From positions 1 to 43,401 of the IMG/VR virus record IMGVR_UViG_3300025372_000018: DNA of 43,401 bases. The stretch is one strand, 5' to 3'. A program made the position numbers and the translations under genes. The notes beneath the pieces were generated by a model that worked only from the letters and a program-made list of their open reading frames with translations, ran no database searches and had not been told where the DNA came from. The DNA comes from a virus. Lineage: Duplodnaviria; Caudoviricetes. How positions within the stretch are numbered: position 1 is the stretch's first letter; the number at the start of each line of letters is the position of its first letter. Shown here in pieces: positions 1 to 43,401 of this stretch.

Positions 1-692
1 TTTGAAACAGCATTTACTAAAATTGAAAAACCGCTACCAGTAGACCCCAAAGAAGAACAAGACAATACATCACCAACAGCATAAAAATTACCGCCAAACT
101 TAAGGTTGCAAGAGACCACTGCACCTGAGGCAATAAGGATATCAGCAGTTGCATTAGCACCTGAACCTCCTGTTAAAGATACGTTTTGGTATATACCATT
201 GGTATATAAAGAACCACCTGTAATGTTTCCAAGAAGGGATATTTGACCTTGAACAATGGTTGGTGGGTAATAAAAATAATGTAATTCAGCGCTGTAGTTT
301 GTATCTGGTGTTGGACCTAAAATAAAAGATAGCTCATTATTATTGTTGTATTGCGTACCAAAAAGTGCGTAATACTGAGGCATACCAGTACTTGTTGGAT
401 TTGGATAAGACTGTCTAATAAAGTTAACGTCTTTGTTTAATAGATAACTGTAATTACCTGATGAATCAATTACAGCCAATGAATATGTTGATAAATAATC
501 TATAGGACAAGACAAATAACTATTTCCAGATGTCATGGTTCCAATAACATTTTTACGCAACGATGGTAATTGAACTGAGTTATATATACGCTCTTCAGCC
601 TCCATTACAAAGACTGGAATATTTGCCACGAACAACTGTTCGGTGTTCTCAGCGTAAGACTGGATATTGTTATATAACTGTTCGTAATTCAT
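1..692 (-). CDS. Phage head-tail adaptor/connector-like structural protein (runs off window start)
   Basis: Not in ORF track. ATG at 690-692 opens MNYEQLYNNIQSYAENTEQLFVANIPVFVMEAEERIYNSVQLPSLRKNV...; reads open toward base 1; N-terminus resembles adaptor proteins found downstream of capsid genes. Confidence 0.6.
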   Translation of the reverse strand, partial: MNYEQLYNNIQSYAENTEQLFVANIPVFVMEAEERIYNSVQLPSLRKNVIGTMTSGNSYLSCPIDYLSTYSLAVIDSSGNYSYLLNKDVNFIRQSYPNPTSTGMPQYYALFGTQYNNNNELSFILGPTPDTNYSAELHYFYYPPTIVQGQISLLGNITGGSLYTNGIYQNVSLTGGSGANATADILIASGAVVSCNLKFGGNFYAVGDVLSCSSLGSTGSGFSILVNAVS

Positions 693-703
693 AGGGTTTA
701 CAC

Positions 704-1027
704 TTAAGCCATAGGACCTCTAGACATACGACCTTTAGTAGCTGCACCAGCTCCACGCATTTCAATGCCAGACGTTTTTGGCTCTTTGGTTGTGCCATAG
801 CTAACACCGTTAGGAATAGGATCACGCAGATCTGCATCTTTTACAGATTTAGTAGTTGCATATGGAATATCATCTTCCATAGCTTGGAAGCTCTCTACTG
901 TGTATTTTTTGCCAGACATAGTATGCGGAGCAGCATAGTCAGATGCTGGTTTGTCATTTTTAGCATGACCAGTATGAACAGCTGGGCTATTCTTTTTGGT
1001 TGCTTTTACTGATTTATCGTATGCCAT
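704..1027 (-). CDS. Small basic virion-region protein
   Basis: 107 aa, C-terminal RGAGAATKG motif similar to neighbours; tight operon spacing. Confidence 0.7.
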   Translation of the reverse strand: MAYDKSVKATKKNSPAVHTGHAKNDKPASDYAAPHTMSGKKYTVESFQAMEDDIPYATTKSVKDADLRDPIPNGVSYGTTKEPKTSGIEMRGAGAATKGRMSRGPMA

Positions 1028-1029
1028 GA

Positions 1030-1224
1030 TTAACGACCTCTTCCAGAAGATTTTTGGTTCATTGCACGAGCCATGTTGCGACCTACCGCTTTCATAGCTT
1101 TACCTGTCACGCCACCTTTAGCCATTTTAGTCGGCTTCATGCCTGGGTGCATATGATGTTCATGTTTATGCACTTCTTTTTTTGCTTCTTTATCTGCAAT
1201 CTTAGTTACTTGCTTCTTGTCCAT
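1030..1224 (-). CDS. Small Lys/His-rich protein with MAKGG motif
   Basis: 64 aa; AGGAG SD upstream; VHKHEHHMH and KMAKGG. Confidence 0.75.
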   Translation of the reverse strand: MDKKQVTKIADKEAKKEVHKHEHHMHPGMKPTKMAKGGVTGKAMKAVGRNMARAMNQKSSGRGR

Positions 1225-1233
1225 TTTAAACTC

Positions 1234-1668
1234 CTAAGTTGTTGTAATGGTTACTGTACCGATTGTTATAACAGGAAGCAAGGAATTTGGAGTTAAATAA
1301 CTGTCAAAATAACTTGCCCCACCTACTGGGTTCCATCCCCATTGAATCTGTCTACTACCGTCTGTTGAATAACCTTGATTATCGATGTTATTCACATTTG
1401 GATCATAAGGATTAGTCATTAATCCATACGTTCCACCAGCGTAATAACTCACATCTGGGCGTGGCTCCCGTACAGCTTGTGGATCATTCACAGGATAAAG
1501 TCCAAGACTTAACTGTGGCTGATCTGGATCCCAGCACTCAGGACATACTTTAATGTTGTAAAGCTTGGTCTTGATAACTTCTTTTTTCAATTCCTTGAGC
1601 ATATATCGAAAACCACAACGATCACATTGTGCTATTGCCCATTTGCCAGATGAATACTTATTTGGCAT
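1234..1668 (-). CDS. Conserved phage protein with CxxC...CxxC zinc ribbon
   Basis: CDRC and CPEC motifs; start overlaps upstream stop. Confidence 0.75.
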   Translation of the reverse strand: MPNKYSSGKWAIAQCDRCGFRYMLKELKKEVIKTKLYNIKVCPECWDPDQPQLSLGLYPVNDPQAVREPRPDVSYYAGGTYGLMTNPYDPNVNNIDNQGYSTDGSRQIQWGWNPVGGASYFDSYLTPNSLLPVITIGTVTITTT

Positions 1669-1961
1669 TAGACGAACCTACCTTTTGTACGACCTTTTCT
1701 TTCTATGCCATGACCTCGAATAACACCGCCTTTTTTGCGGTTTAATGGACTGTCTGGGTTAAATGGATTATTAGATCCTGGAACATAACCAGCACCGCCA
1801 CCGCCTTTAGGAGAACTGCCTTTAGGTGTTTTATCGTAATACCCCATGTCCTTTAATCTTTCAGCATAGGTACGATCACGTTCAGCCTCTACTTTAGTTC
1901 TGTGTTCTTGAGCCATTTTAGAAGCTTCATCTATAGCTTTTTGTTCTTCAGGGGTAGGCAT
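1668..1961 (-). CDS. Small protein with C-terminal KKGG...RGHGIERKGRTKGRFV tail
   Basis: 97 aa, translationally coupled; tail resembles that of 3914..4765. Confidence 0.75.
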   Translation of the reverse strand: MPTPEEQKAIDEASKMAQEHRTKVEAERDRTYAERLKDMGYYDKTPKGSSPKGGGGAGYVPGSNNPFNPDSPLNRKKGGVIRGHGIERKGRTKGRFV

Positions 1962-2920
1962 TATCTTCCATGACCTCCGTAAAAAGACATCCTAGGAACA
2001 AAACGAATAGCTGCTTTTTCCCTATCTTCTTGGGAAGCTAAATCCCATTGTTCCATGTACTCAGCTTTGAGCATTGGGATTCTATTAGGGTCTACCCCAG
2101 GAATCTTGGATGACAAATAAAAAGCTAAACCAGCCACCATGCATGGGATGAATCTAAATGGAATGTCATTGGTATTAATACCAGTGCCAGCATCCTGAAT
2201 CCTACGCATACGCCAGTAGACGAATGTGTATTGGCTGCCTGGAGAGTTAGGAGTGGGCCAGACGTTAATACAAGGCAGATTAACCACGCTAATCGAAGCT
2301 CCAGTCGCATGAGCAGCTGGGGTAGTACCATTCTGACCACGATAGCAATTTAACAGCTGTGGAGCCGTTGTAGAGACATTTGGGTAGTAAATGATCTCAC
2401 TGCCAATCTGGATGTAGCCAGTGGCTGCTAAACCTGTCATATCAGACTGACTTAACTGAATAGTAGTGTCGGTAGCACTAATACCAGTTGTAGAACCATT
2501 ACCGTATAAGGTGTAATTGGTAGGGTTGTTTTGTCCAGACTGGCGGTTAATCCATACTTGAATAGGTCTTCCTTGAGCCAATTTATTAGGCAAAGTCGAG
2601 TAAGTGTCCTCGGAAATGCGACTAATATTGATATCTATCTGGTTTTGCAAAGTACCAGTTCGGATAACTTGGCTTAATAAGTCGATGGTATCTATTGGCA
2701 AAGGGTAGGTAATCTGTCCAGTAACCATAGGAATTTGACCTTCTTGGATAGTCCAAAGGTTAATTCCACGGTTTGCCCATTCGACTGTTAAAAGATTTAA
2801 AGACCGTCTAGCTGTCCTAAAATCATAACCAGTTCTAAGTTCGACACCGCACCTCTCAAACGCCTCTTCAATGAGGTCGTTCATGTTTAGGTCAAATACG
2901 GATGTCCCTGAAGTAGCCAT
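1961..2920 (-). CDS. Head-tail adaptor / tail tubular protein-like structural protein
   Basis: 319 aa; LIEEAFERCG...ARRSLNLL N-terminus, VWPTP and C-terminal helices typical of adaptor proteins; position in morphogenesis operon. Confidence 0.6.
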   Translation of the reverse strand: MATSGTSVFDLNMNDLIEEAFERCGVELRTGYDFRTARRSLNLLTVEWANRGINLWTIQEGQIPMVTGQITYPLPIDTIDLLSQVIRTGTLQNQIDINISRISEDTYSTLPNKLAQGRPIQVWINRQSGQNNPTNYTLYGNGSTTGISATDTTIQLSQSDMTGLAATGYIQIGSEIIYYPNVSTTAPQLLNCYRGQNGTTPAAHATGASISVVNLPCINVWPTPNSPGSQYTFVYWRMRRIQDAGTGINTNDIPFRFIPCMVAGLAFYLSSKIPGVDPNRIPMLKAEYMEQWDLASQEDREKAAIRFVPRMSFYGGHGR

Positions 2921-3099
2921 TATTTATGCTTAAAGCCTTTAAGAGTTTCTGCTAAACGAGCACGTTGACCTAGCTTGCCAGGTTTTTTAGCAGCAGCAGC
3001 CAGTTTTTTCTCAGGGATAGTATGTCCTTCTTTTACTCCCAAAGCCTTACGCAACGCACCAGCTTTTTTGATAGCGTGTTGAATCCATTTTTCTGCCAT
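2920..3099 (-). CDS. Small highly basic protein (59 aa)
   Basis: Below ORF-track cutoff: MAEKWIQHAIKKAGALRKALGVKEGHTIPEKKLAAAAKKPGKLGQRARLAETLKGFKHK; fills the gap exactly, TAATG coupling to next gene. Confidence 0.8.
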   Translation of the reverse strand: MAEKWIQHAIKKAGALRKALGVKEGHTIPEKKLAAAAKKPGKLGQRARLAETLKGFKHK

Positions 3100-3101
3100 G
3101 A

Positions 3102-3437
3102 TTAACTCGCAACATTTTGTTCTGGATCAATAGGAGCAGTAATTTCAACGGTTGCAGATGCTGGTTCTTCAACATTGATAGTTACGCTGGCTGGTGCTTC
3201 TACAGGAGCAGCTTCAACAGCAGGAGATGCTTCAGCTACGGGAGCAACTTGTACAGGTTCTGGTGCTGGAACTAAAGAAGCAGCAAAAGATGTTACCACT
3301 GGGGAATCTGAGAATCCCAAAGCTACTTTTTCACTTGCCAAATACGCAGCAAATTCGTTTAACAATTTGTGCTCTTCACCTTCCACTGCATGACCAGCAC
3401 TTTTTACATAATTTACTACTTTTTCAAATAAGTTCAT
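3102..3437 (-). CDS. Hypothetical protein with Ala/Pro/Glu-rich C-terminal tail
   Basis: 111 aa, ATGA overlap with upstream gene. Confidence 0.65.
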   Translation of the reverse strand: MNLFEKVVNYVKSAGHAVEGEEHKLLNEFAAYLASEKVALGFSDSPVVTSFAASLVPAPEPVQVAPVAEASPAVEAAPVEAPASVTINVEEPASATVEITAPIDPEQNVAS

Positions 3438-3697
3438 TTTTTCTTCCTTGCAGCTCGTAAGTTATCGACTAAATTAGGATAAGGTCTTCCAGCTGCTTTA
3501 GCCATTGCTTTCGCACTAGCTTTTTTAGCTGAAGACAATTTCTTTGGTTTCCCAAGGTCTTTTGGTCTTGGTTTATCCCAAACTTGCCCACCTTTGGCAT
3601 AAAACTCAACAGCATCAGGATTATCTTTTCTTTGGATAATCTTTTTGCGTGGCATCTTAGATGGGTTAACTGCTCCCATCCCTCGGCTGGCTCTCAT
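3434..3697 (-). CDS. Small basic protein (YAKGG; AGRPYPNLVDN)
   Basis: 87 aa, Lys/Arg-rich, coupled on both sides. Confidence 0.75.
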   Translation of the reverse strand: MRASRGMGAVNPSKMPRKKIIQRKDNPDAVEFYAKGGQVWDKPRPKDLGKPKKLSSAKKASAKAMAKAAGRPYPNLVDNLRAARKKK

Positions 3698-3900
3698 TAC
3701 TTATGAGCGTGACCGCCACCGCACATTGCTTCAACGTGCTCGTGGTGATGTTTGTGACCATGCATACCGCCATCATGCTCTTTTAAATGCTTTTCGTGAG
3801 CGTGATGTTTGTGGATATGACCGCCATGAGCATGACCACCATCATGTTCTTTCAAATGATGCTCAATATGCTCGTGATGTTTTTTGTGTCCGTGTGACAT
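3697..3900 (-). CDS. Histidine-rich small protein
   Basis: 25 His in 67 aa, HLKEHDGG twice; AGGAG SD upstream. Confidence 0.75.
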   Translation of the reverse strand: MSHGHKKHHEHIEHHLKEHDGGHAHGGHIHKHHAHEKHLKEHDGGMHGHKHHHEHVEAMCGGGHAHK

Positions 3901-3913
3901 AAATTTCTCCTAA

Positions 3914-4765
3914 TTAACAGTATTTGGTTTTTGTATGACCACGTTTAGCAATGCCATCAGCACGGCTAGATGTAGAACCACCATGAGCCATTTTCTTAAT
4001 ATGACCACCATGTTTTTTACCAGAAATAGAACCAGATGTGCCAATAGTGTTGTCACCATCGTTATGCATCTTTGGTTTGCGATCTTCGGTATGACCACGT
4101 TTTTGAACTTTTGATTCGCCAAAACGACCAAGTTTGTTAGAACCAGCTTCAACATCATGCTTCATGTTGCGTGAACCCATAGTTTCTTTTTCTTTCATAT
4201 GACCACGAGGCTCTGTGCTGGCTTCACGTTTAATAGCACCACCCATTGCATATTTCTTCATATGGGCTTTGCCACCATGACGCATACCAGCTGCTTCGTG
4301 CTCTTCTTCTTTAGCAAGTTTACGAAGTTCTTTAGCCTGGTGCATTTCATGTTCTTTTTCAGCATGAGCATGACCACCTTTAGCCATTTTTTTGGTGTGA
4401 TGACCTTCATGCTCTTTCATATGGTGTTCAGCCATCGCTAAATGGTGATGAGCTAAATGTTTATGATGCTCTTTAGATAGACCACCGTGTTTCATGCCTG
4501 GAGCACCTGGCATTGGAGCTGGACCTGCTGGAGCAGCCATTGGAGCAGCGGCTGGAGAAGGCATAGCACGGGCAGCCATCATTGCCATTGCTGGGTTTAC
4601 GCTACGTTTTTTCATGTTGATTCCACCTTTTTTAAAATGTTTGCCTTTATCGGCTTTTGCAAAATCCTCACCTACCGATTGAGGAACTCCTACTTTTTTG
4701 GCAAAAGCCTTGTTGTGGGCTACTGCCTCCATAAAATCATGCTGTCGTTTGGACTTACTTGGCAT
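3914..4765 (-). CDS. Lys/His-rich low-complexity protein with repeated xxxGG motifs
   Basis: 283 aa; FKKGG, MKHGG, MAKGG, MRHGG, YAMGG, KKHGG, MAHGG; ends RADGIAKRGHTKTKYC. Confidence 0.8.
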   Translation of the reverse strand: MPSKSKRQHDFMEAVAHNKAFAKKVGVPQSVGEDFAKADKGKHFKKGGINMKKRSVNPAMAMMAARAMPSPAAAPMAAPAGPAPMPGAPGMKHGGLSKEHHKHLAHHHLAMAEHHMKEHEGHHTKKMAKGGHAHAEKEHEMHQAKELRKLAKEEEHEAAGMRHGGKAHMKKYAMGGAIKREASTEPRGHMKEKETMGSRNMKHDVEAGSNKLGRFGESKVQKRGHTEDRKPKMHNDGDNTIGTSGSISGKKHGGHIKKMAHGGSTSSRADGIAKRGHTKTKYC

Positions 4766-5004
4766 TATTTATGTCCTTCAATAAACCTGTCAAGCTTTGC
4801 TTCAATTCGGTCAAAGCGGTTGATAATTTGGTCCATATCGCTGCGAACTTCGATTTTAGTAATGTAATCACGAGCTATCTCCTCACGAGTTTTATTCAAA
4901 AGGATGCCTTGACGTGCAAGCTCATCAGCTTTCTCTTTAAGCACAAAGCTCACGATAGCACCTAAAACATATGCTACTACAGTTAATATCTCGAATATGG
5001 ACAT
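4765..5004 (-). CDS. Small membrane protein, N-terminal TM helix plus coiled coil (possible holin-like)
   Basis: Hydrophobic ILTVVAYVLGAIVSFVL followed by FDRIEAKLDRF. Confidence 0.6.
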   Translation of the reverse strand: MSIFEILTVVAYVLGAIVSFVLKEKADELARQGILLNKTREEIARDYITKIEVRSDMDQIINRFDRIEAKLDRFIEGHK

Positions 5005-5271
5005 TTAACATTTCCATTTTCTTAAACTCTTATTAATTCTACTATCTGGATCTTTAGCTGTTTTTTCTGATGTTAACTTAGACTTCATGCCTTCCATACG
5101 AGAACAGAATGATTTTTTTCTAGAGCCACCTTCTGGTTGAGGAGGCTTTAGATTCGAGCCAGTAGCCGCATTATACTTAGCACGACCTTTGGCGGTAAGC
5201 CCAGCGCCCTTAGATACAGGCAGCTTTTCACCACGACCAATCGCAAGAGAAGGTCCTTTTTTCTTAGCCAT
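5005..5271 (-). CDS. Small basic conserved phage protein (DUF6321-like)
   Basis: Likely start MAKKKGPSL at 5271; motifs GLTAKGRAKYN, RKKSFCSRM, SRINKSLRKWKC. Confidence 0.65.
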   Translation of the reverse strand: MAKKKGPSLAIGRGEKLPVSKGAGLTAKGRAKYNAATGSNLKPPQPEGGSRKKSFCSRMEGMKSKLTSEKTAKDPDSRINKSLRKWKC

Positions 5272-5551
5272 AAGTAATTGATATTGCACTTAATGTTGCG
5301 CCAACAACGTAAATACCGTTATAACAAAGAATACCTTCACCAGGAAGTAATACTTGAAATGGTTGAACGGCTGTAGAAAACTTAAACTGATACACAATAG
5401 CACCATTAGTGTCTGTGCCATCATAAATAGTAAAAGTACCACCTGTACCATTACCAATAAAAACAATAGATTTTAAGCGAGTTCTACCTGTATATAGTTG
5501 CGCAGGTAAAGTACCAGCATATGCCGACTTGACGTCATATTGCATTGTCAT
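5264..5551 (-). CDS. Small beta-rich virion protein
   Basis: 95 aa; LPGEGILC motif; AGGAG SD. Confidence 0.65.
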   Translation of the reverse strand: MTMQYDVKSAYAGTLPAQLYTGRTRLKSIVFIGNGTGGTFTIYDGTDTNGAIVYQFKFSTAVQPFQVLLPGEGILCYNGIYVVGATLSAISITYG

Positions 5552-5607
5552 AATTAATCTCCTAAAGTTTAAAAGGAGGTAGGGTTTGTACTACCCCCGA
5601 AGATTAA

Positions 5608-6318
5608 TTAGTCAAAGTTACCGTATGGGTAAGTTGTACTTGTACCAATGTTCATATCATTCTGGTTGTAACGAATTGTTACTTCAACTTGACCAGAAGA
5701 CAGACCAGCAACAGATGTAGTCATACCCAAAGTTACAACTACTTGGCTAAACCATGAAGGCTGTTGACCAGGTTGTAAGTTTTGGAAATCTTGCAAAGTA
5801 GCGTTGCTATTGGTTAACTGTGAACCAACATAAGTTGCTGTGTAACGCTGTGTAGCTGGACTAGAGATGTTAGCAAATGTTGCATAAACACCAGTAGATG
5901 TTGCAAAGTTGTTAGAAACATATGGTTGGATCGCAGTTACTGCCAAAGGTGTACCAGCGCTATCTTTAGGAACTGTACCAATATCAAGGATAATGTCAGT
6001 GATATTGCAGCTATATGGTAGATAGAACACTGCGCCACGATAAACAAGAGTTGTTGCATCAGCTGTTGGAGCAGATGCTTTAGTAGGACCGTTTGTGCTA
6101 TATACACCAGATTGTGGGGTGTAAATAGTTGCAGCACTGTTTGGAATGTTATTTGAAGCTACAAATTGACCAGAACCACCACCATAGTTAGCACCAGGTG
6201 CAGTTACTGAAAAATCTAAAAGTGCGGTTTGAACGAGGTCTGTATAACCAACGTCACGTTGTGGACCAAAACGATTATCACCCGATAAAATCGGACCATC
6301 AAATGTACTGCGACCCAT
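5608..6318 (-). CDS. Virion structural protein downstream of capsid (decoration/fibre-like)
   Basis: Start refined to MGRSTFDGPI (ATG 6316-6318) behind AAGGAG; Thr/Ser/Gly-rich. Confidence 0.65.
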   Translation of the reverse strand: MGRSTFDGPILSGDNRFGPQRDVGYTDLVQTALLDFSVTAPGANYGGGSGQFVASNNIPNSAATIYTPQSGVYSTNGPTKASAPTADATTLVYRGAVFYLPYSCNITDIILDIGTVPKDSAGTPLAVTAIQPYVSNNFATSTGVYATFANISSPATQRYTATYVGSQLTNSNATLQDFQNLQPGQQPSWFSQVVVTLGMTTSVAGLSSGQVEVTIRYNQNDMNIGTSTTYPYGNFD

Positions 6319-6319
6319 A

Positions 6320-6402
6320 ATAGGCTCCTTATGCAAAAGTACTTATGCCGATCTTTGCATCGTCTGCTGGGGCAGTGGTGGCATAAGTGAATCACCCAGA
6401 TA
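6320..6402 (-). ncRNA. Structured leader RNA with two potential pseudoknots (resembles, from memory, the Polynucleobacter-1 RNA motif)
   Basis: 9-bp stem ACUUAUGCC/GGCAUAAGU enclosing CUGC-CCCA-GCAG; upstream CUGGG complementary to CCCAG; loop AUGCAAA complementary to UUUGCAU abutting the SD. Confidence 0.6.
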
Positions 6403-6407
6403 TAACA

Positions 6408-6435
6408 AGTTTACTACTTTATACAGTTTGTGCAA
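6408..6435 (-). promoter_or_regulatory. Sigma70-like promoter for the leader RNA
   Basis: TTGCAC-16 nt-TAAACT just downstream of the capsid terminator. Confidence 0.45.
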
Positions 6436-6444
6436 TCTTTTTTC

Positions 6445-6476
6445 AAAAAAAATCCCCAGTTTTTTAGGCTGGGGAT
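6445..6476 (-). terminator. Rho-independent terminator after major capsid gene
   Basis: ATCCCCAG-9 nt-CTGGGGAT followed by a T run on the minus strand. Confidence 0.85.
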
Positions 6477-6494
6477 CAAACTCCTCACGAGAGT

Positions 6495-7397
6495 TTAGTA
6501 TGAACCGTAAACACCTAATGGATCAGAAACACCAAAAGAATAACGCTCACGAGACTTGTATCTTACGTTACCAGTATCGAAGTCGCCATCCATAGAGTTC
6601 TGGAGTGGTGTACGAACAAACATCTTCAAACCGTTTGGAACATCAGTGGTCAAGAACCATGCGTTGGTTGCGGTCAAGAAGTGGTTAATTGCGTAACCTT
6701 CTGGAACTGCACCATTGTTCTTAATTGCATTGATGTCGTTGTTGTTTGTACCAACACGCAATTCAGTTTCAAGCAAACGAGTTGCAACGAACTGTAATGC
6801 AGGTGGAATAATCAACTTCTTCGGTTTTGCAGCGATCAACAGACCACGTTCATCTGTCCAAGCAGCGATTTGAATAACAGCGTTTTCCAGCGCAGTTTCG
6901 TTCAAGTCAGCAGGAGTAGATGGAGTGTTGGCGTTAGTACCACCAGAAATCAAAGGATGTGCAGTAGAGAACAAAGGCTGACCGTCACCATAGGTGAACT
7001 GGCTATTAAAACCGTTATTCAATACAGCAGCAGCTTTAACCTGTTTGGTGTAAGCCATAGCACGAGCCAAAGCCTTGGTATAGCGACCAGATAACGAGTC
7101 ATACAAGTTATCTTCGATTGCCTCTTCAGTCAAACTGAAGCCCAAAGCGATAGTTTCATGGTTGTAACGAGCTGTCCATGCTTCTTGTCCGTTGTCATAA
7201 GCGATGGCTTGGCCTTCGTTTTTGACTGGAGCAGCTGAAAAGCCTGACAGTTTTGTTTCTTCTTCAAAAGAACGCTCAGAGGTCTCGATTTCATAGATCT
7301 CTTTGTGTTCTTCACCGTAACGAGCATACTCAAGACCAAACAGGGCGTTTAATCCAGGTAATAGCTCTTTTAGTAGTTGTGCACGAGAAATAGCCAT
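6495..7397 (-). CDS. Major capsid protein (HK97 fold, Mu gpT-like)
   Basis: 300 aa MAISRAQLLKELLPGLNALFGLEY...YKSRERYSFGVSDPLG; AAGGAG SD; followed by terminator. Confidence 0.9.
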   Translation of the reverse strand: MAISRAQLLKELLPGLNALFGLEYARYGEEHKEIYEIETSERSFEEETKLSGFSAAPVKNEGQAIAYDNGQEAWTARYNHETIALGFSLTEEAIEDNLYDSLSGRYTKALARAMAYTKQVKAAAVLNNGFNSQFTYGDGQPLFSTAHPLISGGTNANTPSTPADLNETALENAVIQIAAWTDERGLLIAAKPKKLIIPPALQFVATRLLETELRVGTNNNDINAIKNNGAVPEGYAINHFLTATNAWFLTTDVPNGLKMFVRTPLQNSMDGDFDTGNVRYKSRERYSFGVSDPLGVYGSY

Positions 7398-7412
7398 TTA
7401 AATGCTCCTTAA

Positions 7413-8291
7413 TTAAACACCATTGGCATTGAAGTAGCTGTGGTAACCGAAGTTCCAAGTTACTAATGCTTCTGGGTAGCCAGTGAAAGAAAACTGTGCA
7501 GCTGTCGACTGAGCTGTTGTTACAGCTGTGTTGATAGTTACAGTAGTGCCGTTTACAGTTGTTACATAGGTATTGGAACCAGCAGTAATGCCAGGACCAG
7601 AAATAACCATACCTGGGAGGATTGCAGTGTTAGCAGCAGATAAAGTGATCGTTGTGCTAGAAGATGTAGCATTTTGGGTCACTGTAACAGCTGAAGCAGG
7701 TACAACGCCTACGATACGGAAAGGAGCCGATGTAGTCAAAGGTGTAATCGCTGATGTGCTTGTGGCAGCAGCAGAGATTGCAATACCAGCAGATGAATCG
7801 CCAGTAGTTGTCGAACCAGTGTTACCAGCAGCAGCACCAATGTAATAAGCATTAGAACCAACGAAAGCTGGGTTTAGGTATTGAATGGTTGTAGAACCAC
7901 CAGTACCAGCTGGGTTAGACAAACAAACTGCTTGGAAAACAGCTTGAGGATCATCAACAACATAACCAATAGCATCTGGAGCTGTTGTAGAAGCTTGCCA
8001 GAACTGATAACGATTTTTACCGTAGATTGGACCACCAGTTGTTGAATACTCGCAACCAACAAACACGCCAATTGTGCCGTTAACAGCAGAAGAAGCATTG
8101 TATGCCAATGTTGAAGATACTAAGTTACCAATGTTTGCACCAGTACCAATTGCTACAACGTCACCGTTGAACAAGCTAGTACTGTAACCGTTGGTGATAG
8201 GGAACATACGGGTAGAACCCGCAAATACACGACCACCAATAAGGTTAACTGGCTTTAGCCCGTAAGGGGCTGCTACTGTAGGATAAGCCAT
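7413..8291 (-). CDS. Capsid decoration/minor structural protein
   Basis: 292 aa Ala/Thr/Gly-rich, PYGLKPV N-terminus, immediately upstream of MCP. Confidence 0.6.
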   Translation of the reverse strand: MAYPTVAAPYGLKPVNLIGGRVFAGSTRMFPITNGYSTSLFNGDVVAIGTGANIGNLVSSTLAYNASSAVNGTIGVFVGCEYSTTGGPIYGKNRYQFWQASTTAPDAIGYVVDDPQAVFQAVCLSNPAGTGGSTTIQYLNPAFVGSNAYYIGAAAGNTGSTTTGDSSAGIAISAAATSTSAITPLTTSAPFRIVGVVPASAVTVTQNATSSSTTITLSAANTAILPGMVISGPGITAGSNTYVTTVNGTTVTINTAVTTAQSTAAQFSFTGYPEALVTWNFGYHSYFNANGV

Positions 8292-8308
8292 ATAAATCTC
8301 CTAATAAG

Positions 8309-8761
8309 TTAAGAACCTTTACCAAATGACACTGTAGACTTCCGTTCTTGGAACAGAGGCATACGAGAATCGCTTTGCCGTAAAAAACTATTGTCTACTG
8401 CTTCTGCATTTTTTTGGGTTTGGTTAGCCTCATAATCCATCCTTGCCTTCACAAATTCCTCAGGAATTTTGCATAACAGTAAACCACCGATTTCGATATT
8501 GTCTTTGTATCGACTATCTGGATCGGTCAACATTCCATATTTCGGTTGCTCTTCAGCTCTGACTGCTTCCCAGCCTTCTCTTAGTTTGGAAGATAAGTTG
8601 CGAGGGTCAGCGTTGTTAAGCATCGAAACCCTAACCCAGCGATAAGCATAACCTGCTTGCTTGTCTGGTTCAGGTAACAACTCAGGGGGTTTCCACGCCA
8701 TAGGGCGAGCCTCTTGTTGTCTTGTTTCAATTTCACGGGGGGTACGATTGTTATTAGCCAT
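8309..8761 (-). CDS. Conserved head-module protein
   Basis: 150 aa YRWVR...LREGWE...GGLLLCKIP, between scaffold and capsid genes. Confidence 0.7.
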   Translation of the reverse strand: MANNNRTPREIETRQQEARPMAWKPPELLPEPDKQAGYAYRWVRVSMLNNADPRNLSSKLREGWEAVRAEEQPKYGMLTDPDSRYKDNIEIGGLLLCKIPEEFVKARMDYEANQTQKNAEAVDNSFLRQSDSRMPLFQERKSTVSFGKGS

Positions 8762-9698
8762 TTTGGGACTCCGTTTTAACTAGTTCGTTGTAATATTGCT
8801 CTGGCGTAATTTTGAATTTCTTAGCCAGTTCCATTTGACGGGTGTTTAATGTGATCTTTTTTGAAGACGTTGACCTCGTTGCTGGAGCAACCACCGTGCT
8901 TTTACGAGTTGTAGCAGGAGATTTGGTTCCTGCTTCTTCCCCAAATTTCTCTGGGAAACGTCTTCTCATTTCGGTATCTATAGCGTTCCAGTAATGATCG
9001 GAGCCTGTCGGGACTCCCTCACGTTCCAGCCGCTTATGGATTCCCATAGCGAGAAAACTCATGTCATCGTCAGTGCCGTACCATTTGTTTTTGTCAAGCC
9101 ACGATTGGGTTTTTGAGTCCAGTCGTGTTGGTTGGCGCTGCTGTTGAGGTATTTGTACATCAACTTCAGAAGATTGTAAAGTATTTTCGTCATATTGTGG
9201 AATATAACGATCCATCTCTCGAGCTTTAAATTTAATTTCAGTTAAACGCTCTTGAGCTTCTACTAAACGCTCTGCATCGCCAGAGTCATAAGCCTCTTTG
9301 TATGCACGTCTTGCTTGATCAAGATCAGAGGCAATTTTTTCTTTAGCTGTTGATACATACACCTTTTCGCCATCAGAAAGTCGACCTTTAAGCCGTTTGT
9401 TTTCTTCAAAAATGGTGTTAGCAACCCGAACAGCTTCTTCGTTTTCACGCTGGATAGCTTCTTTAGCCCTGCGTTCATCGTTAATTAGCTTTTTCATCTG
9501 CAAAAGGCGTTGTTTTGCCTCTTTAGAATAGGCTTCTAAGTCATCATTGTCGATTTCTTCAACGATTTCTTTAGGAAGCGGTGCTGCATTAATACGATCT
9601 TCTTCTGGGGTATCGTCAACAATCTCTAATTCAACCTCTGGTGGGGTTGCATCATCACTTTCCAAAAAAGAAAAGTCTTGTTTTTCAAATTCAGCCAT
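8754..9698 (-). CDS. Capsid scaffolding protein
   Basis: Acidic N-terminus, long coiled coil, C-terminal helix-turn-helix (MELAKKFKITPEQYY); synteny. Confidence 0.7.
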   Translation of the reverse strand: MAEFEKQDFSFLESDDATPPEVELEIVDDTPEEDRINAAPLPKEIVEEIDNDDLEAYSKEAKQRLLQMKKLINDERRAKEAIQRENEEAVRVANTIFEENKRLKGRLSDGEKVYVSTAKEKIASDLDQARRAYKEAYDSGDAERLVEAQERLTEIKFKAREMDRYIPQYDENTLQSSEVDVQIPQQQRQPTRLDSKTQSWLDKNKWYGTDDDMSFLAMGIHKRLEREGVPTGSDHYWNAIDTEMRRRFPEKFGEEAGTKSPATTRKSTVVAPATRSTSSKKITLNTRQMELAKKFKITPEQYYNELVKTESQNG

Positions 9699-9709
9699 GT
9701 TTTTTCTCC

Positions 9710-10123
9710 TTAAACACGAGTAATTCCACGAGGATCTTCAACTACAGCCTCGACAGAATCGTCATTAATTAATCGGAACTCACGACCATGAATCTTTAGG
9801 CGTGTGCCAGTGTTTGGTCTGGCAAGAATAAAGTCACCTTCTTGGCACCAAGGACCAGTAGGAAACTTTTTTTCATCTTTGTAGCAATCAGGTCCCATTT
9901 TGATAACAAAAAAGACGGTGGAAAGCACTTCTTCCATTTGCAGTGTGGCATCCGCTTTGAGGATTCCACCAGCGTGTTCTTTTTCAGCATCAGGAATACC
10001 AACAAGCATACGATAGCCTTGTGGCATGGGTAGTTGTCTTGCTTTTTCTTCACCTGTTTGAGGCAAAGTCGTTACGTTACTCACATCATCGGGGTTTGAG
10101 CCGATTAGTATTTCACTCATCAA
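9710..10123 (-). CDS. groES: GroES-like co-chaperonin
   Basis: PQGYRMLV...GGIL...VIKMGPDCY...EGDFIL...FRLINDDSVEAVV matches the Cpn10 pattern. Confidence 0.8.
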   Translation of the reverse strand: MMSEILIGSNPDDVSNVTTLPQTGEEKARQLPMPQGYRMLVGIPDAEKEHAGGILKADATLQMEEVLSTVFFVIKMGPDCYKDEKKFPTGPWCQEGDFILARPNTGTRLKIHGREFRLINDDSVEAVVEDPRGITRV

Positions 10124-10307
10124 AATTCTCCAAGTTCTTTTTAAGGTCTGAAATGTACATCCTTACAGACAGAAGACCCGTTATCTGTCCGCAAGTCTTT
10201 TGGTAGTCAGCGTAGTCTTTGGCTACACCAGTACCAAGGGACTCTTCCAAGTCCCTTACTCTCACATCTACCTGTTTGAGGAGATGATCTAGTATTTTTT
10301 CCTTCAT
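10113..10307 (-). CDS. Small conserved helical protein
   Basis: 64 aa, DYADYQKTCGQITGL; coupled to portal. Confidence 0.7.
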   Translation of the reverse strand: MKEKILDHLLKQVDVRVRDLEESLGTGVAKDYADYQKTCGQITGLLSVRMYISDLKKNLENFDE

Positions 10308-12820
10308 TCAATTTCCTTTTTGGTTTTTTGAGCTTGGGTTTTTGCCATTTCAGCTAAGATTTTGAGCTTCTCTGACTGGCGTTGTTGGTTCATTTGGGCT
10401 TTATTACTTCCTATTTGATGACCCAATTTCATGCCTTCTAGCTCTTGTTTAGCAGCAAGGTTGGCTTTATCAGAAGCAGTTTTTGCTCCCACTTGCATAC
10501 CAGCAATTTCTTTTTGCGCTGCAATACGCATCTTTTCAATTTCAATTTGATCAGCTTTACCAGCTGCATCCATAGCCAGTTTCTTCTGCTTAATGTCGAT
10601 TTCCTGTGCTTTAAGCTGTAATTCTTTCATCTGCATCTGAACAATAGGATCTTGAGCAGCTTGCTGTGCCTGTTGTGCAGCCACCGCAGTCTGGTTCTGT
10701 TGCAATAGATTTTGAGCAGCTGGGACAGCCAGACGAGCAATTTGCATTTCTTGTTCTGGAGTCATATGAACATCTGGATCATCGTCATCAGAATACGGAA
10801 TGTTAATGCCCATTTGCATCTGCATTTGTCGCATATATTCAAGACCAACGTGTTCAGTAATGTGAGCTTGCATCGCTTGAATCATCATTGGAGCTTGTGG
10901 GTTTTGACCAATGGTTTGTTTGATCTTTGGATCATTCATAGCAGCCATATGAATCTGGATATGGGCTTGATGGTCTTGACCAATAAACGCTTTGAGTGGT
11001 TTGTTCTTTAAGGCGTTGACGTTTTCCGTTACTGGATCTGTAGGCTTCATGTCTTCTGGCAATGGAACCAACTTCTCTAGGTTCTTAATGCCGATGACTT
11101 CTAACATTTGGCGATGTAAGTAAGGAAGGTTATAAAGCTGGGGAGCCGTCTGACATAACTGTAGGGCAGCTTGATACTGCACTACCTTTTGGCTCATGGT
11201 TGCTGCGTTTGGATCTGATACGGGAATGATATTGACCATATCGTAGTCAGATTTACGGGCTGTACGATTACCGCTGGTAGGCTGGTAACTGTAATCTTCT
11301 GGGGCGTAGTCAGCAATAATTTTTTTGAGCAGCTTAAATTCTTGCTTCATGGAGTAATGAATACGAGCTTGAATCGCAGACATGACTTTAAGTGTGCGTT
11401 CTAAAATTGCTAAAGTCGTACCCACTGGAGCTTGGCTGCTCATGTCCGATGCTTTTAAATCGCCAGAAGAAGCAAAACGTCTACCTTCTTCTACGATTTG
11501 ATTGAGCAACGTCATTAAAGTCTGGCTTGGCTCTTTGTATGGCAATGGCATGATGTTGTCTTTCATCGCACCACTTGGAACATCTACGTCACGGAACTCA
11601 CCTGGAGCTATCGGGGTATCGTCACCTTTGACACGCAACCCACGAGTCTTAAAGCCTCCAGGAAGATTGGACAATGACCCTGCATCAACCAGCTGACGAA
11701 GAATGGAAGTGCCCGATTTAGCAAAAGCTCCAATAAGATGAATAAGCCCGAAATGATAAAAGCCGAAGCCAGGGATATAGCCATAATGTACAAAATGCTG
11801 GCGTTTTTGGTGTGTTTTGTCATCTGGATCCCAGTTTCTACGGATTGCTAACACCTGTCCGTTTGATTTTTCAATGGTTACAACATAAGGAAGAGCAATG
11901 CCTGTTGGTTCGCCATGCTTATCTGTGTGCTCAAAACCTTCTAAATCAAGGTGGCAGTGCATTTCAAGGACTTTAAAACGGTCATCAGTAGATGCCCTAA
12001 ATCCTAATTTTTCTGCAATTTTCTTTTCAATTTCATCTAAGACGTTATCTGGCGATCCTAGATTTAAATCACGATAGAACCCTTCATACTGTAGGCGTTT
12101 GAGTTCATTTTCTGTCTTACGCATCACATGAGTAATGCGTTCTGCGGATTCAAGACTAGAAGCACCGTAAGGCACAACCAGATCTTCAGCAGGAATATAC
12201 ATAGATACTTGACGATCTAGGCTTGGATCTACATAAACTTTTTTAAAGCCGTTACCTGAAAGCCCTACACCCCAGAGCATACGCTCATGTTCAGGGCGAA
12301 ACTCTTGCATCACGTCAGTTAACTCATGGTTCATGTCTTCTACAACACGCTCCATCGCATCTTTTTTCTCTGATGTTTCTTTACCAACAATCTCGCCCTT
12401 GACTGGACCAGCAGCTGGAAAGGTTTCCATGATGGTTTCAGATTGGAATTTAATGACGGCTTCGGCTAAGACTGGGTGGTAAACACCGCAAGCACCTTCC
12501 CAAGGTTCTGAACGCTCTTCAATCTTTAAGCCAAGAAGTTCTAAGCCATCAACATAGGTTTGAATCCAGTCACGTCTAGAATCAATGTCCGATTGAAAAT
12601 CTTCTAAGAGTTCGCTGGCAATCTGTAGTAAAACCGATTCAGGCAAGTATTCAGCAAGGTTTGCATCAAAGTCTTCAATCTCCTCGCCTTCCATTTGGAT
12701 TTCCATTCCACCAACTTTTACGTCTACCTCTTCAGGGTCAACAATTTCAATTTCAACATCTGGTCCTTCTAAATCAGGTAGACCTTGGGGGGCTGCATAC
12801 ATTGCTTTATCGATTGACAT
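10304..12820 (-). CDS. Portal protein
   Basis: 838 aa directly after TerL; PWEGAC motif; Gln-rich coiled-coil C-terminal barrel as in P22-like portals. Confidence 0.85.
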   Translation of the reverse strand: MSIDKAMYAAPQGLPDLEGPDVEIEIVDPEEVDVKVGGMEIQMEGEEIEDFDANLAEYLPESVLLQIASELLEDFQSDIDSRRDWIQTYVDGLELLGLKIEERSEPWEGACGVYHPVLAEAVIKFQSETIMETFPAAGPVKGEIVGKETSEKKDAMERVVEDMNHELTDVMQEFRPEHERMLWGVGLSGNGFKKVYVDPSLDRQVSMYIPAEDLVVPYGASSLESAERITHVMRKTENELKRLQYEGFYRDLNLGSPDNVLDEIEKKIAEKLGFRASTDDRFKVLEMHCHLDLEGFEHTDKHGEPTGIALPYVVTIEKSNGQVLAIRRNWDPDDKTHQKRQHFVHYGYIPGFGFYHFGLIHLIGAFAKSGTSILRQLVDAGSLSNLPGGFKTRGLRVKGDDTPIAPGEFRDVDVPSGAMKDNIMPLPYKEPSQTLMTLLNQIVEEGRRFASSGDLKASDMSSQAPVGTTLAILERTLKVMSAIQARIHYSMKQEFKLLKKIIADYAPEDYSYQPTSGNRTARKSDYDMVNIIPVSDPNAATMSQKVVQYQAALQLCQTAPQLYNLPYLHRQMLEVIGIKNLEKLVPLPEDMKPTDPVTENVNALKNKPLKAFIGQDHQAHIQIHMAAMNDPKIKQTIGQNPQAPMMIQAMQAHITEHVGLEYMRQMQMQMGINIPYSDDDDPDVHMTPEQEMQIARLAVPAAQNLLQQNQTAVAAQQAQQAAQDPIVQMQMKELQLKAQEIDIKQKKLAMDAAGKADQIEIEKMRIAAQKEIAGMQVGAKTASDKANLAAKQELEGMKLGHQIGSNKAQMNQQRQSEKLKILAEMAKTQAQKTKKEIE

Positions 12821-12828
12821 AAGGATCC

Positions 12829-14319
12829 TTAGTAATAACCTTTTTTACGCCTAAATTCTTGTGGCTCATCTGGCTCATCGCTTTGCAGCGTAATAAAGCC
12901 ACCTCTTCTAAATCTTAACAGTGCTTGGGTTGTGGAGTCTACTAAGTCATCGTGATCTGAATTGGGAAATGCTGCTAATTCCTCTACTACTTCTTCAGCC
13001 CAGCGTTTTCTTGGTGCCCAAATTTTACCGCTTGCAAACAAATCAGATACGCTATTAACACGAGATATTTTATCGTTACCCCTAGTCGGTGTAAACTCTT
13101 GAACAGGAATACCCATCCTTCTAAGTTCAAATATAAGTGGAGCACCAGATGCTTTCGCTTCAACAATGAACGAATCTGGTTCCCAGTCTTTATACATATC
13201 ATAGGCTCGCTGTTTAAGAGTGGGGAACTCCATTCTCTCTTTAAACGCATCCAATAAAATGATATTAGCATCCGTTTTATCTTCATTTAGGTAAAAAACT
13301 CCCCAAGTCGTACACGCTGAATAGTCAGCCCGTTCTGATTTTGTAAATGCCGTATCCCAAGATTGGATGATGTAATCACAAGGGGGAGGGGTTTCTTTAT
13401 CCCAGACCCTCCACCATTCCCGTTTAACAAGAGCACCTTCTTCAGAGGTCGGATCTTGTTGATACTGGGCTTGCCACTTGGAAAGCGGTAGTTCTATCCT
13501 TAGTTTATCTAATTCCTCGTAGCTCCAAAACTCAGGCCAAAGGGGTTTTTCGTTTCTTTTAATCGCTGGAAGGCTGATGATTTCCCATTCATCACCGTCT
13601 CTGTCCACCATCGCTTGGCAGATTTTTCCTGTTAGGTCTCGTTTAGACCAACGGGTCATCACAACTACAATAGATCCTCCAGGCTGCAAACGCTGGCGAG
13701 GACCTGAAGTGTACCACTCGTACACCTTATCAAAAACGCTAGGGTCCCCAGCTGCAAGTGCTGCTTCTTGCTCGGAATGAGGGTCATCAATAATAAGAAG
13801 ATCAGCACCTTTACCAGTAACAGTACCGCCAACACCAATAGCAAAATACTCCCCGTTAGCATTAGTACTCCAACGACCAGCAGCCTTGCTATCCGATCTA
13901 AGAGCAACATTAGGGAATACTTTGGCATATGCCTCTCCATCAACTAAGTTACGCACTTTTCGACCAAAACCAACCGCAAGTTCAGCGGTATTAGAACATT
14001 GAATAATTTTCTTGTTAGGAAATTTTCCCAAGAACCAAGCAGGTAAAAGGTAACTGGCAAACTCAGACTTCGTATGACGAGGTGGCATATTAATAATCAG
14101 TCGCTTAATTTTCCCACTGGCAATCTCCTCAAATTTAGTCGCCATTAATGCGTGATGTTCGCCATGAATAAAATTGGGCCACATGGTTTCTACAAACGAC
14201 ATAAAGTCAATTTGCCCAGTTTCACGAGTTACTGCATCTTGATAAGCCAACGCCAAAGGACGTAGCTTTGCCTGTTCCTCCTCAGGAAGCTGATCAATGA
14301 TGGCTAACAACTCATCCAT
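12829..14319 (-). CDS. terL: Terminase large subunit
   Basis: Walker A MPPRHTKS, Walker B LLIIDD, MTRW coupling motif, nuclease motifs SWDTA and HDDLVDS. Confidence 0.95.
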   Translation of the reverse strand: MDELLAIIDQLPEEEQAKLRPLALAYQDAVTRETGQIDFMSFVETMWPNFIHGEHHALMATKFEEIASGKIKRLIINMPPRHTKSEFASYLLPAWFLGKFPNKKIIQCSNTAELAVGFGRKVRNLVDGEAYAKVFPNVALRSDSKAAGRWSTNANGEYFAIGVGGTVTGKGADLLIIDDPHSEQEAALAAGDPSVFDKVYEWYTSGPRQRLQPGGSIVVVMTRWSKRDLTGKICQAMVDRDGDEWEIISLPAIKRNEKPLWPEFWSYEELDKLRIELPLSKWQAQYQQDPTSEEGALVKREWWRVWDKETPPPCDYIIQSWDTAFTKSERADYSACTTWGVFYLNEDKTDANIILLDAFKERMEFPTLKQRAYDMYKDWEPDSFIVEAKASGAPLIFELRRMGIPVQEFTPTRGNDKISRVNSVSDLFASGKIWAPRKRWAEEVVEELAAFPNSDHDDLVDSTTQALLRFRRGGFITLQSDEPDEPQEFRRKKGYY

Positions 14320-14539
14320 TCAAATTCCTTAGTTTGATATACGCTGGTCTAATGCTACGAGAGTACTTCATGTTCCCTTTGCAAACCCCTATTTCAATTA
14401 GGATTTTCATTTTCCTAGCCGTACCTCCACGCCCCCGATAACCTGTCATTCGCATCACGTCATCAATGGTTGGACCAAAACCAAAGTCCTCCCAGAACTT
14501 TTCAATGACATGAAAGACTTCTTTTTGTGCAGGAGTCAT
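14312..14539 (-). CDS. LexA-like N-terminal winged-helix DNA-binding protein
   Basis: MTPAQKEVF..I..FW...GFGPTIDDV...SRSIR. Confidence 0.7.
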   Translation of the reverse strand: MTPAQKEVFHVIEKFWEDFGFGPTIDDVMRMTGYRGRGGTARKMKILIEIGVCKGNMKYSRSIRPAYIKLRNLNG

Positions 14540-14733
14540 CCTATCCTCACTACATTAGGAAAATATTCTTTTTGCAATTCTTCTTCTGTTTTATTTTTAG
14601 ATGGGTAGTTTTTATGCAAACCTTTATTGCCACCACACCATTGGCAGTTATCTACTTCCTCATCAGGAACTGGACCAGCTTTCAAAGGATTAACTCCATT
14701 GCACCAAACATGATGTAGTTTCATTTGCCACAA
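14536..14733 (-). CDS. Small Cys/His protein
   Basis: HHVWCN...CQWC; overlaps neighbours. Confidence 0.55.
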   Translation of the reverse strand: MWQMKLHHVWCNGVNPLKAGPVPDEEVDNCQWCGGNKGLHKNYPSKNKTEEELQKEYFPNVVRIG

Positions 14734-14963
14734 TCCTCAGGTTCGTAAACTTTAGAACTGGCTGCTTCACCAGCTACCCAATGGTATTGTTTTTTACGAA
14801 TCCCAAATTCATTCATAGGCAAAGACTGGCAAGCTACGGCATCCCTTAATAACTTTAAGTGAGCAATTGCCCTGTCTAGTGCTGCAATTTCTATTTCTAT
14901 ATTATTCATACGATTCCTGCCCATAAGAAAATCACTGTTATCAGTATCAAAATGATTAGCCAT
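14721..14963 (-). CDS. Hypothetical protein
   Basis: 80-aa ORF in operon orientation. Confidence 0.5.
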   Translation of the reverse strand: MANHFDTDNSDFLMGRNRMNNIEIEIAALDRAIAHLKLLRDAVACQSLPMNEFGIRKKQYHWVAGEAASSKVYEPEDCGK

Positions 14964-14985
14964 TGTTCTCTATCCATATACCCCC

Positions 14986-15921
14986 CTACCCTTTTTGATT
15001 AGAAAAAGATGACGGGGGGGTTTCTAAAACAGTGTTTTTTTCCTGCCAGTTAGGATTTTGTACCCCCTCCCCCCTACCAATTGGAATTAAATCATTAGGG
15101 TTAATACTTAGTTCCTCGTAAGTATTTGATTCTAAAGGATTTGTCACCGTAACAGGTGTTAGGGTGAGATTTGTTGGTGATTGAATGTGTGAAATACTAT
15201 GCAAATGACCCGCATCAGCCTCGGGCAAAAAAGGGGTCATGCCCCTCGGTGGGGGGTCGGAAATTGGACTTTCAGAGCCAGTACCCACCGATGTTTCCTC
15301 AATGAGTGAATGATCTTCAGAAGAAATGGAAATAGATTGGGGTATATCAACATAGCTGATCTCTGCTAAGAGTTGCTCGGCTGTTCGCTTGGTCGATACC
15401 CTCAGACTATTACTGTTCTGTATCGCCAGTTGGACTGCTTCCATCAGCTTGGACTTGAGCGTGTTGCTATCCATCGTATGCACCAGTTCCCGTCTCTCAG
15501 TGAACAATGCCACCTCAGTCATCTTACCTACAAGCTCTAACGCCTTGAGTTGCTGTGCGGGGGGCAAGTCATCATTCAGAGCCATGCTGGAGAGTTTATG
15601 GATTGCCATAGCCCTCAAGCGAGGGGGTAATAGATATTCCTCCACCTCTTTCTGTGCTTCTAGAGCCGTTATGTATGTTTGAACATTGGTGGACTTCACA
15701 ATGGTCTGTGCGTTCCTACTGGCGGTAGTGTTCTTGCCCTTGTGGTTGTAAGCCCGTTTGTATGCTTCAGTCTTATTCCCAGTCGCTACTACATTCTCAG
15801 CGAAAGCCTTTTGTTTCTTGGTTAGCTTGATCCCTTGCTTAGACTGGGAGCCTAGAATGATGGTCTCAATCGGCACTGCTTTCATGCCTTCAGCTATCTC
15901 TTTCTTGGTCAATCGCTTCAT
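14986..15921 (-). CDS. terS: Terminase small subunit-like protein with long disordered C-terminus
   Basis: LTKKQKAFAENV..TGNKTEAYKRAY HTH and QLKALELVGK motif typical of TerS; first gene of the packaging operon. Confidence 0.7.
   Translation of the reverse strand: MKRLTKKEIAEGMKAVPIETIILGSQSKQGIKLTKKQKAFAENVVATGNKTEAYKRAYNHKGKNTTASRNAQTIVKSTNVQTYITALEAQKEVEEYLLPPRLRAMAIHKLSSMALNDDLPPAQQLKALELVGKMTEVALFTERRELVHTMDSNTLKSKLMEAVQLAIQNSNSLRVSTKRTAEQLLAEISYVDIPQSISISSEDHSLIEETSVGTGSESPISDPPPRGMTPFLPEADAGHLHSISHIQSPTNLTLTPVTVTNPLESNTYEELSINPNDLIPIGRGEGVQNPNWQEKNTVLETPPSSFSNQKG
15119..15131 (-). promoter_or_regulatory. IHF consensus site
   Basis: AATCAAATACTTA matches WATCAANNNNTTR. Confidence 0.35.
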
Positions 15922-16211
15922 AGGTATCTCATGGGTATATTTATACCCCCCAAGTATAGGACAGTTCTTACTGGGACATCAATAGTCTTCTCTCCCTTAC
16001 TCTTATCTCTCTCTACTGGAGCATGAGCCACACTGTTCCGCTTCGCTCTCTAACCCTAACACTGTTAAGGTGAGACCGCATTTTAGGGTTTTCATACGCA
16101 TCAGAGAGCCATGCTTCCCATTTTTATGAGCCTTGATACACAAGCAAGGGATTTTAGGACACACTCCACCGCCCTCTAAGCCTTATCCAGTAAGGGCTAA
16201 AAATATTTTTA

Positions 16212-16274
16212 ATAAATACTATGCAAGTCAAGTATTTATGGTTTAAGATTTAATCTCATTCACTAGATGAATGA
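16212..16274 (+). promoter_or_regulatory. Putative early promoter with overlapping inverted repeat and 5' hairpin
   Basis: ATGCAA-17 nt-TAAGAT (16221-16249); IR ATAAATACT/AGTATTTAT (16212-16239); hairpin TCATTCA-CTAGA-TGAATGA (16256-16274). Confidence 0.45.
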
Positions 16275-16302
16275 ATAAACAAACCACCTACTAGGAGCAG
16301 AT

Positions 16303-16551
16303 ATGCAAACACTACAAGACACAATCGCCATATGGGATAAGCAGATAGACGAGGAGCAGATGATTGGGTTTGTTCGTCTTCATGCCAATACAAACTACAA
16401 CAAGGGTTGGGATGTCATCGTGGAATGTTGGACAGATGGAGACATCCTTGAGTATCTATCTGAATCCAAGTTCGATATGGCTAAGACACTGAAAGCCATT
16501 CAGGACTGGATTGATCTACGGGATGAGATGGAAGATAACTGCCAGTTCTAA
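16303..16551 (+). CDS. Small acidic early protein
   Basis: 82 aa, HANTNYNKGWDVIVECW; CTAGGAG SD. Confidence 0.8.
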   Translation: MQTLQDTIAIWDKQIDEEQMIGFVRLHANTNYNKGWDVIVECWTDGDILEYLSESKFDMAKTLKAIQDWIDLRDEMEDNCQF

Positions 16552-16554
16552 CCA

Positions 16555-16606
16555 GTCAATCTGATGATGGGCTAATGCCCGAAACCTGAGAGATCAGGTC
16601 ATTGAC
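16555..16606 (+). ncRNA. Hammerhead ribozyme, type I (HH1)
   Basis: Stem I GUCAAU/AUUGAC; CUGAUGA plus one extra U; stem II GGGC-UAAU-GCCC; GAAA; stem III CCUGA-GAGA-UCAGG; GUC cleavage after 16600. Confidence 0.93.
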
Positions 16607-16626
16607 AACACTGCTAGGAGAAACAA

Positions 16627-16815
16627 ATGGAATCAACATTGTTAAAGAAGTTAGCTAAAGGTGAGTTCTTCAAACTCAAAGGGTCTGAGACTGCTCCAGT
16701 ATGGATGATTGACTATCGTGATGGTCATTTCATTCATGCCCACAAGTTTGATGATGTAAACCACACCAAAGTGTTTAAGCAAAACAAAGTAGTTTTCTTC
16801 GGCTTTACTTTCTAA
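16627..16815 (+). CDS. Small early protein
   Basis: 62 aa; SD within the ACTGCTAGGAG box. Confidence 0.8.
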   Translation: MESTLLKKLAKGEFFKLKGSETAPVWMIDYRDGHFIHAHKFDDVNHTKVFKQNKVVFFGFTF

Positions 16816-16824
16816 GGGGGATTT

Positions 16825-16941
16825 ATGGGAACACTAGAGCAACGCTACGCTATTTATCTCGCCTGTGCTGATGATGGCACTGGACATTCAATCACTGATG
16901 GCAAGCCACTGAAAACTTTTGAAGAGTGGTTGAATTCATAG
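16825..16941 (+). CDS. 38-aa peptide
   Basis: MGTLEQRYAIYLACADDGTGHSITDGKPLKTFEEWLNS; AAGGGGG SD; stop abuts HH2. Confidence 0.75.
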   Translation: MGTLEQRYAIYLACADDGTGHSITDGKPLKTFEEWLNS

Positions 16942-16990
16942 TCAAACTGATGAGCCTTTAATAGGCGAAACCCAGTGATGGGTCTTTGAC
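16941..16990 (+). ncRNA. Hammerhead ribozyme, type I (HH2)
   Basis: Stem I GUCAAA/UUUGAC; CUGAUGA; stem II GCCU-UUAAU-AGGC; GAAA; stem III CCCA-GUGA-UGGG; GUC cleavage after 16984. Confidence 0.95.
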
Positions 16991-17009
16991 AAACTGCTAG
17001 GAGTTCAAA

Positions 17010-17372
17010 TTGGAAACACAAACTGTAAAGAAAACAATCGACTTATCCCAGTTTTATGGCACTGAGTCGTATCACCGCACTAACCTGTTTACCCCTAACC
17101 TTGTTCACACTGATGGGGTTCAATACTTTGCTGATCAAGGTGGTTGCTACTGGTTCTTGGATATCGTTGCCAGTGAATACTATCCACTGTTAGCTAAAGA
17201 GCCACTGCTCTCCATCCAGTTAGCCGTTGAGGATGGGAAAGCAGATATCTGCGTGGAAGACGGGGATTGCAACATCATCAAGCAAAAGCATATTGCCCTA
17301 ACCGATTGCCCTGATGGGATGTATCGGTTCTTCCTGACTGACAATGTTCTGATGCTTACTTCGGAGTATTGA
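17010..17372 (+). CDS. DUF6876-like protein
   Basis: LSQFYGTESYH...TDGVQYFA...CYWFLDIVAS...LMLTSEY; TTG start after box SD. Confidence 0.7.
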   Translation: METQTVKKTIDLSQFYGTESYHRTNLFTPNLVHTDGVQYFADQGGCYWFLDIVASEYYPLLAKEPLLSIQLAVEDGKADICVEDGDCNIIKQKHIALTDCPDGMYRFFLTDNVLMLTSEY

Positions 17373-17674
17373 TCATGGCAGACTTGATTGACACGATGAC
17401 AGTCAAGTCTCCCCTCTTCCTTGAGGGAAGTTGGGGAGAGCGAGACATCGGCACACACGAATCCACACTGGAGTTGTATTTCAACAAGGACAACACTGGG
17501 TTTATCGAATGGGACATTCCCGATGTTGCCTTTGAATACATTGGTCTTTGGTTCGATATCGACAAAGATGGAAAACGCTCTTTATCTGAATACGATGGGG
17601 TTATGAGTCTCAATGACCATGCAATAGCACTGCTCCGCAAAAACGGGGTGGAAGTAGGAAAGGACTTCGAATAA
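17369..17674 (+). CDS. Hypothetical early protein
   Basis: FIEWD...IGLWF...YDGVMSL; probable start ATG 17375. Confidence 0.7.
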   Translation: MIMADLIDTMTVKSPLFLEGSWGERDIGTHESTLELYFNKDNTGFIEWDIPDVAFEYIGLWFDIDKDGKRSLSEYDGVMSLNDHAIALLRKNGVEVGKDFE

Positions 17675-17790
17675 TGTTCCCCAAGCACGACTGGTTAGTA
17701 AACACCATATTGGTCGTTGCTTGGGCATACATAGCCTTTTATGTATTCCCACAAGCAATTTATCTTTTTATCAAAACTGGAGGGTTCTGA
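17674..17790 (+). CDS. 38-aa membrane peptide
   Basis: MFPKHDWLVNTILVVAWAYIAFYVFPQAIYLFIKTGGF; TAATG and TGATG coupling at both ends. Confidence 0.65.
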   Translation: MFPKHDWLVNTILVVAWAYIAFYVFPQAIYLFIKTGGF

Positions 17791-17960
17791 TGTTCTGTAT
17801 GCACGAAAACCAACACACTTGGGATGAGTATGACGCTCAAGGGATTTTTCTTACAAGGGTCTGCGAAAAGTGCGTGGATGCCAAGTTAAGCCAATACCGC
17901 CCTGAGATCCTTTCAGGGTATTTTCAATCAGATGTAGATGAGCCAATAGAGGAGCAATAA
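17790..17960 (+). CDS. Small Cys-containing protein
   Basis: MFCMHEN...YDAQGIFLTRVCEKC...; GGAGG SD. Confidence 0.7.
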   Translation: MFCMHENQHTWDEYDAQGIFLTRVCEKCVDAKLSQYRPEILSGYFQSDVDEPIEEQ

Positions 17961-17961
17961 C

Positions 17962-18126
17962 ATGAATTATCAAAACTACTTTTCGTATTTAGATGTTTTA
18001 CGAGATTCAGGTGTAACCAATATGTTTTTGGCATCACCTTACTTGGAAGCAGAATTTGGTTTATCTCGCAGAGAAGCAAGAGATGTATTGCTTACTTGGA
18101 TTAAATCATTTAATAAAGGGGAATAA
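17962..18126 (+). CDS. 54-aa protein (DUF5049-like)
   Basis: YLDVLRDSGVTNMFLASPYLEAEFGLSRREARDVLLTW; GAGGAG SD. Confidence 0.7.
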   Translation: MNYQNYFSYLDVLRDSGVTNMFLASPYLEAEFGLSRREARDVLLTWIKSFNKGE

Positions 18127-18127
18127 C

Positions 18128-18700
18128 ATGGGATGGACTGGGACACAATGCTTTTTCAAAATCAGTCGCAAAGACTTTTTGATCAAAGAATTTACGCAAG
18201 AAAACGATACCCACAAATGGTGGCTAACCAATATCTCGATGCGTGGCAACACCGCATATTGCATTAGTTGGCAAGAGGAGAAAGCCACTGGGATCAAACA
18301 CCATGAGGGCATGGTTATCCTGACAGAGAAACGCAGAGAAGATCCTGACTGGATCTATTACAAGAATATGGGGGAGACTGTATTGCCCTATTACTTTGAT
18401 GCTCCCAAGAGCCTTATTACGACTCTTAACGCATTAGGTATGCCGTTCAATACAAGTGCTAAACAATGGCGAGAGCGATGCTTGGCAAATGCCAGTGTCA
18501 AGAAGCCAAAGTTGAAGTTTGGGGATGTTGTGAAGTTTGCCCATCCGATGTCATTCTCATTTTCTACTGGGAGGGTTGAAGAGGACACCTTTACCTATGT
18601 TGAATACGGGACAAAGAAAAATGTATTCAAGACCAGTCAAGGGCATCTTTGCCGTATATCAAAGTTAGCCAATAAAGAATTTACAGTTCTATCAAACTGA
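18128..18700 (+). CDS. DUF6927-like protein
   Basis: Start MGWTG; YKNMGETVLPYYFDAP...AKQWRERC; TGA stop lies inside the HH3 core. Confidence 0.65.
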   Translation: MGWTGTQCFFKISRKDFLIKEFTQENDTHKWWLTNISMRGNTAYCISWQEEKATGIKHHEGMVILTEKRREDPDWIYYKNMGETVLPYYFDAPKSLITTLNALGMPFNTSAKQWRERCLANASVKKPKLKFGDVVKFAHPMSFSFSTGRVEEDTFTYVEYGTKKNVFKTSQGHLCRISKLANKEFTVLSN

Positions 18701-18784
18701 TGAGCCAAGAGTAATGGCGAAACAAGTAAGTATGAGACCGCAAAGTCGTATGACGAGACCGCAAATTACTTACTTGTCTTTGAT
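18691..18784 (+). ncRNA. Hammerhead ribozyme, type I, extended stem III (HH3)
   Basis: Stem I AUCAAA/UUUGAU; CUGAUGA; stem II GCCA-AGAGUAA-UGGC; GAAA; stem III CAAGUAAGUA/UACUUACUUG with 34-nt insert; GUC cleavage after 18778. Confidence 0.93.
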
Positions 18785-18804
18785 TAACTGCTAGGAGAAT
18801 TAAC

Positions 18805-19272
18805 ATGGGTTTAGATATGTATTTAACCGCTAAGAAATACCTTTGGTCTGATGCCGATAAGGAGTTATCTGCCAAGATCAATGAAGCCATTGGAGTTGAG
18901 CCTGACTTTGAGAAACGATTTAATGGTTCGAGTTTGGTTGCTAAAGAGATATCACTGGATGCGATGTATTGGAGAAAAGCCAATGCCATTCATGGATGGT
19001 TCGTCAATGTTGTGCAAGACGGGGAGGATAACTGCCGAGAATATGAGGTAGATCGAGAACAGTTGGAGACACTGCGAGACTTGTGCAAAGACATCCTTGA
19101 GCATCCTGATGCTGAAAGGGAGACCGACTTAGAGCCGACTGAGGGATTCTTCTTTGGTTCTTACAAAAAAGACGAATGGTATTACGAAGACCTGAAGAAC
19201 ACTGTTGAGGGGTTGGATAAGGTTTTGGCATTACCTGACGAGTATTCATTTAGCTATCAAGCCAGTTGGTAA
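18805..19272 (+). CDS. Conserved phage protein (MGLDMY / YWRKANAIHGWF family)
   Basis: Hallmark motifs MGLDMYL, YWRKANAIHGWF, GFFFGS, YQASW; SD within box. Confidence 0.8.
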   Translation: MGLDMYLTAKKYLWSDADKELSAKINEAIGVEPDFEKRFNGSSLVAKEISLDAMYWRKANAIHGWFVNVVQDGEDNCREYEVDREQLETLRDLCKDILEHPDAERETDLEPTEGFFFGSYKKDEWYYEDLKNTVEGLDKVLALPDEYSFSYQASW

Positions 19273-19282
19273 GGAGAGAGCC

Positions 19283-19573
19283 ATGCAAAACATATGCGAA
19301 GACGGATATCAGGGCAATCACGATCCAGTATTAGATGAGTTTGGATTAGATGCTTACGAGCAGATTCAGATGAATTATGAGTCTCTTGACAATGGATCAG
19401 TGGTTGTCAATTTTGATGTATGGGACACCGATAATGACCAAGTTGTAAAGCAAGGGGGTTATGTCATGGTGCGTAAAGACGAAGATGACAAAGTGTTTGC
19501 CGTTGTCGTTATTGATGCCAATGGCGATAAGGTTGCAGAGGTTCATTTGCCATTTAACTTTTTGGAGTGCTGA
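19283..19573 (+). CDS. Acidic hypothetical protein
   Basis: Start MQNICED after AAGGAG. Confidence 0.7.
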   Translation: MQNICEDGYQGNHDPVLDEFGLDAYEQIQMNYESLDNGSVVVNFDVWDTDNDQVVKQGGYVMVRKDEDDKVFAVVVIDANGDKVAEVHLPFNFLEC

Positions 19574-19574
19574 T

Positions 19575-19853
19575 ATGCCAAAAATGCACATTAAAGCGTA
19601 TGAGGTTCTTATCAAATCAGAATGGTATGAAGAGCCTACCTATGTCTTACTGGGAGTAGATGAAGAGGGTCATCCTGATTATGCCGTTTGGGAGTGTTGG
19701 GCAGATGAAAAGATTTACTTTTATTTGTCTCCCGATGAAATGGCTAATCTCAAAGTTGGGGATGTTCTTAACGATGGCGAGGATTTTACGATCCTTGAGA
19801 TTGATCCTGAGCCGACTATTTACGAAGTTGAATACGAATTGGAGACTGTATGA
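19575..19853 (+). CDS. Acidic hypothetical protein
   Basis: Start MPKMHIK after GGAG; DEKIYFY. Confidence 0.7.
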   Translation: MPKMHIKAYEVLIKSEWYEEPTYVLLGVDEEGHPDYAVWECWADEKIYFYLSPDEMANLKVGDVLNDGEDFTILEIDPEPTIYEVEYELETV

Positions 19854-20101
19854 AAGATATCAAAGATTACGACAAATACTGGAATGACGAAGCTAAAAAA
19901 CTATTGCTTCACAAACGCATTGTCAATGTTCGGTATTTAACGCAACAAGAGACTGAAGACATGGGTTGGCATGAAAGGGTTGTTGCCTTTCAAACGCATG
20001 ATGGATTGTGGTTTTTCCCCAGTTGCGATGATGAGGGAAACAGTGGAGGTGCATTATTTACTTCCGATGAAAAACAAAGTTGTTTACCAGTAATGAGGTA
20101 A
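19850..20101 (+). CDS. Conserved phage protein (DDEGNxGG motif)
   Basis: FPSCDDEGNSGGALFT. Confidence 0.75.
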   Translation: MKDIKDYDKYWNDEAKKLLLHKRIVNVRYLTQQETEDMGWHERVVAFQTHDGLWFFPSCDDEGNSGGALFTSDEKQSCLPVMR

Positions 20102-20289
20102 TGATGCCTAAATACATTATCAGGGCTGAGACCAATGTGATGTATGAGAGGGTTATAGAAGCCACCAGTGAAGCCGATGCTTGGGAAAAGGGCAAAGCCC
20201 TACCTGAGTGCGACTTTCACTTGGTAGGCGAATATGACCATGTTGTCTACGATGTAGAACAAACCGATGACGATGAGGATATCGAATGA
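20101..20289 (+). CDS. DpnD/PcfM-like small protein
   Basis: MPKYIIRAETNVMYERVIEATSEADAWEK. Confidence 0.6.
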   Translation: MMPKYIIRAETNVMYERVIEATSEADAWEKGKALPECDFHLVGEYDHVVYDVEQTDDDEDIE

Positions 20290-20498
20290 AAAATGTTTAC
20301 TTAGTTGAAACCAGTGAGACTTGTTTGGTTCACAAGCAATACTCCGTATGTGCTTACACGATGGAGCAAGCCAAAGATATGGTTTTGCGTGGGGATCTTT
20401 ATGACTCAGGCAGGGAATTAGATCATTGGATTATGGATGATCTTGATGTCAATGAAATAAGAAGTATCAAACATTCAAGAGTAGTGGAGGAAGACTGA
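20286..20498 (+). CDS. DpnD/PcfM-like small protein
   Basis: MKNVYLVETSE...YSVCAYTMEQAKDMV. Confidence 0.55.
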   Translation: MKNVYLVETSETCLVHKQYSVCAYTMEQAKDMVLRGDLYDSGRELDHWIMDDLDVNEIRSIKHSRVVEED

Positions 20499-20716
20499 TG
20501 TTTGAAGTTCAACACTACACCCTGTGCGATGGTTGGATTAACTGTTGGTCGGAGGAGGATGAAAACGGAGTAATGATCCCCTCCATTTATAGGACATATA
20601 CCGAAGCCCTAGATGCCTTGAATGAATTTCTTGAAGATGAGTTGATGGAATTTAACGCTGGCAATATTGATTCGATGTATGAATTAGACGAGTTCAGAAT
20701 AATGGAGATTTTTTAA
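20498..20716 (+). CDS. Small acidic protein
   Basis: FEVQHYTLCDGWINCW; coupled. Confidence 0.7.
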   Translation: MFEVQHYTLCDGWINCWSEEDENGVMIPSIYRTYTEALDALNEFLEDELMEFNAGNIDSMYELDEFRIMEIF

Positions 20717-20901
20717 TGCCTAAGAAAACATTGGAAGAAATTGAAGCAGAGATGAACAACATGGTTTTCCAATTAACGAAGCTATGCAAGATGGAGTATT
20801 ACGACTGGCGATTAGAAGACAGGATGCACTATGGTCGGCTGATGGCTATGAAGCAAAGAAGATTGGCTGAACAACAACATAAGAGGACTGAAAATGCCTA
20901 A
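20716..20901 (+). CDS. Small helical protein
   Basis: 61 aa, coupled. Confidence 0.6.
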   Translation: MPKKTLEEIEAEMNNMVFQLTKLCKMEYYDWRLEDRMHYGRLMAMKQRRLAEQQHKRTENA

Positions 20902-21064
20902 ATACGAAGTTAGCTATACATCATGGGTAACGATTGAAGTAGATGCCCATGATGATGACCAAGCCCTTTCTATGGCTGATGCCATTCTCGACACCTTTAC
21001 TGGTGCTGACTTTAGAGAATGTTGTGATTATCAAGGGATCAGGGAGGTAGAACATGGATTATGA
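20894..21064 (+). CDS. DpnD/PcfM-like small protein (56 aa)
   Basis: Not in track: MPKYEVSYTSWVTIEVDAHDDDQALSMA...; GAGG SD. Confidence 0.6.
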   Translation: MPKYEVSYTSWVTIEVDAHDDDQALSMADAILDTFTGADFRECCDYQGIREVEHGL

Positions 21065-21230
21065 GCAATTAAAAGACTTGGTTGGCGAGGACAATGCCAT
21101 TTCAGTCTATGACTATTTTGCCGACTTTACAGTCGATAACTTGATCCAGTTGGTGCTAGATGGCTACACACCTAGCCAGTTGTTGCACCTTGCCAAGCAA
21201 TTAAACCCGTTGGAGGATGACGATGTCTAA
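21054..21230 (+). CDS. Small acidic protein (58 aa)
   Basis: Not in track: MDYEQLKDLVGEDNAISVYDYF...; GGAGG SD. Confidence 0.65.
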   Translation: MDYEQLKDLVGEDNAISVYDYFADFTVDNLIQLVLDGYTPSQLLHLAKQLNPLEDDDV

Positions 21231-21387
21231 TTGGAAACCAGTTGAATTGGTAGAAGACTATTGGATCATTATTGATGAGGATAGCCAAGAAGAGTATCAG
21301 GATGGCACTGGTCATAACATGATGTTTATAAATAAATGGGGTGCTGAAAGAAGGATTCAACAAATAAAGGAAGAAGAAAATGCCTAA
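21223..21387 (+). CDS. Small acidic protein (54 aa)
   Basis: Not in track: MSNWKPVELVEDYWIIIDED...; GGAGG SD. Confidence 0.6.
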   Translation: MSNWKPVELVEDYWIIIDEDSQEEYQDGTGHNMMFINKWGAERRIQQIKEEENA

Positions 21388-21613
21388 CATGAACCGCCTA
21401 CACCGATTCAAGGAATTACTTTGGAATAAGTATGACGAAGAGATCAAAGAAGAGACTGATTGGTTTTACAAGGGATGGGGTTGGGAGATTAACTTTGTCG
21501 AGGATGAAAATGAATCCAGTGCCGTTATCTATCGTGTCAAGGATGGTTTGACTGACTGGAGCGATTACATCGTTTTAGAACGCTATATCAAAGAATGGAG
21601 GAAAGTTGTATGA
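21380..21613 (+). CDS. Small hypothetical protein
   Basis: 77 aa, coupled. Confidence 0.65.
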   Translation: MPNMNRLHRFKELLWNKYDEEIKEETDWFYKGWGWEINFVEDENESSAVIYRVKDGLTDWSDYIVLERYIKEWRKVV

Positions 21614-21804
21614 CTGAACTTTATTTAGTAAAAAGCAGTGGCGAAGATGAATGGGGTAATGAGTATTGGGAAAACCTACAAATCTTTGAGAATCCTACTT
21701 TAGCTAGGAAGTTTGTAGCCAAGCTAAAAAGGTTGTTGAGAAAAGATAAGTCTACCGATAAGGTGGAGATTGAGAACTTCACGCTGAGAACGGAGGAAAT
21801 ATGA
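21610..21804 (+). CDS. Small hypothetical protein
   Basis: Start MTELYLV after GGAGG. Confidence 0.65.
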   Translation: MTELYLVKSSGEDEWGNEYWENLQIFENPTLARKFVAKLKRLLRKDKSTDKVEIENFTLRTEEI

Positions 21805-21977
21805 ATAAATGGGAAGTAGTGCCATTCTTTGACTATGACGATTACTACCAAGTTGGTAGAACAGTCATGGTAGATGGAAAGTATAAATTTGAATCAAAGG
21901 GCATCAAGTATCGGGAAAAATCACAAGCTGAGACTTATGCAAACAAACTTAATAACAAGGAGAATCAAAATGCCTAA
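21801..21977 (+). CDS. Small hypothetical protein (58 aa)
   Basis: Not in track: MNKWEVVPFFDYDDYYQVGR...AETYANKLN; GGAGG SD. Confidence 0.6.
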   Translation: MNKWEVVPFFDYDDYYQVGRTVMVDGKYKFESKGIKYREKSQAETYANKLNNKENQNA

Positions 21978-22554
21978 TTGGTGCGATAACACATTGTATT
22001 TAACTCACAAAGATCCAAAGATGGTGGACAAAGCCATTGAGGGATGGAAGAACAATAAATTTTTTGCAACACTGCGACCTGAACCTGATTACACAAAAGT
22101 CAAAGTAAAGCCTACATTTCCTATGAATGTGGCTACTGGGCAAGCAAAGCCTGAGTTTGTCGAAGCTGACCAAGCATGGTGGGATTGGCGATTACAGAAC
22201 TGGGGAACAAAGTGGGAGATTGTCTCCGATGAAAGCTATATGGACATTCAAGAGAATGAGCATGGCAAATCTATCAGGGCATCATTTTCTACTGCGTGGA
22301 GTCCTCCCACTGACTTGTATGAGTATCTGCATGAAGAGGGTTATGAGATCAAAGCCCACTACTATGAGGGTGGTTGTGCCTTTTGTGGCACATGGGAAGA
22401 TGGTATGGAAGACTTCTATAACATTGAGCCACCTGAAGGTATGAAGACTAGCGTGTGGGTGCGTGAGAACATTCCTGAAGAACTCGATGCAGAGATGGGT
22501 ATTGCCGATAGCTATGAATCATTTGAAGACGAAGATGAAGAGGAGCAAGCCTAA
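21970..22554 (+). CDS. YubB/Api92-like ferredoxin-like fold protein
   Basis: MPNWCDN, WWDWRLQNWGTKW, FSTAWSPP, YYEGGCAFCG; AAGGAG SD. Confidence 0.8.
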   Translation: MPNWCDNTLYLTHKDPKMVDKAIEGWKNNKFFATLRPEPDYTKVKVKPTFPMNVATGQAKPEFVEADQAWWDWRLQNWGTKWEIVSDESYMDIQENEHGKSIRASFSTAWSPPTDLYEYLHEEGYEIKAHYYEGGCAFCGTWEDGMEDFYNIEPPEGMKTSVWVRENIPEELDAEMGIADSYESFEDEDEEEQA

Positions 22555-22724
22555 TGACTAAATACAATGTTTATGCAACGGAAAAAGTTTGGTATCAAAT
22601 TAAAGTAATTGCCAATACAGAAGAAGAAGCAAGACAAATGGTTATGGATGGTAATTACTCATCTTATGAAGCTATTGATGGCGAAAATTTTAATATTTTA
22701 GAGATTGAAAAGGAAGAAGCATGA
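22554..22724 (+). CDS. DpnD/PcfM-like small protein (56 aa)
   Basis: Not in track: MTKYNVYATEKVWYQIKVIANTEEEARQMV. Confidence 0.6.
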   Translation: MTKYNVYATEKVWYQIKVIANTEEEARQMVMDGNYSSYEAIDGENFNILEIEKEEA

Positions 22725-22888
22725 ACCAAGCAGACAAAGATGCTCAGAAGTGGATGGAGATGAATCAGAGAGTGCAATACCGCAACCTTATTAAAGCCAA
22801 AGAACTAGGCGATCTTTACTATATCGACCAACATGGCACAGTCATTGTCCATGATCCGAAAGAAGAGAATGAACCTAAAGAACTGTAA
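22721..22888 (+). CDS. Small hypothetical protein (55 aa)
   Basis: Not in track: MNQADKDAQKWMEMNQRVQYRNLIKAKELG... Confidence 0.55.
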   Translation: MNQADKDAQKWMEMNQRVQYRNLIKAKELGDLYYIDQHGTVIVHDPKEENEPKEL

Positions 22889-23150
22889 GGGGAAAGTGCC
22901 AGTCTTTGTGGGGGGCGATGCCCCTTACAAACTGGTGGATTTTCCGACTAGGGAGCAATTTGACGAAATGTTCAAGCGTAACAATGTTGTTTTACGGGAG
23001 AAATACTGGAATGTTTTGAAGAAGCGTTCACAAGGGCATACACTTATAGAAGTAGGAGGAATGTATACCCTGACTCGTGAAAGGATCAGGCAGATAGAAG
23101 CTAAGTTTTTAAAGAAAGTAGCAGTTTCTTTAGAGACTGGGATGCTTTGA
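22869..23150 (+). CDS. Sigma-70 region 4-like HTH protein
   Basis: HTLIEVGGMYTLTRERIRQIEAK matches the region 4.2 signature. Confidence 0.75.
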   Translation: MNLKNCKGKVPVFVGGDAPYKLVDFPTREQFDEMFKRNNVVLREKYWNVLKKRSQGHTLIEVGGMYTLTRERIRQIEAKFLKKVAVSLETGML

Positions 23151-23928
23151 AATTGCCCACTCGCCTATGGTAATCGTTGAAATCCTCCCCGATTGTTGGG
23201 GAGATCCAATACGGCTTGCCTGTTTTTTTGGCAGTCATTTCTCCGACACTGTTGGGATCGTTATCGGCAATAATGATCCCGTTCCCGATGTTCCGACTTA
23301 CAAACTCCATGTTGCTTGCACTAAAGCAAATATTGACCGAATACGGCAGATTCATCTGTTTCATAATATCCCTGACGGACAAGCCAGTGGCATAACCCTC
23401 GCAAAATATTGCAGTCCCTTTTGCTCCAATCGTGAAAGTTGCTCCTTTGCTCGTCTGACCATGCAAGAACTTCTTGTTCCCCTCATGGTCGATGAGTTGG
23501 CATCCTATCAAGGTCTTACCACTTCTCATCGGAATGACTAAGATCTCTTTATTATCTTTGACCCAAACATTGCCATGTTCCATAGGAAATCCCTTTTTGA
23601 TAAGGTATGGATGAGTTTGCATACTGCACTGGCTAAGAATCCACTCTGCTTTTTCCCTTGCTTTTTGTGCCAGTTGGTCTCTTTCTTGATTTGACGAGGC
23701 TATACGCTTCTTTACATCCGCTGACGAGGGCGATTTTCCTTGCGCAAACCAAGTTACAGGCTTTTCCATCGTTGCCCAGTTGATGACCCAACCAACCTCG
23801 CCTAAGAACTTGTAGCGACCATTGGAGGATCTTGGGTGGTCTTCCGTTGGAGTAGCGACCCACTTGTCATAGATAACATTGTTCAGGATCAAGCCATGAT
23901 CCCTAGCGAAATTGACGAACTCAATCAT
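23101..23928 (-). CDS. TOPRIM-domain DNA primase
   Basis: HPYL..KG, CEGYATGLS, IIADND, DFNDY. Confidence 0.85.
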   Translation of the reverse strand: MIEFVNFARDHGLILNNVIYDKWVATPTEDHPRSSNGRYKFLGEVGWVINWATMEKPVTWFAQGKSPSSADVKKRIASSNQERDQLAQKAREKAEWILSQCSMQTHPYLIKKGFPMEHGNVWVKDNKEILVIPMRSGKTLIGCQLIDHEGNKKFLHGQTSKGATFTIGAKGTAIFCEGYATGLSVRDIMKQMNLPYSVNICFSASNMEFVSRNIGNGIIIADNDPNSVGEMTAKKTGKPYWISPTIGEDFNDYHRRVGNFKASQSLKKLLLSLKT

Positions 23929-25412
23929 GCTGCCTTCCTCATTTTATTTTGTCGTTTTGACCAAGCAATATTGCGGTGCTGCACCCACTTTTGAGTTTCC
24001 AGTGACGGCACTCTTCTGACCTCATCTAATCCACGAGGCCATACTCCGAACTTCTCTCGATACTTGTTACTTGCCCAGTAAGGGTTATAAAGTTTCTCTT
24101 GGGCGATATAGAGTAATTCTGAATAGAACTTTTGCTTCACATCCTTTTCTACTCTGCCGTTAAAGCCAAGCTCTACAAGCTCTCCCTCGACTGCTTCAAT
24201 TTGCCGTCTTGGTCTGACATAGCCACAAGATGCACAAGAATGACTGCCTTTAATCCATAGGGCATGGCATTGTGGGCATTGTTGTTCTGCTTTTTCCCCT
24301 TCTGTTGGTTCTTTCTTGGTCTTTTCAATCTTCTTATCAAGATCTTTGACCCCTTCAGCATAGATTTCTTCCCAGTCTTCCCTAAATCGAATGTAATTGC
24401 CTGAGTGATCGAGCCATAAACCGAACTCTTTCCCCTCATAAGATCGCATTACACGACCCAGTTGCTGAATATGAGAAGAAAGTGACTTACTAAAAGGGCG
24501 AGCTGATACCCCAACCATAACATCAGGCACATCAAACCCACGAGTAAGGATATCAGTAGCAATAAGCCCATGAATATCTGTATCAGGCTTGGCGAAGTCA
24601 TCGATTACCTCCTGTTTGTATTCGCCACTGTCCTTGTAGGAGATGCTGACGAAGTTATAACCCTTGCGAGCAAACTGCTCTACTAAATCCTGACCATGTG
24701 CGACACCAGCACAAAACACAATGGTCTTTCTTGGTCTGCCAAAGACTTCATGGCACTTCTTAATCCATTCGGCAACAATGTCCCCTGTGATCTGCATACC
24801 ACGCTTGGTAACTTCTTCAGGACTCCATTCTCCTGCCAGTTTCTTTGCCCCTTTCATGTCAATTTCTTTGGCAATAAAGACCCGTAGTGGAGCTAACCAC
24901 TTATCATTGACAAGGGATTCGGTGGTTGATGCACACACCACATTGGAATAGATATGACCTAGACCTTTGGTGAACGGAGTGGCGGTAAGCCCAATGACCT
25001 TGATCTTGGGATTGGTCTGAATGATCTCGGTGATCTGCTTGCGAGTGATATGACATTCATCCACGACCAGTAGGTCAATATCAGGGAAGTTTTGCCGTCT
25101 TTCGATGGTTTGTGACGAACAAATTTGGATGCGTTGGGTGGGATCTTTTTTCCAGTGATCAGCCTGTAAAACCCCATGATCGATTGAATACTTGGTAAGG
25201 CGAAGACTGGTCTGATCAATCAAGACTATCCTGTCAAGGATCATGGCAGCCCTTTTGTAATTGTCTGCCGTAGCCTTCATTAGGTAGATTGCGACTTCTG
25301 TCTTACCAAAGCCTGTTGGTGCGTAAAGGAGTTGGCAGCGGTGTCCGTCTTTGAATCCTTGACGGAGTTTATCCACTACCCCCATCTGATGTTCCCTCAG
25401 TACTAAATCCAT
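23925..25412 (-). CDS. Superfamily II DNA helicase with C-terminal Zn ribbon
   Basis: APTGFGKT, DECH, TATP, RGFDVPD, QQLGRVMR, CPQC...CASC. Confidence 0.92.
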   Translation of the reverse strand: MDLVLREHQMGVVDKLRQGFKDGHRCQLLYAPTGFGKTEVAIYLMKATADNYKRAAMILDRIVLIDQTSLRLTKYSIDHGVLQADHWKKDPTQRIQICSSQTIERRQNFPDIDLLVVDECHITRKQITEIIQTNPKIKVIGLTATPFTKGLGHIYSNVVCASTTESLVNDKWLAPLRVFIAKEIDMKGAKKLAGEWSPEEVTKRGMQITGDIVAEWIKKCHEVFGRPRKTIVFCAGVAHGQDLVEQFARKGYNFVSISYKDSGEYKQEVIDDFAKPDTDIHGLIATDILTRGFDVPDVMVGVSARPFSKSLSSHIQQLGRVMRSYEGKEFGLWLDHSGNYIRFREDWEEIYAEGVKDLDKKIEKTKKEPTEGEKAEQQCPQCHALWIKGSHSCASCGYVRPRRQIEAVEGELVELGFNGRVEKDVKQKFYSELLYIAQEKLYNPYWASNKYREKFGVWPRGLDEVRRVPSLETQKWVQHRNIAWSKRQNKMRKAA

Positions 25413-25415
25413 GAC

Positions 25416-26228
25416 TTACTTCTTCTTGGATAAAGATTTGACCTGACGGATCAATTCAGCGTTCCTTTGTTGATACATATCTCGGCTATCACGCAGAGCT
25501 TTGTTGTCAATTTCAAGGACACGAATCTGTTCACGCAGATTTACCACTGTGTCGTGGATGTCCTCAACCTCAATCTCGGTAGCGTTCCATCGTTTGGTGG
25601 CGATGATGTCTCTTGCTTCTGTGAGTTCTTTGTCTAAGATGATGACAGTGTCGGTGAGTTCTTGAATCTTTTCTTCAACGGAGGGGGCTGGTTCTTCTTT
25701 TGGTTCTTCTTTGACCTCAACCTTTGGTTCTTTCTTACTTAACTTCATGGTAGCTTCTTTGCCATGCTTGTTGATGTAAGTAACCTCTTCTTTGGGTGTC
25801 TCTTCCAGTGACTTGCGAATACGACCTATGGTCATGCCTGACACACCGATGTGCTTGCCAATCTGAGCGTTAGACCATTTACTCCATTCGGAGTCTTTAA
25901 TCATGTCTAGAACGATTTGGCGGTTATCTTCTGATGTATGGGGTATGCCATGCTTGTTAGAGCCGTAGGCAAACAGTTTGGCATCTCTGACTGTACCTTC
26001 TTTGACATCGCAGTCAATCGATACATTGCCTATTTGCTTGGTAGCGAAGTAGCGGTGGAATCCTGCTGATAGCCAGTAATCTGAGCCGTCAAAGAACACT
26101 GTTATGGGTGGAAACTCAACCTTGTCACGCATGAGATCTGCGTATTCTTGTACCTTATCTTGGTTAAGTTGTTTGCGTACTTGTGTGCCACCATCAATAC
26201 GGATGACAGCAAGATTTAATCTTTTCAA
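25416..26228 (-). CDS. ParB/Srx-like N-terminal domain, HTH and coiled-coil protein
   Basis: IRIDGGTQVR...FPPITVF...AGFHRY; WSNAQIGKHIGVS; TTG start after box SD. Confidence 0.75.
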   Translation of the reverse strand: MKRLNLAVIRIDGGTQVRKQLNQDKVQEYADLMRDKVEFPPITVFFDGSDYWLSAGFHRYFATKQIGNVSIDCDVKEGTVRDAKLFAYGSNKHGIPHTSEDNRQIVLDMIKDSEWSKWSNAQIGKHIGVSGMTIGRIRKSLEETPKEEVTYINKHGKEATMKLSKKEPKVEVKEEPKEEPAPSVEEKIQELTDTVIILDKELTEARDIIATKRWNATEIEVEDIHDTVVNLREQIRVLEIDNKALRDSRDMYQQRNAELIRQVKSLSKKK

Positions 26229-26235
26229 TTTATTT

Positions 26236-26247
26236 CTCCTAGCAGTT
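26236..26247 (-). promoter_or_regulatory. AACTGCTAGGAG box overlapping SD of ParB-like gene
   Basis: Exact copy of the box found after HH2 and HH3. Confidence 0.75.
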
Positions 26248-26269
26248 GGAAATTCCAGTTTATCAAACT

Positions 26270-26503
26270 TTAGTTATCAAGCCAAGAACAATCCCACTCT
26301 TTTAGTGCAGGGTTTGTCCTAGCTTTCTCTTTTAGCCATTCTTTAATCATTGCCCAGCACTCTTCTTCAAGAATCTCAGGCAGCGGAAACTCTAGCCATG
26401 TAGTTTCAACCGCTGGGGCAGTTATTTCATATTCATCCTGACCTTCATCAAACTTGACTTGTTGACCTTCTGCCCTGATTGGTGCATCCCCAAATCCGTT
26501 CAT
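26270..26503 (-). CDS. Hypothetical protein
   Basis: 77 aa, ATGA overlap. Confidence 0.6.
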   Translation of the reverse strand: MNGFGDAPIRAEGQQVKFDEGQDEYEITAPAVETTWLEFPLPEILEEECWAMIKEWLKEKARTNPALKEWDCSWLDN

Positions 26504-26697
26504 AGCTCTTCCTTTAGTGAATTAATAGCGTATTCAGGAATGTTTTTCCCTTCTTTACGCAAACGAAGAAGTATTTCTATTGCTTCTTCAGCCGTCTTTA
26601 CTGTCCATTCTTCATCGCACCAAATTTCATACTCATCATTGGTGTTATAAAAACAATAAACATCTGACCCATCTGCTCCAAATCTACAAAATGCCAT
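26500..26697 (-). CDS. Small phage protein (CRF...SDVY motif)
   Basis: Start MAFCRFGADGSDVYCF after GGGAG. Confidence 0.65.
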   Translation of the reverse strand: MAFCRFGADGSDVYCFYNTNDEYEIWCDEEWTVKTAEEAIEILLRLRKEGKNIPEYAINSLKEEL

Positions 26698-26709
26698 AAT
26701 TCTGTTCTC

Positions 26710-27045
26710 CCATAGATAGCCCAAGGGTGATAAGCATCACACCTGACCCATTGTTGATAAAACAACCAGTCCTACACTGAGTTAATGTTCAATCGATGGA
26801 AAGTTTGTCTCACCGCTGGCCTTTCCGTCTTGTGTAGTCCCCATTTAAGGCTACGAGGCATAAACGGGGTGAATCGTCAGCCTATGTTCTCTTCCACGCA
26901 ACCCATGTAGGTTCTTACTAACGGATGGAGTCCGTCAATAGATAGCCGACAACAAAAGATAACGACCCATACCTTACGGCATATGTTGTTTACTTAAATT
27001 GTCTAGTGGAGATTGATTCAGCTTCACTATCGGCTAGCAGTTGAG
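26710..27045 (-). ncRNA. Candidate ~335-nt structured RNA / long leader
   Basis: No ORF in track; multiple stems whose G-U pairs only form on the minus strand; own promoter. Confidence 0.55.
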
Positions 27046-27050
27046 TCTGT

Positions 27051-27079
27051 AGGTTACTACGGCTAAAAATATTTTGCAA
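27051..27079 (-). promoter_or_regulatory. Sigma70-like promoter
   Basis: TTGCAA-17 nt-TAACCT; predicted start near 27044 at TCAACTGCTAG. Confidence 0.55.
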
Positions 27080-27083
27080 GCAC

Positions 27084-27118
27084 AAAAGAAAAGACCCCCA
27101 GGATTAGCTGGAGGTCTT
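27084..27118 (-). terminator. Rho-independent terminator of the sRNA
   Basis: AAGACCTCCAG-CTAATC-CTGGGGGTCTT then TTCTTTT; internal U-G pair is only possible on the minus strand. Confidence 0.85.
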
Positions 27119-27225
27119 GGTGTGATCGAGGGCGATCAACGGAGGGCTTGCCATTATTAGAGCACTCATCAACTGCTAGGCCAATAGGGACTAGAAATGG
27201 CAATGTCTATGGGGTAGACAGCACT
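27084..27225 (-). ncRNA. Candidate trans-acting antisense sRNA (~140 nt, four hairpins)
   Basis: Promoter and terminator flank UGUCUA/UAGACA, UUGCCAUU/AAUGGCAA and UGAUCG/CGAUCA stems; carries CCUAGCAGUU, the antisense of the RBS box. Confidence 0.7.
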
Positions 27226-27229
27226 AAGT

Positions 27230-27262
27230 ATAGTATAGATTGACCTAAAAATGTCAATAGGT
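27230..27262 (-). promoter_or_regulatory. Sigma70-like promoter of the sRNA
   Basis: TTGACA (27252-27257)-16 nt-TACTAT; ACCTATTGACAT shared with the 32.9-kb promoter. Confidence 0.6.
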
Positions 27263-27266
27263 TGAT

Positions 27267-27560
27267 TTATTTTGTATCAATTAGGTGGTTTTCAAACAAC
27301 CAACCTATTGTTTTGCGGTGAGCTTCCTCCCACATCTCAATCCTTTGGGATTTTGAGAGTTTCGTGCCTTGGTCGAGTTCCGAGTGGCATGAATAACAGA
27401 GGGCAGCGCACCTATAGTCATGTGCCTTAATTCCCCTACCTTTACCGTCTCGAAGCTGATTGGAATGTGCAGCCACAACTGTGCCGTCAGATCGACCACA
27501 CGCTTGGCATGGGGATTGCCGTAGTAAATCAAGGAGTTTCCTATTTCTATAAATCGTCAT
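27267..27560 (-). CDS. Zn-binding His-Me finger nuclease-like protein (DUF968/DUF1364-like)
   Basis: PCQACG...VVAAHSN...GRGIKAHD...ALCYSCH..LD. Confidence 0.7.
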   Translation of the reverse strand: MTIYRNRKLLDLLRQSPCQACGRSDGTVVAAHSNQLRDGKGRGIKAHDYRCAALCYSCHSELDQGTKLSKSQRIEMWEEAHRKTIGWLFENHLIDTK

Positions 27561-27750
27561 CTTCCCTTATGGGATTTTTGGAGATGTTATGGTTCAAAAG
27601 CGCAGCGTAAGCGTTGTAATAGGCTTCTTTTTCCTGACGGAGCTGGTTAATAATGTAATTAAGTCTGTCTATTTCCATCTGCTGGATATGAAGTTGTTTA
27701 CGCAAATAGTCATCGGCCTCTTCCCGATCATCGGTAGTAAAAGTAGTCAT
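27547..27750 (-). CDS. Hypothetical protein (MTTFTTDDR)
   Basis: 67 aa coiled coil; ATGA overlap. Confidence 0.6.
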   Translation of the reverse strand: MTTFTTDDREEADDYLRKQLHIQQMEIDRLNYIINQLRQEKEAYYNAYAALLNHNISKNPIREDDDL

Positions 27751-28316
27751 TTCTCTTGTGCCTTTCTTAGTATTGCTCTAGCAAAGTCTTTAATATCGCC
27801 TTTATAGCTAAACCAAACAGCATCTATTTCCTCATCTGTTAGTGTCTTTGCTGTTGCCGCCTTGTAGCCTTTCTCAAACCCAATGGATTCCGCAATCCCT
27901 AAATCATGCTCTGCTGGATGGGTGTAGAGTGGTACAGATTTAGCATCACCACCTTTAAGACGGCACAGTTCATCTGCTTCTTCTTTATAAAGAAATACAT
28001 CATGCGGGTTTCCTTCCCATACTGCCCACGCTACTGGTTCAGGACTTGGTAAATCAATCTCAATAGTTTCTAACTTATCTGGGTCTATTTCATAACTTGG
28101 TTCAGGGGTGTTGGTAATAGGGTGTGCCATTGAGTTTAAAGATATTCCATCTTGTTGCTCTAGCTTGGTTGCTATCAAATATCGCAAGTCGGTATTCTCT
28201 TTCTCCAACTCTTCTATTTCAGCTTGTTGCTGGCAAAGCATAATGGCTATTTCTTTAAACCATGAACAGTTGCCACCATTTTTTAATAAATTATCAGCTA
28301 GTTCATTTGCGTTCAT
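27747..28316 (-). CDS. Modular hypothetical protein (MNANELA...EPVAW...PLYTHP...LTDEEI...FARAIL)
   Basis: Motifs typical of variable phage accessory proteins. Confidence 0.7.
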   Translation of the reverse strand: MNANELADNLLKNGGNCSWFKEIAIMLCQQQAEIEELEKENTDLRYLIATKLEQQDGISLNSMAHPITNTPEPSYEIDPDKLETIEIDLPSPEPVAWAVWEGNPHDVFLYKEEADELCRLKGGDAKSVPLYTHPAEHDLGIAESIGFEKGYKAATAKTLTDEEIDAVWFSYKGDIKDFARAILRKAQEK

Positions 28317-28516
28317 TTCTCTTGTGCCTTTTTATGTTTAGATAAAGCATCTACCAAAACAATGCCTATTTCATTGTCCCAAACTGTATTTTGACCATCA
28401 CTCCAACCTTCTTGAACATAGATAACCTCTTGGTCATAGTTAATATCGTAAGTTACTTTTGACCTACTAACACGCTTTTGAGTACATAAATCTTCAGCTA
28501 GTTCATTTGCGTTCAT
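28313..28516 (-). CDS. Hypothetical protein sharing both termini with its neighbour
   Basis: MNANELA...KAQEK. Confidence 0.65.
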   Translation of the reverse strand: MNANELAEDLCTQKRVSRSKVTYDINYDQEVIYVQEGWSDGQNTVWDNEIGIVLVDALSKHKKAQEK

Positions 28517-28689
28517 TTTTTATCCTTTGAAGAAAACTTTTGATGGCTAATTTTCTTTAAACAATTGGCACACTTCCAGCGTTTGATGCTTTTATGAGCA
28601 GTCTGTATGACCTGACCAGTGTCTGCTGGCTGATAGGAAATACATGACGAGCAGTATCTGAGCTTACCGACAGATGGAATTTCAAGCAT
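28513..28689 (-). CDS. Small Zn-ribbon protein (58 aa)
   Basis: Not in track: ...RYCSSC...RWKCANC...; ATGA overlap. Confidence 0.65.
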   Translation of the reverse strand: MLEIPSVGKLRYCSSCISYQPADTGQVIQTAHKSIKRWKCANCLKKISHQKFSSKDKK

Positions 28690-28888
28690 CTTTTTTAGAT
28701 CTCCGTTTAATGGCTGGTAAACCTACAGTCTCCTTTGGTTCTAAGGCTTCTAGTAGGGCATCGGCATACTCGACAGATGCATTACTAATCATATCAAGGG
28801 GTGCAGCTCCACCATACGCCAGTAATCCGTTCATGGCAAACAGTGAAGCCAGTAACCTTGCGTGTTCTTTATCTTGTTCGTTCATCAA
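28682..28888 (-). CDS. Small conserved phage protein
   Basis: FAMNGLL...YADALLEAL. Confidence 0.65.
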   Translation of the reverse strand: MMNEQDKEHARLLASLFAMNGLLAYGGAAPLDMISNASVEYADALLEALEPKETVGLPAIKRRSKKDA

Positions 28889-29154
28889 TGCACCTGTTTA
28901 ACCAGTTTCTTTAATCGGCTTTTAGCGTTCCTGAAGGATCGTGTAAAGGCATATACGGCTTTCTCTTCTTCCATACCCATTTCTACGGCAATGGTAGATA
29001 GCACCATAGATACTGCTCCCAAAATAACAGTAGCCTCTACATCTGCTTTAGGAGCTAATAAGTGAAATATCTCTAATGCTATTTCACGAGATGGATCTTT
29101 AATCTTTTCTTGCAATGCTGCTTCCATAAATTTTGGATCACCGATTTCAGCCAT
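28885..29154 (-). CDS. Hypothetical protein
   Basis: 89 aa, coupled. Confidence 0.6.
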   Translation of the reverse strand: MAEIGDPKFMEAALQEKIKDPSREIALEIFHLLAPKADVEATVILGAVSMVLSTIAVEMGMEEEKAVYAFTRSFRNAKSRLKKLVKQVH

Positions 29155-29512
29155 TTGTATTTCCTTGTTTAATTATTGTTGTGGATCCAAAGAACCTACG
29201 TTCTAGCAGATCTTTATCTTCATCACCACTGCGTTCCATTACTAAAGTCTTGGCAAAGTCTCTAAATAACTTCACATCTTTGTATTTATCTTGGAAAGTG
29301 CCACGCTGACCATGTTCGTAACTTAATGGATCAAAAGCATGAAGAACGATGTCTTGATCCCAATACTTATAGCGTTTACGCAAATAGTTCATAGTTAATC
29401 GAACATCTTCTACTTTTGCCATCGTGGGATCTAGCGTTAGCATAAGAAACAGCAAACGCAAAATGATCCAGTCTTGTTTTTTAACCTTATGTAAACCGCC
29501 ATATTCAATCAT
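29147..29512 (-). CDS. Hypothetical protein
   Basis: 121 aa, coupled. Confidence 0.6.
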   Translation of the reverse strand: MIEYGGLHKVKKQDWIILRLLFLMLTLDPTMAKVEDVRLTMNYLRKRYKYWDQDIVLHAFDPLSYEHGQRGTFQDKYKDVKLFRDFAKTLVMERSGDEDKDLLERRFFGSTTIIKQGNTNG

Positions 29513-29787
29513 CGCTTTAGCTCCTCTATGCGTTCTGACAGAACCACGCCCAAGTCTTTACCTTTAATGGCAATCATTTGGGCTTCTTCGCAGTCATAAA
29601 TTACTTTGGCTGCATCTTGGATTCCTACGTTGTAGCCAGTCGTAAATGCATCTGTGCCATCAACCAACATACCGATGGCGTTACGAATCAGAACAGATGC
29701 CTTACGCTGTTTTGCCAGTTCCTTTAGCTTGTTGTGATGCTCCAAAGGGAGGTATACCGAGTAGGGTATTAGTTTTTTTGTGTCCAT
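29509..29787 (-). CDS. Ribbon-helix-helix-like DNA-binding protein
   Basis: YSVYLPLEHHNKLKELAKQRKASVLIRNAI. Confidence 0.55.
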   Translation of the reverse strand: MDTKKLIPYSVYLPLEHHNKLKELAKQRKASVLIRNAIGMLVDGTDAFTTGYNVGIQDAAKVIYDCEEAQMIAIKGKDLGVVLSERIEELKR

Positions 29788-30191
29788 TCCGTATATTTTC
29801 TGTGTAATTTGTCTAAGAGTATTTGAGCTGAACGATTAGTTTTGAGGTCGGATCTGGATGGGACATTGAGATAATTACGAACCCATTCAGTAGCCTCTTC
29901 CATATCTTCATCAAAGATCTGCTCTTCGGCATACAAATACTTCCAAAATTTAGGATCTCGGCAGAGTAAACCAGCGATACGAATAGCTCTATCGCCAGCA
30001 AACTCTTCTGCTTTATCCATCGGTTGCTCATCTCCGTTAACTCTGACTAAGACACATTGATATCTCGCCCCAACGTAATCCCTGAGTAAATCTTCAGGAA
30101 TCTCATCAGGATGCAGTGACAATGTAAGCACATAGCCAGTCTTATCTTGTTTGAGAGCGACTTTAACGGCTTCGAATTGTAAGGTATTCAA
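29769..30191 (-). CDS. Conserved phage protein
   Basis: Probable TTG start LNTLQFEAVK after GGAGG; AGLLCRDPKFW...VPSRSDL. Confidence 0.6.
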   Translation of the reverse strand: MNTLQFEAVKVALKQDKTGYVLTLSLHPDEIPEDLLRDYVGARYQCVLVRVNGDEQPMDKAEEFAGDRAIRIAGLLCRDPKFWKYLYAEEQIFDEDMEEATEWVRNYLNVPSRSDLKTNRSAQILLDKLHRKYTEWTQKN

Positions 30192-30537
30192 CTCTGCCCT
30201 CCAAGTATTTAACAAGCTTCTTCCAGTCTTCAATGGTTTCCCAACGCTGAACGCAAATACGAGCCAGCTCTTCGTTTTCCTGACGGAGCACATTGAGTTC
30301 TACTTCTTGCTTTTGGGCTACTTCTTCCCAATGCACTGGTGCTCTTTCAGAAATCAAGCGTTGAATATTGGCTTCATGTGCAGCTTCTGCTTCCATTTGA
30401 TCAAAAGATACTGGAGCTGGTTTTTTAATGTGCTCCATCATCTCTATAAGTTCTTTTGCTTTGGCTGCTTTAGATGGGCGACCACGTTTCTTTTTCGTAG
30501 GAATCTCTAGATTGATTGTGTAATTAGGGTTTTGCAT
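30163..30537 (-). CDS. Hypothetical protein with AT-hook-like KRGRP and coiled coil
   Basis: Start MQNPNY after AAGGA. Confidence 0.55.
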   Translation of the reverse strand: MQNPNYTINLEIPTKKKRGRPSKAAKAKELIEMMEHIKKPAPVSFDQMEAEAAHEANIQRLISERAPVHWEEVAQKQEVELNVLRQENEELARICVQRWETIEDWKKLVKYLEGRVEYLTIRSR

Positions 30538-30547
30538 TTTCTTATCC

Positions 30548-30799
30548 TTAGTACGGGAGTTCTTCTTCAGGTTTGACATAGGGTTCCGCTGCGGTTAGTG
30601 AGGTGTAATTCATGCCAGACTTGGAGGTATTGTTCCAACCTGACAGGGCAATCTTGACCATTGATCCTTTGGATTTATCCATCTGCTCAATGAGAAAAGT
30701 CTTATCCAAGAAGATATCTCCACGCACATCAGGATGATTGGGAGTCTTCTTTTGATTGGGGAATAACGCCCCAGTGTTTGGTTTTTGTTCGTAAGCCAT
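30548..30799 (-). CDS. Small ssDNA-binding-like protein (DUF736-like)
   Basis: GALFPNQKK..NHPDVRG...LSGW; acidic EEELPY tail; adjacent to ERF. Confidence 0.6.
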   Translation of the reverse strand: MAYEQKPNTGALFPNQKKTPNHPDVRGDIFLDKTFLIEQMDKSKGSMVKIALSGWNNTSKSGMNYTSLTAAEPYVKPEEELPY

Positions 30800-30802
30800 G
30801 TA

Positions 30803-31483
30803 TTACTCCTTTGCAAATTTGTTTTTGGTTTCAGTAAACTTGCCCATCATCTCTTTGAAGAAATCAGGGTTCATTAGTTTGACGGTATCAAAGAGGGCTT
30901 TGTTCTTCTTAAATATCGTCATAACATCGGCATCGCTAGAACATAGGTCTAGCAACATATGGGAGGAAGTCTTGACCAGCTCAAGCCATTCAGTGGTATC
31001 GCCTTCAGGTGGACCATCAATAACAATCTGAAACTCACCCTTTTGACCTTCAATCCTTTTGACTGGCTTGGGTTCAGGCTTTGGTTCTATTTTCTTTACT
31101 GGCTCAACCGCACCAGTGGTCGCATCTAAGGCATCGTGCTCCACAATAGCCATAGCAGTGGTGTAAAGATACCTACGTTGATAGGTCTCTACTGCACCAA
31201 TGTTTTGGACTTCATGGCAACCTTTGAGGGCTGCTGAACCCATTGGAGATGTGAAAGTAACCCAGCTACCACCATCCATATCGTAAAGGGTCATCGTAGC
31301 TAACTCTGCATCAAAAGAAATGATATCAACCAAGCCGACTTCTTTGAAGATCTTCTGAACTTCAGGCAGAAAATCACCCAGTTCAAAGTATTTATATCCT
31401 GCGAACTTGTTATGTCCTGATTTCGTGAGTTGTTTGGTCTGCAAGATGTTCCTTGCTTCTATTAGTTTTTTATAAACGCTCAT
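30803..31483 (-). CDS. erf: ERF-family ssDNA-annealing recombinase
   Basis: KSGHNKFAGYKYFELGDF and QNIGAVETYQRRYLY. Confidence 0.85.
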   Translation of the reverse strand: MSVYKKLIEARNILQTKQLTKSGHNKFAGYKYFELGDFLPEVQKIFKEVGLVDIISFDAELATMTLYDMDGGSWVTFTSPMGSAALKGCHEVQNIGAVETYQRRYLYTTAMAIVEHDALDATTGAVEPVKKIEPKPEPKPVKRIEGQKGEFQIVIDGPPEGDTTEWLELVKTSSHMLLDLCSSDADVMTIFKKNKALFDTVKLMNPDFFKEMMGKFTETKNKFAKE

Positions 31484-31492
31484 GTTAGTTCC

Positions 31493-31642
31493 TTAAAAAC
31501 AAGTAGTGTTGCAATTGCCGTAGTTATCGCAACAAGTGGTACAAACGACCATTTTGTTGCCATACATGACAGTTTGAGTAGTACAGGCTGCATAGGTAAA
31601 TGCCGATGCAGAGATAAGCCAAATGGCTATTAGGTATTTCAT
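31493..31642 (-). CDS. Secreted six-cysteine mini-protein (49 aa)
   Basis: Not in track: MKYLIAIWLISASAFTYAACTTQTVMYGNKMVVCTTCCDNYGNCNTTCF; AAGGA SD; ATGA overlap. Confidence 0.75.
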   Translation of the reverse strand: MKYLIAIWLISASAFTYAACTTQTVMYGNKMVVCTTCCDNYGNCNTTCF

Positions 31643-32514
31643 GCTTGTTCCTTTAAATAAGTTTGATACTGGTTACACCATGTAGACACTGGGCAATAGC
31701 TTGCACAGCGAGTTCTTTCCCCTTTACGCTCTACGACTTCGTACTTATCACCCAGTTCTGTATAGGCTGCAATAGCTTGTTCAGCCGTTTCATACAAGGA
31801 ATGAGCACGTTTACCGCCAATCTTCATTACCGCCCATACTGCTGGCTTTTCCCACATTTCTTCGGGGGTACAATCAGGTAAGTCTCCATCGGTTTCTAAG
31901 GCGAACTCACACGCTGAATGTGCAGAGATACGGGCTTTGATGAACTCTTCACGCTCTGCCATAGTCCATAAAGTGATTGGTACTTCTTTGACTGGGGCTT
32001 CGGGATAGCCCTCTTTGGTTCCTACTTCTCTAGACTTCCAATCACGCAAAATAGCCACGATGCCTAAGTCTGTGATAGGGGTTCGTTTGACCTTCTCAAC
32101 TAACCAAGCGTAACAATTGAGCTGATATTCCCACTCAATCTTCTCGTTCATCACAGCCCAAACACTGGTAGTCTTGTAGTCTTTGATAGACAAGCCACCA
32201 TCGTTAGTGATCTGTAAGTCGATAGCACCGCTTAGATTCCAGCCATCTATCTCGGCATGGATGCGTTCCTCCACAGTGTGATTAGCATCTTTGCCATGCT
32301 CTAGGATGTTATGAATGGCAGAACCAAATAGTGACCAAACCATCTCAGCCACATCTTGCTCAAGCTCATCATCAAACTTCTTAGTCAAGGCAACAATCTT
32401 AGGACTGTTGATTAACTGGGTTACGGATAGATTAGCCTTACCTTTGGAATAAGTAGGGCGTTTTAAGACATTGACAAATGTCTGTGGGATATTAAATTTG
32501 TTTGTTAGCTTCAT
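31639..32514 (-). CDS. PD-(D/E)XK exonuclease (RecB/Cas4-like)
   Basis: GSAIH, LSGAIDL, DYKTT, QLNCY, C-terminal RCASYCPV..C cysteine cluster. Confidence 0.85.
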   Translation of the reverse strand: MKLTNKFNIPQTFVNVLKRPTYSKGKANLSVTQLINSPKIVALTKKFDDELEQDVAEMVWSLFGSAIHNILEHGKDANHTVEERIHAEIDGWNLSGAIDLQITNDGGLSIKDYKTTSVWAVMNEKIEWEYQLNCYAWLVEKVKRTPITDLGIVAILRDWKSREVGTKEGYPEAPVKEVPITLWTMAEREEFIKARISAHSACEFALETDGDLPDCTPEEMWEKPAVWAVMKIGGKRAHSLYETAEQAIAAYTELGDKYEVVERKGERTRCASYCPVSTWCNQYQTYLKEQA

Positions 32515-32653
32515 CTGCTGCCTCGTCTAACTTTAAGTTGAAAGCCTTGATCTGTTCCTCAGTCAAGGGTCGGATTCCCAGTTCTTTATCCATAGACCGA
32601 AAGACGGCTCTGAGAATTTCGCACTGCATGGGGGTAAATACATCATCTTCCAT
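32492..32653 (-). CDS. Small hypothetical protein
   Basis: Start MEDDVF after AGGA. Confidence 0.55.
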   Translation of the reverse strand: MEDDVFTPMQCEILRAVFRSMDKELGIRPLTEEQIKAFNLKLDEAADEANKQI

Positions 32654-32661
32654 AATGTTTC

Positions 32662-32883
32662 CTATCTGAAAAGAAAGCTGTAGAAGGCAAGTAGTAGTAA
32701 CCCAATTACGCTCAAGCGAATAACCCATGCTTCTATGCGTTTGGCTCTACGGTATTGCGGAGTGGATAAAAGTGCTTCTTGAAGAAACAACATATCTGGG
32801 TCATCAATTCGTGTTCTGTTACCATCTTCTTGATAACGAGAACCCATCTTGATACCAGTCTTTGTGGTATATGGTACGGTCAT
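32662..32883 (-). CDS. Small protein with C-terminal TM helix
   Basis: PYTTKTGIKMG...DMLFLQEALL; SD within box. Confidence 0.7.
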   Translation of the reverse strand: MTVPYTTKTGIKMGSRYQEDGNRTRIDDPDMLFLQEALLSTPQYRRAKRIEAWVIRLSVIGLLLLAFYSFLFR

Positions 32884-32890
32884 TTGATTG

Positions 32891-32946
32891 TCCTAGCAGT
32901 TAATCAGACTTTATTTTCACTGATATAATTAACCATGTCAATAGGT
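32891..32946 (-). promoter_or_regulatory. Promoter plus TGATTAACTGCTAGGA box
   Basis: TTGACA (32936-32941)-17 nt-GAAAAT (32913-32918); predicted start near 32906; 16-nt identity to the HH3 3' flank. Confidence 0.65.
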
Positions 32947-32970
32947 CGTACCAATTAAAATACATCTACT

Positions 32971-33312
32971 ATGAATACAGTAATTTTGCCCTGGCCTCCT
33001 AAAGAATTAAGCCCAAATTCCACATTACACTGGGCTAAGAAGGCTAAATTTAAGAAGGCTTATCGTCATACTTGCTGGGCGTTGACACTAGAAGCCAAGC
33101 TCACAGCTGACGGATTAGGGAAAATCCCTATTCTGATTACCTTTTATCCCCCAGATAAACGCCATCGGGATGCAGATAACATGGTTGCCAGCATCAAAGC
33201 TGGATTGGATGGCGTAGCAGATGCCCTAAAGATAAACGATAGGCAGTTTATGCCTACGTTTACCTTTTCAGATGAGGTTAAGGGAATGGTTAAAGTCCAG
33301 CTGACAGCCTGA
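32971..33312 (+). CDS. rusA: RusA-like Holliday junction resolvase
   Basis: LPWPP..LSPN, FYPPDKRHRDADNM...KAGLDGVADAL.IND. Confidence 0.8.
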   Translation: MNTVILPWPPKELSPNSTLHWAKKAKFKKAYRHTCWALTLEAKLTADGLGKIPILITFYPPDKRHRDADNMVASIKAGLDGVADALKINDRQFMPTFTFSDEVKGMVKVQLTA

Positions 33313-36300
33313 ACTTAATCGTCTGTTCCAGAATTTCTTCTTTTTTGTTCTTATAGAAGTTAATCTGTTTGCGTTTTTCGTCTGGAGACATCTGGGATGC
33401 TGGTAGATCCTCAATCCTACGAATCTGGGCATTGATATCAATTAGAGCTTTACCAGCTTGACCAGTAAATCCAGAGGCTTGTATTTCCCCTTTATGGTCG
33501 TTAAACCATTGTTGAGCTTCTTCTGGGTGTCCTTTTTTCATTAAATCTTTGAATGTGCCCATAGCAGTGTCAGAACGGGTCTTCAGGTCGTAGAAGAGGT
33601 CTTCCCTGCCTCGTGGTACTTCAGGAGCTACAAACGAGCCATAGAGGGGATTATTGCGTTCCTCTGGGCTTGCTTTGTGACCAGAGAATAGGTTAGATCC
33701 CCACATCGCAGCAGCAGCCACAGAACCGCCTAATCCACGCATGACGTGATCAGCTTGGATTGGGCTTAACATCCGATGCTCTTGGGAGCCTAGACCGCTG
33801 GCATAGCTAATCCACTTACCTAATTCAGAGGTGCTGCCGTTGTATTGACGGAAGGCAGCCAAGTCTTTCATGGATTGTGGAGTGACGTTACCGCCAGTGT
33901 AGAAGTCATGGTTTAGGGCTATCTCAGCAAATGGCTTGATGGCAGTAGGCACTGGACCCGATCCAAGTGGGCCAAGTAATGCATCCACTGCACCTTCCTT
34001 GAGAGCTTTACGCAATCTAGCATTGTCGATGGCATCTTTAGTACCCTCTTTAGTGATCTTGTTATAGAGCATCTCAGGGATAGACTTAAAGAAATAGCTG
34101 GCAGAAGTATGCATTGGGATGAGCAAGGTATGGTCATAGCCAATTGTCTTCATCATAGAACGAGGGATAACAAAGTTACGCATCTTTGTCTGGTCATCCA
34201 TCTTTTTGTATTCGTCATCATCACCAATCGCAAAGGCATATAACAGGCAAGTAGAAGCCAATAGACCGCTGGCAATAGCCAATCTGGTCATTGCTTGCTG
34301 ACGATCTAATCCTCTTAGACCACCGCTAATACTGGTAATTTTTTGACCTGTGAGCCTTTCTACACCACCAGCAATAGGCTCTGCCAATGCTTGGGTCAGC
34401 ACATCAATCTGCTGGGCATAGGCGTTCATAAACGCAATAGTCCTGTTGAGGAATTGAGCTGTTCTGCCCATGCCACGTTTGTCAAAGTCAATGACGTTAG
34501 TCGCTGCCAAAATTGCTTTACGCTGGTCTCCACCGCTTGGGAAACCGCCAGTCTCTTTCATTACACGCACATAGACGGCTCTACGCTGGGCAAAGTCTGA
34601 GGCATCGGCAATCTGGTCAAGGATGCTGGTCACTCTGGCAAAGGCTGATTTATTCAATAAACCAATTTCTTGCTTGTATTGATGCTCTGCTGTTCTAGCA
34701 CCAGAGTGATAACCGCCAATACCGTAAGACTTGAGCAACTCAACCACTTCATCTTTTTGAGTCAAGCCTTTAGCAAATGAACCAAACACACCGCCAAACA
34801 ATGCTAATGGGTTCTTCACGCCAGTCACGATGGCAGCTGTTGGAGCATCCATGAAAAGCTGTTTAAGCTGGAATACACCAGAGAAAGTAATCGATCTACG
34901 CAAACCGTTAGCAAAGTAAGCCATGATCTCGTTCATTGGAATCTGGATATTCTCAATACCAATCACGGACTGGGCAATCAATGGGTCAGCAATTTGGATG
35001 TTGACCTTTCTGCCACTAATCAAAATCTTAACGATGCCACGAGCTGCATCTTCTTTAGGGAAGACTTTGAGCTTGCCGTTCTCATTACGAGTGCCATACT
35101 CCTGGGCAATACGGTTAGCTGCATAGTTCTTAATGGCGTTACGAGTAGTCACCATGACGTTGTGAAGCATATTGTCTACGATGTCATCGATGTCTAAATC
35201 AACCTTACCTTCTTTGAAACGATGCTCTCTGGCTACGTTCTTGACACCTTTAGAGCTATAGATTGGGGTATGAACGTCTGTTTGATCATCCATAATCCGC
35301 TGCCAAGGCACATAATCTTCGATGTTACGCAAGGTATCAGCACGTTGTTTGCTGATCATGCGAGCTTGTTCCATCATGTCAATCATGTTCTTGTTAACAG
35401 CGTTCCAGTTATCCATCATTTTTCTAAGTTCTGGATACTGTTTGTCTAGCTTGCTAAAGTCATCGATAGCTTCATCGGACATATTGACTTTTTGCAAGGC
35501 AATACCGATGTTTTTAAAGTCTTGTTCGGCATCAGCAATCTTGTCCAAAAGCAATAGCTGACGGTCTGGTGAAGTACTTGGATCCATCTGCTCTGTTCTT
35601 AGCATCTCCAATTCGCCTTCACGCTTGAGGTATTCATCCACAATAGAACGTGAACGCTTGGCTTCAAAGTAGGCTTGGATGACGTTGGCAGCACGTTGAA
35701 CGCCAATTTCTTTCTCTAACTGGTGCTTCAAGGTCAGAATATTAGCCATCGAGAACTTGTCTTGAACGGCATGGAACATCTGATTGGTGTTATCAAAGAC
35801 TAACTTACCCAGCATGATGACCTGAGTACCAATACGAGTAGCCTTCAGAGCTTGGTTCATAGCCACAGAAGCCACAGCACGACCTTCGCTGTCCTCTAAC
35901 ATACGACCATAACGGGTTGCATCGGCAGCTGTCAAACCAGCTGTAAAGTCTGTTGTCTTGATACGAGTAGCCAACACTGCACGATCTAAGTTGCCAACCA
36001 TGTTGTTAACAGCAAGGCGTGGTGACTCGACCATCTTCGCACCAATATTCTTGGCTTCTTGAGCACCGCCCAAGAACTTATCCATCACACCGTTAGAAGT
36101 ATGGATAGGAGCATCATTGCGATTGTGCTTGGCTAGTAACTCATCAGTCTTCTCAACGCTGTAGAGGAACTTAGTCTTATATGGTCCTGAACTAATCAGG
36201 TCTACCAACATGGTCTTATGAGTTCTTGGTGTCTCGCCTTTGATTAAATCATTGAAGGCTTTGTAAACTGAATGGGTATTGTTAAAACCAAACAGCTTCT

Positions 36301-39300
36301 TCATTGCCTCAAATACTTGACGGATGGCGTTAACATAACGACCCCAAGGAGTTCCCATACGAGTGCCAAATAGCTTTTCAGCGTTGACAGCCCAGAACTC
36401 TGATGGATTGATGTATTGGTACATATCCTGTGAAGGCAACAACTCCATCGCCTTTTCAAAGTTCTTCTCGCTTGGATCGTTGACGTAATCGATTACCGCC
36501 ATGAAATACTTTTGAGACACTTCATCAGTGTTCTTCTTGATGGCTTTCTCAAGGGCTGCTCTCCAAGATTCAACAATTGCTTGCTGGGTCTGTGGATCCA
36601 TCATCTGCTCAAGTGTATGCATCAACTCATGTCGAATAGTGCCAGGATTAACAGCTCCTGATTCCTTGTATAGCCTGACGATACGCTCTAGATTATTAAA
36701 TACGCCAGCAGCTGTGTAGGCTGCGTTCTGTGGGGCTTGCTTAACGGATAAGCGTAGACCAGTCAGGATAGCTGGGGATTGTCTGTAGATGTATTGGATA
36801 ACGTCTAAGACATCCTTGCTGATATTGCCTTTGTTGTATTCGTTAAGGGCACGAGCCATAAACGCTTCAGGCGTAATCTTCTTCTCAGCAGTCATCTTCT
36901 TGTCGGCTGCCAACTCTTTAGCAAGCTGATCAAGGTAAGTTAACTCACGCTGAGTATTGATTGTGGTCTCGCCTTTGATGACTTCACGCTTAATCTTGGT
37001 AATGCCACGCCTTACACGAGCCAACTCATCTGTTTTAGCTTTGTGAATCTGGGCAATTTGCTCTCTTAGATTTTTAGGAATCACGCTTGGATTTAGCTTT
37101 GGAATATGAGCGTAATTGGTTAAAGTAAATCCATCTTCATGGGCTTTACGGTCATATTCAATAGCTTTAGCAGGACTTAAAATACCGTTCTCTGATTCAG
37201 CACCGTTGTAATAATCAATAGCAACTGGCAAGTATTTAAAGCCTAGCTCTTTTGCTGCCATGATTCGATGGTTTCCTTCATTTACATAAGGAGTGCCATC
37301 TTGGTAAACATTGATATATGGGGTGTAATGGGTTTTACCATCTTTCTCAAATGGCAAATGGTTTTTCTCGCCCATGTAATCCATTAAGGATTTCAAATCT
37401 GCAACTCTTACATTGCGTTGCTCATCATTTATACCTTGCATTTTTGCAAGAACATCAACTGGAACAAGCATTTTGCGAACTGGTGAGTTTGTTACACCCT
37501 CTTTTGTTCTGAAATAAGCTGTTGCAGAACCAAATCTATATGGAACGCCATATGATTTTCTGCCATCTTCCCTAGATAATTGACGTTTGTGTTCTAGCCA
37601 ATTTCCACCTGGGTTATCTGTAATCATATAAACAGGAGGAACTTTTGGCTGATACATCACGCTTGGAGTAACAGTCGCTTTGGGTGGAGCAAACATCTCT
37701 CTGGCTTTGTCTCTAGGACTAGAGGCAATCAGAGTGTCACCACGCTCATTCAGGATAAAGTCAATCGCTTTGGCAGCCTGTTGCTCATTACCTCTGGCAT
37801 ACATAGTGTTGCCAGACTTATAGAAGTCACTAGTAATATCAGTCAAACCTCGGTCTAGGAAGTATGTACCGCCTTCTTTCTTAGAGCTTGGGACATTGAA
37901 TTGATACTGGTTGCCATAGCTAGACTTGGTAATCCGCAATACATTATCGGCAGAAGTAATTACACCGTTTACTTCATTCATAAACCGCATAGCATCGGCA
38001 GCTGACCGCAGACGGATAGGAGCTTCACGAGCAGCCTTTTCAAAGTCATAAGTGCGTGGCATGAGAATACCCTGACCAGTAGTGCCGTCAGCTTTGGTAT
38101 AGCTCATAATCTGACCCTGATTCTTTACCGCATCAGAAGCAAATCCAGCCAAAATATTGCCTGTAACCATCCAGCGTTTCTCACGCCTGACGTTAGAACC
38201 TTTGTCAAACAAGTCAGTTAACGGAATGTTCTCTGCTTGCTGGGTATCTGGGTTGTACCAGTTAATGTAATTCTCTTGGTTTAATTGATAAGTGCTGCCA
38301 ATCTGGGAGAAGTTAATCGTAATGGCTTTTGCATCACCGTTAGCCAAAGCAATATGCATTTTCCAGTCTGAGCCAGCAACAGGGTTAGCAGTCTTCTTTT
38401 TATTTTCTAAATCAGTCACAACACCATAGACAAAGATGCCTTGGTTATTCTTAATAGAAATTGGCTGACCTACTGCATAGTTTTCCAAAATAGACTTGAT
38501 GTGCTGATACTGAAGATTTAATTGACCCTTGGCAGCATCAATACGGACTTCATCTGCACCTTTTTCTTTCAGGTTCTCAATTTGTTTTCTACCGTATTCG
38601 GCTGCACGTTCTCTTACACCATCCATGAGCTTGTCAACTTTTTGGCGTTGTGTTCCACCTTCCAAGTTCTCACTCACCATTTCCTGAACTTCTTGTTTGG
38701 TGTATGGCTTAACAGTACGTTTAACGTCTACCTTTTCCATGTAAGCTGGTTGAGCAAACAAGGATGGATCACCTTTATCTGGGGTAATAGGCACGGCTGA
38801 TAGAGTCTCAGCATCAAGGTCAACAGCTTTAGCTTCGAGCTTATTGGTTCCCATGCTGTTCTCACGCTCAACTAAATCGTTGTAACGATCAATCAGATCC
38901 TTATAAATTTCTTCCTGTTCTTTAATTGGCAGGATAGGAATGTAGCCAGTCAATCTACGGATATCATCTTCTTTAGCATCGGTTGGGTCTTCTATAAGAT
39001 CTACAACCTTTTTACCGCCAATAGCTTCGTGAACCTCTGGGTTATCACGCAAGTATTCCTGTGCAATCTGACCACCGTAGTCATTCATAAAGTCCACAGC
39101 ACCTTCGGCTGTAACGGCAGACTTACGGGAAGCTGTCGTATTGGCGTTCAAGGAAGCCATCTTCTTGAGCAATACCGCAGCTGGCCTCATCTCCGCTGGG
39201 ATGTCAGCCATCATTTGTGAGTAAGCTGGAGCTACAACTTGACCAGTACGATGCACACGACCAAGCATCTGCATATGGGTATCAATGTTCTTTTCAGGCT

Positions 39301-42300
39301 GAACAATGATCATGTGGCGTTTGCGTTGATCTTTAAAGCTAGAGGATGCGTGTAATGACAAGCCAGTAGAACCAGCTTGGTTCAGGATAATGACATCGGC
39401 TGTGCCATTGTTAAATGCACGAACAGCACCAACACGCTGTTTAATATTGGCAGAACGAGAAGTAAGGATTGGTGTGCCACTCTCATAGTTAAGGGTCACT
39501 GTACGACCAGTAATCTCTTCTGTCTTATACCCAGCTTTACGCAACTCATTGTGCATATAGTCAATTGGGGAGATTGGAGCTGAACCAAAACCAGCATTTT
39601 CAATAAATGTCTTAATTTGGTTATAGGCTGCCAAACGCTCTGGACCAAGATCTTGATCGGTCATACGGTATTGTTGTACGCCATTCGGTCCTTTGATCTT
39701 GAGCATCCGTTGCTTTTCCAAGTAACGCAGATACAGATCTTTAAAGGTCAGATTGACTGGATCACCTACGTTGATGCCCATTTCATCAGCATAACTTTGT
39801 AAGAATGAACCCATCGTATTGGAAACGGTCATTACGACCTTCTCGCCATTCTTTAGGCTTTCCACAGCGTGTTTGATAGAGTCCTGGGCTTTTAATGACA
39901 AAAGCATCTGGTCAATCAAGTTATGCATGATGGCACCAAAGTTTGCACTTTGGATCTGGGTCTTCTCACCTTCGATACTTGCTCTACCGCCAGACTTGTC
40001 AAACTCCTTTTGCATCTCTTTGACAACGGCTTCTTTAGAACGGGAGAACGCCAAGATGTCACGCATCGAGGTAGCCATGTTCTCAGCTGTCTGCTTATCG
40101 ACCTTTGTCTCTTGGGTCTGATAACTTACACCAGCAAAGGTTCTTTCCCTGCGAATATATTGACCGACTTTGGTCAGCATATTGGCAACAATCTGTTGCA
40201 TTGGAATACCGCCTAGCTTGATGGCATCGGCTAATTCATTGATGTTATCAACCGCTAACTTCATGTCTGTGCTGGAATACAAGTCCATCACATCAGGGCG
40301 TTTAGCGTAGGTAGCTGACGAGAAGAACGTACCAAAGGCGTTATCTACCAAGTCACGGACAAAGGCTGCACGACCAGTGGCTAGGCTCTTGCCTTCCTTT
40401 TGGGATTCTCTTTGTTCTTTGCTACGGGCTTGGGTTTCACCAGCACCACCAGCGTTATGACTTTCGTCAAAAATCATGTAGTTGCCAAGACCAAACGATT
40501 TAATAAAGCGTTGGCGTTCTGTTTCGTTTTTCTTAACAGCTTGCAACTGGCTATAGGTAGTAAAGATTACCTTGTAATCGCCAAGGCTTTCTTTCTCTTG
40601 CATACCCTTCATCATCTCGTCTAATGCTTTGCCAGTCTTAGGAGCTTTGAGGGTAAGGTTGTTTTCTGTTACTTCGCCATTAACAGTGCGGAGCAAGGTA
40701 TAAGGAATAGATTCACTAGAGTTAGTGATAAAGATGCGTGGTTTGGCTGTATCTAGTCCTAACTCTTTGGTCATACCGATATCATCCAAGTCACGGATCA
40801 TGTCGGAGTAAAGGTTTGGCTTCTCTGTAACAAAGATAGGTACTTTGTCATTCTCGATGGCGTACTTGATCATCGCAGCAACAACACGACCTTTACCAAT
40901 ACCAGTCTGGTCTCCAATAATGAAGCCTTTGCCAGCTTCAGCATTACGGATAGCCAAAACCAAGGCATCAATTTGTTCAGCGGAGAACTTCTCACGCAGG
41001 GTCTCTGGATCCATGTGCAGGGCTTCTGCTACATATTCATCCACATCACCGACTTCACGCTCTACGGCTGAAATAGAGTTATCAATGGATTCTGCCATTG
41101 CTTTAGGAACAAGCGTTCCTACAGAAGCAGCTTGTGAATGAGGCTCGTAACCTACTTGATGACCAGTTTCTGTTTCCTGACCTCTACGGTCTTTTAATCC
41201 AGACTCGACTCGTGTACCTGAGACAACGCTAGGTCCACCCACTGGGCTAGGCTCGTTTCCTGCAATGCCTTTTCTGCCACTGGGTTGCTGCTCTCCACCT
41301 TCGCTGGGAACGGGTCCTCGATTGATGCCACGTTCAGGTTCGTTAGCAAGTCTAGGTTGTCCTGCACTAACACCTGCCCCAGCTGGTTCGGGTTGTCCAC
41401 GTTTGCTAGGCTCATTCTCAGACACGCCTCGTCTGCCGCCTTCTGTGGGTCGCTCTCCTTCAGCACCAGCTTCACGACCTTGTCCGCTAGGGCGTTCACC
41501 CACTGGTTCTGGTTTAGGCTCCCCTGCGGTACGCTCACTGACGTTAGTTCTGGTGGGGCTGACATTTTCTCTGGAAACCACGCTAGGTTCATTTAACTTC
41601 TCCTTGAGTTCTTCGTATGAGGTAATTTGCTGTGGGAGTTCCGCAGCTGGTAAGGCTCTTTGTGACTGACCTTTTCCATCAATAACAATGACATCTACAG
41701 GGTAAGAAGCTCCCTGTTTACTGTACATATCCCCAGCTACGGAGAAATGGTCAACTACGTTGTAATCTTTGTAGAGGTTGTAATAAAACTCTCGTTTTGC
41801 TTTTTGACGATATCCTTCACGCCTTGCATCTTCGCCTTCAGCACGAACACCGCCTAGGATCAATACGGCTCTGCCATTAGCTGGCATATCATTTAAAGCT
41901 TTGTATGAAATAGCATGATCTATTTCTCTAGTGGTTTTTCCATAAACATGAAATTCTTCGCCAATAGAACCAAAAGGAGGGTTGGCAATGACTACATCGA
42001 CAGGATTTATGGATTTAAGAACTGCATTTTCATTAGATACTTTTGCACCTGGAAGCACCTTTTTGAGCATTTCATAACGGCTAGTATTGAGTTCGTTCAC
42101 CGTAACATTGTTAGGGTTAGAAGCTATCAACAACATTCCGTTACCGCCAGTAGGCTCGTAAACCGTTGTTTTATCAGTAATTCCTGCTAGTTGCGATGCA
42201 ACATAAGCCAATGGAGCTGGGGTGGAATAAGCCTGTTCTCTAACACTGGTAGAACTTCTGACAGCCAAATTAGGCTGACGGTTGTATAGATTTACCAAGC

Positions 42301-43401
42301 CATCATAGATTTCGCTTGGCTTTCTGTTCTTATGGGCAATGTTCTGGGCAGCCAATACGACACCCACTTCCACAGCCTCATCAGCTTGTTTGGCAGCCAT
42401 CGTGCCAGCTTCAATCTTTTGACCAGTCAAATCGGCAATGAATCTACGGGCTTCGTTGATATCTTTAAAGCCTAGACCACCCATGAAATGCTTAGAAATA
42501 GCTTGTGCAATATGGAACTTGCCATCTTCTGTATTGAGGTCAAGAGTACCTTTTGGCTCTTCAGCCTTTTCTAGCTCATCCAAAGATTCAACTTCAACCA
42601 CTTCTTTCTTGGAGCTGGCTTCTGGATAGTTAGCAGACATACCAATATAAGCACCTTGTAGGTGATTAAGATTGATTTTGTCAGCAACGTCTTTACCAAA
42701 CTTCTCAAGAATCATGTCCCTGACAAACTTGGCAGCCTGTTTGAACTTGTGATAGCCCATACGGAACGCAGCATCCATTAACCTAGTAAGGATAGGCATC
42801 AAGCGTTGCTCATCCTCTGGCATCATATTCATACGGGTTGGCTTAGTAGCCAGCCATGCGAGATCTGCTAATGCATCCTCTAGGTCTTGTTTGGCTTGCG
42901 CTTCAGGAGATAGATTCTCTGGGGCAACAGTAGGCGCTGCTATAGGAGCTTCTGCACCAGTTATTTGAGGAATAAACTTGGCAAATAAGGCTTTTTGGTC
43001 TTCAGCACTCATGCTAGGAGCCATTGGCTTCTTAGCTTCACGAATGTTATTAAGCAACTGATTACCTTTTGGTAATAGCTCTAACTTGCCATTTGGATTC
43101 TCTTTAACCAGTTCATTTGCTTTCAAAAGCTTAATAGCATCTTCAGAAGCAATAGCTGGATTAGGTTTTTCATTGTTCATTGCATAGATAATTCCTTGAT
43201 GGAATTCGTGCAATGGAACTTCTTCTGCATTTACACCACGCAACTCTTTTTCTGTTGCTTTCTCTTGAGGTGTCTTTGCCCTTTGTGCAGCTTGGCGTTC
43301 TTGGTTTATTTGAGCTTGAGTTTTTTCCTCAGTTTCTGGTGCAACTTCTTCAGCTGCTGCTTCAGTTTCTGCAACAGGCTTTTCTTCAGTGGGAACTTCG
43401 G
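33290..43401 (-). CDS. Giant polyvalent (DarB-like) protein: N6-adenine MTase, Strawberry-notch SF2 helicase, ParB-like, zincin, LPD38-like; 5' end outside window
   Basis: Frame stays open past 43243 to the window end; EPTGGNG and ANPPF; GDQTGIGKGR, DESH, SSAT, QMLGRVHR; EGNHR; HELMH...EFWA. Confidence 0.88.
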   Translation of the reverse strand, partial: EVPTEEKPVAETEAAAEEVAPETEEKTQAQINQERQAAQRAKTPQEKATEKELRGVNAEEVPLHEFHQGIIYAMNNEKPNPAIASEDAIKLLKANELVKENPNGKLELLPKGNQLLNNIREAKKPMAPSMSAEDQKALFAKFIPQITGAEAPIAAPTVAPENLSPEAQAKQDLEDALADLAWLATKPTRMNMMPEDEQRLMPILTRLMDAAFRMGYHKFKQAAKFVRDMILEKFGKDVADKINLNHLQGAYIGMSANYPEASSKKEVVEVESLDELEKAEEPKGTLDLNTEDGKFHIAQAISKHFMGGLGFKDINEARRFIADLTGQKIEAGTMAAKQADEAVEVGVVLAAQNIAHKNRKPSEIYDGLVNLYNRQPNLAVRSSTSVREQAYSTPAPLAYVASQLAGITDKTTVYEPTGGNGMLLIASNPNNVTVNELNTSRYEMLKKVLPGAKVSNENAVLKSINPVDVVIANPPFGSIGEEFHVYGKTTREIDHAISYKALNDMPANGRAVLILGGVRAEGEDARREGYRQKAKREFYYNLYKDYNVVDHFSVAGDMYSKQGASYPVDVIVIDGKGQSQRALPAAELPQQITSYEELKEKLNEPSVVSRENVSPTRTNVSERTAGEPKPEPVGERPSGQGREAGAEGERPTEGGRRGVSENEPSKRGQPEPAGAGVSAGQPRLANEPERGINRGPVPSEGGEQQPSGRKGIAGNEPSPVGGPSVVSGTRVESGLKDRRGQETETGHQVGYEPHSQAASVGTLVPKAMAESIDNSISAVEREVGDVDEYVAEALHMDPETLREKFSAEQIDALVLAIRNAEAGKGFIIGDQTGIGKGRVVAAMIKYAIENDKVPIFVTEKPNLYSDMIRDLDDIGMTKELGLDTAKPRIFITNSSESIPYTLLRTVNGEVTENNLTLKAPKTGKALDEMMKGMQEKESLGDYKVIFTTYSQLQAVKKNETERQRFIKSFGLGNYMIFDESHNAGGAGETQARSKEQRESQKEGKSLATGRAAFVRDLVDNAFGTFFSSATYAKRPDVMDLYSSTDMKLAVDNINELADAIKLGGIPMQQIVANMLTKVGQYIRRERTFAGVSYQTQETKVDKQTAENMATSMRDILAFSRSKEAVVKEMQKEFDKSGGRASIEGEKTQIQSANFGAIMHNLIDQMLLSLKAQDSIKHAVESLKNGEKVVMTVSNTMGSFLQSYADEMGINVGDPVNLTFKDLYLRYLEKQRMLKIKGPNGVQQYRMTDQDLGPERLAAYNQIKTFIENAGFGSAPISPIDYMHNELRKAGYKTEEITGRTVTLNYESGTPILTSRSANIKQRVGAVRAFNNGTADVIILNQAGSTGLSLHASSSFKDQRKRHMIIVQPEKNIDTHMQMLGRVHRTGQVVAPAYSQMMADIPAEMRPAAVLLKKMASLNANTTASRKSAVTAEGAVDFMNDYGGQIAQEYLRDNPEVHEAIGGKKVVDLIEDPTDAKEDDIRRLTGYIPILPIKEQEEIYKDLIDRYNDLVERENSMGTNKLEAKAVDLDAETLSAVPITPDKGDPSLFAQPAYMEKVDVKRTVKPYTKQEVQEMVSENLEGGTQRQKVDKLMDGVRERAAEYGRKQIENLKEKGADEVRIDAAKGQLNLQYQHIKSILENYAVGQPISIKNNQGIFVYGVVTDLENKKKTANPVAGSDWKMHIALANGDAKAITINFSQIGSTYQLNQENYINWYNPDTQQAENIPLTDLFDKGSNVRREKRWMVTGNILAGFASDAVKNQGQIMSYTKADGTTGQGILMPRTYDFEKAAREAPIRLRSAADAMRFMNEVNGVITSADNVLRITKSSYGNQYQFNVPSSKKEGGTYFLDRGLTDITSDFYKSGNTMYARGNEQQAAKAIDFILNERGDTLIASSPRDKAREMFAPPKATVTPSVMYQPKVPPVYMITDNPGGNWLEHKRQLSREDGRKSYGVPYRFGSATAYFRTKEGVTNSPVRKMLVPVDVLAKMQGINDEQRNVRVADLKSLMDYMGEKNHLPFEKDGKTHYTPYINVYQDGTPYVNEGNHRIMAAKELGFKYLPVAIDYYNGAESENGILSPAKAIEYDRKAHEDGFTLTNYAHIPKLNPSVIPKNLREQIAQIHKAKTDELARVRRGITKIKREVIKGETTINTQRELTYLDQLAKELAADKKMTAEKKITPEAFMARALNEYNKGNISKDVLDVIQYIYRQSPAILTGLRLSVKQAPQNAAYTAAGVFNNLERIVRLYKESGAVNPGTIRHELMHTLEQMMDPQTQQAIVESWRAALEKAIKKNTDEVSQKYFMAVIDYVNDPSEKNFEKAMELLPSQDMYQYINPSEFWAVNAEKLFGTRMGTPWGRYVNAIRQVFEAMKKLFGFNNTHSVYKAFNDLIKGETPRTHKTMLVDLISSGPYKTKFLYSVEKTDELLAKHNRNDAPIHTSNGVMDKFLGGAQEAKNIGAKMVESPRLAVNNMVGNLDRAVLATRIKTTDFTAGLTAADATRYGRMLEDSEGRAVASVAMNQALKATRIGTQVIMLGKLVFDNTNQMFHAVQDKFSMANILTLKHQLEKEIGVQRAANVIQAYFEAKRSRSIVDEYLKREGELEMLRTEQMDPSTSPDRQLLLLDKIADAEQDFKNIGIALQKVNMSDEAIDDFSKLDKQYPELRKMMDNWNAVNKNMIDMMEQARMISKQRADTLRNIEDYVPWQRIMDDQTDVHTPIYSSKGVKNVAREHRFKEGKVDLDIDDIVDNMLHNVMVTTRNAIKNYAANRIAQEYGTRNENGKLKVFPKEDAARGIVKILISGRKVNIQIADPLIAQSVIGIENIQIPMNEIMAYFANGLRRSITFSGVFQLKQLFMDAPTAAIVTGVKNPLALFGGVFGSFAKGLTQKDEVVELLKSYGIGGYHSGARTAEHQYKQEIGLLNKSAFARVTSILDQIADASDFAQRRAVYVRVMKETGGFPSGGDQRKAILAATNVIDFDKRGMGRTAQFLNRTIAFMNAYAQQIDVLTQALAEPIAGGVERLTGQKITSISGGLRGLDRQQAMTRLAIASGLLASTCLLYAFAIGDDDEYKKMDDQTKMRNFVIPRSMMKTIGYDHTLLIPMHTSASYFFKSIPEMLYNKITKEGTKDAIDNARLRKALKEGAVDALLGPLGSGPVPTAIKPFAEIALNHDFYTGGNVTPQSMKDLAAFRQYNGSTSELGKWISYASGLGSQEHRMLSPIQADHVMRGLGGSVAAAAMWGSNLFSGHKASPEERNNPLYGSFVAPEVPRGREDLFYDLKTRSDTAMGTFKDLMKKGHPEEAQQWFNDHKGEIQASGFTGQAGKALIDINAQIRRIEDLPASQMSPDEKRKQINFYKNKKEEILEQTIKFRLSAGL
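37080..37667. repeat. 12-bp direct repeat ATCACGCTTGGA bracketing the ParB-like domain
   Basis: Copies at 37080-37091 and 37656-37667, both in frame (PSVI and PSVM). Confidence 0.6.
41194..41592 (-). CDS. Nested out-of-frame gene inside the giant protein linker
   Basis: AAGGAG (41600-41605) 7 nt before ATG; 132-aa amphipathic-helical sequence. Confidence 0.65.
   Translation of the reverse strand: MNLAWFPEKMSAPPELTSVSVPQGSLNQNQWVNALADKVVKLVLKESDPQKAADEACLRMSLANVDNPNQLGQVLVQDNLDLLTNLNVASIEDPFPAKVESSNPVAEKALQETSLAQWVDLALSQVHESSLD

What the first reader, a model, noticed from the sequence alone, without database searches (positions are those of the whole stretch)
16555..18784. Three type I hammerhead ribozymes punctuate the early operon
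Seen: three complete cores (CUGAUGA...GAAA...GUC) with perfect stems I-III at 16555-16606, 16941-16990 and 18691-18784. Stem sequences differ between copies while pairing is preserved, which is internal covariation. Each begins at or overlaps the upstream stop codon and cleaves 25-26 nt before the next start codon. Established: hammerheads yield 2',3'-cyclic phosphate and 5'-OH ends. Inference: the phage self-processes its early polycistronic RNA into separate mRNAs, functionally like RNase III sites in T7 early RNA but host-independent; 5'-OH ends would resist 5'-monophosphate-dependent RNase E decay.
Basis: partly seen in the sequence, partly recalled or inferred. Interest (0 to 1): 0.92.

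Follow-up and report, generated by a model that had tools for sequence, protein, structure and literature searches.

The report
Phage hammerheads swapping with RNase III hairpins
Three hammerhead self-cutting RNA motifs sit between small genes of an uncultured phage, in slots where close relatives carry hairpins resembling phage T7's RNase III cutting sites, so both likely chop one long message into separately protected pieces; no cutting has been shown.

Summary
Observation confirmed. Exactly three type I hammerheads lie at 16555-16606, 16941-16990 and 18691-18784; 0 of 200 shuffles give one as good. Predicted cuts leave 25-26-nt leaders. Rfam's cut-offs miss them. Clustered prophage hammerheads, with the same processing idea, were published in 2011 (PMC3088659), so the kind is known. 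What is added here is comparative evidence on function. Before orthologues of the genes behind copies 2 and 3, relatives carry a hammerhead (19 of 59; 11 of 54 contexts) or a 19-22-bp irregular hairpin (17; 17), sometimes with both flanking genes conserved. A model built only from these hairpins ranks three T7 RNase III positions first in T7, though weakly (E 0.2-1.5). The leader ACUGCUAGGAG follows hammerheads, hairpins and promoters, and none of 47 plain junctions. The hairpins would leave a 5' stem-loop (25 of 25); hammerhead products have none (0 of 121). 'Host-independent' is overstated: 26 of 36 related clusters mix both elements. 'Early', host and cleavage are untested. This scan noted such swaps before on other phage DNA (AI notes).

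The parts
16216..16297 (+). Putative sigma-70-type promoter (-35-like 16222-16227, -10-like about 16245-16250), a 7-bp hairpin at 16256-16274 near the likely start, and a variant leader CUACUAGGAG
   Evidence: Weak on its own: not listed by the consensus scan. It aligns with TTGACA-type promoter + hairpin + leader blocks in 9 unique relatives; hairpin fold. Inferred.
16303..16551 (+). First ORF (82 aa, no PHROG or Pfam family); its stop ends 3 nt before hammerhead 1
16555..16606 (+). Hammerhead 1 (type I): stem I 16555-60/16601-06, core 16561-67, extra U 16568, stem II 16569-80, GAAA 16581-84, stem III, GUC; predicted cut after 16600
16607..16626 (+). Leader 1: A1.7 (16607, complementary to the last loop II base), ACUGCUAGGAG 16610-20 with the Shine-Dalgarno-like AGGAG
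16627..16941 (+). Two ORFs (62 aa, 16627-16815; 38 aa, 16825-16941) between hammerheads 1 and 2; absent in L007/L114, where the hammerhead 1 body joins the copy 2 leader
16941..16990 (+). Hammerhead 2 (type I, canonical core); predicted cut after 16984
16991..17009 (+). Leader 2: A1.7, ACUGCUAGGAG 16993-17003, UUG start at 17010
17010..18700 (+). Six ORFs between hammerheads 2 and 3; the first (17010-17372, 'gene B') is DUF6876, the last (18128-18700) has DUF6927 and ends on the UGA of the hammerhead 3 core
18691..18784 (+). Hammerhead 3 (type I, canonical core, long stem III); predicted cut after 18778
18722..18777 (+). Stem III insert: 11-bp helix, two copies of GAGACCGCAAA forming a two-fold symmetric internal loop, small inner hairpin; function unexplained
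18785..18804 (+). Leader 3: U1.7 (opposite A at the end of loop II), ACUGCUAGGAG 18787-97
18805..23150 (+). Gene C (18805-19272, phrog_7971, unknown function) and about 14 further small ORFs ending in a sigma-70 region 4 protein; no further hammerhead or T7-like hairpin

Best explanation
The three motifs are type I hammerheads that likely cut the phage's putative early transcript into four gene blocks, each downstream block beginning with a short leader and a 5'-OH end predicted to slow host decay, doing the job that RNase III-like hairpins likely do at the same junctions in related phages. Steps: (1) Shown: consensus core, three stems and GUC in all copies, between genes, on the coding strand. 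(2) Shown by comparison: the fold is kept by compensatory change, and the last loop II base co-varies with position 1.7. (3) Inferred from established hammerhead chemistry: co-transcriptional cleavage after 16600, 16984 and 18778 gives 2',3'-cyclic phosphate and 5'-OH ends. (4) Inferred from type I topology: the core and stems II-III stay on the upstream piece as 3' hairpins; only a weak 6-bp stem I (-2.4 to -4.1 kcal/mol) holds the downstream piece, and a ribosome stopping at the adjacent stop would help release it. (5) Shown: three kinds of element (promoter + hairpin, T7-like hairpin, hammerhead) feed the same leader. (6) Inferred: each makes a protected 5' end, by a stem-loop where the end is phosphorylated and by 5'-OH chemistry where it is not. 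I put about 0.93 on the motifs being active hammerheads and 0.65 on this role.
For: Descriptor and shuffles. 108 unique related cores: 105 CUGANGA, 101 GUC; last loop II base complementary to 1.7 in 98 of 108, against a mean of 88 when shuffled within identical-stem-I groups, 0 of 20000 reaching it; this is the position of the known U1.7-loop II contact (PMC11875169, passages). Cut-to-start 24-28 nt in 112 of 121. Slot exchange: gene B 19 hammerhead, 17 hairpin, 2 promoter, 21 none of 59 contexts; gene C 11, 17, 26 of 54; one identical gene B protein occurs behind both elements. Both flanks conserved: L024 against copy 2, L009 against copy 3, L071/L095 against L010. Leader present in 27 of 30 hammerhead, 34 of 34 hairpin, 2 of 2 promoter, 0 of 47 plain contexts. 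Hairpin: 96.7% of cells paired, 10 of 19 pairs with two-sided change; its model's top 3 of 5 T7 hits lie just before genes 4.7, 18.5 and 0.5. 5' stem-loop after the presumed cut in 25 of 25 hairpins, 0 of 121 hammerhead products. Triple prophage hammerheads cleaved in vitro, and one set in E. coli (PMC3088659).
Against: No cleavage, end mapping or expression data. The T7 matches are weak singly (E 0.22-1.5), seven other T7 sites (number recalled) were missed, an ad hoc score recovered only the gene 0.5 site at 9 bits against 10-25 for the training set, and a first model with the leader and another structure found none. The cut position in the hairpins is borrowed from T7 by recall. One hairpin subclass is a near-perfect 15-bp helix that RNase III might cut on both strands. 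21 of 59 and 26 of 54 orthologues have no element, so processing is not needed at these genes. Hammerhead leaders are short, so lacking a hairpin may be trivial; the T7 gene 0.3 leader has none either. RNase E direct entry bypasses the 5' end. Host unknown. The extra U in copy 1 may slow it (an extra A there moderately lowered the rate in CChMVd; PMC1636495). Loci are redundant and related, so counts are not independent events.
Confidence: 0.65

Rival explanations
1. Cleavage serves mainly to switch on or uncouple translation of the next gene by freeing its ribosome binding site, not to stabilise the RNA.
For: Fixed 25-26-nt leader; predicted Shine-Dalgarno accessibility rises after the cut in copies 1 and 2 (0.69 to 0.85; 0.29 to 0.61). 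RNase III processing aids translation of some T7 mRNAs (PMC4858673, passage).
Against: It falls in copy 3 (0.73 to 0.63). Over 121 hammerheads the median moves only from 0.51 to 0.57 (34 up, 14 down by more than 0.1). It does not explain the 5' stem-loops of the hairpin class.
Confidence: 0.13
2. The cassettes are mainly repeated crossover sites for shuffling small genes, like the PeSL cassettes of T4-type phages; cutting is secondary.
For: L007/L114 join the hammerhead 1 body to the copy 2 leader, without the two genes between; L061 shows a duplication bounded by the leader. 192 unique elements precede 44 gene families. PeSL precedent (PMC2839356, abstract).
Against: Stems diverge in sequence while pairing, core and the 1.7 contact are kept, which favours selection on RNA catalysis and lowers DNA homology. 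Swaps with both flanking genes kept need no gene exchange. Shuffling is probably a real side effect.
Confidence: 0.08
3. The relatives' hairpin is not an RNase III site but an undescribed ribozyme or a two-state switch, so the slot calls for self-cleavage or regulation, not T7-type processing.
For: No Rfam family; it has two mutually exclusive helices sharing GAUU; unrelated ribozyme classes are known to share such slots (PMC6765202).
Against: It has two helical turns with a small internal loop, as RNase III substrates do (PMC1540722), no conserved single-stranded core, and matches T7 positions.
Confidence: 0.08
4. Cleavage limits expression (glmS-like decay from the 5'-OH end), or pieces between two hammerheads are ligated into circles.
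For: glmS cleavage lowers expression (PMC6765202); the host's nucleases are unknown; tandem hammerheads leave compatible ends.
Against: The same slot makes stem-loop-capped ends in relatives; stem I is weak; no RtcB in 0 of 5 genomes; Perreault et al. found no spliced or circular products.
Confidence: 0.06

Closest known systems
Clustered hammerheads flanking genes or short gene blocks in prophages (Perreault et al. 2011, PMC3088659; section 6 and passages read)
   Same: Three hammerheads in about 2 kb, between small genes of unknown function; same proposed processing role.
   Different: All type I with a fixed 6-bp stem I, a shared leader and no general pseudoknot; exchange with RNase III-like hairpins is not mentioned in what I read. 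Dataset S1 was not opened.
T7 RNase III processing sites (R0.3-R1.3; R4.7, R18.5) (PMC4858673, PMC3643576, 10.1101/106799; passages)
   Same: Intergenic cut just after a stop and shortly before a ribosome binding site in a host-polymerase transcript; the relatives' hairpins resemble them in shape and partly in sequence.
   Different: The window's three sites are RNA-catalysed and give 5'-OH ends; unrelated phage group; the window has no such hairpin.
Rfam hammerhead clan CL00010 (Hammerhead_HH9, Hammerhead_3)
   Same: Core and three-stem fold.
   Different: Scores of 21-25 bits against cut-offs of 48-52; the models do not cover this compact phage form.
PeSL mobile regulatory cassettes of T4-type phages (PMC2839356; abstract only)
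   Same: Repeated regulatory cassettes among small variable genes, with signs of exchange between copies.
   Different: PeSLs are promoter + terminator units; these are cutting site + leader units.

Membership tests
Hammerhead ribozyme, type I | Core C3-U4-G5-A6-N7-G8-A9 and G12-A13-A14 | tested here: met
   3 of 3; copy 1 has an extra U after A9, a position where natural insertions are known (PMC1636495)
Hammerhead ribozyme, type I | A15.1-U16.1 pair and NUH triplet | tested here: met
   GUC in 3 of 3
Hammerhead ribozyme, type I | Three helices, stem I open, stems II and III closed | tested here: met
   many pair types per position among 71 unique cores, though the descriptor itself demands pairing
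Hammerhead ribozyme, type I | Tertiary contact between loop II and stem I extension | tested here: met
   98 of 108 complementary at last loop II base / 1.7 (65 U-A, 31 A-U, 2 G-C), above within-group shuffles; geometry of the pair not determined
Hammerhead ribozyme, type I | Score above an Rfam gathering threshold | tested here: not met
   a library-coverage criterion, not a catalytic one
Hammerhead ribozyme, type I | Mg2+-dependent self-cleavage with 2',3'-cyclic phosphate and 5'-OH | not testable with these tools
   needs bench work
Clustered phage/prophage hammerheads (Perreault 2011) | Several hammerheads flanking single genes or short blocks in a phage genome | tested here: met
   phage hallmark genes; layout
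T7-type RNase III site (relatives' hairpin only) | About two helical turns with an internal loop | tested here: met
   12-22 pairs predicted, 18-22 in 22 of 25; covariation
T7-type RNase III site (relatives' hairpin only) | Likeness to known T7 sites | tested here: inconclusive
   top 3 of 5 hits at T7 site positions but E 0.22-1.5; one site; none
T7-type RNase III site (relatives' hairpin only) | Permissive proximal and distal boxes | not tested
   the consensus is in a figure not held as text
T7-type RNase III site (relatives' hairpin only) | Cleavage by RNase III | not testable with these tools
   needs bench work
PeSL cassette | Strong promoter plus terminator in each repeat | tested here: not met
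   no promoter or terminator match on the coding strand at the three sites

The most novel reading that the evidence does not exclude
This phage group builds its early message from plug-in 5'-end cassettes (promoter + hairpin, RNase III site + refolding hairpin, or hammerhead with a bare 5'-OH end) that all deliver one leader and replace each other between near-identical phages: a natural swap experiment showing that phage hammerheads are RNase III-site equivalents that cap mRNAs by chemistry instead of structure. The symmetric stem III insert would add a protein- or ligand-binding site to some of them.
Probability: 0.45. Interest if true: 0.75.

Novelty: new member of a known kind. Interest (0 to 1): 0.55.

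Why it matters
Reviews call the role of prokaryotic and phage hammerheads an open question (PMC6155905; PMC6765202). Here near-identical phages differ only in whether a hammerhead or a T7-like hairpin fills one junction, which gives matched natural pairs for a direct test in laboratory E. coli. The compact form is also invisible at Rfam's cut-offs, so such cassettes are probably under-counted. The hammerheads themselves, and the processing idea, are not new.

Tried and rejected
Rfam at gathering scores: nothing in the window; one unrelated hit in 17 related loci. No Rfam family for the relatives' hairpin or the stem III insert. No named phage matches the region by blastn or gene B by tblastn. 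Sequencing runs: no RNA holder listed; no reads were laid. First hairpin model (leader included, RNAalifold structure) only re-found the leader and no T7 site. No T7-like hairpin in the window (best E 3.5). Hammerhead + leader pattern: 0 matches in GTDB genomes. Leader as an extended match to a 16S rRNA end: 5 matches, none in an rRNA-like context; dropped. A general loop II pseudoknot: rejected, neighbouring positions do not co-vary. Extension of stem I to 7 bp: only 6 of 108. Host: capsid relatives fall in bins of many unrelated taxa, which reads as co-binned phage contigs; no host called. Phage RNase III or RtcB: 0 of 5 genomes. Alignment A4 holds one mis-addressed row and was not used for counts. 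The gene C tree is only the quick version. The '60 of 60' 5' hairpins are built into the pattern and are not used; one search is the unbiased count. Paper searches for a published hammerhead/RNase III exchange in phages found none; the library lacks most subscription papers.
Full report
Observation. The three motifs are there as described. Of 54 CUGANGA heptamers on both strands, three complete a type I hammerhead and none a type II or III; 200 dinucleotide shuffles gave 0.035 loose and 0 strict hits on average. Stems are 6/4/6, 6/4/5 and 6/4/11 bp, each with GUC, and the stems differ in sequence between copies while pairing. Copy 1 carries an extra U between A9 and G10.1; an extra base at that place is natural in a viroid hammerhead and lowered its rate moderately (PMC1636495, passages). 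Rfam misses all three at its cut-offs and lists only copy 2 weakly.

Setting. The window is a linear virus record, 68% complete by CheckV, with terminase, portal, capsid, primase, helicase, Erf and exonuclease genes and a 3317-aa helicase-type protein, all on the minus strand. The hammerheads lie in the one plus-strand block, about 24 small ORFs at 16303-23150, divergent from the small terminase gene. Relatives have a TTGACA-type promoter, a hairpin and the leader before the first gene (9 unique examples); the window's version is weaker and the consensus scan does not list it. 'Early' rests on this layout only. Closest named phages by terminase (54-57%) and capsid (62-72%) are distant; the host is undetermined.

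The family. Related loci came from two protein searches (50 and 79 loci) and two pattern scans that demand the leader and so are biased (59 and 63 loci). They overlap heavily. Among 108 unique cores, 105 keep CUGANGA, 101 GUC, and 21 have the extra U. The last base of loop II (4-bp stem II assumed) is complementary to position 1.7 in 98 of 108 (65 U-A, 31 A-U, 2 G-C; 10 not). Shuffling within groups of identical stem I gives a mean of 88, and 0 of 20000 shuffles reach 98. This is the site of the U1.7-loop II contact linked to fast cleavage (PMC11875169, passages); here it also occurs reversed. Relatedness is only partly controlled: an unrelated position, 2.7, also tracks the loop base. Cut-to-start distance is 24-28 nt in 112 of 121.

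The slot is shared. The leader ACUGCUAGGAG also occurs without a hammerhead: after promoters and after a second motif, an irregular hairpin of mostly 18-22 pairs with no Rfam match. I classed the unique upstream contexts of two genes (hits lacking the N-terminus or 150 nt of upstream DNA were dropped; three gene C rows were re-classed by a wider pattern). Gene B (17010): 19 hammerhead, 17 hairpin, 2 promoter, 21 none of 59. Gene C (18805): 11, 17 and 26 of 54. The leader is present in 27 of 30 hammerhead, 34 of 34 hairpin, 2 of 2 promoter and 0 of 47 plain contexts. One identical gene B protein stands behind a hammerhead in L114/L075/L054 and behind a hairpin in L115; the trees need 17 and 11 label changes (the second tree is the quick one). 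Five of 76 junction types hold both elements; I trust those with clear homology on both sides: L009 against copy 3, L071/L095 against L010 and others, and L024 against copy 2, where the 38-aa upstream ORF is conserved. Of 50 protein-selected loci, 36 have an element: 26 both kinds, 7 hammerheads only, 3 hairpins only; all 110 elements are on the coding strand.

What the hairpin is. In 24 sequences of one subclass 96.7% of cells pair and 10 of 19 pairs change on both sides, above shuffled and slid controls, though the structure was drawn from these sequences. It resembles the hairpins before T7 early genes. A covariance model built from these 24 rows alone gave 5 hits at E<=5 in the whole T7 genome; the top three lie just before genes 4.7, 18.5 and 0.5. 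R4.7 and R18.5 are named as strong RNase sites (10.1101/106799, figure legend) and R0.5 as an RNase III site (PMC3643576, passage); tying the names to these hairpins, and the cut before GAU, rests on T7 naming and my recall. Against: E-values are 0.22-1.5, the other T7 sites were missed, an ad hoc score found only the gene 0.5 site and a first model found none. RNase III substrates have about two helical turns, and internal loops can limit the cut to one strand (PMC1540722, passages and figure legends). If cut before GAUU, 25 of 25 hairpins, picked without that demand, refold into a 5'-terminal stem-loop; 0 of 121 hammerhead products have one. None of 5 genomes encodes RNase III or RtcB.

Mechanism. 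T7 cuts its 7000-nt early RNA at five RNase III sites into mono- and dicistronic mRNAs (PMC4858673, passage). I infer the same logic here: cuts after 16600, 16984 and 18778 give blocks of 1, 2, 6 and about 15 genes. Type I topology leaves stems II and III on the upstream piece and a bare 25-26-nt leader on the downstream piece, held by a stem of -2.4 to -4.1 kcal/mol. A 5'-OH end is a poor substrate for 5'-end-dependent RNase E cleavage, and E. coli seems not to phosphorylate a hammerhead-made end (unpublished remark), but direct entry is a major route that ignores the 5' end (PMC4191395, passages). Unmasking of the ribosome binding site is weak and mixed. Gene shuffling through the shared leader is seen (L007/L114, L061) and recalls PeSL cassettes (PMC2839356, abstract), but it does not explain conserved catalysis. 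Ribozymes and RNase III sites are both used as such parts in synthetic cassettes (PMC6993053, passages).

Unexplained. Stem III of copy 3 holds a two-fold symmetric loop. Of 44 unique matches to its pattern in viral contigs, 8 lie in hammerhead stem III with changed flanking helices, 1 in a stand-alone hairpin, and the rest look like chance or coding repeats. L002 has a short stem III at the same site. No Rfam match.

Prior knowledge. Perreault et al. described clustered prophage hammerheads, proposed this processing, showed three triple arrays cutting in vitro and one in E. coli, and found no circles (PMC3088659, passages and section 6). Reviews call the role open (PMC6765202; PMC6155905; passages). 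Five searches found no paper on exchange with RNase III sites; a 2026 ribozyme preprint does not mention phages in its main text. The library is partial, and no supplement was opened; Perreault's Dataset S1 may hold similar sequences. Eight earlier AI notes of this scan report hairpins in hammerhead slots of other phages; I reached the reading before seeing them, did not check them, and do not count them as support. Nothing was noted on this genome.

Verdict. Interest 0.55.

Noticed in passing
window 26236-26246 and 32890-32900 (minus strand): The leader ACUGCUAGGAG also precedes the ParB-like ORF (25416-26228), and a one-mismatch copy lies before the ORF ending at 32883, with no hammerhead; they may mark other mRNA 5' ends.
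   Followed up: partly
window 18722-18777; L257, L259, L263, L277, L291, L299, L302, L308: Conserved two-fold symmetric internal loop GAG(A/U)CCGCAAA x2, mostly inside hammerhead stem III; no Rfam family; other relatives carry different long stem III inserts (L011, L021, L026).
   Followed up: partly
L012:8888-9004 (minus): Rfam Betaproteobacteria-1 RNA (100 bits) in a related phage; not found in the window. A faint host hint only.
   Followed up: partly
L009 1720-1740, L010, L020, L097 promoter regions: The -35 box of the relatives' first promoter sits in a near-palindrome (TTGAC-A-GTCAA), a possible operator or back-to-back -35.
   Followed up: no
L109/L189 (T7) leaders of genes 0.3 and 1: Both have UAACUG just before the Shine-Dalgarno sequence, like the leader here.
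   Followed up: no
window 33290-43243 (minus): 3317-aa protein with methyltransferase-like, Strawberry-notch helicase and LPD38 domains, DarB-like by recall.
   Followed up: no
window 9710-10123 (minus): GroES-like co-chaperonin next to the portal gene.
   Followed up: no
window 22833-23150: The plus-strand block ends in a sigma-70 region 4 protein overlapping the convergent primase gene; a strong hairpin folds near 22895-22940.
   Followed up: no
L068:4900-4960, L127: Core variant CCGAUGA (U4C) in 3 of 108 unique cores; activity unknown.
   Followed up: no
window 27082-27121 (minus): Terminator-like hairpin with a U-run in the large gap before the replication block.
   Followed up: no

Follow-up and report, generated by a model that had tools for sequence, protein, structure and literature searches.

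Several gene starts in this uncultured phage carry the same short box over their Shine-Dalgarno (SD) sequence, and three of these boxes follow predicted hammerhead ribozymes. We asked what reads the box, analysing the whole 43,401-nt stretch of Caudoviricetes DNA (IMG/VR record IMGVR_UViG_3300025372_000018; hereafter the window). A sequence-only reading had placed early, recombination and replication genes under one post-transcriptional regulator, with ribozymes exposing the box. Our results suggest that the box is probably bound by a small RNA (sRNA) of the phage itself, which would pair with the messages and block ribosome loading.

Box copies and the elements before them

Sequence search of the window recovered every one of the six copies listed in the sequence-only reading. 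The exact motif ACTGCTAG occurred seven times over both strands, compared with a mean of 1.09 (maximum 5) in 100 order-2 Markov resamples and 0.69 (maximum 3) in 100 of order 4, so the shuffled-genome check named in that reading showed enrichment. The 10-mer with one mismatch allowed was less striking (8 versus 3.0, equalled in 1 of 100 shuffles). The seventh copy had been overlooked: it lies reversed at 27171-27180, inside a minus-strand promoter-hairpin-terminator unit. CCTACTAGGAG, a weak variant belonging to the first early gene, had also been overlooked; it makes just 5 contiguous bp with the sRNA of this phage, and many relatives have an exact box in its place. The 32.9-kb copy was present, at 32890-32901 instead of 32891-32902, and shares exactly the claimed 16 identical nt with the HH3 copy, an extension that is not preserved at the equivalent 32.9-kb site of relatives. 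Three copies lay behind ribozymes as described, but promoter-like sites preceded three copies and not two. The term genome-wide was an overstatement, as the starts of the head, portal, terminase and giant virion genes carried no copy. The proposed targets are five or six genes, each the first of a non-structural message (one is the ParB-N gene, which heads ParB-N, helicase and primase on the minus strand), and one non-coding leader.

Table 1. Positions of boxes, ribozymes, sRNA and leader elements in the window.
Feature	Position	Strand	Detail
Weak variant box at first early gene (16303-16551)	16287-16297	+	CCTACTAGGAG
HH1, predicted type I hammerhead	16555-16606	+	cut after 16600; one extra U between A9 and stem II
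Box and SD of gene 16627-16815	16610-16620	+	ACTGCTAGGAG; 9 contiguous bp with sRNA
HH2, predicted type I hammerhead	16941-16990	+	cut after 16984
Box and SD of gene 17010-17372 (DUF6876)	16992-17003	+	AACTGCTAGGAG; 10 contiguous bp with sRNA
HH3, predicted type I hammerhead	18691-18784	+	long stem III; cut after 18778
Box and SD of gene 18805-19272	18786-18797	+	AACTGCTAGGAG; 13 contiguous bp with sRNA
Box at RBS of ParB-N gene (25416-26228)	26236-26247	-	AACTGCTAGGAG; 11 contiguous bp with sRNA
Promoter-like site before ParB-N box	26257-26285	-	
Conserved structured module within leader	26715-26936	-	two-sided changes
Internal leader segment	26941-26952	-	predicted to pair with 5' arm when sRNA is absent
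Leader 5' arm with variant box	27024-27045	-	AACUGCUAGC; best-matched sRNA target
Variant box in 5' arm of adjacent leader	27033-27042	-	AACTGCTAGC
Second promoter, predicted start of adjacent leader	27051-27079	-	TTGCAA-17-TAACCT
Predicted sRNA	27085-27222	-	about 135 nt; +1 estimated within a few nt
Intrinsic terminator of sRNA	27091-27118	-	11-bp stem, U run; best in scanned region
Seed, reverse complement of box core	27173-27180	-	CCUAGCAG; UAGCAG in apical loop
Predicted sRNA promoter	27227-27257	-	TTGACA and TATACT, 19-nt spacer (TACTAT at 16); 10/12
Box at first gene (32662-32883) of exonuclease/Erf operon	32890-32901	-	AACTGCTAGGAC; 13 contiguous bp with sRNA
Promoter-like site before exonuclease/Erf operon box	32913-32941	-	

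HH2 and HH3 matched a strict type I pattern (CUGANGA and GAAA core, NUH site, stems I-III, open stem I) with 0 occurrences in 30 resampled genomes. HH1 showed the type I features save one inserted U, and the same insertion recurred in 9 distinct variants among relatives. The Rfam gathering score was not reached by HH2 (21.4 bits versus 52; a weak HH9 match, E 0.68) or by the best relative (33.2 versus 34). A box followed 47 of 58 distinct hammerheads, a fraction inflated by loci fetched with a hammerhead-plus-box pattern, and these 47 comprised 12 stem I, 33 stem II and 35 stem III variants in a search that itself required pairing.

The distance from cut to box core was 10 nt for HH1 and 9 nt for both HH2 and HH3. 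Among relatives, 57 distinct box sites lay 8-13 nt past a hammerhead cut and 48 lay 6-14 nt past a -10-like hexamer. Overall, 105 of 168 distinct gene-start boxes were at most 16 nt from one or the other, with the -10-like pattern also firing on 9% of shuffled controls. The fixed 5'-proximal position of the box thus held across relatives behind both kinds of element. Exposure of the box by cleavage was not supported, the folded opening energies before and after the cut being 1.5 and 1.5, 3.2 and 2.6, and 2.4 and 2.3 kcal/mol. Nor was it supported that the ribozymes exist for the box, given the many unrelated phages with hammerheads before start codons and without any box.

The predicted sRNA and the replication leader

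The unit holding the reversed copy is predicted to encode an sRNA with a short 5' hairpin, a long hairpin whose loop presents the seed, a small GAUC hairpin and an intrinsic terminator (fold z = -3.44; 0 of 200 shuffles equally stable). The 25 relative loci compared shared this layout, and the unit gave no match in an Rfam scan at E ≤ 1. The seed formed a conserved island of eight bases amid otherwise divergent units. In 27 of 29 units it was less paired than the remainder of the RNA (unpaired 0.78 versus 0.42); the 29 include one spurious second match, in L009. Relatives preserved TTGAC.. and (TG)TATAYT-TAG at the predicted promoter, and the terminator stem was preserved in structure and variable in sequence. 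In this phage, GG alone of GGAG falls under the seed.

Because the predicted sRNA loop mirrors the gene-start box, it is likely, judging from sequence, that one phage RNA turns down five early, recombination and replication genes together. The single post-transcriptional regulator of the earlier interpretation is thereby supported, with this sRNA as its candidate, and we infer that repression would proceed through sRNA-box pairing. Whole-window duplex ranking was dropped as a target identifier, since it fails to single out all box sites: by raw energy the adjacent and exonuclease-operon sites were the only box sites in the top four non-self matches, the HH3 site ranked 18th, and the HH1, HH2 and ParB sites fell outside the first 21.

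The predicted duplex between the sRNA and the 5' arm of the adjacent replication-operon leader spanned about 18 bp with one bulge (-29.9 kcal/mol). Relatives carried TTGCA..TAATCT at the leader promoter. Pairing of the internal leader segment with the 5' arm averaged more favourably for cognate partners at 22 loci (-20.8 versus -14.6 kcal/mol), the own partner being best in 8 of 22. The structured leader module showed two-sided changes at 15 of 33 predicted pairs over 19 loci and had no match in the Rfam scan. A small ORF in this module was considered and dropped, as its frames conflict among relatives and the changes fit hairpins. The adjacent sRNA-leader pairing could also arise in cis within a read-through transcript.

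In the mechanism we propose, the sRNA would accumulate from its strong sigma-70-type promoter, and its loop would first meet a box close to a free 5' end. At the adjacent leader, pairing would grow to about 18-25 bp, displace the internal fold-back and switch the replication-region leader. At the five RBS sites, a duplex of 9-13 bp would cover the GG of the SD and the bases directly ahead of it, which would lower translation of the opening gene in every early, recombination or replication message. By splitting the early transcript into units that start just before an RBS, the hammerheads would fix the position of the box, whose unmasking is not predicted. Such a circuit would likely serve to restrain early and replication genes after a delay, or to stop close kin from mounting a second infection.

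Relatives and rival explanations

The reversed copy, promoter and terminator were found together in 33 of 35 helicase-selected viral loci, many of them near-duplicates, with 41 distinct canonical units over all loci. The two loci lacking the unit had only 1.2-1.3 kb of upstream sequence, and near twins carried it at 2.2 kb. A seed-blind scan recovered the same units. With the shared core excluded, the own adjacent leader was the best partner of the sRNA arm in 15 of 18 distinct pairs (-15.7 kcal/mol versus -7.6 with other leaders; 0 of 100,000 permutations, kinship not corrected). These 18 pairs were what remained of 25 loci after reduction to 20 (four without adjacent GCUAG, one twin) and removal of two duplicates. 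Strong co-variation was confined to the adjacent leader; for the distant RBS boxes this test is weak, because the box core hardly varies among relatives. For strand choice, G-U counts were undecided (24 versus 26), and by duplex energy 13 of 18 and 20 of 25 comparisons went to the predicted strand.

In five of ten loci with seed variants, every difference still permits G-U pairing with the box. True seed mismatches occurred in L031, L345, L348, L366 and L367, where the RBS boxes remain canonical. Ten farther loci retained the cassette with seed CUCUCUC and leader start AUGAGAG; cross-clade sRNA-leader pairing was about -12, compared with -32.5 and -24.1 for own partners, and no matching gene-start box was seen in the 4 loci whose leaders were examined. 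Since this clade keeps the cassette without gene-start boxes, the adjacent non-coding leader is the conserved target, and the most conserved one, of the sRNA; the trans regulon is therefore not the conserved job of the cassette. It is likely that the clade of the present phage added the RBSs of five genes as targets, three of them 9-10 nt past hammerhead cuts. The clade with the replaced seed suggests how such a regulon originates, with a two-part antisense switch gaining further targets.

A sister clade carried a different box, AGGAGAUCA, and in 3 of 6 loci examined there a terminator unit with the antisense sequence lay next to the exonuclease gene; no antisense unit was seen in L328, L331 and L259. 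Identical RBS cassettes stood before up to ten small genes in sister clades, some of which had no antisense unit in view. L224 was weakened as a two-sided core change when its 96% relative L341 did not share the change, L167 and L204 were dropped as variant boxes on finding that their contigs bear an ordinary box and an antisense copy, and the supposed box-bearing relatives without sRNA proved, in a seed-free comparison, to have units with variant seeds. Of 49 genome loci compared in search of a host, none carried a close prophage (identity at best 30-47%), and the phage collection contained no cultured relative above 60%.

The rival that survives best, though we consider it unlikely, is that the sRNA controls the adjacent leader only, as a two-part switch like P4 CI, and that the other boxes are an unregulated RBS cassette spread by recombination. 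The restriction of strong co-variation to the leader fits this, as do the farther clade without boxes, the erosion of seeds while boxes persist, and the repeated cassettes of sister clades. Against it, wherever the seed is CCUAGCAG, boxes match at unlinked promoters and ribozymes on both strands. In addition, the eight shared bases stay constant while the leader arm and the other parts of the sRNA change freely, which is what several fixed targets would impose. We know of no RBS role for CUGCU upstream of the SD, and this also counts against it.

Much less probable is recognition of the box RNA by a host or phage protein (a CsrA/RsmA-like GGA reader) or by an extended anti-SD of host 16S rRNA, with the sRNA an activator or incidental. 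The box does overlap GGAG, and extended SD motifs are reported in other bacteria (PMC13009471). Leader pairing would open the fold-back and could activate, but the leader copy without GGAG still pairs with the sRNA, and little is left to activate because folding predicts rather accessible RBS boxes from the outset. Stoperators are DNA sites of Cluster A mycobacteriophages. A stoperator-like oriented DNA site for a phage protein is the least probable reading here: three copies do lie directly downstream of promoters and candidate binders exist (a LexA-type wHTH at 14312-14539 and a sigma-region-4 HTH at 22833-23150), but the box keeps a fixed distance from ribozyme cuts, an RNA event, its reversed copy falls within a loop predicted for a promoter-terminator unit devoid of genes, and arm and leader co-vary, an entire seed having been replaced with complementarity kept.

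Binding of the sRNA to the boxes remains the reading we prefer. A broader version of it is an RNA-only circuit, in which ribozymes and promoters give all non-structural messages the same 5' leader and one sRNA silences them all, having first evolved as a replication-leader switch and using a shared, microRNA-like seed. We put the chance of this version at slightly less than even.

Comparison with known phage systems

Closest are the c4 antisense RNA of phages P1 and P7 (Rfam RF01695) and the CI RNA of satellite P4 with seqA and seqC. They are phage RNAs encoded apart from their target, with loops pairing with a site just downstream in the region that partly covers an RBS, RNA and target changing together between phages; for c4 this is described in PMC5320573. 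The present sRNA is likewise predicted to pair with a downstream target and co-varies with it, and in two relatives (L016 and L038) an ATG follows the adjacent site. However, neither the window nor any of four relatives matched the c4 covariance model RF01695 at E ≤ 1. In c4, recognition is shared by two loops (a' and b') among three stem-loops, whereas here one loop seed is conserved and the other loops vary. The c4 RNA is about 77 nt and cut from a precursor by RNase P, while the present RNA is predicted at 85-140 nt with its own promoter and terminator, and the unit showed no sign of an RNase P-cut precursor. Unlike the lysogeny immunity region of c4 (icd, ant, kil), this one has none of these genes, and no integrase or antirepressor family was found among 70 proteins (Pfam) and 38 (PHROGs) of a record rated 68% complete. 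In contrast to c4 and CI, there are five or six further targets here, in three transcription units, three of them behind ribozymes. The sRNA thus appears to work like c4 and CI yet is not a c4 member.

The sar RNA of P22 and OOP RNA of lambda are encoded opposite their targets. As described in PMC12197685, these antisense RNAs likewise act on phage messages, reducing their translation or stability, but they have single targets and no seed common to many genes. Our literature search, which left most subscription papers outside, found neither this RNA nor a phage sRNA directed against an RBS motif common to several genes; the sRNA or leader module may stand unnamed in the supplement alignments of PMC10690425 (10,006 viral candidates) or PMC5737381.

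Clustered prophage hammerheads similarly occur several per early transcript, each just before a start codon (PMC3088659, PMC6765202). They were active in vitro and proposed as cutters of polycistronic RNA (PMC3088659), and the available parts of both papers describe no common downstream box or antisense regulator for them.

The SAS of Cluster K mycobacteriophages is, in the available part of PMC3203893, a private asymmetric motif over the SD of non-structural genes, its function left open, with one reversed copy away from gene starts in four K1 phages; stoperators are also named there. The present box resembles it in being asymmetric, sense-oriented, over the SD of non-structural genes and accompanied by one reversed copy. 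In Anaya, folding placed the reversed SAS copy in an open 10-nt hairpin loop; no reversed copy was found in the right-hand parts of Pixie and TM4. SAS differs in sequence, host and number (11-19 copies), with no promoter-terminator unit shown for Anaya, and its 13-bp consensus as given in PMC3203893 was not matched, the box having just TAGGAG in common. Whereas SAS is paired with DNA inverted repeats (ESAS, upstream 17-bp repeats at about half of SAS sites in the available part of PMC3203893), the box is paired with ribozymes; the elements upstream of boxes were classed as hammerhead, promoter, long hairpin or other. The proposed sRNA would give a testable role to two puzzles of the cited papers, private gene-start motifs such as SAS and hammerheads in phage early regions. 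If the broader RNA-only circuit is true, the same logic with other sequences in the sister clades and in mycobacteriophage Anaya would explain SAS, open since 2011.

The box and its genomic setting

The box, a short sense-oriented motif with the core ACTGCTAG, is a real feature of the window: the core occurred in 7 copies against 0.7-1.1 expected from resampled genomes. All six copies listed by the sequence-only reading were found, five of them over a gene RBS as it had stated. It had placed three boxes at ribozyme-made 5' ends and two at promoters; the three behind predicted type I hammerheads (HH1, HH2 and HH3; 10, 9 and 9 nt from the predicted cuts) stood, and the promoter-like sites numbered three. 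The proposed regulon was not genome-wide, as no virion gene start in the window carried a box.

Features of the 43.4-kb virus record
Feature	Position	Strand
Head, portal, terminase genes	1-15.9 kb	minus
LexA-type DNA-binding protein, between terminase genes	14312-14539	minus
Degenerate CTTGACAGTCAAG repeat	near 16222-16232	
Weak box variant	16287	
Small early genes	16.3-23.1 kb	plus
Sigma-70 region 4 HTH gene, closing early region	22833-23150	plus
Primase, helicase, ParB-N protein genes	23.1-26.2 kb	minus
Structured leader module	26715-26936	minus
Seventh box copy, opposite orientation	27171-27180	
Exonuclease/Erf operon	27.3-32.9 kb	minus
3,317-aa protein, Strawberry-notch-type helicase and LPD38 domains (domain matches)	33290-43243	minus

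None of the window proteins scanned (70 with Pfam, 38 with PHROGs) matched an integrase family, and the 3,317-aa protein is presumably DarB-like. CCGG and CGCG were absent from the whole window and GGCC was at 0.11 of expectation, which points to host restriction sites.

Across all fetched loci, 168 distinct boxes lay at an ORF start (of 230 sites in total; the rest were 26 antisense units and 36 sites at which the rule used gave no ORF). Hammerheads preceded 57 of the 168 by 8-13 nt, a class inflated because part of the loci were fetched with the hammerhead-plus-box pattern, and -10-like hexamers preceded 48 by 6-14 nt; a long hairpin preceded 29 distinct sites, 11 belonged to the first early gene and 23 fell in none of these classes. 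The long hairpins (..GGGAUUGCCAUU..GGUAAUCAU), whose look suggests RNase III-like elements, stood ahead of the box in place of the window's hammerheads (L014:17423, L022:16213, L030:13357 and others, minus strand). A third upstream element, ACAAAGAGUUUUUUAACCGCAUUAC, preceded the box of an internal early gene in L010, L063, L078, L152, L227 and L238. In L009, L041, L054 and L131 the early promoter has an inverted repeat, CTTGACAGTCAAG, across its -35 hexamer, and this repeat could be a true operator.

HH2 and HH3 matched the strict hammerhead pattern, which gave 0 matches in 30 resampled genomes, and hammerhead stems varied in sequence with base pairing retained. The predicted HH1 carried an extra U after A9, an insertion shared by 9 distinct variants and absent from the list in section 8 of PMC3088659. 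The sequence-only reading had the ribozymes create an exposed 5' leader; the predicted opening cost of the box was unchanged by cleavage, and many phages put hammerheads before start codons with the box absent. Ribozyme-made exposure of the box is unsupported. We read the hammerheads as general makers of 5' ends, with the box probably added later; the available parts of PMC3088659 and PMC6765202 propose such 5'-end making. In many unrelated phages (L092-L206) a type I hammerhead stood immediately ahead of a start codon, in some cases without any SD, and one box-free relative had a hammerhead-like core in the non-coding region ahead of ParB (L230:9099).

The predicted sRNA and its adjacent leader

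The seventh copy, absent from the sequence-only reading, sat in a gene-free stretch whose minus strand held TTGACA...TATACT, a fold of about 135 nt (z = -3.44) and the best terminator in the region scanned. In the predicted fold of this putative sRNA, CCUAGCAG lies in a long hairpin with UAGCAG within the loop. The unit was present in 33 of 35 viral loci picked by helicase similarity alone, the other two having too little upstream sequence. Its promoter, seed (the loop stretch antisense to the box) and terminator were conserved across relatives while everything else diverged, and on folding the seed was unpaired above the rest of the RNA in 27/29 units. A seed-free scan for promoter-terminator units complementary to at least two gene leaders recovered the same units; no Rfam family matched the sRNA of the window and the relatives searched.

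Immediately past the sRNA terminator lies a second promoter. It drives a non-coding leader that opens with a variant of the box, and the sRNA very probably pairs with this leader. With the shared core excluded, an sRNA arm's own leader was its strongest partner in 15 of 18 distinct pairs (uncorrected for kinship), at -15.7 versus -7.6 kcal/mol for others. The leader 5' arm also paired with a segment inside the leader (cognate -20.8 versus -14.6; own best in 8/22). The arm would thus be contested between this fold-back and the sRNA. Seed-free comparison placed the same cassette in ten farther metagenome loci, with seed CUCUCUC and leader start AUGAGAG; duplex scores were -32.5 and -24.1 for own pairs and about -12 when crossed. 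No matching box was seen at gene leaders in the four of these ten loci inspected. This seed-swapped clade keeps sRNA and leader, with no matching box in the loci inspected, so the two form a conserved pair; the window's clade has likely gained the RBS boxes in addition.

In the conserved structured module further down the leader, 15 of 33 predicted pairs had changes on both sides (19 loci). The module matched no Rfam family, and at least three different modules occupy its place in other relatives. It contains two related TAMATGG-loop hairpins, and a piece of it matches phage record MW202674.

Distant ribosome binding sites

Contiguous pairs between the sRNA and window sites numbered 9 (HH1), 10 (HH2), 13 (HH3), 11 (ParB) and 13 (exonuclease operon), and 5 for the weak variant. 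The pairing spanned the bases ahead of the SD together with the GG of GGAG; many relatives have the seed CUCCUAGCAG, which covers the whole SD. As a duplex over an RBS generally keeps 30S subunits from loading, the sRNA would repress the box genes.

Variant seeds occurred in ten loci, five with G-U-compatible changes only (L215, L224, L245, L352, L414) and five with true mismatches (L031, L345, L348, L366, L367), where one of two comparisons could detect G-U-compatible changes only. L224 carried CGCUAGGAG at 3/4 starts and loop seed CUCCUAGCGG, its close relative L341 retained the usual seed, and no box was seen at a gene start in L414. G-U counts left the strand of the sRNA undecided, and window-wide raw duplex energy did not rank all box sites first. 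We therefore consider repression of distant RBS boxes in trans no more than likely, on the modelled pairing. The single post-transcriptional regulator proposed earlier gains a candidate sRNA with an antisense loop and adjacent-leader pairing, and its reach to distant boxes is likely.

Sister clades and comparison with known systems

Sister phages (ParB 37-50% identical) carried early-gene boxes AGGAGAUCA(G/C)AC, AGGACUGACC or AACGGAGGA among the matches listed. In the AGGAGAUCA(G/C)AC clade, L011 and L271, and more loosely L333, had a terminator-ended unit with antisense sequence in divergent orientation to the exonuclease gene; none was found in L328, L331 or L259. Further private early-gene boxes occurred in L250 and L274 (AGGACUGACCUAUG; AACGGAGGA). 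Neither showed a clear antisense unit, and L274:7780-8080 contained consecutive hairpins bearing related sequence.

We take the action of the sRNA to be like that of CI of P4. The literature searched, including, in part, PMC5737381, PMC10690425 and PMC12197685, gave no published account of a phage sRNA regulon on a shared RBS motif. According to the available parts of PMC5320573 and the family table in PMC2864571, c4 of P1/P7 has a similar mode of action, but the sRNA fell outside the c4 family. The box shares its layout with the start-associated sequences (SAS) of Cluster K mycobacteriophages, whose RNA or protein partner the authors left open (PMC3203893, in part). A reversed SAS was absent from the fetched segments of Pixie and TM4, and in the predicted fold the sole reversed SAS of Anaya lay in an open 10-nt loop.

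Follow-up and report, generated by a model that had tools for sequence, protein, structure and literature searches.

The predicted small RNA described here, S, likely switches its targets off and carries an identity code of the lock-and-key kind. It probably acts in trans as a two-module antisense RNA that damps early and replication functions of its phage, through short boxes at ribosome-binding sites and through a predicted neighbouring transcript, T. The window, i.e. the whole stretch of 43,401 nucleotides that was analysed, is a phage record of 43.4 kb in which terminase, portal and major head genes were identified, together with helicase, primase-like, ParB-like, exonuclease and ERF genes. 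Neither an integrase nor an antirepressor was found among the PHROGs matches of its 73 ORFs, and its close relatives are uncultured, being known as contigs from IMG/VR and metagenomes. A 3,317-aa protein encoded at 33290-43243 (minus strand) carries strawberry-notch-like helicase, methyltransferase-like and LPD38 domains.

The S unit is confirmed. The initial annotation had described a minus-strand unit with a TTGACA promoter, four hairpins and an intrinsic terminator, and all of these were recovered by promoter and terminator scans and by folding. The promoter (27227..27257, minus strand) has its -35 TTGACA at 27257-27252 and, by homology, its -10 TATACT at 27232-27227, with a 19-nt spacer; TACTAT, which the scan offered as the -10, was dropped because homology points to TATACT. 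In relatives, S is preceded by the same promoter arrangement. The predicted RNA of about 135 nt (27084..27221, minus strand, both ends predicted) comprises a 5' hairpin, a seed hairpin (27148..27203), a small hairpin and an intrinsic terminator (27084..27118) with its stem at 27118-27091 and a U-rich tail. The fold, four hairpins including the terminator, has an energy of -43.7 kcal/mol (z -3.6), equalled by none of 200 shuffles. Within the seed hairpin, a constant core, CCUAGCAG (27180-27173), bears the loop CUAGCA, closed by AUUGGC/GUUGAU, and a variable specificity arm (about 27200-27181) lies on the 5' side; both are on the minus strand. The seed had been described as centred on an apical loop, and CUAGCA is indeed so displayed in the window fold, as is the seed in 35 of 43 distinct S sequences, compared with 9% of flank shuffles. 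S has no match in Rfam.

The HNH-like (YbcO/DUF968-like) gene that adjoins S upstream (27267..27560, minus strand) served as a seed-independent anchor for following S through related phages. It gave 247 loci with 194 distinct downstream regions, 54 of which were carried forward as S units; L280 and L347, which have a seed-like 6-mer and no unit, and the incomplete L319 were left out by eye before the co-variation test. The 54 units retain promoter, 5' hairpin, seed hairpin and terminator despite very different stem sequences. Because S units were first chosen by their seed, a search was also run with a profile of the region 3' of the seed, the seed itself being excluded: the seed lay upstream in 32 of the 32 top matches, and weaker matches included seed variants and a second seed class. 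The terminator shows two-sided changes at five of eight consensus pairs. A sequence-only alignment of S yields a consensus fold for the terminator alone, so that conservation of the seed stem rests on single-sequence folds. Three loci (L194, L208 and L218) carry an extra, shorter unit, in which the same seed precedes a terminator, apart from the HNH-linked S. An exact scan of viral contigs with the 15-mer seed returned 88 stretches, with the box pattern only at the window's near copy, and was judged to reflect chance.

The 9-mer box that the seed complements occurs six times in the window, against 0.27 in shuffles, with none of 100 shuffles reaching six. Five copies are sense, each overlapping a Shine-Dalgarno sequence, and one is antisense; this sole antisense copy lies inside S, as the initial annotation had noticed, every other copy being strictly sense. 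Three sense boxes are on the plus strand behind hammerhead ribozymes: at 16610..16618, the ribosome-binding site of ORF 16627-16815 (behind hammerhead 1, 9 nt of pairing), at 16993..17001, that of ORF 17010-17372 (DUF6876; behind hammerhead 2, 10 nt), and at 18787..18795, that of ORF 18805-19272 (behind hammerhead 3, 13 nt with one G-U). The remaining two are on the minus strand. The box at 26238..26246 follows a -10-like hexamer and serves the ParB-like gene (26228-25416; 11 nt of pairing), which heads the helicase and primase genes, as ribosome-binding site; that at 32892..32900 follows a TTGACA promoter and forms the ribosome-binding site of ORF 32883-32662 (13 nt, one G-U), which heads exonuclease, ERF and SSB-like genes. 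A variant box (16287..16295, plus strand) stands before ORF 16303-16551, the first early gene; it has a central mismatch to the seed and pairs with it poorly (duplex -9.9).

Pairing of 9-13 nt had been claimed for six sense boxes. For the five ribosome-binding sites this range stands; the sixth, an 8-mer copy at 27041, is instead the 5' end of T, where pairing extends over about 20 nt. The targets predicted for S in the window, T and the five boxes, lie at distances of up to 10 kb. The seed covers the AGG of the Shine-Dalgarno sequence, as had been stated, and the whole AGGAG is covered in 18 of 46 distinct S sequences. When duplexes with the seed region are compared, three window boxes beat all 65 other starts and two rank in the top four. 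In whole-molecule cofolding, the boxes behind hammerheads 1 and 2 (-7.1 and -8.3) and that of the ParB-like gene (-8.6) fall inside the range of the 65 other starts (best -15.7), and some non-box sites score as high as boxes in a seed-region scan of the window genome.

Among relatives, 24 S-bearing loci (380 kb) contain 62 boxes, 54 of them before an ORF; the 78 loci that lack S (1,201 kb) contain 14, three of them before an ORF. These counts exclude the loci fetched by hammerhead plus box and the window's copy, and kinship among the loci and the limited length of sequence fetched confound the co-occurrence of S and box; the HNH tree is poorly resolved and too weak for counting independent gains. 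Stronger evidence than this co-occurrence, within a single lineage, is the co-change of seed and box in L407/L412, where the seed is CCUAGCGG and ORF starts carry the box CGCUAGGA in 8 of 8 and 6 of 7 cases, the remaining one being pairable through G-U. In loci with the ordinary seed, CT precedes the box core at 79 of 102 sites and CC at 3. One case is discordant: L410/L255 has the ordinary seed and its single box is the C variant. A wider scan for hammerhead-linked box variants gave no further variant (19 stretches, the sole new-contig locus being unrelated). The initial annotation had named covariation of seed and box in related phages as a check on its proposal, and a compensatory change is found in this one lineage. 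Its central idea, that an antisense RNA acts in trans on a ribosome-binding box shared by several genes, is thereby supported, as it is by the conserved loop-displayed seed and by boxes that are dense with S and nearly absent without it.

Two other parts of the original proposal concern the hammerheads, which lie on the plus strand at 16555..16606 (hammerhead 1), 16941..16990 (hammerhead 2) and 18691..18784 (hammerhead 3), with cuts predicted after 16600, 16984 and 18778, respectively. The conserved core, three stems and GUC cut site are present in all three; cleavage itself is predicted. A strict pattern finds elements 2 and 3 and misses element 1, whose CUGAUGA core is followed by an additional U; hammerhead 2 also gives a weak Rfam match to HH9 (E 0.68, below gathering). 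The extra-U variant (window 16561-16584, plus strand) also occurs in L010, between core and stem II. The three window boxes behind these elements are located 9-10 nt past the predicted cuts. Across relatives, 29 distinct strict hammerheads were found in 32 S-bearing loci and none in 79 loci without S. A box follows 9-13 nt past the cut in 23 of the 29, a partly selected figure, since 7 of these 32 loci came from a hammerhead-box pattern search; the other six have no box. In L150, L157, L211 and L219, S is present, yet the ribosome-binding site behind the hammerhead has no box.

Cleavage had been proposed to expose the target leaders. As stated, this is not supported, the predicted accessibility of the box after the cut not being higher in two of three cases (unpaired probability from uncut to cut: 0.71 to 0.58, 0.54 to 0.36 and 0.63 to 0.69). 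Nor do the ribozymes appear to be a necessary part, as had been implied: promoters precede two of the five boxes in the window and 24 of the 54 in relatives, and L407/L412 has S and boxes with the strict hammerhead absent. In an unselected set of 54 box starts, 13 come after a hammerhead cut and 24 after a -10 hexamer, the corresponding numbers for 389 other starts being 3 and 9; the box start lies 7-14 nt behind the cut or hexamer in 37 of 54 cases versus 12 of 389. Since box starts follow either cuts or -10 hexamers and accessibility is not raised, the feature common to the boxes is closeness to a predicted RNA 5' end, and hammerheads are one of two routes that place a box there. RNase III-like hairpins were considered as a third source of 5' ends and rejected, not being enriched (21/101 vs 233/620). 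Before some boxes (L112, L139, L185, L199, L204, L218, L222 and L240) a long conserved hairpin of about 20 bp takes the place of the hammerhead and by eye resembles an RNase III site. Near position 2752 of L186, a box-containing leader is tandemly duplicated.

T, overlooked by the initial annotation, is the best-supported of the predicted targets and the one with the strongest co-evolution with S. A second promoter (TTGCAA-17-TAACCT; 27051..27079, minus strand) lies just past the S terminator and provides its predicted start. TTGC(A/C/G) and a -10-like hexamer occupy this position in relatives; a consensus promoter scan of the window did not pick it up. The 5' end of T (27027..27046, minus strand) is a site of about 20 nt, without a Shine-Dalgarno sequence, that is complementary to both the core and the arm of S (duplex -30.4 kcal/mol). 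T is predicted to fold back on itself (26935..27047, minus strand; z -2.7, 3 of 200 shuffles as good), its 3' arm re-pairing with the S target site, and relatives share this fold.

The arm of S is hypervariable, with about 32 types among 38 non-redundant pairs of arm and T, and the two sides vary together. Cognate pairs score -32.0 kcal/mol versus -21.7 for non-cognate ones; once the shared core is subtracted the values are -15.1 and -8.2 kcal/mol, and none of 100,000 permutations was as good. In the core-free ranking the cognate T takes first place in 19 of 38 cases and one of the first three places in 27; for the window's own arm, the rank is 20 of 38 without the core and 6 with it. For sister pairs taken from the HNH tree, the cognate combination beats the swapped one in 14 of 14, one of them by just 0.2 kcal/mol, with L012/L299 and two L125-group pairs falling in unresolved forks. 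The T site is missing in 12 of 54 S-bearing loci, and S/T pairing is weak in L310, L139 and L112/L342. In L006 and L356, T equals that of L005 or L174 and S differs; these loci are possible recombinants or escape types. Predicted binding of S is far stronger to a 35-nt nascent T (mean -23.9) than to a folded T of 130 nt (-8.5; n=31). A U-run follows the T hairpin in just 2 of 38 cases, which makes simple attenuation unlikely. Inspection by eye revealed on T/X (X being the element behind T) no conserved small hydrophobic ORF, the feature of a type I toxin-antitoxin target: short ORFs in the T of relatives are frame-discordant, and element X carries one-base indels.

Directly behind the fold-back lies element X (26711..26934, minus strand), a structured, conserved and covarying sequence of about 225 nt with two-sided changes at 16 of 37 predicted pairs in 23 sequences. 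Its core motif has 75 IMG/VR matches and X itself has none in Rfam. In bacterial genomes the core motif gave 1/301 at one mismatch, with one for the control too, and BLAST gave 0/2; the cultured phages searched gave one partial match, from an environmental record. The slot that X fills in the window is occupied by the Betaproteobacteria-1 RNA (Rfam RF02932) in L010 (2754-2870), L222 (10545-10664) and L240 (10556-10672), and by two further conserved sequences, unmatched in Rfam, in L002-type and L236-type loci. The element behind the 3' arm of T is exchangeable in this sense, and the genes 3' of X are variable. As a pointer to the host, the Betaproteobacteria-1 RNA in three relatives is only a hint. 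X is also widespread in phages without S (L101-L175), where it often comes after a cro-like gene and an attenuator-like long hairpin that has both a U-run and an alternative 5' pairing. By eye, hairpins with closing U-G pairs recur in X, and two pseudoknots involving co-varying bases are possible.

The second seed class (L276, L283, L296, L269 and L165) has a different core and a UC-rich loop, the S-T-X layout being retained. In these loci T begins with a GA-rich match and no clear box set was seen; the cognate T is best in two of four rows and second in the other two.

The favoured interpretation is as follows. The constant loop of S would base-pair with five early, recombination and replication messages at the box, thereby blocking their ribosome-binding sites. 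On T, the variable arm would lengthen the pairing at the 5' end to about 20 nt. By analogy with IS10, the loop may catch its targets near a free 5' end, as RNA-OUT does, a free end allowing the loop-bound seed to complete a helix; hammerhead cleavage would supply internal cistrons with such an end. On T, S could bind the nascent RNA before the fold-back closes and alter how the structured element that follows is folded or processed. The arm would set phage-specific recognition and define types of immunity or incompatibility. Overall, early and replication functions would be damped once S accumulates, and S may contribute to immunity or help to end the early phase. A more extended version, in which the hammerheads license internal genes, one small RNA silences the early set and the arm is a code gating X, the whole forming a protein-free repressor or immunity circuit, is tentative and stands at rather less than even chances.

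RNA-OUT of IS10 is encoded opposite its single target. According to the portion of PMC4737173 available, its hairpin loop engages the free 5' tail of RNA-IN and thereby blocks the ribosome-binding site, and S resembles it in the predicted geometry, its loop site lying near the target's 5' end (37 of 54 boxes). Unlike RNA-OUT, S is trans-encoded and has several predicted targets, some with 5' ends that would be made by hammerheads.

It seems unlikely, albeit conceivable, that T is instead a decoy whose longer complementarity soaks up S and frees the box-bearing messages. T does have its own predicted promoter with the S target at its start, binds S more strongly than most boxes do and, in the window, lacks a Shine-Dalgarno sequence at this site; moreover, S and boxes persist in the 12 loci without a T site, and phage-encoded decoys such as AgvB are known (PMC12197685, as far as its available part describes them). 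A decoy is, however, difficult to reconcile with a fold-back that buries the S site and lowers predicted binding, with the large conserved element that always lies behind T, or with the second seed class, which retains S and T without an evident box set.

An improbable alternative places the primary role of S in replication: T-X would be a primer or origin RNA, S a regulator of copy number or incompatibility comparable to RNA I of ColE1, and the boxes a secondary add-on. In that plasmid, as summarised in the part of PMC5415839 at hand, RNA I binds the 5' end of the long structured RNA II and changes its fold, and variable pairing sets incompatibility. S would share this logic of 5'-end binding and variable pairing, since the transcript whose 5' end it would pair with is long, structured and non-coding and lies near the ParB-like, helicase and primase genes, its predicted binding favours nascent RNA and its arm is hypervariable. 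RNA I is nevertheless cis-encoded, whereas S is not encoded opposite T, the two lying in tandem on the same strand. The phage has its own primase-like protein, the genes behind X vary, and the GC skew of the window tracks gene strand with no origin marked near T-X.

Activation has also been considered, and is quite improbable as a general account. S would open the T fold-back for downstream folding or read-through, and box pairing would stabilise 5' ends. Covering a Shine-Dalgarno sequence usually blocks initiation, and the coverage of AGG by the seed, extending to the whole AGGAG in the 18 sequences mentioned above, speaks against this at the boxes; activation may apply to T even with the boxes repressed. 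The predicted competition of S with the 3' arm of T, which abuts X or the Betaproteobacteria-1 RNA, is consistent with such a mechanism. The prophage RNA IsrK of Gifsy-1 acts in trans on a structured leader and activates through strand exchange of this kind (PMC4825925); as described in the excerpt of that source, it targets its own longer isoform and activates translation, and a conserved ORF was not seen in T or X.

Finally, it is highly improbable that a protein binds the box or that the box is a leader which enhances translation, the antisense copy being a functionless leftover of an inverted duplication, for although duplication of promoters or leaders can yield shared leader boxes and the cofold energies are unremarkable for three boxes, a leftover accounts poorly for the loop display in 35 of 43 sequences, the co-change of seed and box, the co-variation of arm and T over about 32 types, the dedicated promoter and terminator of S and the strictly sense orientation of all other copies.

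The preferred reading, antisense repression by S, brings it close to known phage regulators. P4 CI and P1/P7 c4 display their seeds in loops, silence at ribosome-binding sites or leaders and confer sequence-specific heteroimmunity, according to the sections of PMC4825925 and PMC12197685 at hand. Like these RNAs (Rfam C4, RF01695), S is encoded apart from its target sites and displays its seed in a loop, and its seed specificity changes together with the target. In the window nothing matches the Rfam C4 model, whether at the gathering threshold or at E values of up to 2. C4 and CI are processed from a longer transcript with target sites on both sides; unlike them, S has its own promoter and terminator, is apparently a primary transcript and has no upstream copy. 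Its sole nearby target, T, stands behind a second promoter, and its predicted targets are spread over five other transcripts in addition to T. As regards function, C4 and CI govern the translation of an antirepressor or prematurely terminate a replication operon; in the window, the PHROGs matches lack an antirepressor, replication genes lie downstream, and a U-run after T is found in the 2 of 38 cases already given. By the features tested, S is not a member of the C4/CI group, though it would work like one.

Several hammerheads flank single phage genes; the proposal is that they divide long transcripts into mRNAs the size of a gene (PMC3088659; Perreault et al. 2011). The part of that account at hand mentions no shared downstream box or antisense partner for such clustered hammerheads; here, a box lies behind 23 of 29. 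A literature search by title and abstract, partial in coverage and with some supplements outside its scope, did not find the combination of S, box, hammerhead and T. Five motif strings were absent from six supplementary files of PMC10690425, the other three files lying outside the search. The S system is considered to be a new variant of phage antisense control.

The purpose of hammerhead clusters in phages is open, as the portion of PMC3088659 at hand presents it, and the S system makes one answer testable: if it is true, phage hammerheads would have a concrete regulatory job. S would separate a seed shared by a regulon from a fast-changing identity arm, and the approximately 32 natural lock-and-key types could serve as orthogonal RNA switches. 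By linking a regulator to the structured RNAs X and Betaproteobacteria-1, the system may also offer a handle on their role.
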